DNA of 64,000 nucleotides from Phallusia mammillata (Eukaryota), in contig OZ281495.1 in assembly GCA_965637545.1 (NCBI GenBank), positions 8,060,001-8,124,000 on the forward strand. Direction: 5' to 3'. Positions within the stretch are counted from its first letter, which is position 1. Each line of letters begins with the position of its first letter. Both the position numbers and the translations under genes were made by a program. Shown here piece by piece: positions 1 to 64,000 of this stretch. A model generated the notes under the pieces. That model made no database searches. It had not been told where the DNA came from and worked only from the letters and a program-made list of their open reading frames with translations.

Positions 1-105
1 GAGTTAGAATCTGCAAACAACGAAGAAATGGAAGCTGGCGGATGGGAACGGGATTGCGAATCTGTTTTATTGCGTGAGATAGAACCTGAAAAAAATGTTC
101 TGTGA
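1..105 (+). other. 3' end of an unidentified ORF, probably a transposon fragment in an intron of gene A
   Basis: Open frame ELESANNEEMEAGGWERDCESVLLREIEPEKNVL* from base 1 to TGA at 103-105; no family recognised. Confidence 0.25.
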
Positions 106-323
106 TTGTGCACCGCCAGTAGCCTAATAAATAATTCGTTTAAGCAAATATGGCTATTTGGGTATTTAAATGAAACACTTGCGGTCTCTTAAAACTACTT
201 AGCGGTTACCCAAACCACCTTAAATAAACCTGCATGGGAGAAACAACGCCCAAATGCTATATGCTTACAATGGTAGCATTGTGACGTTGTAGATAGAGGG
301 GATGCTTTGTATTTGTTTTCCAG

Positions 324-2277
324 TTGGGAAACTTTTCAGTTGTGACTTTGAAAGTGGTTTGTGCAACTTCACTGATGATTCGAGCGCTCATTTTACTTGG
401 ACAAGAAATAACGGGTCCACGGCTTCAGACGGTACAGGTCCAAGTGTAGATCATACACTGGGAACGACTGGAGGTTAGTACTCAAATATGAAAAATGGGA
501 GAATTCATTATTAATACCAAAAAAACCATATAACTTAAACATTTTTTAGATTTTACCTGCATAAAAACACACTTAAACTTGTTCAATTTGCAAACCATAA
601 TCTGACGATAAATTTTTTTGAAATTATTTCTTCACTAAATGCTTTATGTTTTTAAATAGGTCACTACATGTACATTGAAACGAGTGACCCTCGACAAAAT
701 CTTGACAAAGCAAGAATCGTTTCACCAATGTTGCCACCAACCAATGGTAAAAAATATATTATTCTCCATGTCATTATCTTTTTTTGGTGGATCAATAATA
801 TAGTTGTTTGTTATGTAGTGATTTAATTTTATTCCCAAAAACACAAATTTTGCAAATTTACAGACTAAAGGTATTCTTTAACGCACAAATGTTAAACAAA
901 GACTTGTTCAAACGGTTTGCAAACATATTTTTTACAGTTGTAGTGAATTCGGATTTCTAGTGCTTATATATATTTTTTAATTGAGGTTTCTTATTTAATT
1001 GAGACACAATGCAAACGTTGTATAGACCAAATATACGATTCTAAAACTGCCATTGCTCCACGAATTAATTCCAGGAAGACGGTTTGGGTAATCTTACGCG
1101 CTTTTTTGCTGGTTTAGACACTAAATATGCCTCTGTGTAGGAAAGTAAACCTCGGTCAATCCAGACCCATTTGGACCAAAACAATGTTGGTATATGACAA
1201 AAACACAAATTAACTGATGTCAATTAGTTAAAGCTTTTCCACACTATACACTCCACACAGTTAAGCTTAATTAAGCCTATAAACGATTGATTATGTGTTT
1301 TTAACTAGTTGTTGTTTTTTACGTTATCATGCATCAAAAAGTTATTGAAATGAATGTTTTTTTACAGGTCAATGCCTTAAGTTTTACAACCATATGTATG
1401 TAAGTATTAGAAAAACTACTTACAAAAACAATTAAATCGCTTCAAAGTAACATTTAAGACTGTTTAATGACTTGCAAATCCACACCTTGGCAAGTTAAAA
1501 ATGATTTCAGATTTCACTAGAAATGACGATGTTCTTTTTGCAAACGACAAAAAAAATCAAAAACAATCATACTTCTCAATACCTAATAGGGCACCGTAAA
1601 TCTCCTATTTAAATACATTAAACGACACAGATTTGTTTGTATAGGGCAACCACATTGGAACATTGAAAGTCTATTTAAAGAGACCAAATCGTTCCAATGC
1701 ATTAGTATGGAGTCTGAGCGGCAATCAAGGTAAGAGATACATTGTATCTGTTGGCAAAACAAACAAATGTGAGGCAAAGTTTACATTTTTTGGTCGCGAA
1801 ATACTCTTTTCTTTTATGTCCATTCAAATATAATTTAAGCGGTGGTGGTTGTAATACAAAACAGTGCTCTGGCGTCATGTTTACTAATGTAAAACTTAAT
1901 GCTTTTCGGTTCACAATAGTACAATAGTAAAACTTTTTACACTCTTTAGAGTTTGTGTAAGTTTTAACAACCAAAGTCATCTGTTGCAAAAGGTTAGTTA
2001 AGGTACAGTTAATTATATCACACTTAGCAACGCCTTATCGCAGTTGGACAAACCTTGTGTATGAGATAGAACTAGGTCCAGTCAGTCTAAGCCACTTTGA
2101 TTTCATATGTGGTGCAGTTTAAACTAAATATTGTTATCAGGTGATGTGTGGTCGTTAGCAAGCGCAACCATTACTTCGACAGAGCCCTTCCAGGTTGTGT
2201 TCGAGGGAACAAGGGGCACAGATTACGAAGGTGACATTGCGATTGATGACGTAATAATCAGACCTTTTCGCTGTTGA
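324..2277 (+). CDS. Gene A: C-terminal MAM domain exons of a gene whose 5' part lies outside the window
   Basis: GT-AG exons 324-473, 660-746, 1368-1399, 1645-1729, 2141-2277 join in frame: GKLFSCDFESGLCNFTDDSSAHFTWTRNNGSTASDGTGPSVDHTLGTTG/GHYMYIETSDPRQNLDKARIVSPMLPPTN/GQCLKFYNHMY/GNHIGTLKVYLKRPNRSNALVWSLSGNQ/GDVWSLASATITSTEPFQVVFEGTRGTDYEGDIAIDDVIIRPFRC*. Hallmark MAM motifs CDFE, GPxxDHT, YMYIE, GDIAIDD and all 4 Cys. Confidence 0.9.
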
Positions 2278-2647
2278 TTTCAATTGTATTATAACGACAT
2301 ACACATGAGGTTATAAATTTGATGCCTGAGTTTTTGATAACAGTTTTGCCACAATTTTGTTATTTTTGCAAACATGTGGTTCAATCTATAAACATTTATT
2401 TGTCACTGAAAGTCCAATGAGAACTGAATATGTTTTTGTTTTACTGAACACAAATCATAATTTAGTCTTTTTGGTGTAATCAATCCATTGCCATTTATCC
2501 AATCCAATGTAAACGCTACTCTGTCCAAACCGCTTTATATTGCATTTAACGCTTCTTCTAATATTTTTCAACGTAATTTCAAAATTGTGTGATGAATCTT
2601 ACAGAGTATGTGACCCAATGTAAATACGTGCATGACTTGTATGTATA

Positions 2648-2653
2648 AATAAA
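2648..2653 (+). terminator. Probable polyadenylation signal of gene A
   Basis: AATAAA in block taaataaacggtgt, conserved at 15903-15908 downstream of gene B. Confidence 0.5.
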
Positions 2654-3008
2654 CGGTGTAACGAAAATAGAAATGATTGTTTAAGCTTCATTAGAAAAAA
2701 GAAAGGATCGTAAACAGTGGTTTCCAAACTTGTTTGCTGTAACAGAAGTGCAGCTTTCGTTGGCATCTACTTTCTGTAACATCTCGTGTTTGGGGCAGTC
2801 GCTTTGCCACAAAAATTCACGACCAAAAAAAACATGAAACTTTAGCAAATGTGTAGTGCTTGTGTATATAGAAACACATTTTATAAAAGCCGAAACGCTG
2901 CGGGGGAAATAAAGCGAAGACGATGAGACGGTTATTATAAGACAATAATTCTATTTTAATGAGGTGCTAATAAATTTAAATGCGTTTTGGTAAAGTATAT
3001 AGTAGGTT

Positions 3009-4143
3009 ATGGAATGTTTGTCCAGATTGATTCTGTTCGGCTTTCTTTGGTACAATATTTGCGTAAACGAAAATTAGACTGATGTCTGCAAAAGTAAGTA
3101 CAACGCAAAACAAATTATTTCACAATAAAAAGTTAAATTCCTTTGAAGTGTAGTGCATGGAATACGGCTTAAAATACTGAATTTTCATAAAACCAGTCTT
3201 AGTGACGCGCAAAATCCAATGCTATACAAAACATATTACAAAACTGTTACACGTCATCTGGACATTATTGAGATAAAAAGTGCAACACATTTACGTGTTA
3301 TGTTTGATTCATTCATCCAAAATAAATACAGCTAAACATGTAACAGTCGATAATACATGTAAACTATATGAGCTATTGCACTTTTACATAAGGTTGCGTT
3401 GCGATATTAATTGGACAAACAAAATTTCGGCCAAATTTATGATAAAGTTTATTGCAGTGTTTACTTCAGAAATGCTGTTTTCAAAAAGTATAATTCTGTT
3501 GTCAGTTCGTTTTTGCGTTCACGCACAGAACCGCTATTTCCACCCAGGCAAGATACTTTCATGGTTGTTTAATGCTGTAGTTTTTGTACATTTTCCCATG
3601 TCGCCTAACCTCCCAACAAATTCCAAAAGAACTATAAACATTTTTATAAATGTAAGTTTTTTAATAGCTTTTTCAGGAAGAAAACTAAGGTAACAAGCAT
3701 TTTGTGAGTAATTTTTACTGCAGCCATTTTCATCGTTGCAATATCATTGTGTTAGGCAGTTAGGACGTAAGTTAGTTTTTATTAGATTACTATTTTTGTG
3801 ACTCTATAGTTGGCATTCCTAATTTTTTTTTAAAGTGGGTAAACGAGATGTAGACTATAAGGTTCCACAATGGGGTAACAATAACAAGTATAATACGGTA
3901 CAACTCATTACCTTACATTGGACCAAACTTGACGTGGTTTGTGACACAAAATCTGTTCAATCGCGTTTTTCAGCCCGAAACAAGAATCTTTGATGTTGGG
4001 CGGATAGACGTGATGTGAATGCGATCGCAAATGCAGAGGACCATCCACTATACAACCACGACAACTACAAAGCACGCCAACTGGTCTTCAGCAAGTGCGC
4101 GAGAGTAGCAGCTAATATTTCAAGCAAAATATTCGCTATACAG
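3009..4143 (+). pseudogene. WSC-like secreted protein pseudogene, copy 1
   Basis: Signal-peptide-like exon 3009-3093 (MECLSRLILFGFLWYNICVNEN*TDVCK, in-frame TAG 3075-3077) and exon 3974-4143 (ARNKNL*CWADRRDVNAIANAEDHPLYNHDNYKARQLVFSKCARVAANISSKIFAIQ, GGA>TGA); later exons replaced by unrelated sequence. Confidence 0.7.
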
Positions 4144-5297
4144 GTGGTGTAGTAAAATCCAATAAGTTCATTCATATTCGACAACCTGCCATAAACTTTC
4201 GACATATGTTCATGCCCATAGGCGCCGAGTAGGCGGTTGAAGGGTTGCGCCGCCACCTAGGATTTGTAAAGCACGGTGGCAGCCATCAGAGATATTTTGG
4301 TTTGTTTGTAGCCGTATCGTACGAAATATCGTCAAATTTGAAGAAAAACAGGAACAATTTTTCTTTTGAATCTTGTTTATGACGTCAAACACACAACCGT
4401 CTGCCATTGTGTACAATGCGAATGTGTTGTAATAAATAGTACAGTTTTTTTAGGATAGAAAGCAGCAACAACCGGACAAAACATTTTTAAACGTTGCTAA
4501 ATCAATGACTAACGTTATATCAACGTGTTGCAGCACCTACTAAATATTATTTCAAACGTATCGTTTTTTTTCTAATTTGTGGCGAACTTTGTATTCTGTT
4601 TGAGGTTTGTTGGGGTTTGAGTTTTTGTGATTGCACTCATTAGTGACGTCATATTTTACGTCGCCACGTTCCCTTTTTAAAAATTCGGCATGAAGGCGAG
4701 AAGTGGTTCGTAATTTTAAACTTTAGGCGTTAGAGGGCTAAAGTTAATAACATAGGGGCGTATATAACACCGACTGCGGCCAAAATTGAGCCCGAACCCA
4801 AATTGAAAAGTACAATCCGATTGATTGGATCTGGTCTGCTCAATGCTGATGAAAGAGTTTTCGATTGCAACTAAGAAACCCAAGGCCGAACCCGTCCCGA
4901 AAAGCCCGGTCTGATTTACAACTCCGCAGGGTACAAACAACACTTTTTAAAACTTTCTTTCCAAGAAGCTTCGTGGTGGCAATCTGACACTAATGGGCGA
5001 TAGAGAGCCACGTCGTAAAACTCTCCGTCGAATGTAAACTCTCATCTATTACAGAAATCGTGTTTGTATGCTTTACAGGAAATGCCTGGGGTGCAGAAAT
5101 GGTCGAGTGACTCGACTCGAGTCTGCATTTTGTTCACGGAAGCGGAAAAACTCTTAGGACACAGTAGTTATATTAAGTAGAACTCGCTGTAACTAGGTCG
5201 AAATCAAAGATTTATTTGGCCTTATTAATAAGTTGTTAAGTACCGTGAGCTTTGTTGTGATACGTAAGCTTTATATGCTTTATGTCCGACATTTACA

Positions 5298-5665
5298 ATG
5301 ACTACATCGAACAATGATACGCCTGGAATTCCGATGGAGCTTTCGCGAAACGGTAAGTAGCAATATTTTAATCCACCTGGAAGAAAGAGTATACAAAGTA
5401 GAAATGCCGAAGCTATACTACCTTTAAACGGATCAAGTTCGAATTTTTAAATGATTTCATTCAAATCTTAAAGACAACGAAATTTCGTCGTATCTTTTGC
5501 AGAAACAGATCAAGGCATTTGTAAGATGAAAGACAGCGAAAGACGTGAAAAGAAGCTGATGGAAGCATTAAAAGTGTTCAAAAAATCTGAAACTGAGGTT
5601 GTGTCTTCTCTCCCTGCTCCTGATTTTCGCTGTCGGATTTATAGCTTTTTATTTTTCAGTACGAT
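5298..5665 (+). pseudogene. Type-2 (Tyr-less) receptor pseudogene, exons 1-2 only
   Basis: Exon 5298-5352 MTTSNNDTPGIPMELSRN and exon from 5503 ETDQGICKMKDSERREKKLMEALK; relative to intact gene F exon 2 it has lost 5 nt just before the TM, shifting the frame; no stalk exons follow. Confidence 0.8.
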
Positions 5666-6287
5666 AGCGTGAAAGTTAAATCTAAAAATCTAAATCTAAC
5701 ATTTTTTGAGCTATAGCAGGGGTCGTATTTTATCATGGAATTAAAAAAAAAGAAATTATTCTAAATTAAAACACTTTTTTTTTTTACTGACTATCCAAAT
5801 TTTAAAGAATATACTCTATGCCTAAAAGCGTATTATGAACTCAAATGATAATGCTTTGTTAGTAAACAATCAAGCAGGATTGTTTATGACGCTTTGGCTA
5901 GACTGGTGTCATGCTTATCTGGTTTCATGATTTTATAGCATGTAATGACGCAGTGCTAAGTAAATAAAAATGAGGCAAATAGCGTGCCATCATTTATTTT
6001 TGCCAAAGGAATAAACTTTTTTCAAATCAGAAACCCGAAAACAGCCACACCACAAACCGTATAGTGCAGGTTCAAGCTGCTTCACACGCAAAAAAACGCT
6101 CAGTGCAAAATCGCTGGCTTATTCCTGCCTGACATGAGCCCCGAAATCTGCCCAGCGTGTGACCGAACAGAAAAAATAAACAAGCGCACCTACACAGGTT
6201 TAAACGGGTGCACGCGCTACGCACATTGTAAACGGGGCTTCATACTTCGAGTGAGTGATAAGCTTTAACAGATAACTGCCTAACAAA

Positions 6288-9200
6288 ATGAATGCACGAA
6301 ACTGTGACCCGCCTAGGATGGAAATCGTGGAACAATGTTATGGTACGTAAAATTTGTTTTGAGTTATTTTTTATTTGATAATTTAAATTTTAAACCATTG
6401 ATCAAAAATGGTGTTTTCTTGCGTCAAGCGGGAAGAAAAACTTATTTTCAAGGATAAAAATAGAAAAATACGCCATTTTACGGAAAATGTGTTGTTCATA
6501 AAACTGGCGTGGAGATAAATAATCGGGAAATCCGCTTTAGCATCAGCGTGGCCCGTTCGCGGATTTGCCGCCAAGTTTTACAAGTTTGGCTTTTTTAGAA
6601 AGGGTAGACACCAAAAAATGCAACTGGCAGCTTAGAGATATTTTTTGTAAAACTTTGTGGAACTGGTTAATATCATATCCGCCAGCTGTACTGCTAGAAA
6701 TATGTTTAAAGTTACGTTTCATAAAACGACCACCCGTATGTCAGAAATGCTATTGCTCGGCCAATTTATGCAATAATTGATTTAACAAGAAACGAAGATG
6801 GCAATCCGAAAGTTTGTATCGAAAGCGATAAACAGCGAGTGGCAAGGTCAAAGTTTTTAAAGATTTACAAAAATCTTACAGCAGCTAAAGTGCGTGAAAG
6901 TGAAAAAACTTTTGCATGAACTTGTAAGGATGCGTGGTGCAACTTTATAACCATTTTAAGATTTGTTTATAAAATTGAATAACAATACGTATTACAGCCA
7001 GGTGATGCTGTTTTTGGAACTCACTTTTATCCCACTACTAGCCTCACTAGGAAATGACGCTTCCTGTTTTTGTAACTGCGCATCAGTAGTTTTCAAGGTG
7101 GGCGTTGGCAGGCTTGCCTCAGAAAACATCGAGACAACGAACACAATAGACCGGGGGTCACCAAACGTTTTTCACTGCGGGCCGGATGAGTGCCAATGAT
7201 GTTTCACGCGGGCCGCACATTTTACATGCCCTAGCGCCGTCTTTCCAAACTTAGCCCGCGAGGCATTTTTAGGTGCGCAAAGATATGGTCGTTCTACAAT
7301 CCCATTCAAAAAGTAGTCATGCGACTGTTAAACTGTATAATGAGTCTCATCTTACGAGCAATGCATGTATATTACGCCACAAGTGACAAAAGAATGCACT
7401 TGTTTGCGCACAATTAACATTTGTAGTCTTGTCTGTGACGTAACAAACTGGTTTTCGATCAATCCTAGGCGTTATATTCCTATGAAACTCGGTAATATCA
7501 ATTCTGAAAAAAATCCCCACAGAAAAAAAATTGTAGATTTAGGAGTATATTAACGTTTAATGTTATAAAGTTATTAATACAATTTAGCAACTTAAAAAAT
7601 GTGGTCGCGGGCTGGATAAAATGACCTCGGGCCGTAGTTTGGTGACCCCTGCAATGGACGATTATTCTTGAATAAGGCGCTTAGCTAATTAAATTTATTT
7701 AAAAAAAAAGTTTAAAGTCAGGCCCGAATCAGCATCTTTGTTTTAGCAGAAAGTTAAGCCCGAACTCCGCCCGAAAAGTCCGGGCCGACTTACAACTCTA
7801 AGTCGATTGCGTTTGGAGAGCCAAACCCTAACCACAATTTGCGTAACCACAGGACCCGTCTGTTGATTAGGTGGGAAATTGTTTTATAATGCACCTATTG
7901 AAAAAAGCCGGTCTTATTAAACTCCATAACCTTTGTGTGTGGGAGTGAGTGGAAAATTAGTTTGTGTATGGCAGTGGTTCTCAAACTTTTTTGACCGCGA
8001 CCCAAATCTGAGTATTATGAACATCTCACGACCCAAGCCTCAAACATCAAAAAATGTAACAATTTCGAGGCCACGTCGTGGCCGCACTGGAGTCTGCCCA
8101 TGTCAAAATGGCTGCAGGTTTAACGAGTTCGATTCGACAATACTGCATAACACAACACACATTGTGGCTTTGCAGCACCATGATCATTGGTAGAAGTGAA
8201 TCCCAAATCTAAAAAAGGTTCCTTGTACGAATACTTACTAATCCTTGAACGGTAACTGTTACATCTCCACGTTCAGTTTCGCATGATTAACTTTTATTCC
8301 CCGTGCTATGACGTAACAATCGCCATGTATGTGCGTAACAGTACAATTGGAAGGCTATTGGCAGTATTTTGCAATGATTAGTTCGTTTTACTGTACAACG
8401 TGGTCAATGAGTGGACTTTACTACTACTACATTAAGTAAATTCGTTCGTTTTTACTTAATGCAGTAATAGTTCGTTTGGGTAGAATTGAATAGTGATGCA
8501 CCGAACCCGCCTAAAAAGGTTCGGGCCGAAACCGAATATTCGGCCATGAGGCCGAATCAGGCCGAACCTAAATTCCCCGATTTTTGGATGGTTTCAACTG
8601 AACCTTGTGTTGTTGATGCGAGTGAACTCAATTTTGACAAACTAAAATCACTTTCACACTGCATGGGTAAACTTTGCTAAACATCTAATATTTTGCAGAC
8701 AACGTGGCTGGTATTCCATAGATACAACAAATAGTTAATTAATGATGTTTCGTATGAATTTTCAAAAAAGTTCGGGCCGAAACCGAAACATTGGAAAACA
8801 GCGGATTCGGCCGAAATGTTTCGGCCAACTGAAACTTCGGTGCATCACTAGAATTGAACCACCATAGCGCGACCCATTTTTTGAACCTGCGCGACCCACG
8901 TTTGGGTCGCGACCCATACTTTGAGAACCACTGGTGTATGGTAATGCCGACTAACGCTTTTAAGTAAGTAGAGAATTGTTTTGTGCAAATCAGAGATCCC
9001 GACAAAATTGTTTTGTGCAATTGCCTAAAACGTGGCAACCGCTTCGTGTGCGGAATCTTGGGTTACCGTGTTCTTGGTTATAACTTACCGAAACCGGACT
9101 TCTTTCACTGTTATTGTATGCTGCGTATTCGTGGTTCGTACATGTGCCATTTTGTTATTATATATCTTCCATAAACCCCTCGCTACATTTGGTAACCCTA

Positions 9201-12200
9201 AGCGCGTAATTATGTTATTTTTGCAATATGACAGCAGCCGTAAAGTCATCTAATGCTGTAGCCATAAAGTTACCCACGTTTTGGACAGCTCAGCTGCGAA
9301 GTTGGTTTTAGCAAGCAAAACCACAGTTCGCTAGTGTGTTTTATTCATGGTGTTTGTTGTTACTGCTTTATGTGCATTTAACCCACATTGGTACTTGTTT
9401 TCTTCTCCTTCTATGTAAATATTTTTCGATTGATTCTGCAATAAACAAATATCGCTCTAAAAAGTATTACTTATTTGCGAGTTATCGAAATTGTCGAAAA
9501 GTCGAGTATTTTCGACCGCTATTCGGCGCCGATCTTCTCAGCGCACATTTCCTTTAGCCTCATCGATGCCTTCTCCAGCGTTGCACAAGGCAAATCATCG
9601 CAATCAGCGTCTCGCCTTAAAGCTGTTTTTGTAGACACGTCAGTCTATGCTCGAATATTGACCGAATTCCCAGGAATAAGAACTCCACATTTTTTACAGT
9701 CGCTTCCTAAGCATGGAGTTTAGTATTTTTTCCCCCGATGGCAAATCCGTCGCTGTCCTGAGAAGCTCGGCCTCGCTAAAAAGGAATTCCACAACATGCT
9801 GCAACTAGGCATTATTCAAAGTTCTTCAAGTCCATAGGCTTCGCCATTGCACATAGTTTCGTGCGTCGGGTGGCGCCCCTGCGGCGATTAATACCCTCTT
9901 AAAGCAACTACCTACCAGAACTTGGCCGATTGATCTGGCGCGCCTGGCCCATAAAAAACCTTGATCGGAATTGGTCCCCGGGAGCATCTTGGGTTCGAAC
10001 CCCGTGAAAAAACTACCTTACCTGACTCTGACGCTATTTCTCACATTTAGGACTTTTCGGCTTGGTTCTAGTTTTTGAGAAGGTGGTAATTCTTATCGGC
10101 TCTAATTTTCTCTATTGTTATGATGGAAACAGTAGCAAAACCAGAGCTGGTTTTATTTAAATATCATGAACCACTCGGAAATGTCACATTTATATTTCTC
10201 CCTCCGTTTCTCAAATCTTTGCGTCATTCGAAACGTATAACTAATGCTAGTTACATCAAACCAATTTGATCGTATGCTGGCGTAACGCACCTGTCTAATG
10301 TTGACGTCACTGAAAATAACGGAATTTTGATTTGCAAGCTTTTAAAGATAACAGGTCGCACAAAATGTTTAGGCCATTTGAAAGTTACATATGCCGTGTT
10401 GTAATTTTTATGTTGTTGCACTTTGTAGAAACGGTTCAAAGCACCCCCGCTGTGAGAAGCAACGAAAAACTTGAAAAGATGATAATTGAAGAAAAGCGTC
10501 CAAAGCAATCGAAAACTGATGTGGTTGAGTCTAATCTTTGTACTCCTGATTTTCACTGTCGGATTTGTCGCTCTTCATTTCTCGGTAGGACTGTGCGAAC
10601 GTTGATTTCGTCAGAATATAAACTTTAAAACGAGTCATCAAATTTTGCATCTTGTCTTCAAAAAATGACAAAAATTGCTATAGAATAGCAAAAGTCGAAA
10701 AATAATTGTCAAAAAGTGTTTAGTGGGTTCGGACCTTTTTCAAAAGTGCACCTACCGTCTTTTATGTGGCCAAATTAATTTAGCTCTTTACATGCTTGGG
10801 GCATCAAGACTAAGGGTCCACAGAAACGTTTTGTAGTGTTTAAACGTGCTACCAAACACATTTTCCCACTTTACCCTTTTTTAATAACTGAAAGGTTGCA
10901 GTAATACTGTACAACAATAGCAAATCTTTGCTACATGCTACAAACTTACCCTTAGTAACACCTGTTTCAGGCACCTATTTTAGATCTCATATAAAAGGCT
11001 TGATCTGGCTCTCCTGTGGTATATGCAAAACATGCCAAAATACTCATATACATATCAAGGTAGTAGGGTTAAACGTTTTTAACGTCTTATATTGATTTTT
11101 CAACATAAAGAAAAGTCGGCACATCTAATGACATTTGTGTTTTTTTGCCAGATTTCTGCAAAAGTAGAAACGGAAACAAGACGTGGTAAGATTGGATCAT
11201 TTTATTCATTCAGAGTGTTACTATTTAACATTCAATATTGTAAAACAGTCACTGTAACTACGCATTTTGTAGGTTTGGAATCAATTGAGGAGCAACATAC
11301 AAATTACCAAAGTTAGTGACTTCAAAATTTGCTTGATGTTAAGACTTTTAACATGCAATGTCTTTGCGTTCAATACAAAGCTAATGCCAATAGTGTCTTT
11401 GGAAATCCTTAGCCAATAACGTGTTTTAAGTCATGCACGGTGAGAACGAGGTTTAAAAGTGGTATTTCATACAGAGATAGCCCTTATCTTGATGGTTGTT
11501 GGATAATTTTGTGAAACATTTCTTTACATCTGGTCACTGCGCATTTTATCCATTTTATAGTTCGACCAAAAAACATGCAACAGAAAGTCTTCTCCGCGTT
11601 TATGTTTTAAACGTATCGGTTTCAAGTCATAATTAACTATTGTCGTGTATCCATATTTAAACCTTACTTTCTTTCATTCAGCAATGAGTGCAAATTGTTC
11701 GAGTCGTCTCACCGCAACAAACATCAACATCGTAAACATTCATACATCATTGGCAGCTTTGAAAGGTAAAATTGATTGTCTCGTTATTAATGTACCGTTT
11801 TAGGCTCTGCAGAGGGGTGATACTGCGATGCTGGCAATCCTACCAATGTATAAGTTTATCTTGCGAAACTTTCGACACCATATATCTGCGCATTTTTCGC
11901 GACATACGAATTATCAAAGTTAGTGACCTAAAAAATTGCTTGACTTTGAGATTTATAAACCGTAAACAGGCAGTGTATTTGCATTCTACACAAAGCAATT
12001 TGCAATAGTGACGTTCAAACAATTTTATTCACTACCGTATTTTAAGTCATACGCACTGCGCATTCGGCAAAACTTGGAGCTTATAAGTTATTTGAAGTTA
12101 TTCTGCAATCATGTTTTATGCCAGCACTTGTATTCCATCACAGGCTACAAACGATTGCTGGCAAAAAATCCTTAAACCTTATTTATGTTTAGTCGAGTCT

Positions 12201-15200
12201 GTTGTGCAACTTGCTGGAAAAATATTTTTGAAAGGAGTTTATTAACAACTGTTAAATTCGTTTCAAAGAAGAACAAATTTAAATGTGCTTGATGATGTTG
12301 CCAAGAAGTTCAAACCATAACCGATTGGAAACATATAATAAAAAAAATAATTGCTTTGCTATTGAGCGAGAAAATCGAGGTGTTGAGTCAAATAACTTTA
12401 AAATCGTTAGTGGAACTAGTCGGTTGTACAATTGCAGAGGTTCCCAACCTGTGATACGCGTTTTTCACAACAACCTACACAAGGAATGTTCTCCAACAAA
12501 CTTTTGGCCCAGTATGGTCTTTTCATATTCAACGCTAGCTTATCATGCTGTTCCACAGCTACTGATTTTTCCTGCCACGTGGAAATGCGAGCAGGGATTT
12601 TCAGTAATGATAAACATTAAGTCAAAAAATCGAAACCGGCTAGGTGCACCCGGAAATGACTTTCGATGCGCTGTTACAAAATTTACACCGCGCATCAACC
12701 AATTGGTGGACAGTAAACAAAAACAAAACTCCCATCAAATTTAGTTGTGGTGCTTTAGTTTTATTTTATTAGGCCAATATTATTCTCTGAACAAAATATG
12801 ATTCGATCAAGTTAGTTGTTCTGCAAGAAGTGGTACTCGTGGCAGAACAGAGGCGCCCAAGTTATACGAAATCGTAAAAAGGTTGGGAACACCTGGCCTA
12901 TAGTTATCATGGATTTTAGGTTGTGGAATACCAGGTTTGTAACACACAATTTTATACTTTTTCTACAGCAGTTTGTTTGGACTTTGAAATGAAATATTTT
13001 GAGTTTTTTGGTAATTGTTTGGAAATTTCAAATCCTAGGTCAACTGGAGAGAAATCTAAGTTCGCTGTCAAGCAGTTTGAAATCATTTCAGGAGCAACAA
13101 TATTGTCAAGGTCAGTGACACACACGTCTGCTCAAAAATATTTAATACTGTTTTTTTACATAGCTATATTTCGGCCTTAAGATTTATAATGATATCTAAG
13201 CTGATTTTTTAGCATAATAAACTCATCAGAATGCAAAGTAAGATTTTTTACAAACATTATGCAACAACAACTATCATACTGTTTAAAAAGAATATTAGGC
13301 CACTGACGTTCTGTCTGCAACAAGTAGACACGCCATCAAGGGACGGTTTGTATGGATACAAGTTTGAATACAAACCTACGTTCCAAATGATATTGTGGTA
13401 CAAGAAACACAGCATAAAGTGATAACCTTACCCAATAATCGTTGCTATTTAAGCCACTAGTTTTTGTCAAATGTAACACTCAAGGCAAGTATAAACAGCA
13501 CACACTGGTTTACGTTTAGCCTTAACCTAAGGGACATAATGATTAATAAAAAAAAAAACGGAGAATGGGTGGTTTCATCCTTGTTTTGCAGTTTGGATAC
13601 CTTTTACTTGTGACTTTGAAAGTGGTTTGTGCAACTTTGCTGATGATTTGAGCGCCAATTTTACTTGGACAAGGCATTCCGGGTCCACATCCTCAAGTGA
13701 TACAGGTCCAAGTGTAGACCATACACTGGGAACTACTAAAGGTAGTACTCAAGTATCTTGCAAGAAAAAAGGGAGAATTAATCAACAATACTAAAAAATG
13801 CCACATAACTTTTACATTTATGCCAATCTAACTCCTTAAAAACACACTCAAACTTGTTTAATTTATTAAACCACAACCTGACAATAAAACGGAGTGAAAT
13901 AGCCTAGTTTTAAATTAGCTTGATACTTTGTACTAAAACCAAATTAAAAAACAAAAAAAATACCAAAAGGGGCAGAATATAGTTTTATTTACTACCTTCA
14001 TTTCTATTTTTTGAACAGGTCGCTACATGTACATAGAAACCAGCGGTCCTCGACAATTGCTTGACAAAGCAAGACTGGTTTCATCAATGTTGCCACCAAC
14101 CATGGGTACAAGTATAATATTTTTTTTTCTCATAATTACTTTTACTGTTGGACATAATACAGTTATTTGTTACATAATTACTAAATTTTACACAAAATGA
14201 AACAAACATTTCTAAATAAACAGATAAAAGTAATAACCAACGCACAAATATTAGACAAAGGCATATTTGCAGGTTTAAAGGTTTGCAAACGCAATATTTT
14301 ACAATTACAATGAATTTGGTAACGTTTGCAGTTTTTCGTACTCGTTAAGCTTGTCCAAGTTCATGTTTAAGACTCAATATATGCGTTTTAACTTGTTATT
14401 TCTGTGCTTATGTGTTTTACAGGATACGTTTTGCAACTTACATGAAAAATATTGATATTTTTACAGGTCGTCTTCAGTTTTACTACCATATGTATGTAAG
14501 TATTACTTAGTAGAACAATGGTTTGCAATCTGTAAGTCAACACCTCATGGGGGTCGTTTGCCATTTCCGTGGGGGTCGTGAAGGATTTTGATAAAAAATC
14601 CAAAAAGTTAAACATTTGTCAGCATTTAAAAGTAAAACATTTAGTACGATTTTAGTAACACCTAATGCAGTGGTTCTTAACCTTTTTGTCTTTGCGGACC
14701 CTTTTCGATGCTGTAAGATATTAGTCACAATGCATTTTGGTATGTCGCTTTTGAAGAACGTTTTCAAACAAGTTTCAATGTAACTTAAAACGCCAAAACG
14801 TTTTTTTAAACCATGATTTGTCAATTTCGTTTTGCGCGAATTAAGAAGTTGTCGCGGACCTCTGAAAACGCTATGCGGACTCCAAGAGGTCCGCAGGCCC
14901 CCGTTGAGAACCACTGACCTAATGGGTACATCATTAGCTTATCCAAATACATAAAAAACGACACAGATCTGTTTGCATAGGGCAGCCACATTGGGACCTT
15001 GGAAGTCTATTTAAAGAGACCAACTCTTCGAAAGGAAGTAGTATGGACCCTGAGCGGCAACCAAAGTAAGAAAATATAGTTTGTACCGTTTGACAAAACA
15101 AAAAAAGTGAGGCTAGTTTAGGAATTATTATTTTTATTATTATTATTATTATTATTTTTTTTTAGGGGGGGGGGGGGTATTTTGATGTACATTCAAATAT

Positions 15201-15479
15201 ATTTTTTAGCGGTGGTTCGTGTGAAACAGTAAATTTTGTACCACAACCACCAACATACAGTAAATTACATCACACCTAGGAACGCCTACTAGGTTACTTT
15301 CATTTTGTATGTGTTACATTAAAAACTAAATCATGTTATCAGGTGACGTTTGGTCGTTGGGAAACGCCACCATTACTTCCACGGAGCCCTTCCAGGTTGT
15401 GTTCGAGGGAACAAGGGGCACAGATTTCGCAGGGTACATTGCGATTGATGATGTAACAATCAGACCTTTTAACTGTTGA
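6288..15479 (+). CDS. Gene B: type-1 type II membrane protein with stalk and C-terminal MAM domain; one frameshift in exon 2 (possible pseudogene or internal-start product)
   Basis: Exons 6288-6342 (MNARNCDPPRMEIVEQCY), 10429-10584 (156 nt vs 161 in C/D/F; TM LMWLSLIFVLLIFTVGFVALHFS in the shifted frame), 11152-11185, probable 11273-11311, 11682-11765, 13039-13110, then MAM exons 13592-13741, 14019-14105, 14467-14495, 14981-15065, 15343-15479. All exons after exon 2 are stop-free and phase-compatible. Confidence 0.75.
7152..7651. mobile_element. hAT-type MITE
   Basis: TIRs c(g/a)ggggtcaccaaac; 8-bp TSD caatagac/caatggac. Confidence 0.8.
7972..8933. mobile_element. hAT-type MITE hosting a nested MITE
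   Basis: TIRs cagtggttctcaaa; perfect 8-bp TSD gtgtatgg. Confidence 0.9.
8491..8850. mobile_element. Nested hAT-type MITE
   Basis: TIRs tagtgatgcaccgaa; perfect 8-bp TSD gaattgaa; a partial copy of the same family lies near 53350-53420. Confidence 0.9.
9030..10075 (+). mobile_element. Degraded Ty3/Gypsy LTR retrotransposon
   Basis: LTR-end/PBS-like ..taca-tttggtaacc at ~9187; gag N-terminus MTAAVKSSNAVAIKLPTFWTAQLRSWF*QA from 9228; RT N-terminus KLGLAKKEFHNMLQLGIIQSSSSP*ASPLHIV..WRPCGD* at ~9760-9890; many stops and deletions. Confidence 0.85.
12435..12895 (+). mobile_element. Internally deleted hAT (Buster/Charlie-like) element retaining the transposase C-terminal dimerisation region
   Basis: ORF segment LLIFPATWKCEQGFSVMINIKSKNRNRLGAPGNDFRCAVTKFTPRINQLVDSKQKQNSH; TIR-like ends cagaggttcccaacc / caggtgttcccaacc; no clean TSD. 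Confidence 0.8.
14668..14916. mobile_element. hAT-type MITE
   Basis: TIRs cagtggttct; perfect 8-bp TSD acctaatg. Confidence 0.9.
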
Positions 15480-16295
15480 TTTCAATTGTATTATGACGAC
15501 ATACACGTGAGGATTTAAATTTGATGCCCGAGGAGACATTTTTTTCACAATTTTGTTATTTTTCTAAACATGTGATTCCATCTTTTAACACTTACTTAAC
15601 ACTGATAGTCCAATCACCACAAAACTGAATTTTTTTTTATATTTTTTTTAACTGAATAGTTTTACCAAATACAAACTAGTTTAGCCTTCTTCGTATAATA
15701 AATTCTCATAAACGCTGCTGCGTCCAAGCTTAATCCTTTTTGAAAAAGTAGTTATTACTTAATACTTAAATACTTTGTACATGTAATACTTAATACTTGT
15801 AGAAATGGTTTTCAACGTAATTTCAACATTGTAAATTTTTATCTAACGTATTAAAATGTTTAATGTGACCCAATGTAAATGTTTGCATGACCTAGATGTG
15901 TAAATAAACGGTGTGACATGTAAAGGTTATTATTTGAGCTGGTTTGGAAATTAAGCAAGGATCATGAACAGTGTTTTCCAAACGTTTTTGCTGTAACCAA
16001 ACGCAGATTTCGTTATCGTTTACTTTCTGTAACTTCTCGTGCGCCTTTTCATGTCGCTTCTTTTCCCAACAATATTTTTGTGGGACAGTCGCTTTGCCAC
16101 TTATGTTTACGATAAAAGAACATGAAACTTTGACGAATGTGTAGTGCTTGTCTAAACAAAAAAAGCATATTATGAAAGTCGAAACGCTGCGTTGGGATCA
16201 AGCGAAGACGATGAGATGGTAATTAAGGCAACTATTCTATTTAAATAAGGTGCTGATAAAGTTAAACGTGCTTTGGTGACGTATATAGTTGTTTA

Positions 16296-18345
16296 TGGAA
16301 TGTTTGCGAGATTGATTTTGTTTGGCCCAAATAAACTATTTAAGAAGCTTATATTAGGCATAGTATTTGCGTGAATAAAAATCTGGCTGATATCTGCAAA
16401 TGTATCTACAACGCAAAACAAAATATTTCACTATGAAAAGAAATATTCGAAGTATTGTGCATAAAATAAAATATGATTTTTATAAAATCAGTCTCACTGG
16501 CGTGGAAAATCAAATGATATTTGTGTAATCTTCATAAAAATCATATTACAAAACTGTTACACGTCATCTGGACATAAGTGAGATAAAAAGTGCAACATAT
16601 TTACGTGTTATGTCTGATTTATTCATCCAAAATAAATACAGCTAAACAAATAACAGTCGATAATACGTGTAAGCTATGTGACTCATTGCACTTTTTTTTT
16701 TCAATTGGGTAAACATAATTTTTGGCAAAATTAGTGATAAAGATTGTTTCAGAGTTTACTTCAGAAATGCTATATTTCAGAAATGTTCTTTTGTTGTCAG
16801 TTTATTTTTGTGTTTACGCACAGGACCGTTATTTTCATGCAGGCAAGTTACTTCAAAGTTGGTTTTATTGCAGTTTGTTACACTTTTTATGTAGCCTTAA
16901 TCAAAAACAACAACAACAATTCTATAAGAACTAGCAAATTTATAAGTGTAAAAGTGATGTAACAAGCTTGTGTTAATTTTGGCGTGCAATGAGATTAACA
17001 TTTTTATGTGACGTTATAGTTTACATTTATATTTTTTTTAAAGTGTTTAAATGAGATTTATCGGGTTCTACAATATTCTACAATATACAAATAACAATCA
17101 TAATACGGAAAAACTTAATGCACTGCATGGGCCCATCTTGACGTGGTTTGTTACACGAAATATGTTTTAATCACGATTTGCAGCCCGCTACCAGAATCTT
17201 GGATGTTGGGCGGATCAGCGTGATGTGAATGCGATCGCAAATGCAGAGGACCATCCACTGTACAAACACGGCAACTACAAAGCACGCCAACTGGTCTTCA
17301 GCAAGTGCGCGAGAGTAGCAGCTAATATTTCAAGCACAATATTCGCCATACAGGTACATTGCAGTGCATGTGGTCATCTATAGTTTGAATAATTGCGACA
17401 AAGTTCGTCAAAATTTTGTGTTTTCGACCACAAATGTTTGGACAGGACGGAGGTAAATGTGTCGCCTCCTGCAATGCTGAATCGAGATACAAAATGTACG
17501 GAGAGTCCACGGATTGCCATGTCAACGGAAGAGGAGGTCCATTAGCAAATCAAGTTTACTGACTTATTACAAGCACCAGAGGTATACATGCTTTGTAGTA
17601 ATGCATGAAGACATAAAAAGTTGAAAATTCCTACGCCCGCTATAACGATAAACCTTAAAAAACAATGTTCTAAAGTCGATTATCGCTGTAACGCCCTGTA
17701 TCTATCGCTGTAACGCCCTGTATGGTGTTACTATGATTGTGTTGGCTAGTGTGTCATATTACCCATATGACAAGTTTTATATATTAGCCTGGCAACATTT
17801 CGACATTAATGACAATATTGTTGTTTGTTAACTACTGTTTAACCAAAGTTAAAACACTTTTTAATAACGAACATAGTTAAATTTAATGATATTGGGCAAG
17901 TAACTTCCTCAAGCAATTGACTTATAAACTCTTAACATTTTCCATGTACTTACCATTACATGCCTATTCACACCAAAACAATATGATATTTTCCGAAAGG
18001 AAATTAGACAAAAAATCTTTTTTGAGACTTATTTGTTGCAGTGCACCTGATCGACCTTGGATGCTGGAAAGACAATTCTACGTCGTTCGCAATCCCTAGT
18101 TTAGAACACGACTCTCTCTTGGCTTTCGAAGGTTGCGCAAGAGACCCATCGAAAAGTGTGTCAACGCCGCCTTCAAGAACGGATACCAAGTTCTAGCTTT
18201 GCAAAACAGTGGACGCTGCCACAGTTCTGCGAACGCCAACGAAACTTACCAACAATACGGTCGTACATCAACATGTGCACATCAGGGAAACTTTTCAGCC
18301 AACCGGGTTTATCAAATACAAATTGACCCCAAGAAAATTGAATAA
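16296..18345 (+). pseudogene. WSC-like tandem two-domain pseudogene, copy 2
   Basis: Frameshifted and interrupted signal exon from 16296; exons 17184-17353 (RYQNLGCWADQRDVNAIANAEDHPLYKHGNYKARQLVFSKCARVAANISSTIFAIQ), 17446-17581 (DGGKCVASCNAESRYKMYGESTDCHVNGRGGPLANQVY*LITSTR), 18042-18345 (HLIDLGCWKDNSTSFAIPSLE..[frameshift]..PIEKCVNAAFKNGYQVLALQNSGRCHSSANANETYQQYGRTSTCAHQGNFSANRVYQIQ). Confidence 0.8.
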
Positions 18346-20789
18346 ATCTACCAAAACTAATAATAGAAAATAAGTTACTACATAAGAAAACATAAGTTAC
18401 TACATAGACTTGACGAAAGCTTAAAAAACACACATCAAAACCTCCCAAAAAAATTGGCCCAAAATCATCCCAATTTTATCTCAAATTAATGTGATTGTTA
18501 AACTAATAAGATGTTCCACAACCCGCCCAAACTATAACTAACAGTTAAAAAACACTTGCATTTTGATGTCAAGAAAGAAGGCTAGCAACACAGACACCAT
18601 CACCACGACGATAGTAAGTAATAAGTGTATATAATGCACATAATTGCGCAAGCAATACAATTGTGTTTTTTGCTAGCAAATTGGTAATCATTTTCGTCTT
18701 TTGAGTCAGTATAAGCTAAAGCAGTATATTTCAGCAATGTTTCATTGTTTGGACAAACAGCAAAAAGCAACAGCAATAACTCTACCGTGAGCGAAGTGTT
18801 TTGAAATGTAAGCTTACATTGTTTTTTAATTGTATGTTACTGTGGAAATTTGATTTCAATTAGATTCGACTTTTGCACTGCGGGTGTACTGACCTTCTAG
18901 GTAGACAATAAACAACACTCCGTTATCTGACTTTAATAAACAAACTATCGCTGGTTAACTAAACCTAAAAGACGCAAAGCTAAATTAACGTTCCCACATT
19001 ATATTTCAATAAAGCATGCCACGAAAGCGCCACTTGCGGCTAAACACGCAACACAAATGTCATAACGCGCCACGAATCAACAGTGAGATATCAACTCGAA
19101 TGCAAAACCTAGTCACTTCTATAGTCACTTATGCACTGATTTTAAACCTAAATTGATGCGGTTTATATAGCGGTCAGGTCAAATGTTGTTATGCAAGCGT
19201 AGTTGTAAAAACGTACGCCCGAGAAGGTTAACTAAGTTCTAAACCGTAATTATTCTTTAAATTACTTTAAAGAAGTGTCATATGTAACATGGCTGGAAGC
19301 CAAGTAAAGCGTGGTTACCGTTAACACGTTAAAAGCGATACAACGATAGCCTTGAGCCAGTTTATAACCAGTGCGGTAATTAGAAAACAGGTTTAAACAG
19401 GTTTAATAGCCGGTCAAGGGGTAGAAAAAAGACGAGGATTGACCGAACTTGACCGGGACAAATGGCTGCGTAACGACAATTACATGCAAGTTTGAAACTA
19501 AAAGTCCAAAGTCCGATATGTTTTGAATTGAAAGTCCAAGGTCCGATACACGGGAATACAATGCTAGTTCGTTGCAATCTATAAAAACACAGATACTCTA
19601 TGTAACATGCAAAGTAACTGCAAAAAACGCATATTGAATAAAATCACAAAACTATGCAATTTAATACGACATTTTGGTGTTTACAAAAATCCTAGAGATG
19701 ATGGTCGAAAAATAGAACAATTAAATGTTGTTTCACTTGTCAGTGAATGATTTGAGTAATGTACAATTATCTGGTATTAAAAAATCAACAAAAATGTTGT
19801 TCACATATGAATGGCCATTGCATTGTACACAAATAAAAAAAAACTCGCAATAAATTACAAAAACATCCTTTGCTTTGAAAGTGCACCAATATTTAAATTC
19901 GTTTAAAAAAGCAACTTTTGAGCCGAGTGGGTATATGTGCTGGCTATAATGAAAATGGCACATACAATGCGCAAATTATGTTTCACACGAGCGAGGTACA
20001 AAAGTCTTCAAACGATTGCCACGTGACTCACTGTTAGCTATGACGTTATATGTTCGTTTCATGCCAGGGTTCAATTTAAACAATCGCGAGGATATACTGC
20101 AAATGATTAATAAAAACATCATGCTAAAATTGTAATTACGGAAATTTGTTTTTAAGAGCAAAACAAAATATATACGATAAAATATTTATGTTGAAGGTGT
20201 CATATAATTGAATATTTTTCTATGCCAGGTGAAGCTGGTAAGGAGTCGGTACCCAATCAAAAATTATCCCCGTTTATATAAAAGTCTTGCATATCTACGA
20301 TATGGCCTTTCTGACATTGCCATGGATATGCCACATTTGTTTTTTCTGGTAAAAGTCTGGTAAAGGGAGTATAATCAGGTCTAATACATAGGTAATCATG
20401 TTTGACTTATAATTTATTCTTATAACGGCAAGGAGCATTTTGAATGGACTTTGCACATTCTTTATTTTAATTTAACAGGATTAAAACAATTTTGCAGTGT
20501 TTAACGATAAAATAGTCCAATCGGAAATTTGGATTTAACAAAATTTCATAAAAAATAATTTTATTGGAATTGTTCCGAGGTTTGATATAAATTATTGCAG
20601 GATAAATTCGTTGTATTTTGTTTTGCATTTTTTGTGATGTAGCATTGTGTGATTTTTGCATAGCTGTGGATTTGAATTCTAATGTGCCGGATTTAGCATA
20701 TTGCGCAATTGTTTGTCGTCGCACCTCCCACGTTGCGCTCACGTGACTCTGTGACTGCTGTTCTTTGTATCTGAAGTAATCGCTTACAG

Positions 20790-21004
20790 CAGTGGTTCTC
20801 AAACTTTTTTTGTTGCGACGCCCCTGGACAAGTTTTCTGGACTTGCGACGCACCAGCAAATAAAAGTTAATGAGGAAACTTATTATTAAAGTTGAGTTTA
20901 TTGATACAACAACAAAAAGCCACGAAACAAAACTTTTCTGCGACGCCCTTGGAAAATTAAAGCGACGCACCAGGGCGTCGCGACGCACAGTTTGAGAACC
21001 ACTG
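20790..21004. mobile_element. hAT-type MITE
   Basis: TIRs cagtggttctcaaac; perfect 8-bp TSD gcttacag; the same family occurs inverted at 62058-62161. Confidence 0.9.
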
Positions 21005-21506
21005 GCTTACAGGCTCAATATTTTGTTTCAAATCACAACGAAAACGAGTTTGAATTGTTTTACTGGAACTGTTGAAAAATCTTAAAAGTGAGTAAACCCT
21101 TTTGTAGAAGTAAATGACAAATGTGATGCTCGGTAAATACTTTGGGGAAGAATCATTGTCATTCATGAGAGAAGTTGCCTTGTCTTATTCTGTTGTTATT
21201 AAGGGAAATACCATGTCTGACTTCCTAGTGATTGTTTTTGTGTGGTTTTTGACATAGCTATTGCAGATTTTAACATTTATTTTGTTGTACACTAGTATGC
21301 AAAAGTAGAACTTTTTTACAAACCCAATTAATGCTAACTGTGGGGATACAAACAAATTCTAATTGGTGCATTGATTACCATGTATTGCCCATTTCCAACA
21401 TACCAAAAAAATGCTTTGGTTTACTACATAGAGATGACTTGGTAACTATAGTAATGTTTCATATGACATAATGATTTTTGGTGTTTTGCAGGCAAGTGGT
21501 TCAACT

Positions 21507-22951
21507 ATGAAGAAATTTGTATGTTTGAAATTTAGTAACGGCTCAACAGACATAGTGCCACGCAGATGGATGGTTGGGTATTCTCAGTGTAAATGGCCGC
21601 CTGACTCAAATACAGATATTAAAGCTTTAGCCAAAATTGAAGTTGAACCTGAGGAGCACTGGAAAGAACACAGTTGTGTGATTCTTTGTGAATCTAGTAT
21701 GTAGTAATATGGTATTTACAAAGCACCCTTATTTAAATGAAAAATGTATCTTATTTTTTAAGATAGCTATCAAAATGTGAGGAAAAGAGTTATACTACTG
21801 CAATCTTAAGTGAGACATCAGCAGATGAGGATTTTACCCCACCTCCTCTTGTGAGAACAGACAGTCGAAGTATTTACAAACAAGCAGCAGCTCAAAATGA
21901 TAATTGCATCAGAAAGCATAAAAGGTTTTTGGACATTAAAGGCTTTACATAGTTTGCTGCAGTTAAAACTGTTTTCTTTGTGTTATCAGGAAAAGCCCTT
22001 TTTAAGTTTTTCTCCAATCCAAGCATCAAAAATATCAAAGTGATGATTTAGTGTATGAGATCCGAAGTGGCTATGCTTTCATAGGAAAACAACTTCATGT
22101 TTTAAATGAAAAACTTGATCGACTTTGGTATTGGAATGTTACAATGAGCAGTATCTCTAGCACTTCAACTAAACTTTGGAAAATGGAACCTGCCTGTACA
22201 AAGGAAGAGCTGGAGGAAAATTTAAAGCAATCTCTGGTACAGTATTACTGTATTAAGTTAATTGTCATGCAGACTATAGAAAATGATTAACCTTTTTATA
22301 AACAGAATCCAAAGTTGTTGGCACAGCAAGTGGAGGTGAAGTGTCTTAGAGCAACCTTTCGCAACTTTTTGAAAGTATTCATGGCCAAAAACTTAGCTAT
22401 GCAATTTTCTTGGTCTGGAATGGGAAGAAGCCGTCAACAAGTGAAACGAGCGTTTAAAAGCCACCAACTCTACACAATTTTTCAAGGTAAATTTGTCTGA
22501 TCGAGGAGTTCTGAATACTTTTAAAATGTAATTGCATTGTTATTGAGTTCCAAGGTAGTTTTATCATTTGCAGTTGAAAGTGTTGATTGGTGTTTTTAAG
22601 TAAGTTAGTACAAGATATACTGAGTATTAACAAGTTTTCAGATATTTTAGTTATTACTTAATGTATAAATCTATTTGAAATGGCATGTCAATTTCCAGGT
22701 TTTGTTTGAACCATTTTTTAGTGTAAAAATTTCAATATATTGTGCTTTTAATGCAATAAATGTTGCTCTTTTAATTGCTTTTATGATGTCTCTTTGAAAA
22801 ACATTACTTTTTAGATGTTCTACACAACACTTGTTGCCATCAAGGTGCCAACAGAGAGGAAATAGCCAACGCAATAAAACGTGTGTTCAACAGAGTGGCT
22901 GATTGGGATGGCGGGAGGCAGCAACGCATGAAATCTACAGAACAAGCCTGA
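21507..22951 (+). pseudogene. DUF4806-like gene relic (transposon-associated type)
   Basis: Spliced segments MKKFVCLKFSNGSTDIVPRRWMVGYSQCKWPP..W..HSCVILCES; EEL..L; LRATFRNFLKVFMAKNLAMQFSWSGMGRSRQQVKRAFKSHQLYTIFQ; final exon 22815-22951 IANAIKRVFNRVADWDGGRQQR. Frameshifts in internal exons. Family call is from motif recall (SWxG..K..F, DxDGGR). Confidence 0.6.
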
Positions 22952-24528
22952 AGGAACACCTAATGGTCGTTTCATTGTGCTTATTCGTTTGAATAAAAGA
23001 GAATTTTATACAATAACGTGGTATTTATTTATAAGGTTAACTCAGATTATGTACTTTTCAAGTAATTTCTTACTTAAATTAAGTGTGGCATTGCGAAGTG
23101 CCTGGTTAGAACAAGCTAGGTTCTTACATACAAAGTAGAACAAGGGCCATAACTGGCCGTTGTTGCATTTGAAACATATATGCCGAACATATACGTCAGG
23201 GCTATGCATGAGTTTAGCATATGGCCTAAGTCTTTTGACGAGGGAAAACGAACATAAGTTGCAGAAGGGCCCTACATAAATTGTTGATTGGGTATAAAAA
23301 GTCAGACAAAATCTTCCACACCCACGTAACGGAAAAGTCTCAGGTCGTAATACCAAACTTACTTTCGAGCTTAGATGCAAATTTCTGTAAAATGGATTTG
23401 CTCCAATTGAGGGAACCGCGATGCTTGACAAATCATTGTGGCCATGCTTCAGCGCAAAAAGTGCAGCAAAGCGCCAATCAAGTTTTGAATCATAGCAAGA
23501 GATCCATACACAGTTTACGTCTTTGCAAAACCGGAAAGGCCACCATTACAGAGCGATAGGTGTAAATCGAACTAAAACTTTATTAGCCAAAACTTCAATT
23601 CGCAACTTTTAACTTCTTGGACTGCTTAAACCCAACATAAGTAAATATCTGTGACCGTACGACCGCTAAAACATCATTAGACCCCAACGAAACTTCTGTA
23701 CAAGCAACCATGCATCGATAAAAACTTAATGTTGGAATTTCGAAACTGGACTTAAAGGACTTTTTGCTTAAAAAGAAAATTATATCAAAGGCCAATCCAA
23801 TCTTGCTTCTAAACTTCTATTCAGAGCAGTTTGATACACTAGCGGCCAATGGCGAAATAAAGAACAATGTACATTGTGGTCAAAAAGGGTAAAAAGGATG
23901 TGTATTTCTGACCTAAAGCATCGGTTGCCAATGGTGACATTTAAAATTGTATTTATAGTTGTTACCTACGTCATTAGTGATGTTTGTGTGAAATGAACAT
24001 TTAAACTGCGAATAAATTAAATGTGAAACAACAACTGACTCACGTAAACTCGGTTTCAGGTAACTCGGTATCACTAAGCGTTATTTTATTGCCTGTTGTA
24101 ATACATTTGTGGACTTATTTGCGGTTCATTTGCAGTGAGCTGCTGTTGTGTAAAGTTGAAACATTTGAAAACAGTTAAATTTCATTGAAGAAATTAGCAA
24201 CAATGTTAATTTAGTGCATTATTTCTATGGTGGTCTCATTTCAAATTACCAATGCAAGTTTAAAAGACTATTATGTCGGTAGGTATATGTCGATAGATAG
24301 ATACGACAATGTCTTGTTTCTTAAGTTTAATCAGATTGTTAATGAACAACGTTAGCGTGGTATGTACTGCGTGGGAATTTCTGCTGTATAAGATCTTTTC
24401 TTCTGTTATAAAGGTTTAGTGATATTAAACTCTTCCGTGAGAAAATTCCTGTGATGGAAATCAGTTCATTTTATTGCCTAAACTGTTGTGATTGTAAAAA
24501 AGGTAAAGCCATATACCTTCCTTTTCAG

Positions 24529-24975
24529 CTGCATACGAAGATCTTGGATGCTGAGCGGATAAACGTCAAGTTAATGCGATAGCAAACGCAGAGGACAGTC
24601 CACTACTTAGCGAAGAAAATTATAAAGAACGGGAACTGGCGATCAGCAAATGCGCAAGAGTAGAATACCTCAAGCACCATATTTGGCATAAAGATAATAC
24701 ATAGAAGTCAGTACAGTCGTCGTTTCAAGATCGTAGATATACGTTGCCTTTTACCTCACCATAGTTGTTCAGAATTACTCTAGCGTCGTATTTAGTTGTG
24801 CAGCAGGCTATAGCACCCTAGTTTATTTCGCAGAAAAGTGGAAAATGCTCGACTGCTTGCAACGCTGGTTCAAGATGCCAAGTGTACGGAGCATCCGAAG
24901 ACTGCAGGCCTGATGGAAAGGGTGGACCACAAGCTAATCAAGTTTGCCGGCTTATCAGTGTCGTTTTTTACCGCT
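24529..24975 (+). pseudogene. WSC-like pseudogene, copy 3
   Basis: Exon from 24529 AAYEDLGC*ADKRQVNAIANAEDSPLLSEENYKERELAISKCARV (TGG>TGA, then frameshift) and exon from ~24835 KSGKCSTACNAGSRCQVYGASEDCRPDGKGGPQANQVCRLIS. Confidence 0.75.
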
Positions 24976-26511
24976 AGGAATGTTGGACTACGCAAAAAGT
25001 ATTACATGGTCGGTCGTTGAGCGAAATCTAATGTTAATTAGCTCGATTTTTAGGAAAGTCAGAAAACAGGTGTGTATGCCCAGACACATGATAATCTATA
25101 CATAAACCTGTGTGTGGCCACAGTTGTATCATCTAACGTTGCTCCGCCTGCAACCGACCGATCAAATTTCTACACTAGATTAACTTTACTCATTATCACC
25201 GTTCTGTATCCCGAAGCCCTTGCTCCAAACAAAAAGAATTCCATTTCGCCCGATTACACATTCGAAATGCGTAAAATCATTAAAATTTGAGTTATCCTTG
25301 TGCAAGAGGAATTTTGTATATCGCTACAGATAAAATAATCGACTTGCATATTGGAATTAATTGGCTATATGAACCATACAATTCAGTTTTATAGCGACTT
25401 AAATACAATACAAATTCAAAATGGTTGTTACTGTGCGATCTTGAACTTTTCAACCGTTTTTGCCATCGCTGCAGTATCTACCGCATCAGTGCAGCGTTAA
25501 ACATCCGGAACAGCTGGTCTACGCCCTGCAACGTATATTTAGGCCTCGTTTAGTCAGACGCGTTCTACAAAATACCTCAAAAACGTTCAAACGACGTCCT
25601 GTGTTTAAACCTTTTACATCAATAGCGCTCAACCACTGAAGGGCGATAAACGTTATTGAGCCGAATTAAGGAGTATTTTAATTCCACTGCTTTCAATGCA
25701 AAGTAGATTAAAATGTTGTGGCTTCATTGTACACAAAGTTTAAACATGAAAACCCAAAACACATATTAATCGTTCAATTGTGATGTTTGGACATGAAAAT
25801 ATAGTCTATATGATATTATTGACCTCGCGTTGCACTGAGGCACAAATTGTGATGTTATCTTTACATAAACGTGTTATTTGTGAGTTTTTCTGCCCGTTTT
25901 TTTCGCACCCCACATAAGCAGTGTTATCACTTTTCTTTGCTGCTCCCTTCTCTTCGCTTTTTTGTTTTGTTCGCGAGGAATTTAAATTATACGAAACAAA
26001 GATATACGGGTCATGCGATTCTAGCTCCGTAGTCAGATTGGAGTTGTAAATCCGACCGGGATTGTTTTGTTCGGGTTCGGACTGTAGCAGGGGTGCCAAA
26101 TTTTTTTTAAGGGGGGCAATTTTTTTCAGGTCAAGTCGCCCGCGGGACAAGGTTTTTTTTACAAAGTTTTTACCGTAGAATTAGAACACAAATATACGGG
26201 ATTTAAGCAAATTCTGGGATTTTGTTGGGTCCGCACCAAGTAGACCTTCTTTTACCGGTAAATAAAGTTGCATGAAAAGCTTTTGCGTAAAGTCGCCAAA
26301 ACCCCAAAACCTAATCCAAGGCGACATTATTTAAAACAACAGCCGTGGGCGACGTAAAATGCCGCAGCGGGTCGCACTTTGGACACCTCTGAACAAGAGT
26401 GTAGACAAAACAGGCTCGGGCCTGGCTTCACACTCAGGCTCATCTGGCTTCACACTCAGGCTCATCTTAACCTTCTCTTTGGAAACCAGACAGCGACGAA
26501 TAGTTGTAGGC

Positions 26512-26737
26512 TAGTGGTTCTTAACCTTTTTAAGTTTTTATTGCACCGAAACCCCTACGATATTTGTCACGCTTTCGTCGAACCCCAATTAGTACGTTGA
26601 TATACCATTTACTTGTAAGTTTGTTGAATCTAATACAAAACCAGCAATCCTAAAATATTTTGTAAACCTTTGTCGCACCCCTGATTGGGCGTTAGCGAAC
26701 CCCTGGGATTCGATCGAGCCCAGGATAAGAACCACTG
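26512..26737. mobile_element. hAT-type MITE directly upstream of the gene C promoter
   Basis: TIRs (t/c)agtggttctta; TSD ttgtaggc/ttgtgggc. Confidence 0.8.
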
Positions 26738-26772
26738 TTGTGGGCAATAAAAGAGGCAACGCCATGAAAAGT

Positions 26773-26977
26773 TGACGTCATTGTAAACCCGAAGGTAGCA
26801 TTTCTCGCATGCTCAATTGGAAATCCCCTCCTGCGTAAAACGCGGAAGAAGAATGACTCCTTAAGACACAGCCCGTTTCGAAAGAAGAACGCGCTGGAAC
26901 TATTTCCAGTCCTAATTAAAGCATAAAAACGCACTGCTGAGTATCAAGAGTTAGACTTCGTCAGAGTGATAAGCTTT
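26773..26977 (+). promoter_or_regulatory. Gene C proximal promoter/5' UTR with CRE, kappaB-like and GATA motifs
   Basis: TGACGTCA 26773-26780; GGAAATCCCC 26819-26828 (reverse complement GGGGATTTCC fits GGGRNNYYCC); GAGTGATAAGCTTT 26964-26977. Confidence 0.5.
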
Positions 26978-26997
26978 GCATGCAACTGCTAAAGACA

Positions 26998-29900
26998 ATG
27001 AGTGCACAGAACCGAGGCAGGCCTGGGATGGAAATGGTTCAAAATGAATATGGTACGTAGGATTGATTTTGTTTAAGTTATGTGAAGTTTAAGTTGGACT
27101 TATTTCAGTTAAAACTCTTTGTTGTGGACCTGTCCTGAGTTTATGGTTACTCTTAGACTATACAATGTTAACCCAAATCAGATTAACTCCTGATTTACAG
27201 GCAGTTACCACATAAAAAATGAGCTTACAGGTTTGAGTTTCAACTCTGCCACATTTGCCGACGTAATTTTGATTTCTGATTTTTTTCCTTCTAAATTTAA
27301 TATTTGTTTTATTTAAACCAATTTGCATGTACACCAGGTATGTTGTTCAATTTGTTGCCATCAGTGTGACAACCCGATGATTTTTATGTGTGTGTGTAGA
27401 GGTGGAAAATTAGTCGTTTTTTAACTGAACTTATACAGTCATTATTAGAACAGGCTTTGTATTTGTATTGTGTGCAAATTTAATAAATTTCCCCTTTTTG
27501 CCTTCTTTCATCCCAATATTTGAGTCTTTCGAAAGGTACCACCATAATGCTAGTTATATCACACCGGCAGTTAATGCATTTTGTATATCTTTTGATTGAC
27601 ATTGGATATCCCTTGCTACATTACAATTTGATGTAATACAGATCATATGCTTACGTAACACAATGCCTAATGTCGACATCATTAAAAAGAACGCAATCGC
27701 ATAAGTTTTCAAGCCATTTAGAAGTTACATATGTAGCTTGTCATGCTTCTGTTGTCTTGTGTTTTGCAGAAAATGTTCAACCCACCTCCAGAGTGAGAAA
27801 CAACGAAAAACTTGAAACCATGATAAGGGAGACCAATAAAAGCGTCCAAAGCAATCGAAAACTGATGTGGTTGAGTCTAATCTTTCTACTGGTGATTTTC
27901 ACAGTCGTATTGGTCGCCCTTCATTTCTCGGTACGATTGTGCAAAAATTAATTTGTTCAGCATACATCATTTTTTTACCTCATCTTTAAGTATGATAAAA
28001 ATTGCTATAGTTTAAAGAGGGTTAAAAATGAACTTGTTAAAAAGTATTGAGTGGTTCCTACACTTTTTTCACAGTGCACCTTCCGTCACCTTTATGTGGC
28101 CAAATCATTTTAGCTTTTACGTGCTTGGGGCGTCAAGAAAAAAGGGTAAACTCTCCTTTCAGTATCGTTTTCTAACAATGCAAATATTGTAGTAGTACAA
28201 CAATAGCATAACTTCGCTACATGATTAACCACTAAGCCATCCTTGCTTCAGGTACCTATATAGGTCATATATACAAAATGCTAGATACGCCTCTGCTGTG
28301 GTATATGCAAAATACTCACATACACATAAATATAGTTGGGTCAAAACATTTTACACGACGTATATTGTTTGTTAATATTGAAAATGTCGGCACATCAAAT
28401 AATACATTTATCAATACATATTTTTTCACTAGATTTCTGCAAAAGTAATGGAAACAAGACAAGGTAAATATGGGTCATGTCATTCATAAACTGTTGTCTG
28501 TTTTACATTTCAAAATTTTGTAAAAGTCGTTTGCTTTTTGGAACAAACAATGGTAAAATATGCCTATTTAGTTCAATGTCTTTTAAATGTTATACCAAAT
28601 AAAAACTTACTGTAGGTACTTTGCATCAAAAACCTGAAATGTCCAGCATGTTATACATAATAAAAAATAAAAAATAGGAAGGCAATTAAAAATGGCGTCG
28701 TGCAGAGATTTTAAAACTATTTTACTTATTGTACTCCATCTCCCTACCTGAATACATTTACTCAATGGGTTTCGTGAAATGATTGATCCCAAGCTATACC
28801 GATTTGAAAAGGTTGCGTAGAATGAATGATCCTGAAATAGCGGCAGGAAAAATTCCTATCGCACCACACGAAATTAAAACCACAATGCTTCCTCTAAGCA
28901 GATTGATTATTGAGTTTCGAATCGTGATCAAATTGTTGTGAAGCGCATGCTTGGCTTTTAGGCTATTCTTTTGCAAAACTTGACATCATTGAAAGTCTTC
29001 GCAAGTGTGGTATACAGTGTTCTCCATTGTCCACAAAGTATAGCTATTAACATAATTTTTTACCATAAAACACACAGGGTTTTAACCACATTAAGGTAAA
29101 TAAAAGTTTGAAACGTTCGAGTTTGCTGTCCTTCTACCAAAGCAAACTTTTAGTTTACAAAAGCTGGCATTGCAACAAATTAAACACGCGAATCACAAAA
29201 CAGTTTTAAAGTTCCAATCAGTCTAATTTCTGTATACGTATTTTTTCAGCTTTGCAAACTACCTTGTTGAAACAAATCAACATTTCAATTGAACCAATTC
29301 AATCTGCTGAGAAAAGTTTGACCATGTGGAAAGGTAAGATGCACGTCGTTGAAAATGTCCAATAAAGTTTTGAAACTTTTTTACATCATGATCTATCTGT
29401 TATGTAGTCTTTTTACTCTGGCCTAGTACTACTGAAATATATGGAACGTAAATATTTCCATAACTCGGATTAGTTGGTAGAACGGGACTACGGGAGTCCC
29501 GGAAAGACTCCTGTCGAGGGTTTAAATCCCAGCGCAGGCTAAAATTTTCTAGCCTACACCTTGTCATATGGTGGTGAATGCTTGGGAGACCAGCTGATTC
29601 GGTATAATGCCTTTAATAGGCCTGGCGTACTGTGTAATCATTGTCAAATATATTATTTATATAACATAGAGCTTGGTAATGAATACAAAAGTTTTGTTTT
29701 CGTAATATATTAAACGCAAAATCACTTCAAAATCAAAATCATTACGAGCCCAGCTACAGAGGCCACACAGGTTTCTTACACATTTTTGTGCACTTGAAAA
29801 AATAAACTATCATATACTTATACGTTTAGATGCTGCATTTGTATTGCTTCGTCACTGATGTACGATATTAAAATATCGGTTTCAAGTGATAACCAACCTT

Positions 29901-32900
29901 TGTCGTGTATTCCCATGTTAACATGTTTCTTTCATCTAGCAATGAATGCGAATTATTCGAGTCGTCTCACCGCAACTAACAACAACATTGAACATATGCA
30001 AACGAGTTTGACAGCTTTGAAAGGTAGAACTTTGTTACCCATGTTCCATCATGGTGGTGTTTTAGGCTATGAAATTCTACACGCAACCTACTAATGTAGA
30101 CGTTTATTTTGGCTAAAGAGAACTAATGTGCGAAACTTCAATTGGACACTCGTACGCGTTTAACCATTTTTATTTGATTTCAAACGCGTGACTCCGTGAC
30201 TAGCGGTTTGAAGTCGATTCAAAAGAAACATGAAAAGTATCAAAGTTAGTGACTTGAACATTTGCTTCATTTTAAACCGGTAACATGCAATGTGTTTGCA
30301 TCCCATACAAATATTTTTACAATAGTGTCATTTCGTAAACATAAACCATTGACGTATGTTAAGAGTCATACATGGTGGGAATGTGGTCACAGAACGCAGA
30401 GATTGTTGTTGAACAAAAAACAGTCAGAACATTCATTCGATTGAATACTTGCTGTCGTGATTTGCCAAAAGTGGCTAACAATAAGCATTTTTACCAAAAT
30501 CAAAGCCGAGCTGGAACAAAGTTAATTATCATGAATATCACGTGACTCCTGATACCAAAAAACTGCTTTATACGAAACCTTCCACAGAATAATTCATCCT
30601 GAAATAGCGACAAATAAAGGTTAAATAAATTGATTGGTGCAAAATAACTGGATGATAAGGTTTCGTAAGGCGTTTGTTCTTAAAGTAAATAATGGAAAGT
30701 TGCACCGCATCGAAACAAAGTTAAAAAACTTCCTTAAATGGGATTGATTGTTGAGTTTCGAGTCTTGGTTGAAGTCTGCAAAGCTGATTGTCAGTTTATT
30801 ATAACAATTTTTCAATACATATTTTTTTCCAACGTCCTGCAAGCTTAACTAAACTTGAGTAAGTTATTACATGTCCATAACGGGCACATATTTTTTCATT
30901 GATCCTGCGTTAAGAAGATAAATGTTCATGTTATACTCTAGTTCAGAGGCCCTCTTCTACATTTTTGTGCTGCTCATTCTTAGTGATTCCTTTTGACACA
31001 GAAAAAGTGAAATCAGGTGGTTTGTAACATTATTGTTTACTTCGTTTAGACACATTGCAAAACAACATGTTAACCATGGAAGCAAAACTTACATACTTAC
31101 AAGGTAAAACGAACACCCAAAATCTCATATCCTTATTTACGTTTTCATTTATGCGGATCTAACTTACTATGGTGTAAGTTTTAAGTTTGTTTCTAAACAA
31201 AGTATTACCATGAATATTATAACTCAGTATTAAATGCTTGTGTTTTATTTAACTCTTAGTAAGGTACGGTACGATTTTTTTTTTAAAAAAGTGACTTTTA
31301 TTTATTTTTGAATTGTTGCCACAGATTACTTGGGCATAATTTCCGCACAAGTCACTTCGGGGATTGAAAGTAAGTTTATCTTTACGTTCTCACCCCAATA
31401 TCTGATCGATATGACGTGACCCAAGACCTCTGACATTTTTACCTCACCAGGTGGTTTTGGAAAATAGTAGTTTAACCCGCCATACCGTAAACTACGCAGA
31501 TAACAAAATTAAAAGCAACGACTTTGAATTAAAATTTATTTATAGTCACGTAATAAATTTCAATCGACTGTTGTATATCACCAATTTCTCTTGCAGACTT
31601 TTCATTTTTTGATACCCTTTCAAAATCTGCGTCAAGCATCTTTCCCAGCAGTTTGCCCAACTACTATCGATATTATTACGACGGTGGTAATTACTATATA
31701 AGTGATGGTGGAAATAATATGTACGACTTTGGAAATGAGGTACAATGTTATGTAGTTTAAATTGGTGCCGACAGAATTTTATTGCAGATTTATTAAGTTA
31801 TATATATTGGCACGTAGAGAAACAACAAAGATAATAAGATATACTTTTTTGTAAATTAGATTCGAGTGGGGACAGACTCTGGACGTTCAGTGTACGTCAT
31901 TTACAATACGACCTACAGGTAGGTGTCACTTTGTCACTGAAAATGACATAAAAGACACGTACAAAGAAAAAAATGAAACATATTTGGCCTGGATGGCATG
32001 TACCACTGGCATATGATGTAGCCTACCTGACACATATTTTGTTTAGCGATCCACTGGGCAATTTTTTGATGGTATGCAAAGCTGGGCATCCATTCGTCTT
32101 GTCCATGTTGGTATTAAACCGCGATGGAGAATCTCGAACGTATAACGTCTTGGTAACATATCAATAACATATCTAAGTTTGTTAATATGATTTTGCTTTC
32201 AAACGCACAGTTATAATATATATTTTAGTCGATTGTCTGATCATTACAAAGTAGAGTATAAATATAAAGTCAAGTTGAAACAAAAATGCTAAAACATGTT
32301 TTATCGGAAAGTCAAAATTGGTTTTATTATGTTTCTGTCGTAGTTTGTAACCAGACGTTCCGAATCGTTCTTTTGTAGAAGTCGATTTTGAAACATTACT
32401 TTTGTAGGAGAGTGGCAATTTGGGAGCAGACGGCACAGGAAACTACAGTTGGGATGCTGGATCTTTATTGGTTGGATCATACAATATACAATACGTGTTG
32501 TATCAAGTATACGGAGCCGGCAATCCTTCCATCATACAGATATTCTTCACAGTGTCAAGTCCAGTGAGTGAATGAGTAAAATATTGTCATGCTGTTGCCT
32601 AAAATGATTAAACTAAATCTCCAATAGCATAAACTTGTAAGGTGCGTTTCTAACAAGTAAGAAACTTACCTTCAAAACTTGCTATGCGCAAAGAATACCC
32701 TATAGGTCTAGACTAGAGTATCTCAAAAAGAGGACAAATCCGACAAATGTGCCAAATTCAATTAAAACAAAAAAAATTTGTTGATCTGTAACAATTCAAT
32801 TCATGGTAAAAATAGTAAAAACGCACGTATGTTTCGGTGTGTCATTTTCTCAAACATTTGTATGATTAATTTTGCTGGGATTTTAAAATTTGTTTTAAAA

Positions 32901-33536
32901 ATTTGTCGTATTTGAATTTTTAACACATTTTTTGTGTAATAATATACTCAAGTATAACATCGGCTACGGTTTGTTGTGTAGATACTTGGCTCAAAAGGAA
33001 ATAGTTCACTACATTACTCAGACCATGGGAAGAACACACAGTCGACTTATAACCTAGTCTACATTTCAGGAAACGCTCACAACGTCTACTTCAACTATAT
33101 TCTTACATCCACGTAAGAAACGGTGACGTGAAACGTTTTCGGAATGCCACAAATTTAAAACTTTGTCTGAAAACGTTTTTGAAAAGGCGAAAACATTTTA
33201 GTTTGGGCCCCAAATACGATTTGTCAATGCTACCTGAGATTCGCCATTTGAGCATCTTAATATTAACATAAAATTTAGAAACGCCAGGAAAAGACTGTTT
33301 TAAATGTTCTCGCAAGTACCCAGGTTTGGGACAAAATATTGTGTCTAAGCCTGATGCAATAACGCAGCAATTTTTCTTTATGCCTTTTCCCAAACTTCAG
33401 TTTTGTTTTTGGCTTTTAACCAAAATATATTACAAATGTCGTTTGTTTCAGATATTCGTCATCAAATTCGACTTATGTGCAAGCCAGTACTATTGAGCAA
33501 ATTCTGCGAAGAATTTTTCAAAACTTTTCAGTGTGA
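26998..33536 (+). CDS. Gene C: type-1 type II membrane protein, stalk + uncharacterised ~225-aa head, 397 aa, intact
   Basis: 13 GT-AG exons: 26998-27052, 27770-27930, 28433-28463, 29250-29333, 29940-30023, 31050-31103, 31325-31369, 31597-31739, 31860-31918, 32047-32152, 32408-32563, 32982-33112, 33452-33536; 1194 nt, no internal stop. Tail MSAQNRGRPGMEMVQNEYENVQ.., TM LMWLSLIFLLVIFTVVLVALHFS, head motifs YYISDGGNNMYDFGN, CKAGHPFV, GNLGADG, YQVYGAGNPSIIQIFF. Confidence 0.88.
29463..29660 (+). mobile_element. tRNA-derived SINE
   Basis: A-box-like ttagttggtaga and B-box-like gggtttaaatccc followed by a non-tRNA body and AT-rich tail; duplicated at 39725-39915. Confidence 0.6.
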
Positions 33537-33770
33537 ATGGAAACAAGAGTCTCAACCAACTGCGCTTTCGTTGTTATAAGCTTTTAATATGTCAAGTTAT
33601 TGTAGACTTACAAATTTATTTCAGCTCTTTAATGCAGTTATAATGTAAAGAACATATCGTCACACAATCTGGCAACCGTTTAAATTTAAAACGACTAATC
33701 TAATTTTGGTGGTAATATTGCAATAGAACATTATGCTAAAAGTTGCTACAAACTGAAGTGTTCACATTTA

Positions 33771-34082
33771 TAGAGCTTCTCTGGCATTTTTTATACCGAC
33801 GTTTTGACGTCCTGCGCGTAGTATGATGCACGGTAAAAAAAGGATAAAAAGAATCAAACGCAAGCACGTCACAACGAAAACACTGCTCCATAACGATTGA
33901 TTGGGCCTCTAATCGTTGAGCAGGTACCGGAAGCACGCTTGTGACGTACTTGCGCCTAATTCTTTTCCCCTTGTTTGTCGTGCACTGTACTACGCGCATT
34001 CAGTGGTATTTACCCTGATGAAGGCGACATGTAGGGGACGTCCAAACGTCGGTATAAAAATGCAATAGCCAGAAGAGCTCTA
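33771..34082. mobile_element. TA-flanked MITE with long imperfect TIRs
   Basis: tagagc..gctcta ends flanked by TA; ~70 bp inverted similarity including gcatttttataccgacgtt; the paralogous copy at ~43935-44200 has lost its left TIR. Confidence 0.7.
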
Positions 34083-35289
34083 TAAGTTTGATATTATGCT
34101 TGGCAGCAACAGCCTATAAAAACTGAACCGCTTTTTAAAAGTCTAAACACTGGTAAAAATTGCTGCCAGATGCTAAAATTTAATCCGTCTTAATTCTATT
34201 TGCTGTTGCTGTGGATTGTTTCCCACAATGTCGCTTTTGTGAAGGTCGCATTGGTTATAACGCAATCATAACATGTTAACTGCGTTCGACCTTCTTTATT
34301 TGTGTGTCTATTTCTCCTATATGGAGACACGTACTTTACAAATCTTGTTCGGTTATTTTGGCAAACCCGGAGATTGTTTATTTTGTTTTTGCGACGCCAA
34401 ATTTATATTCCCATAAAATTCGTTATGGCCGTCATTGATAAAACTGGTCAAAAATGACTTTTCTGACAAAAATCTAAATCAGTAGTTTTAAATTTCTTTA
34501 TGTCGTTGCACCTGAGATCAATCAAACGCAATTTTATCACATTTAAAAAATCAATGTTATTACCCCCCAGAAAAATGTACAAATTACCCCACAGGTTAAG
34601 AACCACTGACATGTAAACTGAAATAAACACATTAAAAAAAAATTTCAATTGTAACAGATAATGTAGCGTAATGCTTCTCTACCGTATCGCTTTCTTTCTT
34701 GCGTTTTTATGTGTCATTGGCACTTCAGCCGTTAAGCATTGACATATTTGCACTATGCGAGCTATTCGGCGCTAAATAGTAAATAGGCCTTTGACATGTA
34801 TATAAAAGTTGTGTTTGTAATTGTATAAAATTGGAAGGACATGCGTTTTTTTTCTCCTTTTTTACTTTGCTTACATATTTACCATGTTTAGTTTTCTTGC
34901 CAATGATTAATTAAACTGCTTTTTTCTCATTTTCTTGCAAGAATTTCACGTTTTTTTTCAATTCAACAATCACTTTTCGTCGTGTGCCACAATTCACTGC
35001 ACCTATTTGGTTTGCTTGTAGTTACGTGTCTGTTTTCGAAGTGTGCTGTAAATAAAGAAACAAATGCATTTGATTTGATTTAATATGCCGTTTGTTGGGG
35101 GTTATTATGGATGGAAACTAACACTACTAACCTGCCATGTGGTGTTGTCTTAAATCAATAGATTCTTAACCAGGGGTTCAGGTCTTGTTTTGGGCGGGCG
35201 CAAAAATGCTGAATCATTAGGGTTGTGGAATAACAATTTGTTTTCATGACAAATATTAAAAAGGGGAAGATAACTAGTTAATAATTTCA

Positions 35290-36040
35290 ACGATGTCGAG
35301 AATCAATTTTATCACAGGTAAAATAACAAAAAAAGATGGTAAAACAAGCCATCCGTTACTCGGAAACTTTAAAGAACATAATTCAATGGTGTTTCCGACA
35401 CATATAATCATAACCAACAACATAGTGTTCAAATTTCGACAATATTTAACCTGCCGAAATTACGGTATTATTAATATTAACGTGACTACGTGTATTGTCT
35501 GCAAACAAAACTACGTGGGCTAAACAAACAACACGAATTTTCAACACGTTGGAATGCACACATGTCTACCTGGAACGCATGCGATCTTTCTGAACGACAG
35601 GTCAGCAATGATCCACCATTAAAAAATCACAACCACTCGACGGTTTTCTTGGAGCAACCCGACGTGCATTTGTTGAATATAAGCGAGGACAAACGGTTTG
35701 GTAAACTTAAAGCCATTATTAAAATCGCCAGAATGATTTTACCGCAGTTTAATGTGTACACGAGGCACCGTTAGAGAGGGATACTGATTTGTGTTGTTTT
35801 GTTTCCTTTGCGTCCTTTTGCGTGTCTTTGCGTGGCTATGCGTACTTTCTGCAAGCAAAACTACGTCGGCCAATCGTAAAACCAAACAAATTTTTCCAAA
35901 GGATGAATTGCACACAAGTCTACATGTTTTATATAAAAAACCTGGAATTGAACAATGCCTTCAAGTGACGTTCTGCTTATCAACCCCAAAATGCTTTTGG
36001 GTACAAATGCTCCTTACCCAATCCGTGTTATCTATCATAT
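35290..36040 (+). mobile_element. Penelope-like GIY-YIG endonuclease relic, internally duplicated
   Basis: LTCRNYGI..TCIVCKQNYVG*..FSTRWNAHMSTWN plus a second CKQNYVGQS copy; stops and frameshifts. Confidence 0.7.
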
Positions 36041-36211
36041 TCTCTGACACTAGATGGCGATAAAGAGTCATATAGCTCACGGTCAATAAAGCGAAATGTG
36101 GCGTAACTAAATCTGAATCGATGCTTTATTTTGCCATAGTCATGCGTTGATAAGTACTGCGAGGTATTTTGTTTTAAAGGAAGCTTTACACGCAGCTGTC
36201 CGAGATTTACA

Positions 36212-36264
36212 ATGACACGGACAATGACACGCCTGGAATTTCGATGAAGTTTTTTTGCAAAACG
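36212..36264 (+). pseudogene. Type-2 receptor exon 1 relic
   Basis: atgacacggacaatgacacgcctggaatttcgatg..aaacg|gtaag, frameshifted homolog of gene F exon 1; no exon 2 follows. Confidence 0.75.
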
Positions 36265-37140
36265 GTAAGTAGCAGTTTTTTAATTCAATTTGCATGAAAG
36301 AGTAAATAACCCAGAAATGCCAGTCAAACCTCTTTGCTTAATACAAACTTTTCTTCGTTAATTTATCGGAAACGAAGTTATAAATTTTTAACTTGACTTA
36401 AATCAAATCATACACAAAAAATAAAAATTGCGCCAGAAAACTGAACATTTGTCCACGAGTTGTGCCACAAGCTAATTAACAAATATTCCAAACGAAAAGG
36501 CAAGAGTGTGTGTCATTAGGGCAACGAGCTTAAATGCGAGGTGGGAGCGATAGTTGCGTTCGAAACGGCAGATAAAAACAATAATAAAGTGATGTTAACA
36601 AAAACAATCTAACGAAATACAGACCCGGACTTTTCGGTTTAGGTTTGGGTTGTACCGGGCAGTGTTGGGTTTGGAATTAAATTTGAGTTTGTCCCGAAAA
36701 CTACGAAGAGGACTTCTCACCAAGTTTAGGTTCCGTGAGGATTCAGGCTTGTACTTTTGGGTTCGGGCCGCGATTTCGAGCCTTCCTACGACTTTGTGTA
36801 CACCACCTACAACAATTAATTTTTCTAAACCATTTATAATAAGTTTAGTATTTTCTTAAGAATACTAAAGAATATTACATTAATGGATATTAAAACTGAA
36901 ATTTTAAACACACATAAGCGCCGGTGGAAAGTAAAAACTTCTCATTTTTTGATAAATGGTAAATAGTTATAACCAAGTAGTCTCCTGGATTTTTGCATAT
37001 TTTTGACTCCACGTGTTCGCGTTTAATTTGACAAAGAGTATTTCTGCTAAACAATTTCTAGAGCTCTTATTTTGACACCAGAGAGCAATAAAGAGTTATT
37101 GTCATTAAAAATTAAATCAGCCTTATTTCATACGCCAGTG

Positions 37141-37311
37141 GGAAATCCCCTCCTGTGTAAAAGCAAAATGCTAACCAAGCATTTCTGCGCAGAAAAAAAA
37201 GACTCGTCAAGATACAGCCGAGAATGCGCTGTAACTATTCCAGGCCTAATTAAAGCATATAAAAGAACTGCTGAGTATCAAGAGTTATACTTTGTCAGAG
37301 TGATAAGCTTT
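37141..37311 (+). promoter_or_regulatory. Gene D proximal promoter/5' UTR with kappaB-like and GATA motifs
   Basis: GGGAAATCCCC 37140-37150; GAGTGATAAGCTTT 37298-37311. Confidence 0.5.
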
Positions 37312-37331
37312 ACAAGTAACTGCTAAAGACA

Positions 37332-40300
37332 ATGAGTGCACAGAACCCAGACCAGCCTGGGATGGAAATGGAGGAACAATTTTATGGTAGGTAGGGTTGG
37401 GTTTGTTTAAGTTATGTAAAATTTAAATTGAACCCCAAATTCCAATTAAAACTCTTAGTTGCGCATCTGACCTCACTTTTTGTTTGCAGTGAGGCGATGT
37501 AATAGTAACCCAAATCTAATCAACTCTTGATTTGCAGGCACTTGCCACATAAAAAATTGAGTCGACGGGTCTGAGTTTCAACTCTACCACATTTGCCGAC
37601 GTAGTTTTAATTTCTGATTTTTTTCCAGAGTTTAAAATTTTGATTTTTTCGAATTAGTATGCGCACCGGGTGTTTTGTTCAATTTGTCATCAGTTTGACA
37701 ACCCGAATATTTATATGTGTGTGTAGATGTAGCAAGTTGGTCAATTTTTAACTGAACATACGGTCATTTCAAGCATAAAACATTCAGTTTAGATCAGGCT
37801 TTGTATTTGTAATGCGTGTAAACGTCATTAAAATATTTTAGTCTTTCGAAAGGTATAACCAATGCTAGTTATTTTAAATTAGCAGTTAAACTGCATAAAA
37901 TGCGTACCTTTCCATAAATATTGGATATCCCTAGCTGCAATACAACTTGACGTAATATCGAGCATATGCTGACGTAACACAATGTCTAATGTTGACGTCA
38001 TTGAAATAAACCCAAAGTTTTCAGCTCATTTGGAAGGTACATATGTAGTTTGTCATACTTCTGTTGTCTTATGCTTTGCAGAAAATGTTCAATCCACCGC
38101 CAGAGTAAGAAATAACGAAACACTGGAAAAAATGATGATTGAAACACAAAAAAGTGTTCAAAGCAATCGAAAACTGATGTGGTTGATTTTAATTTTTCTA
38201 CTCCTCGTTTTCACAGTCGGATTTATCGCCATTCATTTCTCGGTACGACTGTGCAAAAATTGATTTGTTTTGCACACAAATCATTTTTTTACCTCATCTT
38301 TAAGTATGATAAAAATTGCTATAGTTTGAACAGGGTCGAAAAATGAACTTTTGAAAAAGTGTTGAGTGGTTCCTAACATTTTTTTAACAGTGCACTTTCC
38401 GTCACCTTTGTGTGGCCAAATCGTTTTAACTCTTTACTTGCTTGAGGCGTCAATACAAAAGGGTAAACGAACCTTTCAGTATCGTTTTCTAACAATGTAA
38501 ATATTGTAGTAGTACAACAATAGCATGACTTCGCTACATGTTTAACCTCTGAGTCATCCCTGTTTGAGGCACATATATTAGGTCTGTAAACAAAAGGCGT
38601 GATACGGCCCTGCTGTGGCATGAGCAAAATACCCAAATACACATAAATATAGTTGGGTCAAAACATTTTATACGACATATATTGTTTTGTAATATTGAAA
38701 ATGTCGGCACATCCAGAATACATTTTTTTACTAGATTTCTGCAAAAGTGGAAATGGAAACAAGACAAGGTAAGATTTGACCATTTCGTTTGTAAACTGTT
38801 GCCTGTTTCACATTTCAAACTTTTGTAAAAGTCATTTGATTTGCGGAACATATAATGATAAAAAATACCTAATTATTTTAATGTCTTTGAAATGTTGTGC
38901 CCACTAAAAACTTACTGTAAGTATTTTGCACTAAAAACCATAAATGTACAGCATGTTAATCAAGAGAAAACATTAAAAATGGCGTTGTGTAGAGATTTTA
39001 AAAACTCTATCTACATGAACACTTTTACACAATGAGTTTCGGGAATGACTGATCCCAAGATATACCGATGTGAAAAGGTTGCGTAGAATGAATGATCCTG
39101 AAACACCGGAAGGAAATAATGCATTCACACGAAACTACAACTACAATGCTTCCTCTAAACAGATTGATTGTTGAATTTCGAATCGTGATCAAATTGTTGT
39201 GAAGCGCATGCTTGGCTTTTAAGCTATTCTTGTGCAAAACTTTACATCACTGAAAGTCTTCGCAAGCGTAGTATACAGTGTTATCCGGTGCCCACAAAGT
39301 AAAGCTATTAATATGATTCTTTACCATAAAACACACAGGGTTTTAACCACATTAAGGTAAATAAAAGTTTGAAACGTTCGACTTTGCTGTCCTTCGACCA
39401 AAGCAAACTTTTAGTTTACAAAAGCTGGCCTTGCAACAAATTAAACAGGCGTATCACAAAACAGTTTTAAATTTTGCAATCAGCCTGATTTATACATACG
39501 CATTTTTTCAGCTTTGCAAACTACCTTGTTGAAACAAATCAACACTTCAAATCAAGCAATTCAATCTGCTGAGAAAAGTTTGACCATGTGGAAAGGTAAG
39601 ATGCACGTCGTTGAAAATGTCCGATAAAGTTTTGAAACTTTTTTACATCATGATCTATCTGTTATGTAGTCTTTTTACTCTGGCCTAGTACTACTGAAAT
39701 ATATGGAACGTAAATATTTCCATAACTCGGATTAGTTGGTAGAGCGGGAGTCCCGGAAAGACTCCTGTCGAGGGTTTAAATCCCAGCGCAGGCTAAAATT
39801 TTCTAGCCTACACCTTGCCATATGGTGGTGAATGCTTGGTGACCGGCTGATTCCGTATGGTGCTTTCAATGGGCCTGACGTAGTGTAATCATTGTCAAAT
39901 ATATTACTTATATAACATAGAGCTTGGTAATGAATACAAAAGTTTTGTTTTCGTAATATATTAAACGCAAAATCACTTCAAAATCAAAATCATTACGAGC
40001 CCAGCTACAGAGGTCACACAGGTTTCTTACACATTTTTGTGCACTTGAAAAAATAAACTATCATATACTTATACGTTTAGATGCTGCATTTGTATTGCTT
40101 CGTCACTGATGTACGATATTAAAATATCGGTTTCAAGTGATAACCAACCTTTGTCGTGTATTCCCATGTTAACATGTTTCTTTCATCTAGCAATGAATGC
40201 GAATTATTCGAGTCGTCTCACCGCAACTAACAACAACATTGAACATATGCAAACGAGTTTGACAGCTTTGAAAGGTAGAACTTTGTTACCCATGTTCCAT

Positions 40301-43300
40301 CATGGTGGTGTTTTAGGCTATGAAATTCTACACGCAACCTACGAATGTAGACGTTTATTTTGGCTAAAGAGAACTAATGTGCGAAACTTCAATTGGACAC
40401 TCGTACGCGTTTAACCATTTTTATTTGATTTCAAACGTGACTAGCGGTTTGAAGTCGATTCAAAAGAAACATGAAAAGTATCAAAGTTAGTGACTTGAAC
40501 ATTTGCTTCATTTTAAACCGGTAACATGCAATGTGTTTGCATCCCATACAAATATTTTTACAATAGTGTCATTTCGTAAACATAAACCATTGACGTATGT
40601 TAAGAGTCATACATGGTGCGAATGTGGTCACAGAACGCAGAGATTGTTGTTGAACAAAAAACAGTCAGAACATTCATTCGATTGAATACTTGCTGTCGTG
40701 ATTTGCCAAAAGTGGCTAACAATAAGCATTTTTTACCAAAATCAAAGCCGAGCTGGAACAAAGTTAATTATCATGAGTATCACGTGACTCCTGATACCAA
40801 AAAACTGCCTGATACGAAACCTTCCACAGAAAAATTCATCCTGAAAAAGCGACAAATAAAGGTTAAATAAATTGATTGGTGCAAAATAACTGGATGATAA
40901 GGTTTCGTAAGGCGTTTGTTCTTAAAGTATATAATGGAAAGTTAAGGAGATTGATTGTTGAGTTTCGAGTCTTGATTGAAGTCTGCAAAGCTGATTGTCA
41001 GTTTATTATAACATTTTTTCAATACATATTTTTTTCCAACGTCTTGCAAGCTTAAATAAACTTGAGTAAGTTATTACATGTCCATAACGGGCACATATTT
41101 TTTTATTGATCAGATAAATGTTCATGTTATACTCTACTTCAGAGGCCCTCTTCTACATTTTTGTGCTGCTCACTCTTAGTGATTCCTTTTGACACAGAAA
41201 AAGTGAAATCAAGTGGTTTGTAACATTATTGTTTACTTCTTTTAGACACATTGCAAAACAACATGTTAACCATGGAATCAAAACTTACATACTTACAAGG
41301 TAAAACGAACACCCAAACTCTCATATCCTTATTTACGTTTTCATTTATGCGGATCTAACTTACTATGGTGTAGTTTTAAGTTTGTTTCTAAACAAAGTAT
41401 TACCATGAATATTATAACTCAGTATTAAATGCTTGTGTTTTATTTAACTCTTAGTAAGGTACGGTACGATTTTTTTTTTTAAAAAGTGACTTTTATTTAT
41501 TTTTGAATTGTTGCCACAGATTACTTGGGCATAATTTCCGCACAAGTCACTTCGGGGATTGAAAGTAAGTTTATCTTTACGTTCTCACCCCAATATCTGA
41601 TCGATATGACGTGACCCAAGACCTCTGACATTTTTACCTCACCAGGTGGTTTTGGAAAATAGTAGTTTAACCCGCCATACCGTAAACTACGCAGATAACA
41701 AAATTAAAAGCAACGACTTTGAATTAAAATTTATTTATAGTCACGTAATAAATTTCAATCGACTGTTGTATATCACCAATTTCTCTTGCAGACTTTTCAT
41801 TTTTTGATACCCTTTCAAAATCTGCGTCAAGCATCTTTCCCAGCAGTTTGCCCAACTACTATCGATATAATTACGACCGTAGTAATTACTATATAAGTGA
41901 TGGTGGAAATAATATGTACGACTTTGGAAATCAGGTACTTTGTTATGTAATTTAAATTGGTGCCGACAGAATTTTATTGCAGATTTATTAAGTTATATAT
42001 ATTGGCACGTAGAGAAACAACAAAGATAATAAGATATACTTTTTTGTAAATTAGATTCGAGTGTGGACAGACTCTGGACGTTCAGTGTACGTCATTTACA
42101 ATACGACCTACAGGTAGGTGTCACTTTGTCACTGAAAATGACATAAAAGACACGTACAAAGAAAAAAAATGAAACACATTTGGCCTGGATGGCATGTACC
42201 ACTGGCATATGATGTAGCCTACCTGACACATATTTTGTTTAGCGATCCACTGGGCAATTTTTTGATGGTATGCAAAGCTGGGCACCCATTCTTCTTGTCC
42301 ATGTTGATATTAAATCGCGATGGAGGATCTCGAACGTATAACATCATGGTAACATATCAATAACATATCTAAGTTTGTTAATATGATTTTGCTATCAAAC
42401 GCACAGTTATAATATGTATTGTAGTCGATTGTCTGATCATTACGACGTCGAATATAGATATTAAGTTAAGTTGAAACAAAAATGCTAAAACATGTTTTTT
42501 ATCGGAAAGTCAAAATTGGTTTTATTATATTTCTGTCGTAGTTTGCAAACGGACGTTTCGAATCGTTGTTTTGCAGAAGTCTAAATTATTCGATTTTGAA
42601 ACATTTCGTTTGTAGGAGGGTGGCAATTTGGGAGCAGACGGCAGAGGAAACTACAGTTGGGATGCTGGATCTTTATTGGTAGGATCATACAATATACGAT
42701 ACGTGTTGTATCAAGTATACGGAGCCGGCAATCCTTCCATCATACAGATATACTTCACAGTTTCAAGTCCAGTAAGTGGATGAGTGAAATATTGTCATGT
42801 TGTTGCCTAAAATGATTAAACTGAAGCTTCAATAGTATAAACTTGTAAGGTTCTTTTCTAACAAGTAAGAAAACTTATCTTCAAAACTTGCTATGCGCAA
42901 AGAATAACCTAGGCCTAGACTAGAGTATCTCAAAAAGAGGACAAATCCCACAAATGTGCCAAATTCAATCAAAAAAATTTTTTAATTCTGTAACAATTAA
43001 GTTTATGGTGAAAATAGTAAAAACGCACTTATGTTCCGGTGTGTCACTTTCTCAAACGTTTTTATTATTAATTTTGCTGGGATTTTGAATTTTATAAAAA
43101 AAAATTGTCGTATTTCAATTTTTCACACATTTTTTGTGTAATAATATACTCAGGTATAACATCGGCTACGTTTTGTTGTGTAGATACTTGGCTCAAAAGG
43201 AAATAGTTCACTACATTACTCAGACTATGAGAAGAACACACAGTCGACTTATAATCTAGTCTACATTTCAGGAAACGCTCACAACGTCTACTTCAACTAT

Positions 43301-43738
43301 ATTCTTACATCCACGTAAGAAACGGTGACGTGAAACGTTTTCGGAATGCCACAAATTTAAAACTTTGTCTGAAAACGTTTTTAAAAAGGCGAAAACATTT
43401 TAGTTTGGGCCCCAAATACGATTTGTCAATGCTACCTGAGATTCGCCATTTGAGCATCTTAATATTTACATAAAATTTAGAAACGCCAGGAAAAGACTGT
43501 TTTAAATGTGCTCGCAAGTACCCAGGTTTGGGACAAAATATTGTGTCTAAGCCTGATGCAATAACGCAGCAATTTTTCTTTATGCCTTTTCCCAAACTTC
43601 AGTTTTGTTTTTGGCTTTTAACCAAAATATATTACAAATGTCGTTTGTTTCAGATATTCGTCATCAAATTCGACTTATGTGCAAGCCAGTACTATTGAGC
43701 AAATTCTGCGAAGAATTTTTCAAAACTTTTCAGTGTGA
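37332..43738 (+). CDS. Gene D: tandem paralog of gene C, 398 aa, intact
   Basis: Exons 37332-37386, 38082-38242, 38735-38768, 39512-39595, 40191-40274, 41246-41299, 41520-41564, 41792-41934, 42055-42113, 42243-42348, 42616-42771, 43184-43314, 43654-43738; 1197 nt, no internal stop. Tail MSAQNPDQPGMEMEEQFYENVQ. Confidence 0.88.
39725..39915 (+). mobile_element. tRNA-derived SINE (copy carried by the C/D duplication)
   Basis: ttagttggtagagc A-box, gggtttaaatccc B-box; same intron position as 29463-29660. Confidence 0.6.
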
Positions 43739-45499
43739 ATGGAAACAAGAGTCTCAACCAACTGCGCTTTCGTTGTTATAAGCTTTTAATATGTCAAGAT
43801 ATTATAGACTTACAAATTTATCTCAGCTCCTTAATGCAGTTATAATGTAAAGAACATATCGCCACACAATCTGGCAACCGTTTAATTTTAAAACGTCTAA
43901 TCTAATTTTAGTGGTAATATTGCAATAGAACATTTTCGACGTCCTGCGCATAGTACAGTAAACAAAGGGAAAAAAGAAATAAACGCAAGCACGTCACAAC
44001 GAAAACACTGCTCCATAACGATTGATTGGGCCTCTAATGTTTGAGCAGGTTCCGAAAGCACGCTTATGACGTACTTGCGTTTAATTCTTTTTCCCTTTGT
44101 TTGTCATGCACTGTACTGCGCGCATTCAGTGTTATTTATGGCGACATGTATGGGACGTTTAAACGTCGGTATAAAAATGCAATAGCCAGAAGAGCTCTAT
44201 ACATTTGAAATTATGCTTGGCAGCAACAGCCTATAAAAACTGAACCGCCCTTTAAAAGTGTAAACCCTGGTATAAATTGCTGCCAGATGCCGAAATTAAT
44301 CCGGTCCTAATTTTGTTTGCTGTTGCCGAGGATTGTTTCCCACAATGTCGCTTTTGTGAATTTCGCATTGGTTATAGCGCAATCATAACATGTTGACTGC
44401 GTTTGACCGTCTTTATTTGTGTGTCTATTTCTCCTATATGGAGACACGTACTTTCCGCATGGTATTCGGTTAATTTTACAACCCCGGAGATTTTTTATTT
44501 TGTTTGTTTTTTTGCGACGCCAAATTTATATCCTTTTATCGCCGTTATGAATAAAACTAGTAAACAATGACTTTTCTATAAAAATCCAAATCACTGGTTC
44601 CTAAAACTTTTTGTGTCGCTGCACCTGAGATCAATCAAACGCATTTATACCACATTAAAAAAATCAATGTTATTACCCCCAGAAAAATGTACAAATTATC
44701 CCACAGGTTAAGAACCACTGACATGTAAACCGAAATAAACACATTAAAAAAAGGTTCAATTGTAACAGTTAATGTAGCGTAATGCTTCTCTACCATATCG
44801 CTTTCTTCCTTAAGTTTTTGTTTGTTGTTGGCACTTAAGGCTTTGATCATTGTCACATTTGCACTATGCGAGCTATTCGGCGATAAATAGTAAAGTGGCC
44901 TTTAAAATGTATATAACTACGAATCTCGTGCATGTGCTTTACAAGACTTTGACCCAAAAATTACAAGAAGAAAGCAGACAAACGTTTACTAATACCGATT
45001 TTATTATTTTACGGTTGTTTTTGAAAGTGCAAGTCGCCATGGAAAGTTGCGTTTGTAATCGTATAAAATTCAAGGGACGTGCGTTTTTTTCTCATTTTTA
45101 CTCTGCTTACATATTTACCATGTCTAGTTTTCTCGCCAATGAATAATTAAACTGCTTTTTTCGTATTTTCTTGCAAAAATTGGTCTTTATTTGATTCAAC
45201 AATCACTTTTCGTGGTGTGCCCAAATTGACTGCAACGATTTGATTTGCTTATTAATTCTGTGCCCGTCTTCGAAGTGCGCTGTAAATAAAGAAAAAATGC
45301 AATTTGATTTGATATGTCGTTTGTTGGGGATTATTATGGATGAAATCTAACACTACTAAACTGCCATGTGGCGTTGTCTTAAATCAATAGATTCTTAACC
45401 AGGGGTTCAAGTCTTGTTTATAAGGGGAGCGAAAATTCTGATTCATTGGGGTTGTGGAATAAAAGTTAGTTTGCATAACAAAAATTTTAAACGGGAAGA

Positions 45500-46310
45500 G
45501 AAAACTTGATGATTTCAACGATGCCGAGAATTATTAATATTACAGGTAAAATAATAAATAAATGCGGAAAAATAAATGCGCTATGCGGAAACTTCAAAGA
45601 CCATAACTCAATGGTGTTTCCGACACATACATTCAAAACCAATAACAAAGTGTTCAAGCTTCGACAAAACTTAACCAGTCGAAATTACGACATTGACGTG
45701 GCTTCTTGAGTTCTTTGCACATAAAACTACGTGGGCCAAACAAAGAACAAGTTTTCAACAAGTTGGAATGCACACAGGTCTACCTGGAACGCATGCTACC
45801 TTTCTGTTTTGAACGACGTGGCAGCAATGATCCACCATTAAAATCACAATCCCTGGACGGTTTTAGAGAAAAAAAGCGGAATCGAACAATGCTTTCGAGT
45901 AACGTTTTTGCAGCAACCCAACATGCATTTGTTGGATATACGCGAGGACGGTTTGGTAATTTTGAAGCCACTATTATCACCACCGAAATGGTTTTACCGC
46001 AGTTTAGGTATTCCACGAGGCACCGTTCTGGAGGGGCACTGATTTGTGTTGTTTGGTTCCATCGCGTCCTCTAACGTGTCCTGTGGTAACGCTCTTATCT
46101 TTTTTGCGTGGCCACGTTTACTCTCTGCAAGCAAAACCACGTGGGCCAATCGTAAAACAAAGCAAATGTTCCATAGGATGGAATGCGCACAAGTCCACAT
46201 GTTTTAAAGAAATAAAAAAATCGAACAACGCTGTCAAGTGACGTTCTGTTAACAAACCCACAAATGTATCAGGGTAGAAATGCTCCCACCTAACCCGTGT
46301 TATCTAAAAT
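45500..46310 (+). mobile_element. Penelope-like GIY-YIG relic, copy 2
   Basis: RNYDIDVAS*VLCT*NYVGQTKNKFSTSWNAHRSTWNAC plus a duplicated second copy; orthologous position to 35290-36040. Confidence 0.7.
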
Positions 46311-46599
46311 ATTCTGGGACACTAAGTGGCGACAGAGAGCCAAAGTTATAAAATTCTGCGGAATAACTAAGTCGGAATCGATTATTTATTTGGCCATAAT
46401 CGTAATACTGACTTTAATGTAACTAGGAATTTTTCCAATATTTTCTCATAGGACAAAAACAACGAAATATTTGCCTGTCAGTCACATCACTTAGAATTTT
46501 GGTCTCAACAATTTTAAACTTTTTTGGTCTCTACAACATTTTCGAAATTAAATTTAAAATGTGTTCTGTGATAATTCCATTTCGCCATATCGTTTGCAG

Positions 46600-48300
46600 A
46601 AACGTGTCAAGGCATTTGCAAAATAAAAAAACAACAAAAGACGTAAAAGAAGCTGATGGAAGCATTGAAAAGCGTCCAAAGAAATAGGAAGCTGATGTGG
46701 TTGTGTCTTCTCTCCTTGCTTCTGATTTTCGCTGTCTTTATCGCCATAATATAACACTGAAACCAACAGTTTGTGCAGTCTAGAGGACAGTTGTGAGTTA
46801 GTGACTCATTGTACCTGATGATGGTACCAACATAGGCATTAGCCTAGGTTTGCTTGGAGTAAGCCTGAGCTGTGACTTGTCCTAAATTTTGGACGTCACA
46901 GTTAGCTATAGTAATAATAATCTACGCAACGCATTTGAATTGGTTGGTTAGATCATCATTGTTATCGAGGAATTGAGAAACATTTTGAGTTTGTGTTGCC
47001 GAAAAGCATTTATCCTAAGGTAAAAACACATTTTATTTAATAACCATCGATATTTCGTAGAATATACTCTAGGCTTAAAAACGTATATACACATTTTGCA
47101 AGATCGTTAGTTAAAGCAAAGCACTTAAACCGGGAGAGAATAATGGGTAAATTGAACCAATTACATTTGTGTATATAAGATAAGAACAAATTAAATTAAC
47201 TGGGCTAACGGTATCAAAATTTAATTGAACTAACTCTTTTTTGCTCAGAAATCGGAGCACCACATGAGCCATACCGGAAGTGGTTGCGCAACACGTTACA
47301 AGCTGAAATCGTAAGATATGAAATAGTTTTTGCTGTTGGATTCATGATTGCAACATGTAGCATAAAATACGAGGCTTACATTGCAACCTCATAAAACGGT
47401 TCATAAGCCGACCGGATAATCACATACCGATTAAACGAGTTTTCAATATTCCAGGAAGCTCTGTATTGCCATGTGTCGTGTTACAAATTACGATTATCAA
47501 CCATGATGACCAATAATATTTGTTATTAGGCAAAGTGATTTGTTTTACAGAGTTGCTTCAGAATAGTTTAATCCAGTGGTCGGCAACTGCCGGTTCCCGG
47601 TCCGGAACCGGTCCGCGACGAGTTCGTTACCGAGCCGTAAATTTTTTCAAGTTAAATGCTCTAAAAGTTTTGCCAATGCATCCAAGGGATAATAAACTAA
47701 TTTATGTGTTTTCAGTGCTAAATATTTGTACTTTTTGAAGACCGGTCCGCAAAAAAAATCAGTTTCAAAAGCAGTCCGCAGTAGAAAAAAGGTTTCCGAC
47801 CCCTGGTTTTAACCAACTTCAGCTGCGACGTCCAATCAGTTTCAAAGATTTGCGTGACATGACAGGTGAACTTACTTAAATGATAACTTGCTGTGTATTG
47901 ATTTGTAAATAAATTATTGGAGTTGTTTCAATTTGTTTCTGTTCTAAGATATAATACACCACAACTTTACTAAAATCGCAAGGATTCTAACAGATGAAAC
48001 AAAATCAGGAAGGTATAGAAAAACTTGTTTGGATTTATGATATTAAATGAATGCGGACTAGTTTTCATTCAATCCATACAAATGCAATCGGAGATAAAAA
48101 AACATTTTCAGGGTCCAAAATATTTTTAACAGCTAATACAGAAAGCGTCAATTCAAGAGAGAACAAACAAATTAGTTTTGACACTTACATGTTGGAATGT
48201 TTGGATAAAAATAGAAATAGGCGTCATGCCTATTTTCTCTCCAAGCATTCCAATCAATCCAGGAAGTAAACGCCACAAGGGGATATAATTACTAATGGCA
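46600..48300 (+). pseudogene. Type-2 receptor pseudogene (degraded paralog of gene F)
   Basis: Exon 2 from 46600 (ETCQGICKIKKQQKT*KKLMEALKSVQRNRKLMWLCLLSLLLIFAV) with a stop and no donor; stalk exon 47551-47865 split by a MITE; intron sequences alignable to F at ~62650-62800 and ~63580-63720; exon 1 absent. Confidence 0.8.
47574..47805. mobile_element. hAT-type MITE inserted in a stalk exon
   Basis: TIRs cag(t/g)ggtcgg(c/a)aac; imperfect TSD gtttaatc/gttttaac derived from exon sequence gtttaacc. Confidence 0.8.
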
Positions 48301-49950
48301 CGATCGTTTGTTATGAATAAAATACTCAACCATGTCGTATGCGTTGTAGCTTCCTGATTTTGTATTTTTGGTGGCCAAAATGCTGATAAATATATCAAAA
48401 AATGGCCGAGTTGTTCGTTACATAAGACACTTTAGTAATTTTATCTGACTGTTGTTTATTACGTTATCTTCAACAACTCTTATATGAATCATGGTTACCT
48501 TTAGACCACCTCCAGACTCGTAATTAACCTTGAGACTGTGGTAAAAGTGTTTCCGTGAAAGGTTTTGTGATTTTCCGTTAAAGGTTTCGTGATTCCCAGC
48601 CTGCATAAACCAAAAAAAAAACAATTTTAAAAATCATATTCAATTAATACGGAGCTGACCAAAAATTTTTTTATATCCTGTGGATTTTTAAGATTTTGGA
48701 CTGCCTACGTTTTGGACTGTAATTAGCCAACAATTATTTTTATTTTTATTTTTTTACAGTCCTAAGCGTGCACGAAACAAAGCCTGATTCCAAGAGTTTT
48801 TTTACCACCCACAATAACCAGAACGGTCATTTTACCATTTGCCAGTGACTGAACCACAGCAAATATATGCAATATCTGTTTTTGTAACGATTGATTGCAA
48901 CAAGCACAATAGCGCATGTTTGTACGGTTGCAATTAAAATATTGGTTTATTTTGCTGTACAAACATCAACATTTGCATTGTTGTAAGAAACACGAAAATG
49001 TATCAAGGTACAAATGCTCTCACCCATTTTGTGTTATCTAAAATATATTCAGTCGCCCTTTTTACCATCATGTTTTTTCTCAAAGAAGTGTCGTAACGGA
49101 AATCTGACATTATTGACGGCAAGGACCCAATAGTCATCAAATCTCAGTCTTTATACTGTAATATGTAAAGAAAAAAGTGTTTGCATGCTTGACCAGAAAG
49201 TCTCTAAGGTGCAGCACTTGGTGATACCGAAATAATGAGAACTAATTATGACACAGTCGGAATATAAAGCAAAACGCGCTGTAACTTTCAATGGTTTATT
49301 TGCAGAAGTATTTCGTTGTTAGGTACTGTGATTTATTGACTAGCCTGAAACGAAAGCTTTGTGTGATAATTTCACTTAACTTTTAAGCTTAATCTGATCT
49401 TTATATTTAAAATAATTTGAGTTCGGGCCTGGATTCGAACTTGTGCCATTCGGGTTCGGACTGGATTTAATGGCCCCTCTTACAGCTTGGTGTACAACAC
49501 ATACAACCGCATTATGCATTTTGAACTACCATAATTGTTTTTTTTTAAACCGCATGAAAAAACTTTCATTACGAAAGCATCAACGTTCCCAAATTTTTGT
49601 CCATATTCGCGGGTTACTCATTCAGAGTTTTCATCTGTGTTTTTGGAGCATTTTTAAAATTCTCAGAGAGGCGATTGTATCCTCTTACCGTTACGTGTCC
49701 ACGTTCAGTAATAAAGAGTGTTTTCCACGATAAAAACAACAACACACTTTACCCGATGGTAAATTTGCTCGCCATCTATGAAATCCCCTCTTGTGTCAAA
49801 AATGCTGACTCAGCTATTTTACGCGGAAGTAGACAAACTGATTGGGAAACGGCCTGTATATGAAGCAGAACACGCTGTAACTATTCCAGTCCCGAATTAA
49901 AGGTACCTTGTTTCAAGATTTGTTTGCAAGTGACTGTTAAAGACTTTACA

Positions 49951-52900
49951 ATGAATTCACGTAACTGCGACCCGCCCAAGATGGAGATGGAGGAAAGTTA
50001 TTATGGTATGTAGCATTTGTTTCATTTAACTTACATAAAGTTAAAGTATAATCCCTTTGCTTGATGCGGACCTGAACGTTTGGTTTTTCTAAGACGATGT
50101 TATGTTAACGCAAAATCAGATCAATTGATTTATAAGCAATTACGCAAACAGGTTACTTTTCTCATCCCAAGAGAAATTCCCGCCCCCTGTTCTCCATCCC
50201 GCCCTTTTAAATGCAGTGTGGTGAAAAATTAACATCACAGACAAAATGCTAACATAGCGCATTTTCGTAAAGACGTCTTTACAATTATTATGGTTTTAAT
50301 AAACGGTCGCTTAACATCTCAACCCGTTTTAACTGTTTAGTTTTGGTGACCGTGTTCTTTGAGATTCTCAGAGAGGCGATTGCATCCTTTCAGTAATAAT
50401 AAAGAGTGACTTGAGTGGTAGGCAAATGCAGAAGAATAGTTGTATTTTACCGTGTTCTTTGCAGAAACGATTCGCAGCATCTCCAAGTGAGTACATAACG
50501 CATTTGCGCAGTACTGAGAACGTAATTCATTAACAAACTTTTAAACAGAACAGATCGCATAAACATCTTTGTTCATTCTTAAGTTAGATATGTCGTGTTA
50601 TCATATTACTGTTGTCTTGTGCTTTGCAGAGAATATTGCCCCACCGGAGCAAAGCACCACCAGAGTGAGAAACAACGAAAGCACAGAAAGCAATCGAAAA
50701 TTGATGTGGTTGAATCTAATCTTTCTACTGCTCATTTTCACTGTCGGATTTGTCGCTCTTCATTTCTCGGTACGAATGGGCAAAAGTTGATTTGACAAAC
50801 ACTAAAAAAGGGTGAAGAACGATAATTGTCAAAATGTGATAAGCTGTTTCTAAATTTTTGGGCCAAAATGGACCTATACTGTCAGCTTTTTACGGATTTT
50901 AAAGTTTGCACTTATTTTGGTTGTTGGGCATTATAGGCAATTTATGCACGTGTTAATAGGCATCAAGGCAAGGGGCCACAACACTTTCAGCATTTATATG
51001 TACCGCTAATCGGATTTGTTTCTTTACACTGCGTCATTTTCTATAAAATATTGCACATAGCACAACAACAGCGAAATATTTTAAAGTTGTTTTGCTCTAT
51101 TCTTACCCCCAGTTATAGGCTTCTAAATCTTAGTGACAATAGGGCCAATATAAAAAAATTGATTGTGCCCTTGCCTGCGGTCTAGGTAAAATGTACTTAA
51201 ATAAATATTTTTCAATACTCAAATATCAATGTAAGGTGGTCAACCTTTTGTAACGACGTAGCCCATATCGGTTTTTAAACGGGACGACATGCTAGCACTA
51301 TAAAATTACATTTGTTTTTCATTAGATTACTTCAAAAGTGGAAAGGGAGTGTAAAAGTGGTGAGATAAGACCATTTCCTTCATAAACTGTGTTATAGGTT
51401 TATATTTTAAAAATTTTTAAACGTTTGCGTTAAATTGCGGGACATAAACGTCCTCAAATACCCTAATTACATATTTAAATGTTTTAAAGCCGTTTTAAGA
51501 TTAACCTCTAAAAACTTATTGCCAGTGTGGCGATATTTTGCACCAAAATGTTTCAACATAATCCAAGCATTGATCCATATTACTGTCGTGTATTCACGAG
51601 TAACTCAACCCAAATGCTTCTTTCATCCAGGAATGAATGCAAACGATCTACAACATCTCAACACTACGAACAGCAACATCAAGTCCATTCAAACGATTTT
51701 GACCGAATTGAAAGGTAAAACTTTGTTAGCATATAGCCTCGTTTTCTTGGCAGTAATTTAAGTTGTGGAGTAGTACCAGCAGTTATGTCATGTCACAATT
51801 TATTACTTTTAAACACAATTTTTATTTGAAATAAATATTATTATTTTTGTTATATTTTTAATATTTCAAACCCAGACCAATTGGAGAAAAATCTAAGCTC
51901 GCTTGCAAGCAGTTTGGAATCAATTCAGGAGCAGCATTCAAGTTATCAAGGTCAGTGTCACAAGCTTGTAATAATCATAACCATCATCCAACAAACGTGG
52001 CTTAACAACCGATGGCTGCGGAATAAAGATTTTAGCACAGTCTTGTGCATTCGGGTGCAACTACCATCGTTTTTGGCCTATGTCCCTGTTAAGTTTAACT
52101 TTTTTGGTTTCAGACTAGACTGAAATGGTGTAACACGAATCACGAAATGCCAAAGGGTCATGTACATCATGTGATTTGCATCAACAAATTTATTGACCTA
52201 ACAAATGGTACAATGTTCCACTTTGATTCTCATTGGGCGAAAAGGCATTGAGCTCAAGCTAAAACCCACCCCAACAGGAAAAGCCCAGCTCGGTTTACAA
52301 CTCTAGTTCACCCGCTGGATTGTCTCCCTTTTTATTTTTTATAAATCGATGACATAACTTTAATTCAGCATACCTCTGGGTTAGAGCAATGGGGTTTAAG
52401 CGTTAGTTTTCTTGAGGAAACACAAGTCCTAGAGAAATAAATACTGTTCGCCTAAAAATAGCACAACACTTTGGCTTTGTTCTTTTCCAAACATTTCCCG
52501 GAAACAAAGAGGACCACGAAAAGTTCACTTATAACACAAACTTGTAAGACTTTTGCAACGCGTATTTCCGTGTTGGCGACGCAACGCAAAGCCTGTCATC
52601 TTCGTTTTTGCTAATCTATTGGTAAGAAACTTTGTAGCACAATATGTCTTGTAAGTTAATTCTTGTCTGTTTCGTTCGTCCACAAGTTATAAAATGTATG
52701 CACAATAAACAGGTGAAATTTTGTAATTTTTTTACGAATTGTCTCAACAGATAACTTGACCAGGCTCTCATTGATCGCTTCAGAAAGGCAATGTCTAATA
52801 CAAAGTAAGTTTGTTACCGTTATAATCAATTTAATGACGTGAGGTGCCAATGAGGCTATCTTATAGCAACAGACAGCAACAAATGTTGGGCTAACAAAAA

Positions 52901-55829
52901 TATAGGTTTAATTTTGTTGAAAACAAATTCTCAACCAAAATTGGTAATCAGCAATTTTTATAAAGCAAACACTTTTTGAAGGTAATTCATTCGTCGATGC
53001 ACTTTCCAATTTCTCATCAAGCATCTTTCAGAGCAGTTTGCCCAATTACTACGAATTTAATTACGACGGAAATAACAATTACAGCATAAGTGATGGTGGA
53101 CATGATATGTATGACACAGGAAATAAGGTACAGTGTTATGTAATTTGGACTCATACGTTTATTGGTTTGAATTTTAAAACGTAGGTGGACAATGAACAAT
53201 AGGATTTGTTATTTTTTTGTTGACTTTGCTTCAAGTGTAAACAGTATTTTTTTAAACATTTAGCTGAAAGTCTGGAGAAACAACGAGACGAAAGTGCAAG
53301 TCATTTACAACTCGACTTATACGTAAGTGCCACTGTTGCAGAACATTTCCACTAGTGATGCAACGAACCCGCCTGAAAAAGGGCCGAAACCAAATATGTG
53401 GACAATATATGACCGAACCTAAAATCTTTTTTTAAAGAATGTTTCTAACTAAACCCTTTATTGTTAATGCAGGTAAACTAATTTATGGCACTTCAAACAA
53501 GTTTTACAAACCGTAAGCCACATAAAACACGAAATATTATGCAGACGACGTGGCTTCCAGACGCATAGATTAGTTAATTTGTGACGTTTTAAGTTGGTGA
53601 CACTGAAGTTGAAAACTTAGTAATCCAGCCCTGTTAAATACGCTGTACCAAATCAGCCAGTTCGGTTTAGGCTAATGGTTCTCAACTGATTCTGATCGCG
53701 TATCAATTCCCGGCTTTTCTATCGTTTCGTACCACCTAAACCCTGTTCGAATGGGTAGACCAAGAAATAGGCCTACTTTTTTGACCCTGCTAACATAACT
53801 CTGAAACCAGCAAGGTTAGCAATTTCAAAAACAATGCTTAGGACACGAAATTTCGAAACCAGGCCTGATCAAAGTGGGTTGCAGTTCTTCATCTAAATAG
53901 AATAAGGTATAGCAGAAATGCACTGGCGTACGAGCGAAAAAGCTCCGCCAGATACTACTAGAGGTTCGCCTACCAAACGTGTCACGGAAAAAAAAAACTG
54001 GTATTACAGGTGTCACGGAAGGTATTACAGGTGTCATTGATGAATGACTTAGTTTGTATAACACGTGTCACTGGCAGCTAATTGTGGCCTTACAAGACAC
54101 GACTCACTAAAAATTGGCTCGGCCTGTGTTAACTTGGCACTGAAATATGACTTGCATGGCAGGTGTCAGTGACGAAAGAATGACATATTAATCGTGACAC
54201 TTTGATCATTATTGACTTCACGCTTTTTTATTCTGTTTATGACTCGAATTCAAAAATGGTTTAAAAGACACAATATATTTCGTTTTGTTTAGCCATCCTC
54301 AAGGCTATTTTTCCATGGTTTGCAAAGCGTTGCACCCATTCGTCTTATCTATGCTGGTGTTAAATCCTGGTGGAAGATCCTGGCAGTATAACATCAAGGT
54401 AACATGTCAATGATACAACGCATACTTTAATCTGATATGTAGGCCATGCTTGTCATTAAAGTATTCCTCAAAGCAGTGTTTTGCAAAGTATTGGCCCCGA
54501 CCTGAAGTTTTGTCGCAAAAAGTGTTCTAGCCTATTGGTATTTTAAAATTTGTAACCTATATAGTAAACCAACTGACAGTGTAGTGCATTCTTGCGACGG
54601 TGTAAACTAGTTTTTCAGCTAACTGCAAACTGTTCAGTTTTCAGTGTAAAAGTGCAACTCAGTGTAATGCAATCAACCCGCCTTAAAGTCGAATTTTCTG
54701 TAAAACATGACGAATAATCTGGGTCGATTCTGGCGTCGGAGTTTTGATGATATCTTCAGTCTAGCAGTTATTACAACTGATTTAAAGGATCCTTAGTCAA
54801 GTTTTTTTGCACTTTGCGACAAAATATACTTAAATAAGAAAGTTCAACGTATTTTATTACAAAAAAGCTGCTATAGAGTGTTTAAAATTAACTATGTTTT
54901 AGGTTGATGTTTTCAAAACATCTGTTGTATTTTTAAAACATGCATTAACAGGAAATGGGTGATTTGGGAGCAGACGGCAGAGGAAACTATAATTGGAGTA
55001 CTGGATCTTTATCCGTCAGATCATTTAACATACAATACGTGTTGTATCAAGTTTATGGAACCAGCGATCCTTCCATCATACAGATATTCTTTGCAGTGTC
55101 AAGTCCAGTACGTAGATACATATATAAAAATTAAACGTGTATATCACAAGGAAATGAATTATTTCAAAGATAATAGAATCAGCTCCAGCAACGTACATTT
55201 GATTGTTTAGATACTTGGCTCGACAGGATCCAGTTCTCTACATTATGTGGATTCGCAGGGAAACACACGAGAAACCGATCACAAAGTCTACATTTCAGGG
55301 ACCGCTCACAACGTCTACTTCAACTATATTCTAATATCCACGTAAGAATTTATTAAGCGCTTTCGGGATATTAGTCATAAAGAAGTTCTGTCTTTAAATT
55401 GTGTGCAAGACGCACAAATGTTTTTTGGGGCCTCGTGTGTGATTTGTAAATCCAAAATGACTTGGAAAACTGAAAGGTTAGCCTTTTAGCTCTTTTCTAA
55501 TTTCCTTTTAAACCTAAGCTAAACACACACGCAATCAACAGGAAAATATATTAAGGCAGACAAATTCAAATTTCCTGCATCTTCCGTCACTACAGGCACC
55601 AATGAGACAATAGTTTATGCCAAACAAAAGGATAATTTACTTCATCTACCGAAACAAAGTCGACGCAATGTAAAAAACGTTTTTTCGAACGATGCTTAAC
55701 GCGATTCATTTTAGTAACGCTCTACGTTTATTGTTTGCTTTTATTCAGCCAATCTAATGTCATTTTAGGTATCCATCGTCTTATGTGCCAACCAGTACCG
55801 TTGAAGCGATCCTGCCACAGATTTTTTAA
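49951..55829 (+). CDS. Gene E: type-1 type II membrane protein with the uncharacterised head, 366 aa, intact
   Basis: Exons 49951-50005, 50630-50769, 51326-51359, 51631-51714, 51876-51950, 52751-52804, 52982-53127, 53264-53322, 54293-54398, 54952-55107, 55211-55341, 55769-55829; 1101 nt, no internal stop. Tail MNSRNCDPPKMEMEESYYENIA; head motifs YSISDGGHDMYDTGN, CKALHPFV, GDLGADGRG, YQVYGTSDPSIIQIFF. Confidence 0.85.
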
Positions 55830-57418
55830 GATTTATTGAAGCAACCGGTCCCAATATACAGCACTCTATTTCAAGCATGCCACGCATCAATATGTCACGC
55901 ATCAAAACATGCTTGTTACAAATATTTTAGAGTGTTTCTTTTCATGCCACATGTGTTTGGATTTTAAACAACAAAATTACACCTGTTTTAGGAAAGTAAC
56001 AGTCAAATAGTAACGCTGTGAAGGTAGACCCATCACCTAAGTTGCTTTGATACCATGAAAAAGAGTTGTGTTAATGTTAACAAAAACTAAAACGCTATTG
56101 AATGCAAAAACACTGATAGTCATGGATACAGATGGTCTAACCAGTGTAATAATGTCACAATTTTAATTGCTGTGAATGTTAAATTAATTTTTAGGTATGC
56201 CAAGTTGTTGTTACATTAAGGCTTTTAAAATAGTCGTAATGGATAGACGCAATTTAAACAAATTTAATGCGTTTTTTAATGTCCCGAAAATGTCCTCATT
56301 AGAAAGCAGACAACGCTTTCTGATGCTATTTTTTTGAAATGCGAGAAAGTTTTGTTGCATATTTAAGTTATTGTGGGTCGACTCTATTTGTAAATTGCTT
56401 TATCGTAAAAAATGTTACGTGTTTATAATTGTGCTGTGGCGACTTCTCTGACATGTTTACATCCCTTTAAATCGGAGCGGGCGTTTTGCCTTTTTCTCGC
56501 GCTCTCGTTATCGCCTTGTAAACGCGTTTTTCCTGTTGCGCGGTTTTCTATCAGTGAACTGCTGTTAAATAAAGCAACTGCTTTAGTAAAAAGTTAAAAG
56601 CATTTGCATTTTCGATTTCAGTGTTTTCCATTTATAAAATTTGCTTACAAATTTAAGATATCGAAAAACAAATTGTCACTCAAGTGTTTACCTTTTGCCG
56701 ATATGTTTGTTCAATAAAGATTGTCGTCTTTTAAATTTGTTTGGGCCGTTATTTTCCTCTCCGAGCTACTGATTAAATAAACTGATATTTTTTGGCGGCT
56801 AAAATGTGACGTTTTTAAAAAAATTAACAATCACTCAGTGTCGTATGTCACAATTGACCGATTTGATTTGTAATTACGTGTCTGTGTTCGAAGTGCGCTA
56901 TAAATAAACATAAATTGCACTTTGATTTAAAATTGACATTTTTTTAGGGTTACCATGGATGAATTCTAACGCAAAACGTGTAAGTGCTCTTGCAAAAACA
57001 GGGTGTTCGTAATCAGGGGTATACGACCGCCTTTTAGGGGAGTTCAAAAATGCTGAATCAATGAGATAGGGGTATAGAACTTAAGTTACTTTTTCCAAAA
57101 AAAATTAGTCACCTTACTAAAGCGATTGTTAAAAACTAACAATGGTTTTGGTCTAAAGTCGTAAGATGGCTCGAATTTCAAGCCTAAAAACACCCAATTT
57201 CTTTTTTTATACCAACGGAAGCCGATGGAAAATTGGCAGGCTAATTTAATCTTGTGCTCAATGTCCAGGAAAACGGTGCAAATGCAAAGATTTCAACAGA
57301 GTTTAGCCACCCACAATATGTAAAACGCAAAAGGACAAAAATCATATCAACCTTTACATTGTATTCATAACTTGAATGGCTGTTTCGTTTGCCCGTGACT
57401 GCAATAGGGCAAACAGAT

Positions 57419-57990
57419 CAGAGCTGCAAGTAGGGCCGGGCTTTTCGAGTCGGGTTCGGGCCGGGTTCGGGCCAGGTTCGGGCTGGGTTCGGGCCGGGTT
57501 CGGGCCGGGTTCGGGCCGGGTTCGGGCCGGGTTCGGGCCGGGTTCGGGCCGGGTTCGGGCCGGGTTCGGGCCGGGTTCGGGCCGGGTTCGGGCCGGGTTC
57601 GGGCCGGGTTCGGGCCTTGTTCGGGCTTAGGTATTTGTGAGAAAACGGGCTTATAACGGGCCTGACTTTACGTCCCGTTTCCGCCATTTTTTTAAGTAAT
57701 GTCACTCATCTAATTAGCAGGTCTCTGGCTTTTACCTGATGTCCACCCCACTCTAAAACGCATTGTTGACCTCATTGTCTACTATTGTTCATTGTGTTTG
57801 TTGTCATTTTATTTTTTCTTTCTCATCCTTTGTTGCAAGGCTTTCGTGGATAGGCATGTCAATCAAAATTTCGGGCCTAAACGGGCTTCTCAAAAACGTT
57901 TCGGGTTTGGGCCGGGCTTCGGGCTTCGGGCTTATACTTTCGGGTTCGGGCCGGGTTCGGGCTCAGATTTTAGGCCCGCTTGCAACTCTG
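57419..57990. mobile_element. hAT-type MITE with internal GC-rich minisatellite
   Basis: TIRs cagag(c/t)tgcaag; perfect 8-bp TSD aaacagat. Decayed relatives at ~4720-4925, 7715-7800, 36620-36790, 49420-49480, 52255-52305, 61840-61925. Confidence 0.9.
57452..57627. repeat. 11-bp tandem array (GGGTTCGGGCC) x15 plus one degenerate unit
   Basis: Read directly; only two of the 15 units carry substitutions or nearly so. Confidence 0.95.
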
Positions 57991-58529
57991 AAACAGATAG
58001 TTTAGAAGTTACACGAAAGTTATAAAAAAAACATCTTTTTTTTCTCCTAAAATGTTGCAACTGGTAATTGAAATGAAGGTGCATTTTAATAAACAAGAAG
58101 CTTTCTACTATTTAAACAAATCCGAAAATGTATGCGGGCGCAACTGAAACAAACCAATCCGTGCTATCAGAAATATTCAGCTTTTCCACTACAGCGTTTT
58201 TTTTTGTTTTTTTTTTGTTTGATTCGTCACGGAAATCTGACACTAATGGGCGACAGAGAGCGTAAGTGAATATTATTACAGCTAAAATAATAAATAAAGA
58301 TGGTAAAACAAGCTAACCGCAATGCAAAAATATTTTAATGATCGACGTCGGACTATGTACGAAGTCTAAACAAATTACGACAAAAGTGTCAGAGGTCTGA
58401 CTTTCCTCAATCCATGACAAATTACGCCACTAATCTAGCTACTAAGTGGGGTAAAATCCTGGGACGTATTTGCCGTCAGAACAGACCACAAAGCGTGGTA
58501 CGGGTCATGACCTTTTTTACTTGGTAAAG

Positions 58530-58840
58530 GCCATAAAGGATCTACTTGCCGGAATTACGGTATTGACTGGATACGTGTACTCTCTGCAAGCAAAATTACG
58601 TGGGCCAAACGAAAAACACAGCTTCCATAGGATGGAACTCACACAGGTCTACATGGAACGCATGCAACCTTTTTGCATCAACAACAGGGTAGCAATGCTC
58701 TTTCATTACCATCTCAACCATCCGACGGTTTTAAAGAAAGAAAAAACGGTATCGAGCAATGCTTTCAAGTGACGTTCTGTTACCAAACCCTAAAATGTAT
58801 CTTGGTACAAATGCTCCAACCCAATCCGTAATAATCTAAA
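58530..58840 (+). mobile_element. Penelope-like GIY-YIG relic, copy 3
   Basis: TCRNYGID..[frameshift]TCTLCKQNYVGQTKNTASIGWNSHRSTWNAC. Confidence 0.7.
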
Positions 58841-58841
58841 A

Positions 58842-59096
58842 CAGGGGTCGGCACCCGTTTTGTACTGCGGACCGGCTTGGAAACTAAAATTTTATCGCGT
58901 ACCGGCTTTTAAAAAAACAACAACAAATACTCAGCAATAAAATCGCCTAAATTAGTTTATCGTTCTCGGGATACATGGACAAAATGTTTCAAAGCATTTA
59001 ATTTAAAAGCAAGCATTTTCTAAAAAAGTATACGGCCCGGTAACGAACTGATCGCTAACCGGCACCAGGCCGCGGACCGGCGGTTGCCGACCACTA
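58842..59096. mobile_element. hAT-type MITE upstream of gene F
   Basis: TIRs (c/t)ag(g/t)ggtcggca; TSD atctaaaa/gtctaaaa; same family as 47574-47805, opposite orientation. Confidence 0.85.
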
Positions 59097-59395
59097 GTCT
59101 AAAATATTCTCCGACACTACATGGCGACAGAGAGCCAAAGTCATAAAACTCTACGTTAACTTTATACATTACGGAATTTATGTTTGCATGCCTGACGGAA
59201 AAACACCAGAAATTGCTGAGTCAGCACTTTTTCAAGGAAGCGAAAGTACTTTTCAAAACACAAATCGGTATATAAAGCAGAACGCGCTGTAACTAAGTCG
59301 GAATCTATTCTTTATATGACCATAGTAATACATACTGTGAGCTATATTGATTCAAGTGAATAGTGAGCTTAACACGCAGCTGCCCGAGATTTACA

Positions 59396-62300
59396 ATGGC
59401 TACGTCGGACAATGACACGCCTGGAATTCCGATGGACTTTTTGCGAAACGGTACGTAGCAGTTTTCTATTCCTATTTGCACGAAAGAGTACATAACGTAG
59501 AAATACCGAAGTTATATAGAAATAAATTGATAAACTTATACAACAAAACTGAAAAAATTGTTGTGCACAAAGCAGTAAAAACTGGTTTTCCCACAAAACA
59601 AAATGTTTCATAGGATAAAAATAACGAAATACATACTAAATTTCGCTATTTTTGTTGCAATCTTACTTTGCAAAATCTTTTTAGGCACTAATTTTGTTTT
59701 TCTTAGCCCGGCATTTTATACATTTACTTTCACCATAATACCCCCAGGACAATATTATGAAGTGACATATTTTCCTGTCAGTAACGTCACTTACAATGAT
59801 AATTTGATATTTGCAAATTTCGGCTTATCATTCAAATTGCAGTAGTTTAGGCGATAATTTCGTTCCGTCATATCGTTTGCAGAAACGGATCAAGGCATTT
59901 GCGAGATAAAACACAACGAAACACGCGAAAAGAAGCTGATGGAAGCATTAAAAAGTGTCCAAAGAAATCTGAAGCTGATGTGGTTGTGTCTTCTCTCCAT
60001 GCTCATGATTTTCGCTGTCGGATTTATAGCTCTTTATTTTTCGGTAAGATTGGGTAAAGTTTAATTAACGTTTAGAGCCAAGATCAAGATCTTAATTAAT
60101 ACGGGTGTTCAAAATTCGACAACAGTGCTAGAGTTGGAATAATAGTAATCTAACGCAAGAATTTGTGGGTAGATCACCATCGATAGTTACACAAAAAAAT
60201 CTATACTGGAATGCATATCTACCTCTGCAATATGCGGTAAAACTAAGACTAAACCATTAGAGCTGTAAAGAAAGATGGTGAATTTGTAGTTCATTTGAAT
60301 GTCGTGTACTGGTTTACAAATAGGACTAAATTCGCATTCATTTCAAATATGTTTGATTTACTTGTTAGATTTCTGCGAAATTGGAAGTTGAAATCAGAAA
60401 AGGTAATCACCAATTAACATTGACAAATCAACAACTTTCTGGAGCTTCTTTTGATGATGAATTCAAAATCCCGAAAGGTATGAAATCTAAACGCATTTGA
60501 CTCTTGTTTCAATCACTTAGTCCACTTCTTATGAAAAGTAAAAGAAAAATACAAATATATTTTACAAACAGAGAGTTAAAAATATGTAAAAGTGAAAACA
60601 TTATCGTTTAAACAGACTGTTTAAAAACAAAATGAACGGTTCCGTTTTTGTTTAACTCTGTTGCAAAAATTTCACTTTACAGGCGATGTACAGATTTACA
60701 TGCGAAAAATGGAAAATGATTTCAAAAACTTATGGACTCAGAATTCCAAATTTCAAGGTAATTGTTGTTTTACCTACTTTTTCGCTTCAGTCTGGTTGCA
60801 TTAATTTGTCTGCTCATTCTGTGAGGTCTGGTTTGACATTTAAACTCTAGCTTTCCAAGACAAGTTGTAAGTTTAGCCAGGTTTTTTAGACTAGTTCGAT
60901 TTTGGGTTTCAGTTTGAATAAAACGAGCTTGACTCGGACACGTCGGCAACATTTGTGTCATCATTTTACTTTTCATTTTGGAATAGGTCTAATGCGACCT
61001 GTATTTAATAAAAATAGGGTTTGGGATAGCTTGCAAATCTGCAAAGTCAGCAAGCAAAAAAAATCAAATAAATTTATCGTTGAGTGTAATTTTGTAAGAA
61101 TTCACGTTTTTAGATTTGATTCAACACAACTTGACGGCGATTGCTGACGGTTTGGCGAGACTAGAAAACGCTTCAAGAAACACAGAAGGTAACATGAAAA
61201 ATACCGTTTTGATATAGGTCTGGTAGAAAACCAGTAAAAACAGACCCACCTATGATAGTAATTAGCTGTGAAATCTGTAAATCCAGAAACCAATAAAGTA
61301 CATTTCATACCAATGTAAAGTTGTGTGTCATTTTTTTTGTTAATTTGCTACACCTTTTAACTTAATTGGAGCCAACTTAGCCCACTCCACTCTTAACTGG
61401 AAATTGGCTAAGATTGAACTCCGTGACATGAAAGGTAAACTTGATTATGATAAATTTCCTACTGTGCAGTGTTAAAAAAGCGTATGTCTTAACATGTTTA
61501 ATAACAAGCTGGTTAATTTTTTTCATGTACTTATAGATACTGTACACCACAATCTAACTGAAATTGTCGGCATATTAAACAAAAGAGAAAATCAAGCAGG
61601 TAATCAAAACATTTAACATTGCTTACATTAAATAGTTGTGCTTCTTGGATGTTCACATATTACACTTTGTGCGTAAAACTACTTCAAAACTGCCAAATGC
61701 CGTCTTATAACTTCGCCATTTTTTCAGATTTCGTTCAACACAACCTGTCCGTAATTACTAAAAGCTTGGTTAGACTTGAAAGCGGTGTAAGGAATGCGGA
61801 AGGTAACATTAGGTGTTACAACAGTTGTTTGACGCAGTGTTGTAAGTCGGACTGGTTTCGGGCCAGGTTCGGGCTTGGGTTTCTTAAAAACGGGCTTGAT
61901 TGCGGCCTCACTTTACACTCTGCGTCAGTTTTTTTATTTAACTAGCTAAGTAGTCAAATGCTGGACCTGACCTATTGTCAAACAGCCCTAAAACGCCTTG
62001 CTTAAAACCAATTGTCTATTGTGTTTATTGTCGTGGGTCTTTTCTAAGGTTTTAATGCAGTAGTTCTCAAACTGTGCGTCTTTCCATTTTCGAAGCTGGT
62101 GCGTCGCAAGTCCAGAAAACTTTTTCAGAGGCGTCGCTACAAAAAAGTTTGAGAGCTACTGCGTTAATGTATACGCCTACAATCAGACTTTCGGGCTCAA
62201 ACGGGCTTCCACAAAACGATTTGAGTTTGGACCGGGTTTCGTGCTTGTAATTTCGTGTTAGGGTCTGGTTCGGGCTCCAGTTTACAACTTGGGTTCGACG

Positions 62301-64000
62301 TTTGTATGTTACACATTTGTTAGAAAATTCTGAAACAAACACATTGAAAATAGAATTAATTAACCTATTGCATACTACAAGTGTTTCTTGTTATCCATTC
62401 TAGTTTGGACTGTACGTTTGCAGGATAGGCAAAAAACGGATAATTGCATTTATACTGTTTTAAACCAAATATACAGCGTTTCTTTAACAGATAAAATGAT
62501 TCGTCCAATTCTACCGTTGAAAATGCAGCAATCCTTTAAATATAAAGCGATTCAAAAATTGCAAGATATGAATTCGTTTTTCCAATTAAAATAAACAACG
62601 TGTTGCGTAAAATACGAAGCTGCACTTTATATTTTACCACATTTCCCATTCAAAAACGGTTTATAAGCCGACTGCATAATTAAGTGACGGTTAAACGAGT
62701 TTCGCAAAATCAAGGAAGCCCTGCATTACCATGCGTCGTGTTACGAACTAAGTTAAGCAATTTATACGCTAATAACATTTGTTACACAAATTGGTCAAAG
62801 TGATTTGTTTCACAGAGTTGCTTCAGAATAGTTTAACCAACTCCAGCTACGAAATGCAATCAATTTCAAACGACTTGCGTGACATGAAAGGTAAACTAAC
62901 TTAAATGATACTTTGCTGTATTTTGTTTCGTATTTATTTCTTTGACTGTTGCAAGGTGTTGACCTAAGCATAATAAATAAATGCAGACATTTTTAAACAA
63001 TACGTACTAATGTAATTGCAGTAAATAGATTTTTTTCAAAGGAAGTACTTTTAAAAGCTATTACAGTAACCCATATTTCAGTGTCAAGCTTTTTTAGGCA
63101 CTGCAAATGAGTTATTGAGCTTGATGCAAAATGTGACTTTCAATTTCACCAAACAACTACCAATCGCTGATGAGCAGTCGAACTTGATTCTTCAATCACT
63201 TGAAAATATCTCTCTAGCTACAGCAAGTTCAGAGAAATATATTAAAGGTAATGTCGTTAACTCTTATTATCCTATGACGTTAGTGGTTACGTCAATGTTT
63301 CCCTTTTGTTGCGTGCCCATATAAGGCAAAATGGTTATGCTTTAGGGCAAAATGTTTTTGCACTGATAATAACACAGGGATTGTTTGCAGTAAACATTTT
63401 TTTTTACTATATACAAAGGTCTTTGCCACTTTTATTTCGATTAAGCTATTAACGTTACTGTCTGTGTTCTCAAACGACAATGTGATTCGTTTGTCCATAA
63501 AAAACTGACAGTTTTCAATCGTTAAAAGTCACGCAATTAAACTACCTAATTTGTAAACACATAAAGAGTTGTTTAAGTAAGCGTTAATTCGAGAAACAAC
63601 AATAAAATTGTTTTTGGCACTTGCCCATTGGAGTGCATGGACAAAAATAAAAATATAAGTCATGCCTATTTTCTCTCTAAACATTCCAATCAATCCCGGA
63701 AATAAACGCCACAGGGGATACAATTGCATGTGGCACGAGTGTCGCTGCAAACTGATAAAACCACAATTAGCTTACATACTTGTTCGTGTTTTTCAGCTTT
63801 GCAAACCAATTTGGTGAAACAAACCAACGTTTCAATCATGGGAAGTCAGTCGGTGGAGAATAGTTTAAATTTGTTGAAAGGTGAGGTTAAAAAAGAAACA
63901 AATGCCCAATAAAAAGCTTTTTTTTATTTTTGCAGAAGAGTTGAAGCACAACATTACCTCGATATCTATCAATGTTAACGCTTTGCAAGCCCAACACACC
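59396..64000 (+). CDS. Gene F: type-2 (Tyr-less tail) type II membrane protein with a long repeat stalk; 3' end beyond the window
   Basis: Exons 59396-59450 (MATSDNDTPGIPMDFLRN), 59883-60043 (ETDQGICEIKHNETREKKLMEALKSVQRNLKLMWLCLLSMLMIFAVGFIALYFS), 60369-60402, 60683-60757, 61114-61188, probable 61381-61434, 61537-61599, 61728-61802, 62816-62890, 63098-63247, 63797-63880, 63936-64000+; all stop-free; stalk exons phase 1/1. Confidence 0.85.
62058..62161. mobile_element. Short hAT-type MITE
   Basis: TIRs cagtag(t/c)tctcaaac; TSD ttttaatg/cgttaatg; related to 20790-21004. Confidence 0.7.

Follow-up and report, generated by a model that had tools for sequence, protein, structure and literature searches.

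The closest described counterparts of the locus treated here are the vertebrate type II C-type lectin-like receptors (Ly49/NKG2/CLEC, CD209/DC-SIGN, langerin, and CD23), in which a short N-terminal tail, a signal anchor, and a helical neck precede a C-terminal binding head, and whose genes, arrayed in tandem, include pseudogenes and undergo gene conversion. In class A scavenger receptors and collectin-12, likewise type II, members of one family hold up different heads (SRCR or lectin) at the C-terminal end of a coiled-coil stalk. A third point of reference is the MAM domain of meprins, RPTP mu, neuropilins, MDGA, and enteropeptidase, a domain that to our knowledge is always extracellular; those described are type I, GPI-anchored, or multidomain, and no MAM protein is known to us that consists only of a type II anchor and a stalk ending in the MAM domain.

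The 64,000-nt stretch of Phallusia mammillata DNA analysed here (the window, which has no N runs) holds a real gene cluster with every gene on the + strand, to which all coordinates below refer. The original prediction compared it to the NK-complex/CD209 layout, and the predicted proteins are laid out accordingly (a signal-anchor TM follows a short N-terminal tail, and a helical, exon-modular stalk carries the C-terminal head), although the parallel is by analogy only. We favor, as rather probable, the reading that the genes form a tandem array from a lineage-specific ascidian family whose products combine a type II anchor, a stalk, and exchangeable heads. Six genes (A to F) had been proposed: C, D, and E are intact, A and F are cut by the window edges (A is a 3′ end and F a 5′ end only, with the 5′ part of A and, as foreseen, the head of F lying off-window), and B is probably decaying.

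The common anchor and stalk

Genes B to F have homologous TM exons with the predicted F-S ending, HFS in B (10429-10584), C (27770-27930), D (38082-38242), and E (50630-50769), and YFS in F (59883-60043). Behind each, again as predicted, lies an I(S/T)(A/S)K exon ending in phase 1; it measures 31 nt in C (28433-28463) and 34 nt in B (11152-11185), D (38735-38768), E (51326-51359, reading ITSK), and F (60369-60402). The stalk exons that come next are homologous between genes, 39-84 nt long, and all phase 1 to phase 1. They lie at 11273-11311, 11682-11765, and 13039-13110 in B; at 29250-29333, 29940-30023, 31050-31103, and 31325-31369 in C; at 39512-39595, 40191-40274, 41246-41299, and 41520-41564 in D; and at 51631-51714 and 51876-51950 in E. 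For F (59883-64000), candidate symmetric stalk exons of 63-84 nt, picked by splice sites and open phase only, are 60683-60757, 61114-61188, 61372-61434, 61537-61599, 61728-61802, 62816-62890, and 63797-63880. Because all stalk exons begin in phase 1, as does the opening exon of each head, stalk units could be gained or lost and heads swapped with the reading frame kept; the head-swap breakpoint is the intron after a shared stalk exon.

The 5′ ends are less uniform than had been claimed. A common 55-nt exon 1 was proposed for B to F, but D alone keeps both the ATG and the GT donor (exon 37982-38036, next intron 45 nt). C has a shifted ATG and has lost the donor, and its ORF still reads through in frame from 27670; B and E have lost the ATG, and the 5′ region of F within the window has no equivalent exon. 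The start codon differs between genes, and trans-splicing at the 5′ ends of the cluster genes is possible. With AG/GT at every intron, the intact ORFs encode 412 aa in C (27670-33536, start/TM exon 27670-27930), 398 aa spliced or 413 aa unspliced in D (37982-43738), and 343 aa in E (50590-55829, start/TM exon 50590-50769, the TM exon proper beginning at 50630).

A protein record and spliced RNA contigs support the exon joins of C/D/E-type genes. The P. mammillata protein record P0059 (374 aa), with which gene C is colinear, carries TM, ISAK, stalk, and head in one chain, its Met 16 residues before the hydrophobic segment. The original prediction had called for RNA mapping of the junctions. RNA contigs join stalk and head exons exactly at the modeled boundaries (on C, 29333>29940, 31103>31325, and 33112>33452), but they are only 90-95% alike and therefore come from paralogs, and no read or contig among the RNA matches comes from C, D, or E themselves. 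Searching for proteins that share the chassis (P0059 residues 1-145, the search narrowed by length and word filters) returned only P0059 itself, and exact look-up of P0005 and P0059 on contigs gave no match on record.

Each gene is predicted to encode a membrane protein that crosses once in type II (N-in) orientation: the cytoplasmic tail is very short, the signal-anchor helix has ∼20 residues, the stalk is alpha-helical and N-glycosylated, and a single globular head forms the C-terminus. Mean Kyte-Doolittle hydropathy of the TM segment is 2.6-2.9 over 19 residues, with 3-4 K/R on its N-side and 2-3 on its C-side, and in C, D, and E the N-glycosylation sequons number 7-8 behind the TM and one ahead of it. 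At heptad a/d positions of the stalk the hydrophobic fraction is 0.63-0.69, as compared to 0.41-0.48 in shuffled sequences (0 of 500 shuffles reach the observed value), and residues 6-143 of P0059 form long helices in the AlphaFold model, at modest pLDDT. Such a heptad-periodic stalk would probably form a coiled coil, and so an oligomer. From sequence we infer the type II topology, surface location, oligomerization, and ligand; their likeliest role would be binding at the cell surface (adhesion, scavenger, or lectin-like) by oligomers whose stalks keep the ligand-binding head at a distance from the membrane. Inspection by eye of the translated tails and TM segments of C and D showed neither an ITIM/ITAM motif nor a charged TM residue. 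Treating C and D as “paired receptors” was rejected, the opposing signaling features not being seen.

MAM heads and a new head domain

The MAM heads proposed for A and B are borne out, each comprising five exons, with single exons scoring above the Pfam PF00629 cut-off of 26.4 bits (in A, 32.1 bits for exon 1 and 39.2 bits for exon 5). Those of A (324-473, 660-746, 1368-1399, 1645-1729, and 2141-2277) have AG/GT at every junction, are entered in phase 1, and end in a TGA directly after the last MAM cysteine. Gene B (10429-15479) is 76% identical to A over 161 codons; its MAM exons are 13592-13741, 14019-14105, 14467-14495, 14981-15065, and 15343-15479, the last with the stop. All four conserved MAM cysteines are present in A, whereas in B the third is missing because exon 14467-14495 has lost 3 nt. 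Loss of 5 nt ahead of the TM also puts the tail of B out of frame, and B's sole in-frame Met coincides with the beginning of the hydrophobic segment. WSC-like exons behind A and B were considered as parts of their heads and rejected: a conserved TGA ends both MAM exons, and the WSC-like exons, which have their own signal-peptide exon, are separate small secreted genes.

As predicted, C, D, and E carry a different, common head of six exons and ∼200 aa with no Pfam match, nor any in NCBIfam. Its exons are 31597-31739, 31860-31918, 32047-32152, 32408-32563, 32982-33112, and 33452-33536 in C (canonical sites throughout); 41792-41934, 42055-42113, 42243-42348, 42616-42771, 43184-43314, and 43654-43738 in D; and 52982-53127, 53264-53322, 54293-54398, 54952-55107, 55211-55341, and 55769-55829 in E. 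It has a conserved acidic DGGxDMYDxGN loop and one cysteine only (the whole E ectodomain has two). The AlphaFold model of the head (pLDDT 90.7) is a predicted beta-supersandwich. The best structural matches listed are all supersandwich domains, from carbohydrate-active enzymes, mutarotases, and YidC; among the best rows, VIA-align to the galactose-mutarotase-like beta-supersandwich fold gives Z of 7-9 over 160-190 aligned residues, a middling match (Z < 10) that says nothing firm about head function. An atlas structure search with the head gave TM of 0.5-0.6. The PDB yielded no match at E ≤ 0.001 with Foldseek and none by sequence search with the domain profile, and ESM Atlas feature-search scores (≤0.83) were noise. 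Pfam scans of the head exons, P0005, and P0059:145-374 gave no lectin family, in agreement with the earlier statement that the window shows no C-type lectin domain, and no catalytic domain was found in P0005 or P0059:145-374. A supersandwich head may bind glycans.

This head had been called an unknown domain, but it is no orphan: it belongs to a family common to bacterial surface proteins and giant ascidian proteins. Aligned by hhalign, ascidian and bacterial copies match at 99.5% probability (E 6e-23, 184 columns), and hmmsearch retrieves full-length bacterial copies (model positions 2-205 of 207, domain E down to 3e-14 at Z = 1e6). Homology covers the whole ∼200-aa domain, with DGGxDMYDxGN, G(A)DGxG, and DPS motifs in common. 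The bacterial hosts are giant surface proteins of Bacteroidota, Verrucomicrobiota, and Planctomycetota in which the domain is unannotated; the two scanned both have a T9SS sorting tail and Ig-like domains, and one a subtilase. Ascidian hosts are giant proteins with tandem modules in Ciona/Phallusia (LOC104266555), Clavelina, and Styela, one of which also carries CUB domains. In these bacterial and giant ascidian proteins the domain is a module, often in tandem, of secreted proteins of 800-3,400 aa, whereas C, D, and E have just one copy, at the tip of a membrane-anchored stalk. In the domain tree the window heads group with ascidian copies, and P. mammillata has at least five distinct head paralogs. 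Profile search found no single-domain relatives other than P0005, P0059, and P0086, and IMG/VR viral contigs hold no head relative. The bacterial “Ig-like/gliding-motility” proteins of the first phmmer search (P0003, P0006, P0008, P0010, and others) were rejected as homologs, matching only 45-80 mid-domain residues, in ∼95-aa repeats; an iterated HMM drifted onto the same repeats, and the true bacterial relatives come from a related-locus search and a clean HMM.

One speculative history, which we think unlikely, is that the head descends from a bacterial surface module by horizontal transfer, multiplied in giant secreted proteins, and then in Phallusia was exon-shuffled onto a pre-existing MAM-receptor chassis, giving new surface binding receptors, possibly for glycans or microbes. 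With its confident predicted fold and conserved motifs, and its span from bacterial surface proteins to sea squirts, the domain can be written up as a new family whose ligand binding is testable.

Turnover of the cluster

Birth-and-death evolution, as originally proposed, agrees with the relics and dead exons, with the decaying state of B, and with a gene-conversion tract. Self-comparison by blastn places the tract at 28744-33732 in C and 39011-43934 in D; the two are ∼95% identical there, introns included, as compared to 76-86% in the flanks and TM exon, and dS between C and D is 0.034 in the head vs 0.50 in the tail and TM. Gene conversion of ∼5 kb has homogenized the C and D ectodomains. 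The predicted relics also exist. At 5483-5685 is an F-like TM exon (86.5% by blastn to 59863-60068, also found by alignment and tblastn) frameshifted by 1-nt and 3-nt deletions and accompanied by ∼300 nt of F-like upstream sequence at 5119-5417. Sequence comparison identifies another, truncated F-like TM exon at 46570-46736 that runs into a stop and has no donor, part of an element (46570-48303) with degenerate F-like stalk pieces at 47389-47575, 47808-47907, and 48140-48303. A dead stalk exon in C (30196-30244) has the acceptor AC instead of AG, and its copy in D starts at 40437; an expressed paralog uses the homologous exon. In the favored reading, tandem duplication and decay shape the cluster, together with exon shuffling and gene conversion. 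Two unrelated heads on one phase-compatible anchor-and-stalk within a 64-kb cluster would be exon shuffling caught in the act.

Possible roles and comparison with known receptors

The original prediction went further and suggested receptors of immunity or allorecognition, comparable to the lectin-like receptors of the NK complex; such a set would diversify under pathogen or self/non-self pressure. We regard this as a tentative and rather unlikely reading. It would suit a cluster with duplication, relics, gene conversion, and exchangeable heads, a head related to bacterial surface modules, and the number of head paralogs in the species; in the recently converted C/D ectodomain, moreover, dN/dS is ∼0.9-1.3. 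This ratio, however, rests on only ∼16 amino-acid changes and could reflect relaxed constraint as easily as diversifying selection. Long-term dN/dS of 0.3-0.5 (0.32 for the C-E heads, 0.46 for the A-B MAM domains) is ordinary purifying selection, and the tails and TM segments of C and D, inspected by eye, offer no signaling motif or charge.

Somewhat more doubtful is that a cleavable signal or a cut stalk frees the products as oligomeric soluble binding or matrix proteins, for example of the tunic, mucus, or egg coat. The positions of the Met in B and in P0059, close to the hydrophobic segment, are compatible with this, as is the occurrence of the head in giant ascidian proteins, one with CUB domains as expected if secreted. 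Yet the hydrophobic stretch, with ∼20 residues, is closer in length to an anchor than to a signal peptide, the helix is preceded by basic residues, and the conserved HFS|IS site has His at -3, which under the -3/-1 rule makes a poor signal-peptidase site. That the proteins are Golgi or ER residents with a lumenal carbohydrate-handling head is improbable: a short tail, signal anchor, stem, and globular lumenal domain is also the glycosyltransferase/sulfotransferase layout, and the supersandwich fold is one typically seen in accessory domains of carbohydrate-active enzymes, but the scans found no catalytic domain, a heptad stalk of 65-100 residues is unusual for Golgi enzymes, and the presence of MAM heads on this chassis speaks for the cell surface.

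We return to stalked, anchored surface binding proteins as the favored reading, for which Pfam, NCBIfam, protein, and literature searches gave no named family with this architecture, as had been anticipated. The MAM heads of A and B are those of the known MAM proteins by Pfam match; the arrangement below them is not known to us from those proteins. Unlike class A scavenger receptors and collectin-12, the cluster has no collagenous Gly-X-Y run in its stalk translations, no SRCR match in Pfam, no lectin domain, and no sequence similarity to them. As compared to the C-type lectin-like receptors, its heads are MAM or putative supersandwich domains in place of a C-type lectin domain, its stalk is built from many small symmetric exons, and ITIM/ITAM motifs and charged TM residues were not seen (C and D, by eye). 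It is reasonable to regard the architecture as convergent, and the likeness, drawn by analogy, as one of design, not descent. If these are recognition receptors, they would show that a chordate has arrived at the “stalked type II receptor” design with no C-type lectin domain.

Shared chassis and 5' ends

The architecture set out in the original prediction, putative type II receptors built on one chassis with exchangeable heads (the C-terminal globular domains), holds up and has firmer documentation than before; the immune role proposed there stays hypothetical. Each gene was read in three frames with AG...GT demanded at every junction, and these models, together with tblastn and DNA alignment, uphold a shared chassis of transmembrane (TM) exon, I(S/T)(A/S)K exon and phase-1 stalk exons. 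Homologous TM exons are found by tblastn and DNA alignment in five genes (B, C, D, E, and F) and in two F-like relics. All five genes follow one phase pattern: the TM exon closes with (H/Y)FS in phase 0; next comes an exon of 31 or 34 nt that opens with I(S/T)(A/S)K and finishes in phase 1; the stalk exons (39–84 nt) each run from phase 1 to phase 1; and the head starts in phase 1. Genes C (27670–33536), D (37982–43738), and E (50590–55829) are intact, with products of 412, 398 (413 with the 45-nt first intron retained), and 343 aa. F (59883–64000) is present as its 5' part only, its head lying off the window, and A (324–2277) as its 3' part only, encoding a MAM head. B (10429–15479) is probably decaying: relative to C and D it has a 5-nt deletion directly before the TM segment, which puts the conserved Met out of frame with the TM, and its third MAM cysteine is gone through a 3-nt deletion. 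The remainder of its reading frame is open, and translation from its sole usable Met would give 260 aa.

The 55-nt exon 1 originally assigned to B–F survives as a coding exon, with ATG and GT donor, in D alone. In C the ATG is shifted and TT stands where the donor would be, yet the reading frame continues unbroken. The ATG is gone from B and E, and no counterpart of the exon exists in F. B, C, D, F, and the 374-aa P. mammillata database protein P0059 share a Met ∼16 residues ahead of the first Met of the TM (∼13 ahead of the hydrophobic core), which may be the usual start. Ahead of the TM exon, B, C, and D share conserved CRE-like motifs (TGACGTAA and TGACGTCA; 10280–10310, 27650–27685, and 37965–38005), and F has a variant, TAACGTCAC (59780–59795). 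These motifs overlap the proposed exon 1, part of whose conservation may therefore reflect a promoter instead of coding sequence. This 5' correction, the decay of B, the separation of the WSC-like genes from A and B, and the identity of the second head are new relative to the original prediction.

The TM segment is strongly hydrophobic, basic residues are commoner on its N side than on its C side, and seven or eight sequons follow it. The predicted topology is most naturally read as type II, and an extracellular MAM head requires it. Heptad periodicity of the stalk exceeds that of all 500 of 500 shuffles, and an AlphaFold model renders residues 6–143 of P0059 as long helices.

Spliced contigs come from four small runs, none recorded as RNA; they match exons at 90–95% likeness and skip introns with GT..AG precisely at the modelled boundaries. 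We therefore take them as spliced transcripts of paralogs. They back the joins 29333>29940, 31103>31325, and 33112>33452, likewise h2>h3 and h3>h4, and in a 441-nt contig five stalk exons follow one another, among them one whose counterparts in C and D are dead. No contig reaches 99% likeness on the exons of C. The unaligned part of one RNA contig labelled P. mammillata encodes TLLIFAAGFP, as in the TM segment of P0059.

MAM heads, conversion, and repeats

A and B each have a MAM head, and in both genes TGA comes right behind the last cysteine. The WSC-like exons behind them (3472–4146 and 16767–18342, with a relic at 24522–24944) were considered as parts of A and B and rejected: the MAM heads already end in TGA, and the WSC-like exons form separate small secreted genes with their own signal-peptide exon, which has a conserved GC donor (CAG|GCAAG). 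Their Pfam WSC score, 23.3 bits, is below the cut-off of 27.8. The second WSC-like unit of copy b shifts frame near 18100–18125, and an in-frame stop interrupts the copy at 24.5 kb.

C and D are ∼95% identical over 28744–33732, introns included, against 76–86% in the flanks and TM exon, and dS is 0.034 for the head against 0.50 for the tail plus TM. This pattern of identity and dS indicates a gene conversion of ∼5 kb across the C/D ectodomain. Between C and D, dN/dS is 0.9 for the head and 1.3 for the stalk, on few changes; it is 0.32 for the C and E heads and 0.46 for the A and B MAM domains. The last stalk exons of B (13039–13110) and E (51876–51950) are homologous (80% by blastn over 12983–13122 versus 51825–51962), and the former feeds a MAM domain whereas the latter feeds the other head type, which puts the head swap in the following intron.

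Compared with itself, the window (GC 35–40%, no N) has several large + strand repeats, including 313–4145 versus 13581–17355 and 26886–36067 versus 37221–46339; smaller matches link 10.4, 27.7, 38.0, 50.7, and 59.9 kb. An intergenic repeat is common to 35290–36070, 45490–46340, and 58450–58840; a motif in its ORF fragments recalls GIY-YIG nucleases of Penelope-like elements, and three fragments scanned against Pfam have no match. Units of a minisatellite at 57376–57630 can be read as GFGPGSGRVRA, and GFGPG-like stretches also occur at ∼36.6, 49.4, 57.9, and 62.1 kb. Between B and C, a series of open frames with a faint DUF4806 match (21438–22948; E 0.006) is probably transposon-derived. Dozens of unrelated RNA contigs cover 29494–29634, in an intron of C, on both strands and at high depth; this is probably a dispersed SINE or MITE-like repeat.

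Relatives and predicted fold of the C/D/E head

The ∼200-aa head of C, D, and E has no match in Pfam or NCBIfam. With one head exon as query, phmmer against 1.84 billion representative proteins retrieves two Phallusia proteins, giant ascidian proteins, and three metagenome proteins. The closest are from Phallusia mammillata; P0059 joins the TM, the ISAK segment, the stalk repeats, and the head in a single chain, in the exon order of C, D, and E. In the giant proteins (Ciona, Phallusia, Clavelina, and Styela), as many as seven or eight full copies of the head stand in tandem. A scan of bacterial genomes finds 48 loci, in which a clean profile built from ascidian copies (207 model positions) matches full-length copies (model 2–205/207), with domain E-values down to 3e-14 at Z = 1e6; profile-to-profile comparison of ascidian and bacterial copies gives 99.5% probability (E 6e-23). 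The bacterial host ORFs measure 870–3,460 aa from stop to stop. The two hosts scanned have T9SS sorting tails and Ig-like domains, one of them also a subtilase, and the head-homologous stretch is blank in Pfam and NCBIfam. A quick tree places bacterial copies on one side and ascidian plus metagenome copies on the other, the C, D, and E heads clustering tightly with P0059 and another database protein, P0005; being unrooted, it gives no direction of transfer.

A distant copy, P0086, occupies 1777–2760 of a compact, possibly viral contig of 6 kb (L001) from a public run; the neighbouring gene encodes a Peptidase_S74 (tail-fibre chaperone) domain. In mid-head, 32408–32563 (GADGxG...Y...V) is similar to Ig-like repeats of ∼95 aa in bacterial gliding and T9SS proteins. 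This is local similarity only, its very low E-values arising because similarity is summed over many repeats, which accounts for the bacterial-looking motifs noted originally.

In the AlphaFold2 model of the head (pLDDT 90.7; 32 aligned copies), a large beta sandwich is flanked by one helix at the N terminus and another at the C terminus. Foldseek of this model against the PDB returns nothing significant. The top ranks of an exhaustive aligner hold supersandwich domains only (Z 7–9), and an ESM Atlas search agrees (TM-score 0.5–0.6). Such matches to predicted structure support a fold class rather than a function for the C/D/E head, that of the supersandwich domains ranked highest: the N-domains of GH94, GH65, GH63, and GH116, the mutarotases, and the periplasmic domain of YidC.

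Follow-up and report, generated by a model that had tools for sequence, protein, structure and literature searches.

Gene B, in which a short stalk exon (Y3) leads into a MAM head, is likely a mosaic of paralogues from a gene family whose tails, necks, and heads have been re-assorted many times. Y3 itself is one copy of a family-wide stalk module, Y, and is not specific to B and to gene E, where the homologous exon is followed by another stalk exon and an unnamed head (UH). An earlier, sequence-only reading of this DNA had explained the difference between B and E by a head swap in the intron behind this exon. The homologous exons, the fit in phase 1, and re-assortment within introns stand from that proposal, but the sister pair, the single crossover, and the exact site do not. 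The window analyzed here is the plus-strand stretch C2:8060001-8124000 (64,000 nucleotides), and positions without a prefix follow the numbering of the window.

Gene family and tail types

Judged from its DNA, the family comprises about 35 genes on one chromosome, forming a large tandem group and encoding putative ascidian type II membrane-anchored proteins. Its genes are laid out as a short tail, a TM helix, a neck of phase 1-1 mini-exons, and a C-terminal head, which is either MAM or UH; the modules that we mapped are exon 1, the TM exon, the short exon, and the neck exons X, Y, and Z. The TM exon encodes basic residues followed by a hydrophobic stretch of about 23 residues, which, together with the C-terminal head, suggests a type II topology. 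Single-exon protein searches identified at least 13 close MAM heads as well as about 22 copies of UH on this chromosome, distributed over two blocks, one on the plus strand (7.95-8.17 Mb) and one on the minus strand (8.50-8.82 Mb). Our sample consisted of the window, 150 kb of flanks, and four 10-kb loci, 254 kb of the roughly 900-kb family region in all, and 16 of the roughly 35 members were compared. A literature search on ascidian type II transmembrane MAM-domain proteins returned no description of this family.

Three tail types, defined by the TM exon and the stalk, were distinguished, and each of them was found with both heads:

E-type tail: UH head in E and E2; MAM head in L020
C-type tail: UH head in C and D; MAM head in G16, G6, A2, and B
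F-type tail: UH head in G5, G15 (gene F), G17, and L019; MAM head in B2 and probably A

Three stretches of the window (5119-5417, 36103-36321, and 59218-59516) were considered as a shared 3' flank and rejected, as they correspond to the F-type first exon and its surroundings.

The Y module and the head of gene B

The features of genes B and E on which the comparison is built are as follows:

10429..10584, plus strand: TM exon of B, of the C/D type (from an alignment with 8 paralogues and a tree)
11682..11765, plus strand: stalk exon X of B, 84 nt, phase 1-1; similarity to B2 and G7 begins here
12877..13038, plus strand: intron stretch of B 5' of Y3, making up the 5' side of the Y-module island; its homologue in E is the complete X-Y intron (51717-51875)
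13039..13110, plus strand: stalk exon Y3 of B, 72 nt, phase 1-1
13111..13591, plus strand: Y3-to-MAM intron of B; both ends resemble other family genes, the middle is found in the B type only
13592..13741, plus strand: MAM exon 1 of B, 150 nt, phase 1-1; Pfam PF00629 positions 1-44, 31.6 bits
14019..14105, plus strand: MAM exon 2 of B, 87 nt; Pfam MAM positions 43-82, 15.7 bits
14467..14495, plus strand: small MAM exon of B, GRLQFYYHMY, phase 1 to 0; conserved with A at 1359-1409
14981..15065, plus strand: MAM exon of B, GSHIGTLEVYLK...SGNQ, intact (from an alignment of 7 MAM genes)
15343..15479, plus strand: last MAM exon of B, ...IRPFNC then TGA; Pfam MAM positions 112-157, 39 bits
51631..51714, plus strand: stalk exon X of E
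51876..51950, plus strand: stalk exon Y of E, homologue of Y3 of B, 75 nt, phase 1-1
52751..52804, plus strand: stalk exon Z of E, 54 nt, phase 1-1; also in the MAM gene L020 and in F-type UH genes
52805..52981, plus strand: pre-head intron of E; similarity to L020 stops at about 52832
52982..53127, plus strand: first UH exon of E, phase 1 to 0

The Y exons of B and E are homologous and share their donor, as had been claimed. In a self-blastn comparison, positions 12983-13122 matched 51825-51962 with 77.6% identity over 143 nt (E value of 1.9e-22), and both exons follow an ag acceptor and end in g before a gtcagtg donor. Once split codons are allowed for, their translations, QLERNLSSLSSSLKSFQEQQYCQ in B and QLEKNLSSLASSLESIQEQHSSYQ in E, agree with the earlier ones; Y3 shows a heptad-like spacing of L/F and has one NLS glycosylation sequon. 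A more sensitive alignment extended the match to 12877-13122 versus 51717-51962 (70.8% over 260 nt), so that it includes the exon, the X-Y intron of E in full, and the first 12 nt behind the donor. Upstream of 12877 in B, we found neither similarity to E nor a remnant of an X exon. The similarity between the two genes is an island of roughly 250-300 nt, from 12877 to about 13175, and, because Y3 sits in this island between unrelated flanks, at least two breakpoints are needed in B. A single crossover in the Y3-MAM intron, as formerly envisaged, leaves the one upstream of Y3 unaccounted for.

DNA searches of the genome detected at least 12 copies of the Y module. Y3 of B is 97% identical to that of B2, 88% to that of G17, 86% to that of L019, and 82% to the Y exon of E; between B and B2, the flanking intron is 73-83% identical. 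All of these module exons have lengths that are multiples of 3, namely, 72 and 75 nt for Y in B and E, 54 nt for Z, 84 nt for X, and 150 nt for MAM exon 1. The two Z exons of gene C (Z1, 54 nt, and Z2, 45 nt) have ag acceptors, gt donors, and an open frame in phase 1, like the other neck exons tested. Exon phases were read from the splice sites in the sequence.

What follows the Y exon in each gene was described correctly in the sequence-only reading: in B, it is the phase-1 MAM exon at 13592-13741 (31.6 bits over Pfam MAM positions 1-44), and in E, it is the phase-1, 54-nt stalk exon at 52751-52804 and then the unnamed head exon at 52982-53127, which has no match in Pfam. The exons of B were scanned singly (the Pfam PF00629 cut-off is 26.4 bits), and together they cover the MAM profile from position 1 to 157. 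The last of them ends in the stop codon TGA at 15477-15479; thus, the MAM domain is the C terminus of the protein. Y3 and all five MAM exons have intact splice sites and frames in both B and B2, and they are predicted to be spliced into one mRNA, the joins being drawn from splice signals, open frames, and conservation.

The intron between Y3 and the MAM head is composite. Its first 12-63 nt resemble sequence 3' of other Y exons, and its last 28-44 nt resemble sequence 5' of MAM in other MAM genes. The interior (about 13175-13555, searched as 13140-13565) occurs only in B, B2, and G7 genome-wide; it was considered as a transposon, a candidate that we rejected on finding 3 copies in the genome, all in B-type genes. 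No homology was found when the intron (13111-13591) was aligned with the corresponding stretch of E (51951-52750), an alignment from which the end of the homology was to have been located: the local score was 14 versus 16 +/- 2 for shuffled sequences. In B2, compared with F-type UH genes, Y-type similarity stops 44-186 nt past the donor and MAM-type similarity begins at -39. A breakpoint of the B-type genes does lie somewhere in this intron, but the junction is not exact, as about 230-390 nt of the intron can be assigned to neither side.

Nor is the junction private to B or younger than a split of B from E. B2, located at C2:7988-7992 kb, matches B at about 77-96% from exon X (11682) to past the MAM head, and the match is unbroken (84.5%) over 12896-13798, which takes in Y3, MAM exon 1, and all of the intron between them. 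The arrangement of Y3, intron, and MAM recurs in G7, a decayed copy. Together, these observations place the Y3-MAM junction before the split of B, B2, and G7.

Ancestry of gene B and exchange of heads

The nearest relatives of E are E2 and L020, and those of B, from exon X onward, are B2 and G7. A tree of the segment from the TM exon to the short exon (930 columns) contains the groups (B,(C,D)) with support of 96/97, (L020,(E,E2)) with 100/100, and (A2,G6) with 100/99. In approximately unbiased (AU) tests on this segment, a group of B, E, and E2 was rejected (p 3e-7), as was a group of B, E, E2, and L020 (p 0.019); B and E therefore do not form the sister lineage that had been assumed. Individual exons agree with the tree. 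The TM exon of B is 82-89% identical to those of C-type genes and L020 versus 69% to that of E, its short exon is 82-91% identical to those of C-type genes versus 71% to that of E, and its X exon is 81-88% identical to those of C/D, A2, G6, G7, and B2 versus 67% to that of E. In a sliding comparison, B is closest to G16, G6, C, D, and A2 over 10400-11400 and to B2 and G7 over 11600-17000. This change of affinity, from C-type genes to B2 and G7 within one gene, makes B a mosaic.

Exon 1 and Y remain as the places where B may be related to E more specifically. Exon 1 was previously reported as most alike in B and E, which holds for the peptide (13 of 19 residues, versus 11 of 19 for B with D or G16) but is weak for the DNA, where D is at 81% and E at 79%. 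A tree of exon 1 with 60-nt flanks weakly places B beside E, E2, and L020 (81/85), with B on a long branch. The tree of Y exons divides three ways, into (B,B2), (L020,(E,E2)), and the copies of the F type; grouping B with the E-type genes is neither favored nor rejected (p 0.32). Specific common ancestry of B and E in the Y exon and exon 1 is possible, and the likeness of B to E appears to be limited to the Y island and perhaps exon 1.

Across the family, tails and heads have different histories, which bears out the claim that they were re-assorted by recombination within introns; the separate trees proposed earlier as a check for incongruence do conflict. On the tail tree, a single clade of MAM genes was rejected (AU test, p 3e-8), and a TM-exon tree of 15 genes requires at least three changes of head on well-supported branches alone. 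The MAM heads form the tree ((L020,(A,A2)),(G6,(G16,(B,B2)))), in which all branches are well supported, and the UH heads separate into (C,D) and ((E,E2),(L019,(G17,(G5,G15)))). A2, for example, groups with G6 by its tail and with A and L020 by its head. Between E and E2, similarity amounts to 94% for the tail segment and 81% for the head region.

In two lineages, the place of the head exchange can be read directly from the DNA. E and E2, which have UH heads, are colinear with L020, which has a MAM head, over 3.4 kb at 75-77% identity, introns included. The colinear stretch begins 5' of exon 1, includes X, Y, and Z, and ends about 28 nt past the Z donor, beyond which L020 continues with an A2-like pre-MAM intron and then the MAM head. 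The head boundary of the E lineage is thus not at the Y intron, where it had been placed, but past the next exon, Z, at about 52832 in the comparison with L020. Similarly, C and D (UH) are colinear with G16 and G6 (MAM) over 2.7 kb, a stretch that includes the last neck exon and about 160 nt of the intron behind it. Counted from the head exon, stalk-type similarity stops at -62 in C and -68 in G16, and head-type similarity starts at -48 and -44, respectively, which narrows the C-lineage join to 14-24 nt. The corresponding feature in gene C is the narrowest head boundary in the window:

31540..31554, plus strand: head boundary in gene C; stalk-type resemblance to the MAM genes G16 and G6 ceases at about 31540, head-type resemblance to other UH genes sets in at about 31554

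It lies 43-57 nt before the start of the head exon at 31597. The junctions of the E, C, and B types are thus at three different places in the pre-head intron, which argues for independent events; likewise, the presence of both heads with each of the three tail types implies at least three exchanges, each within the phase-1 pre-head intron.

Several of the genes compared are damaged. In the TM exon of B, a deletion has removed 5 nt after 10489, so that the tail is out of frame with the TM helix, and the conserved donor of exon 1 is in phase 2 in the frame proposed earlier, whereas the conserved acceptor of the TM exon requires phase 1. L020 has lost its Y acceptor (AG to AA) and has GC as its Z donor, G7 carries deletions, and A2 has lost the donor of exon 1. 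The frameshift in B and the damaged splice sites in other members indicate that some of the compared genes are pseudogenes and that part of the family is decaying.

Re-assortment, its alternatives, and known systems

The neck exons all end in phase 1 and both head cassettes begin in phase 1, and rejoining within introns therefore keeps the reading frame. In the explanation that we favor, recombination between paralogues would re-assort tails, neck exons, and heads, by way of unequal crossing-over, gene conversion, or the edges of segmental duplications; we infer both this mechanism and the direction of each exchange. B would have been assembled from a C/D-like segment reaching from the TM exon to the short exon, a B2/G7-like X exon, a Y3 exon within a 250-300-nt island akin to the Y modules of E-type and F-type genes, and a MAM head whose nearest relative is that of B2, followed by that of G16. 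The Y3-MAM junction would have arisen once, before B, B2, and G7 diverged. A recent duplication illustrates the kind of event that may be involved: at least 21 kb, from 44000 to beyond the end of the window, match C2:7960333-7985626 at 85-97%. On its right, this duplication ends within the F neck array, about 2.4 kb before the X exon of B2. It supports exchange between tandem paralogues as the probable mechanism.

We consider it very unlikely that B and E are sisters whose heads were exchanged by a single crossover in the intron after Y. On the one hand, homology between the two genes extends over the Y exon, its donor, and 160 nt of the intron before it, their exon 1 peptides are the most alike (13/19) and their exon 1 sequences group at 81/85, and a clade of the B Y exon with the E-type Y exons is not rejected (p 0.32). 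On the other hand, B is sister to C/D from the TM exon to the short exon, where grouping with E is rejected; its X exon is far closer to those of other genes (81-88%) than to that of E (67%); B2 and G7 carry the same junction; L020, the closest MAM-bearing relative of E, retains exon Z, so that the boundary in E is one exon further along; and F-type Y exons are as near to Y3 as that of E (G17, 88%; L019, 86%; E, 82%). Loss of an exon from a gene like L020, with the order Y-Z-MAM, is likewise a very improbable origin of the B-type arrangement. Z would have been removed by an intronic deletion, leaving the Y donor as the deletion scar, and it is true that this order exists in L020, that symmetric exons can be removed with the frame kept, and that the Y and Z splice sites of L020 are weakened. 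However, B and B2 have MAM heads of the G16/G6 clade, not of the A/A2 clade to which L020 belongs, and the similarity of the B intron to the Y-Z and Z-MAM introns of L020 is confined to 36 nt following the donor and 31 nt preceding MAM exon 1; no remnant of Z was found in the B-type intron of the copies tested.

It is possible, although we hold it to be rather unlikely, that a gene with a MAM head already in place acquired the Y3 module in its last intron as a block, comprising the exon, about 160 nt of 5' sequence, and as much as 186 nt of 3' sequence, which an E-type or F-type gene would have donated through duplication or gene conversion. Such an insertion would explain why the Y3 island is flanked on both sides by unrelated sequence. 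It also accords with the decayed Y copies (Y' and Y2) that B and B2 already hold directly after X, in the place where E and C hold Y, and with the [X,Y] units that are repeated inside other members, such as G5 and A2. Two successive crossovers fit the same data, however; target-site or duplication scars were not found; and the flanks unique to B, B2, and G7 match no source genome-wide. A further alternative, fairly improbable in our view, is that Y3 and the MAM exons of B do not belong to one working gene, being either a dead copy or separate transcription units. The frameshift in the TM exon and the phase conflict between the sole donor of exon 1 (phase 2) and the TM exon acceptor (phase 1) speak for it, but Y3 and the five MAM exons are intact in their splice sites and frames in B and B2, and Y3 is 97% conserved against 73-83% for its flanks. 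This alternative bears on the present function of the gene and leaves the evolutionary reading aside.

The cluster might also be a combinatorial receptor system, in which selection, rather than neutral turnover, favors repeated exchange within introns, in parallel with immune or allorecognition gene families; three tail types and two unrelated heads would then persist as cassettes available for re-assortment, each head cassette beginning about 45 nt upstream of its first exon. We regard this possibility as unlikely.

Re-assortment of this kind has a well-known precedent in the exon shuffling of phase 1-1 symmetric modules in animal extracellular proteins, which follows Patthy's rule. Classical cases are ancient and have been inferred from domain boundaries only. 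What the present family shares with them is neck exons in multiples of 3, phase-1 introns, phase-1 head acceptors, and breakpoints in introns; what differs is that the exchange took place between tandem paralogues and can be traced in DNA, with the similarity of flanking introns still visible. The family is thus a rather clear instance of a known process, phase 1-1 exon shuffling, and, unlike in the ancient cases, its flanking intron DNA still records the join sites. With both heads present in each of three tail lineages, the family offers a clean natural case, in a chordate relative, of domains being exchanged with the frame preserved. The results also correct the interpretation of the match between the exons of B and E, which marks a common neck module rather than a recent exchange of heads in a sister pair. 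Annotation of these genes should treat the tail, the neck, and the head as separate evolutionary units.

Two groups of known proteins invite comparison. Type II receptors with necks include scavenger receptor class A, MARCO, and COLEC12, which have SRCR or C-type lectin heads, and the neck-repeat lectins DC-SIGN and CD23. Like these, the proteins predicted here have an N-terminal tail and a signal-anchor TM, then a heptad neck that is glycosylated and encoded by small repeated exons, and a head at the C terminus; in both, related stalks bear different heads and the genes are in tandem clusters. However, the heads in our family are MAM or unmatched in Pfam, not SRCR or CTLD, and a collagenous segment is absent. 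The resemblance would therefore be one of layout only, and we do not claim membership in these receptor families. Known MAM proteins, such as meprins, RPTP mu, neuropilins, and MDGA, are mostly type I or secreted and combine MAM with other domains. The head exons of B match the same PF00629 profile, from position 1 to 157, whereas here a single MAM domain is at the extreme C terminus of a stalked protein of predicted type II topology.

Reading frame of the membrane-anchored part

Compared with six of its paralogues (C, D, G16, G6, A2, and L020), gene B lacks 5 nt in its transmembrane (TM) exon (window 10485-10495), and this deletion puts its TM helix out of frame with its cytoplasmic tail. Gene B may be a pseudogene, or its translation may begin at the first codon of the TM helix, an ATG. 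At the matching site, E and its paralogue E2 have a deletion of 33 nt, which is in-frame.

The frame is also at issue further upstream. Exon 1 (MNxRNCDPP...; window 6288-6346 and 49951-50009, and paralogues) ends in a conserved GT, which lies in phase 2 in the frame of the sequence-only reading and is followed directly by an in-frame stop, whereas the TM exon has a conserved acceptor that requires phase 1. Given this mismatch, either a small exon would be missing or exon 1 would be an upstream ORF that is conserved.

Duplicated and decaying neck exons

Besides Y3, the stalk exon directly before the first MAM exon, gene B contains two further copies of the Y module, one on each side of the X exon:

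Window 11273-11311: Y1, a half-length Y exon of 39 nt (LESIEEQHTNYQ), 5' of X
Window 11899-11920: Y2, a decayed Y duplicate, 3' of X

These copies show that neck modules in B have been duplicated internally. The Y copy of gene C (..SVTSGLKSIQKKHEKYQ; window 30180-30244; equivalent copy in D) is without a usable in-frame AG acceptor, and may be a dead exon in a gene that is otherwise intact. In L020 (C2:8635001-8645000, minus strand), which bears a MAM head on a stalk of the E type, the Y acceptor is AA rather than AG and the Z donor is GC rather than GT; both neck exons are symmetric, and splicing may skip them or they may be in the course of being lost.

Segmental duplication and possible recent exchange

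Over the 3' 280 nt of the intron between Y3 and MAM (window 13273-13553), B shares 96% identity with B2, a paralogue with the same Y3-MAM arrangement, compared with 90% for the adjoining MAM exon and approximately 76-83% for the remaining intron. A recent conversion event may have produced this segment, or it may be an element conserved within the intron.

Two orphan F-type 5' ends were found, each consisting of a MTTSNNDTPGIPMELSRNG-like exon 1 and a TM exon that carries a frameshift:

Window 5268-5681: between A and B
Window 46570-48303: between D and E

A similar fragment also precedes E2. Separately, window 3-232 is a short interspersed repeat with more than 30 copies (89-95% identity) across many chromosomes.

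On a larger scale, window 44000-64000 and beyond matches C2:7960333-7985626 on the same chromosome at 85-97% identity. This match marks a segmental duplication that is recent and at least 21 kb long, and it takes in the 3' end of D, an F-like fragment, E, and the 5' portion of F. On its right, the duplication ends within the neck-repeat array of F, just 5' of the B2 stalk and MAM exons, and this juxtaposition may create a chimera of an F tail and a MAM head.

What the first reader, a model, noticed from the sequence alone, without database searches (positions are those of the whole stretch)
31597..33536. Unrecognised ~225-aa head domain with bacterial-looking motifs
Seen: six exons with identical phases in C, D and E; conserved YxISDGG(N/H)(N/D)MYDxGN, CKAxHPFV, G(N/D)LGADGxG, YQVYGxx(N/D)PSIIQIFF, VYISGxAHNVYFNYIL; rich in Tyr, Gly, Asn, Ser; only one Cys, so no intradomain disulfide, which is unusual for an animal extracellular domain. 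I cannot assign it to any named Pfam family. I recall DGGxDMYDxGN and GNLGADG strings from uncharacterised marine invertebrate and microbial proteins, unverified. Inference: beta-rich, possibly Ca2+/glycan-binding recognition module, perhaps of horizontal origin.
Basis: partly seen in the sequence, partly recalled or inferred. Interest (0 to 1): 0.82.

Follow-up and report, generated by a model that had tools for sequence, protein, structure and literature searches.

The report
Bacterial-type head domain of tunicate receptors
The stretch encodes a real, still unnamed 224-residue protein domain that sea squirts share with bacteria and phages but, as far as I could search, with no other animals, and that this genome uses in dozens of copies, among them the outward-facing heads of a cluster of membrane receptors.

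Summary
Window 31597-33539 is the six-exon C-terminal head of gene C. Copies D and E have the same exon lengths, phases and AG/GT sites, one Cys each, and 39-44% Tyr+Gly+Asn+Ser.

The head belongs to a domain family that Pfam, NCBIfam and PHROGs do not model. It aligns over 200-225 residues, at 26-35% identity, with domains inside giant bacterial surface proteins. These are mostly from Bacteroidota, many with a type IX secretion sorting tail. It also matches the C-terminal ends of small ORFs on phage contigs.

Every named eukaryotic homologue is a tunicate (Phallusia, Ciona, Clavelina, Styela). There the domain heads type II receptors with a coiled-coil neck, forms tandem arrays of up to eight copies, and sits as an insertion inside intelectin-like lectins.

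This genome holds at least 61 copies. My best reading is a ligand-binding, probably glycan-binding, head of bacterial or phage origin. Ligand binding, calcium dependence and horizontal transfer are inferred, not shown. The scan has only first-reader notes here; none on other DNA turned up.

The parts
31597..31739 (+). Gene C head exon 1 (enters in phase 1; N-terminal helix and the I.DGG.DMYD.GN loop)
   Evidence: AG/GT sites and frame. The motif is invariant in 11 paralogues. A contig of run X5 (RNA by guess) covers 31597-31741 only.
31860..31918 (+). Gene C head exon 2 (59 nt)
   Evidence: AG/GT sites. It keeps the frame between exons 1 and 3. Same length in D and E.
32047..32152 (+). Gene C head exon 3 (CKAGHPF, the only Cys)
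   Evidence: Conserved in genomic paralogues.
32408..32563 (+). Gene C head exon 4 (G.LGADG.G loop, YQVYG..PSIIQIFF strands)
   Evidence: It has 61 matches in the same genome. Its profile finds 139 proteins in 1.84 billion.
32982..33112 (+). Gene C head exon 5 (AHNVYFNYIL strand)
   Evidence: A contig of run X3 (RNA by guess) stops at 33112 and continues with a paralogue's exon 6.
33452..33539 (+). Gene C head exon 6 (C-terminal helix, TGA stop at 33537-33539)
   Evidence: The C-terminal helix is in the AlphaFold model of the related head.
27820..33539 (+). Gene C as a whole: a type II membrane protein with a tail and transmembrane exon, several neck exons, then the head. The transmembrane exon is 27820-27933, or starts at the in-frame ATG at 27670. 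Neck exons lie near 28433-28465, 29938-30024, 30193-30246 and 31049-31103. The neck junctions are not all resolved.
   Evidence: The ORF holds a hydrophobic stretch. The region is colinear with P0163. A simple four-exon neck model gave no open frame, so these coordinates are approximate.
41792..43741 (+). Gene D head: six exons, 41792-41934, 42055-42113, 42243-42348, 42616-42771, 43184-43314, 43654-43741. It is 93% identical to C in protein.
52982..55829 (+). Gene E head: six exons, 52982-53127, 53264-53322, 54293-54398, 54952-55107, 55211-55341, 55769-55829. It is 66% identical to C.

Best explanation
Window 31597-33539 encodes the C-terminal extracellular head of a type II membrane protein of an ascidian, of or near the genus Phallusia.

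The head is one copy of an undescribed domain of about 215-230 residues. An N-terminal helix and a C-terminal helix flank a sandwich of about 11 beta strands. The family-wide invariant residues lie in three loops: I.DGG.DMYD.GN, G.GADG.G and DPS.

The same domain occurs in three other settings:
- singly or in tandem inside giant secreted surface proteins of bacteria;
- at the C-terminal end of small phage ORFs;
- in tunicates, where it has multiplied.

In this gene cluster a coiled-coil neck most likely holds several heads together above the membrane. This is the layout of CD23, langerin or DC-SIGN, but with a different head. Paralogues in the cluster carry a MAM domain in the head position instead.

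I read the head as a ligand-binding module, most likely for a carbohydrate or microbial surface. The acidic invariant loops would form the binding site, perhaps with a metal. I read its presence in tunicates as the result of an old transfer from a bacterium or phage.

Shown here: the exon structure, the domain family, its spread, the predicted fold and the architectures.
Inferred: binding, ligand class, metal dependence, oligomer number and direction of transfer.
For: Gene and splicing.

Whole-domain homology with bacteria:
- The tblastn alignments cover head residues 1-225 at 26-35% identity.
- 63 bacterial loci were found from one motif pattern.
- The full ORFs carry HYR domains, choice-of-anchor-D Ig domains and type IX secretion tails.

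No model in Pfam, NCBIfam or PHROGs, and no solved structure related by sequence.

Fold:
- The bacterial model has pLDDT 90.8 and pTM 0.91. The tunicate model has pLDDT 91.9 and pTM 0.91.
- Against the ESM Atlas, TM by query is 0.55-0.58.

Tunicate architectures:
- P0163 has a tail, a transmembrane stretch, a neck and a head.
- There are 8, 7, 4 and 2 tandem copies in Phallusia, Ciona, Clavelina and Styela proteins.
- The domain is inserted between XEEL residues 168 and 182 of an intelectin-like domain.

Neck: three copies of P0163 45-374 scored ipSAE 0.34 against a best control of 0.00. The mark was reached by 21 of 30 solved homo-pairs and 0 of 23 solved single chains. The runs agree in at least 70% of contacts and the partner's pLDDT is 42. 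Contacts run along residues 50-139 with a 3-4 spacing.

MAM-headed paralogues lie in the same cluster.

Spread:
- All named eukaryotic hits are tunicates.
- 4 of 300 other sampled Bacteroidota genomes carry the domain.
- 30 viral contigs carry it, and three phage models match at TMq 0.60-0.74.
- On the tree, tunicate and unnamed eukaryote-like rows group together (SH-aLRT 81). With the phage-type rows they sit on one side of a branch with support 95, apart from 95 bacterial-type rows.
Against: - No ligand, metal or binding was tested, and I could not inspect model coordinates. That the invariant loops lie next to each other is assumed.
- The trimer job is outside the tool's calibration, which used two copies. 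The heads were not folded in it, and it passed only just (0.34 against a mark of 0.32).
- The restriction to tunicates rests on an exon-4 profile built from tunicates and on word-limited searches. About 17 unnamed eukaryote-like sequences from metagenomes and transcriptome assemblies, with WSC, Sushi, CUB, Kringle or fibrinogen-type partners, could come from other phyla.
- The tree is a quick search, it is unrooted, and its unnamed rows were drawn with a tunicate-biased query.
- Expression of gene C itself is not shown. The RNA evidence comes from paralogues at 93% likeness or more, from runs whose RNA label is a guess.
Confidence: 0.6

Rival explanations
1. The domain is an enzyme, or a degenerate enzyme, that acts on carbohydrates rather than a binding head. 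The invariant acidic motif would be a catalytic or metal centre.
For: The residues that stay invariant from bacteria to tunicates are Asp, Asn, Gly and Tyr, in loops. The structural neighbours include catalytic mutarotase-like proteins and PL4/PL26 lyases.
Against: - Lys, Arg and Asn positions nearly invariant in the bacterial copies (K135, R180, N146 of the L021 domain) are not kept in tunicates.
- The domain occurs as 2-8 tandem copies in one chain and swaps with MAM as a receptor head. Both are typical of binding modules.
- No CAZyme or other enzyme family matches by sequence.
- Most structural neighbours are non-catalytic accessory domains.
Confidence: 0.15
2. The domain is a structural module: a rigid spacer, or an oligomerisation or calcium-stabilised scaffold unit of surface proteins, with no specific ligand. 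Its expansion in tunicates would reflect matrix or tunic proteins rather than receptors.
For: In bacteria it sits among Ig-like, SdrD_B, HYR and fn3 spacer domains. Tunicates have long tandem arrays without other recognisable domains.
Against: - In the window's genes, and in about 25 of 30 phage ORFs, it is the terminal, distal domain. Binding domains usually sit there.
- It is inserted into a lectin domain.
- Spacers rarely keep invariant surface-loop motifs across kingdoms.
- Variation among the paralogous heads concentrates in three short stretches rather than being spread evenly. This comes from a rough stitched alignment.
Confidence: 0.15
3. The domain is ancient and vertically inherited in eukaryotes. 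It was kept in tunicates, lost or diverged beyond recognition elsewhere, and no gene was transferred from bacteria or phage.
For: The tree is unrooted, and the eukaryotic rows form their own group rather than nesting inside one bacterial lineage. Unnamed eukaryote-like sequences of unknown origin exist. My searches for other animals were limited in sensitivity.
Against: - More than 20 named eukaryotic carriers all belong to one subphylum. The same exon-4 profile reached bacterial proteins, so equally distant animal copies should have surfaced.
- The bacterial spread covers many phyla but is sparse, and phages carry the domain. This is the pattern of a mobile module.
- Intron positions differ between subfamilies of the same genome; exons 3 and 4 are fused in L012. 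This is consistent with, though it does not prove, introns gained after arrival.
Confidence: 0.25
4. The stretch is not a working gene part. It would be a pseudogene array, an assembly artefact or bacterial contamination.
For: None found. Transcription of gene C itself is not directly shown.
Against: - All three copies have open frames through six exons with canonical splice sites.
- They lie inside a 33.6-Mb contig among paralogues.
- Spliced Phallusia proteins have the same structure.
- The contigs of the runs labelled RNA (a guess) lie on exons and respect the splice site.
- DNA contigs of two further runs cover the whole stretch.
Confidence: 0.02

Closest known systems
Beta-supersandwich (galactose-mutarotase-like) domains of carbohydrate-active enzymes: the N-terminal domains of GH94 (5h3z), GH65 (7fe3, 3wiq), GH15 (1lf6) and GH116 (7w2t), plus stand-alone mutarotase-like proteins
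   Different: Sequence identity is 3-11% and no profile matches. The Foldseek TM is at most 0.40. The domain is smaller, with about 11 strands and two flanking helices. It is never attached to an (alpha/alpha)6 catalytic barrel, and it has its own invariant loops.
Type II lectin receptors with a coiled-coil neck (CD23, langerin, DC-SIGN; from my own knowledge)
   Same: A short N-terminal tail, a signal-anchor, a heptad-repeat neck and a C-terminal globular head. The genes lie in a tandem cluster of diverging paralogues.
   Different: The head is not a C-type lectin domain (no Pfam match). It has one cysteine and so no internal disulfide. Its ligand is unknown.
MAM domain heads of the neighbouring paralogues
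   Same: They occupy the same position on the same kind of tail, transmembrane and neck scaffold, in the same cluster (first-reader note s1-408668).
   Different: Unrelated sequence and family. MAM is recognised by Pfam; this domain is not.
Intelectins (X-type lectins: human intelectin-1 4wmq, Xenopus XEEL 4wmo)
   Same: They are not homologous to the head. However, Ciona, Clavelina and unnamed relatives carry this domain as an insertion of about 250 residues inside an intelectin-like domain, some with a collagen stalk.
   Different: The window's genes have no intelectin part. The insertion architecture is a separate use of the same module.
Giant multi-domain surface proteins of Bacteroidota secreted by the type IX system
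   Same: True sequence homologues of the head at 26-35% identity over the whole domain, in one to four copies per protein.
   Different: They are prokaryotic and intronless, and embedded among Ig-like, HYR, SdrD_B, Kelch and subtilase domains. They keep Lys, Arg and Asn positions that tunicates lost. They are rare: 4 of 300 other sampled Bacteroidota genomes.

Membership tests
Any curated protein family (Pfam-A 2025, NCBIfam 20.0, PHROGs v4) | A profile match at or near the curated cut-off over the head | tested here: not met
   There were no families for the five exon pieces at E up to 10. P0006, P0163 and the eight-domain P0001 also gave none. In two bacterial carriers the domain stretch stays blank in Pfam and NCBIfam. 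The phage ORFs are blank in PHROGs.
   Pfam gives nothing on the head. The Fibrinogen_C and intelectin matches in P0074, P0085 and P0094 lie outside the domain, on either side of it. None of these folds is among the structural neighbours.
Galactose-mutarotase-like beta-supersandwich fold | A structural alignment that covers most of the domain and stands clearly above background | tested here: inconclusive
Galactose-mutarotase-like beta-supersandwich fold | Sugar-binding or catalytic residues of the characterised members | not testable with these tools
   Model coordinates cannot be read here. Identity in the alignments is 3-11%, too low to transfer residues.
Type II coiled-coil receptor architecture | An N-terminal signal-anchor followed by a heptad-repeat neck that self-associates | tested here: met
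   The hydrophobic stretch lies in the exon at 27820-27933 and in P0163 residues 15-38. For three copies, ipSAE is 0.34 against a best control of 0.00. The mark was reached by 21 of 30 solved homo-pairs and 0 of 23 solved single chains. Run agreement is at least 70% and the partner's pLDDT is 42. Contacts at residues 50-139 have a 3-4 spacing. The oligomer number is not settled.
The new domain family itself (DGG.DMYD.GN / GADG domain) | Whole-length alignment with the three invariant loops, in bacterial, phage and tunicate members | tested here: met
   Alignment A4 has 38 rows. The D, G and N of the first loop, a Tyr and the first Gly of GADG are invariant. I.DGG.D, DG.G and Y.L are 90% or more conserved. 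The HMM built from it finds full-length domains in all groups.

The most novel reading that the evidence does not exclude
A surface-binding module of phages or bacteria was captured once by the tunicate ancestor. It then became raw material for chordate-lineage recognition proteins in three ways: as the variable head of a tandem cluster of coiled-coil type II receptors that alternates with MAM heads, as long tandem arrays, and as an insertion that adds a second binding site to intelectin lectins. It would be a second large functional innovation from horizontal transfer in tunicates, after cellulose synthase, and this time in non-self or microbe recognition.
Probability: 0.3. Interest if true: 0.8.

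Novelty: new variant of a known kind. Interest (0 to 1): 0.62.

Why it matters
The domain is a sizeable, well-folded module that no curated library describes. It spans bacteria, phages and one animal subphylum.

If the tunicate restriction holds, it is a clean case of a foreign extracellular module domesticated by a chordate relative and amplified to at least 61 copies in one genome. Several of its uses look like recognition: receptor heads interchangeable with MAM, and an insertion into intelectin.

It also gives a concrete, testable object. The head is about 225 residues, has one cysteine and should be expressible. That suits work on what tunicate surface receptors and the uncharacterised giant proteins of Bacteroidota bind, and it gives a seed alignment for a new family model.

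Tried and rejected
- Pfam on single exon pieces gave nothing, as expected for 27-52 residues.
- Foldseek against the PDB gave no clear match. The top rows have TM of 0.40 or less, or are START domains at rmsd 16-17 A.
- The profile search of PDB sequences gave only chance hits to kinetochore CTF3 at E 0.05 or worse.
- The ESM Atlas search by features gave scores of 0.81 or less to small phage proteins, below the tool's noise line. I did not use them.
- PHROGs on phage carriers and their neighbours gave no function. One neighbour matched a 'hol-like chemotaxis' family, which says nothing about a tail module.
- I suspected that G.LGADG.G resembles RTX calcium repeats, because the exon-4 profile hit repeat proteins in 8-20 stretches. 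Three that I checked are mostly Big_13/Big_6 Ig repeat proteins with no RTX domain, so I dropped the idea.
- Word-based protein searches were insensitive. They found 2, 18 and 17 proteins.
I used the exon-1 alignment instead.
- A four-exon model for the tail and neck of gene C gave no open frame. At least one more small exon, near 28433-28465, is needed. I left the neck unresolved because it lies outside the finding.
- No intronless copy exists among the genomic paralogues I fetched, so the spliced window protein had no reference. I did not type it into any tool. All family, fold and complex work on the animal head used the database proteins P0006 and P0163, which are 70-71% identical to head C (up to 74% to E).
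- I found no paper on the domain or its motif strings.
Full report
1. THE OBSERVATION

The window is eukaryotic DNA of about 35% G+C with no gaps. Reading 31300-33800 and joining the open pieces at AG/GT sites gives six exons for copy C: 31597-31739, 31860-31918, 32047-32152, 32408-32563, 32982-33112 and 33452-33539. They encode 224 residues and end in a TGA at 33537-33539.

Copy D runs from 41792 to 43741 and copy E from 52982 to 55829. Both have the same exon lengths (143 or 146, 59, 106, 156, 131, then a variable last exon), the same phases and canonical sites throughout. The intron before the head is phase 1.

Each head has one cysteine, and Tyr+Gly+Asn+Ser makes up 39-44%.

C and D are part of a 6.9-kb tandem duplication, 26886-33732 against 37221-43934, at 90% DNA identity. 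Their heads are 93% identical in protein, and E is 66% identical to C.

2. IT IS A REAL, SPLICED GENE PART

The same genome (G000, 240 Mb; the window is C2:8060001-8124000) has at least 61 matches to exon 4:
- about 24 close ones along C2 7.96-8.82 Mb;
- about 30 diverged ones at C4 18.58-18.67 Mb;
- a few elsewhere.

All the copies I fetched are split by introns. In one diverged copy exons 3 and 4 are fused.

A profile of exon 4 (A1), scored against 1.84 billion proteins, found 139 hits. The closest are two Phallusia mammillata proteins:
- P0006 (250 aa) is colinear with the six exons.
- P0163 (374 aa) is also colinear, and shows the whole architecture: 14 residues of tail, a hydrophobic signal-anchor, about 110 residues of heptad-like neck, then the head.

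The window heads are 66-77% identical to these two. The best paralogue elsewhere in G000 is 88-95% identical to P0163. So the window comes from Phallusia or a close relative, but not from the same haplotype or species as those records.

I laid public contigs on 27600-33590:
- Two DNA-like runs cover everything.
- Two runs labelled RNA (the label is a guess) cover only the transmembrane exon and head exons 1, 4 and 5, plus a repeat.
- One of those contigs ends exactly at 33112 and continues with letters that encode the start of P0006's last exon.
- Another spans 31597-31741 only.

These are paralogue transcripts at 93% likeness or more. They confirm the splice sites but not the expression of gene C itself.

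3. WHAT THE DOMAIN IS

No library names it. Pfam, NCBIfam and PHROGs leave it blank in the window pieces, in P0006, P0163 and the eight-domain P0001, in bacterial carriers and in phage ORFs.

The exon-1 alignment (A2) gave the pattern I.DGG.[DN]MYD. That pattern pulled 63 loci from bacterial genomes. They are mostly Bacteroidota (Fulvivirga, Flavobacteriales, Saprospiraceae, Chitinophagales), but also Verrucomicrobiota, Planctomycetota, Zixibacteria, Eisenbacteria, Ignavibacteria, Acidobacteriota and a cyanobacterium.

The spliced head aligns with many of these over residues 1-225 at 26-35% identity. Two carriers show the context:
- a 1645-aa Fulvivirga ORF with choice-of-anchor-D Ig domains and a type IX sorting tail;
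- a 1416-aa Bizionia ORF with HYR domains and the same tail.
In both, the domain sits in an otherwise unannotated gap.

Other carriers add SdrD_B, Kelch, fn3 and a subtilase domain, and hold two to four tandem copies.

The domain is rare. In an even sample of 300 other Bacteroidota genomes only four carry it, always in ORFs of 780-3697 residues.

Thirty IMG/VR viral contigs also carry it. In about 25 of them it forms the C-terminal end of a 270-390-residue ORF. Three phage models in BFVD match the tunicate model at TMq 0.60-0.74 with probability 1.00.

4. FOLD

I made two independent AlphaFold models:
- a bacterial domain with 17 bacterial rows (A3): pLDDT 90.8, pTM 0.91;
- the Phallusia head P0006 21-250 with 38 mixed rows (A4): pLDDT 91.9, pTM 0.91.

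Both show the same plan: a long N-terminal helix, a loop region that holds DGG.DMYD.GN, about 11 strands in a sandwich, and a C-terminal helix. The G.GADG.G and DPS motifs fall in loops between long strands.

Foldseek finds no clear PDB match, and no solved chain is related by sequence.

5. WHERE IT OCCURS IN EUKARYOTES, AND IN WHAT FORMS

Every eukaryotic hit that carries a name is a tunicate: Phallusia mammillata, Ciona intestinalis, C. savignyi, Clavelina lepadiformis or Styela clava.

The domain appears in these architectures:
(a) tail, transmembrane stretch, neck and head, as in the window;
(b) tandem arrays of 8 (Phallusia), 7 (Ciona), 4 (Clavelina) and 2 (Styela) copies;
(c) Sushi or CUB domains followed by one to three copies;
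(d) an insertion of about 250 residues inside an intelectin-like domain.

For (d), Ciona P0094 matches Xenopus XEEL in two pieces: residues 83-235 with XEEL 14-168, and residues 489-568 with XEEL 182-261. The domain lies between them. Some of these proteins have a collagen stalk and others a membrane anchor.

About 17 unnamed sequences come from metagenomes and transcriptome assemblies. They are intronless in the assemblies, have WSC, Sushi, CUB, Kringle or fibrinogen-type partners, and group with the tunicate copies. I could not establish which organisms they come from.

I built a quick maximum-likelihood tree of 165 domains:
- One starred branch (95) separates 95 bacterial-type rows from a group of 70.
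- That group holds all 39 tunicate rows, the unnamed eukaryote-like rows, the phage-type clade and two small unnamed clades.
- Tunicate plus eukaryote-like rows form one group with SH-aLRT 81.
- The window heads, with P0006 and P0163, form a fully supported clade on a long branch (1.16).

The tree is unrooted, and its unnamed rows were sampled with a tunicate-biased profile.

6. HOW IT MOST LIKELY WORKS

Gene C has an exon that encodes the tail and signal-anchor at 27820-27933; an in-frame ATG at 27670 is an alternative start. Several neck exons and the six head exons follow. I could not resolve every neck junction.

Three copies of P0163 45-374 were predicted to associate through the neck. 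The ipSAE was 0.34 against a best control of 0.00. The mark was reached by 21 of 30 solved homo-pairs and 0 of 23 solved single chains. The runs agree in at least 70% of contacts, and the partner's pLDDT is 42. Contacts at residues 50-139 have the 3-4 spacing of a parallel coiled coil. This is a bare pass, outside the two-copy calibration, and the heads were not folded in it.

MAM exons lie in the window at 341-505, 2140-2274, 13609-13767 and 15342-15476, and are interspersed through the whole cluster. The same scaffold therefore carries either a MAM head or this head.

Three lines of evidence point the same way:
- The domain takes the distal position in receptors and in phage ORFs.
- It is used in tandem in bacterial surface giants.
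- It is grafted into a lectin.

From this I conclude that the domain is a binding module displayed multivalently, and that the invariant acidic loops are the likely site. A carbohydrate ligand is suggested only by the fold class and by the intelectin association. Calcium is suggested only by the Asp/Asn/Gly loops. None of this was measured.

7. ORIGIN

Several observations favour an old transfer into the tunicate stem, followed by intron gain and expansion:
- The domain is sparse but spread over many bacterial phyla.
- Phages carry it.
- Among named eukaryotes it occurs in a single animal subphylum.
- The eukaryotic copies form one group on the tree.

Vertical inheritance with loss elsewhere is not excluded. 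I give transfer roughly 0.6 and vertical descent 0.25.

8. COMPARISON AND NOVELTY

The gene works like a coiled-coil type II lectin receptor, but its head is not a C-type lectin domain. The head looks like a small supersandwich but is not a member of any described family. I found no paper on it or on its motif strings.

I rate it a new variant of a known kind: a recognition-type receptor and surface-protein module built on an undescribed domain family. The possibly horizontal origin and the intelectin insertion are the parts a specialist would find surprising.

The scan's earlier notes on this window are first-reader notes only. A search of its findings by words turned up no report of the domain.

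Noticed in passing
P0094 (Ciona intestinalis XP_018669535), P0074 (C. savignyi H2Z0U1), P0085 and P0058 (Clavelina and unnamed); not in the window: Ascidian intelectin-like proteins carry this domain as an insertion of about 250 residues between XEEL residues 168 and 182. Some have an N-terminal collagen stalk and others a membrane anchor. This nested lectin-plus-module architecture is not named in any source record I saw.
   Followed up: partly
window 341-505, 2140-2274, 13609-13767, 15342-15476, and through G000:C2 7.99-8.78 Mb: MAM-domain exons lie in genes A and B of the window. They are interspersed with the new-domain heads along the whole cluster, so one tail, transmembrane and neck scaffold carries two alternative head types.
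   Followed up: partly
window 29400-29800 (intron of gene C; presumably repeated in the duplicated copy D, not checked): A short element has a very high summed depth in the DNA-like runs: about 59,000 and 98,000 against a few hundred on either side. It is also present in the RNA-labelled contigs, with many different flanks. It is a high-copy dispersed repeat, not classified.
   Followed up: no
G000:C4 18.58-18.67 Mb; P0001 (Phallusia, 1914 aa) and P0002 (Ciona, 1724 aa): A second, diverged cluster has about 30 exon-4 matches within 90 kb. Separately, Phallusia and Ciona proteins made of 7-8 tandem copies of the domain have no other recognisable domain.
   Followed up: partly
L080-L109 (IMG/VR viral contigs); BFVD A0A8S0HZG8, A0A6J5PYY2, A0A6J5NIC1: Phage contigs encode the domain, mostly as the C-terminal end of 270-390-residue ORFs without any PHROG annotation. 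On the tree these group nearer to the tunicate copies than the Bacteroidota copies do.
   Followed up: partly
L079 (JGI 3300037841, 4986 nt) and L110 (ENA ERZ21736675, 739-kb contig): These are intronless eukaryote-like genes: WSC plus Sushi plus three copies of the domain on L079, and CUB plus the domain on L110. They come from environmental assemblies of unknown organism. L079 holds a second carrier on the opposite strand.
   Followed up: no
G000:C2 8819178-8825656 (minus strand): The best genomic match to the Phallusia mammillata protein P0163 is only 88-95% identical exon by exon. The assembly therefore differs from the source of that record, by species, by haplotype or by a missing paralogue.
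   Followed up: no
window 27670-27951: The open frame of the transmembrane exon extends 50 codons upstream of the Met that starts P0163. That upstream part is conserved at the protein level with the copy at 10338-10511, at 40% over 58 residues. The true start, and so the length of the cytoplasmic tail, is undecided.
   Followed up: no
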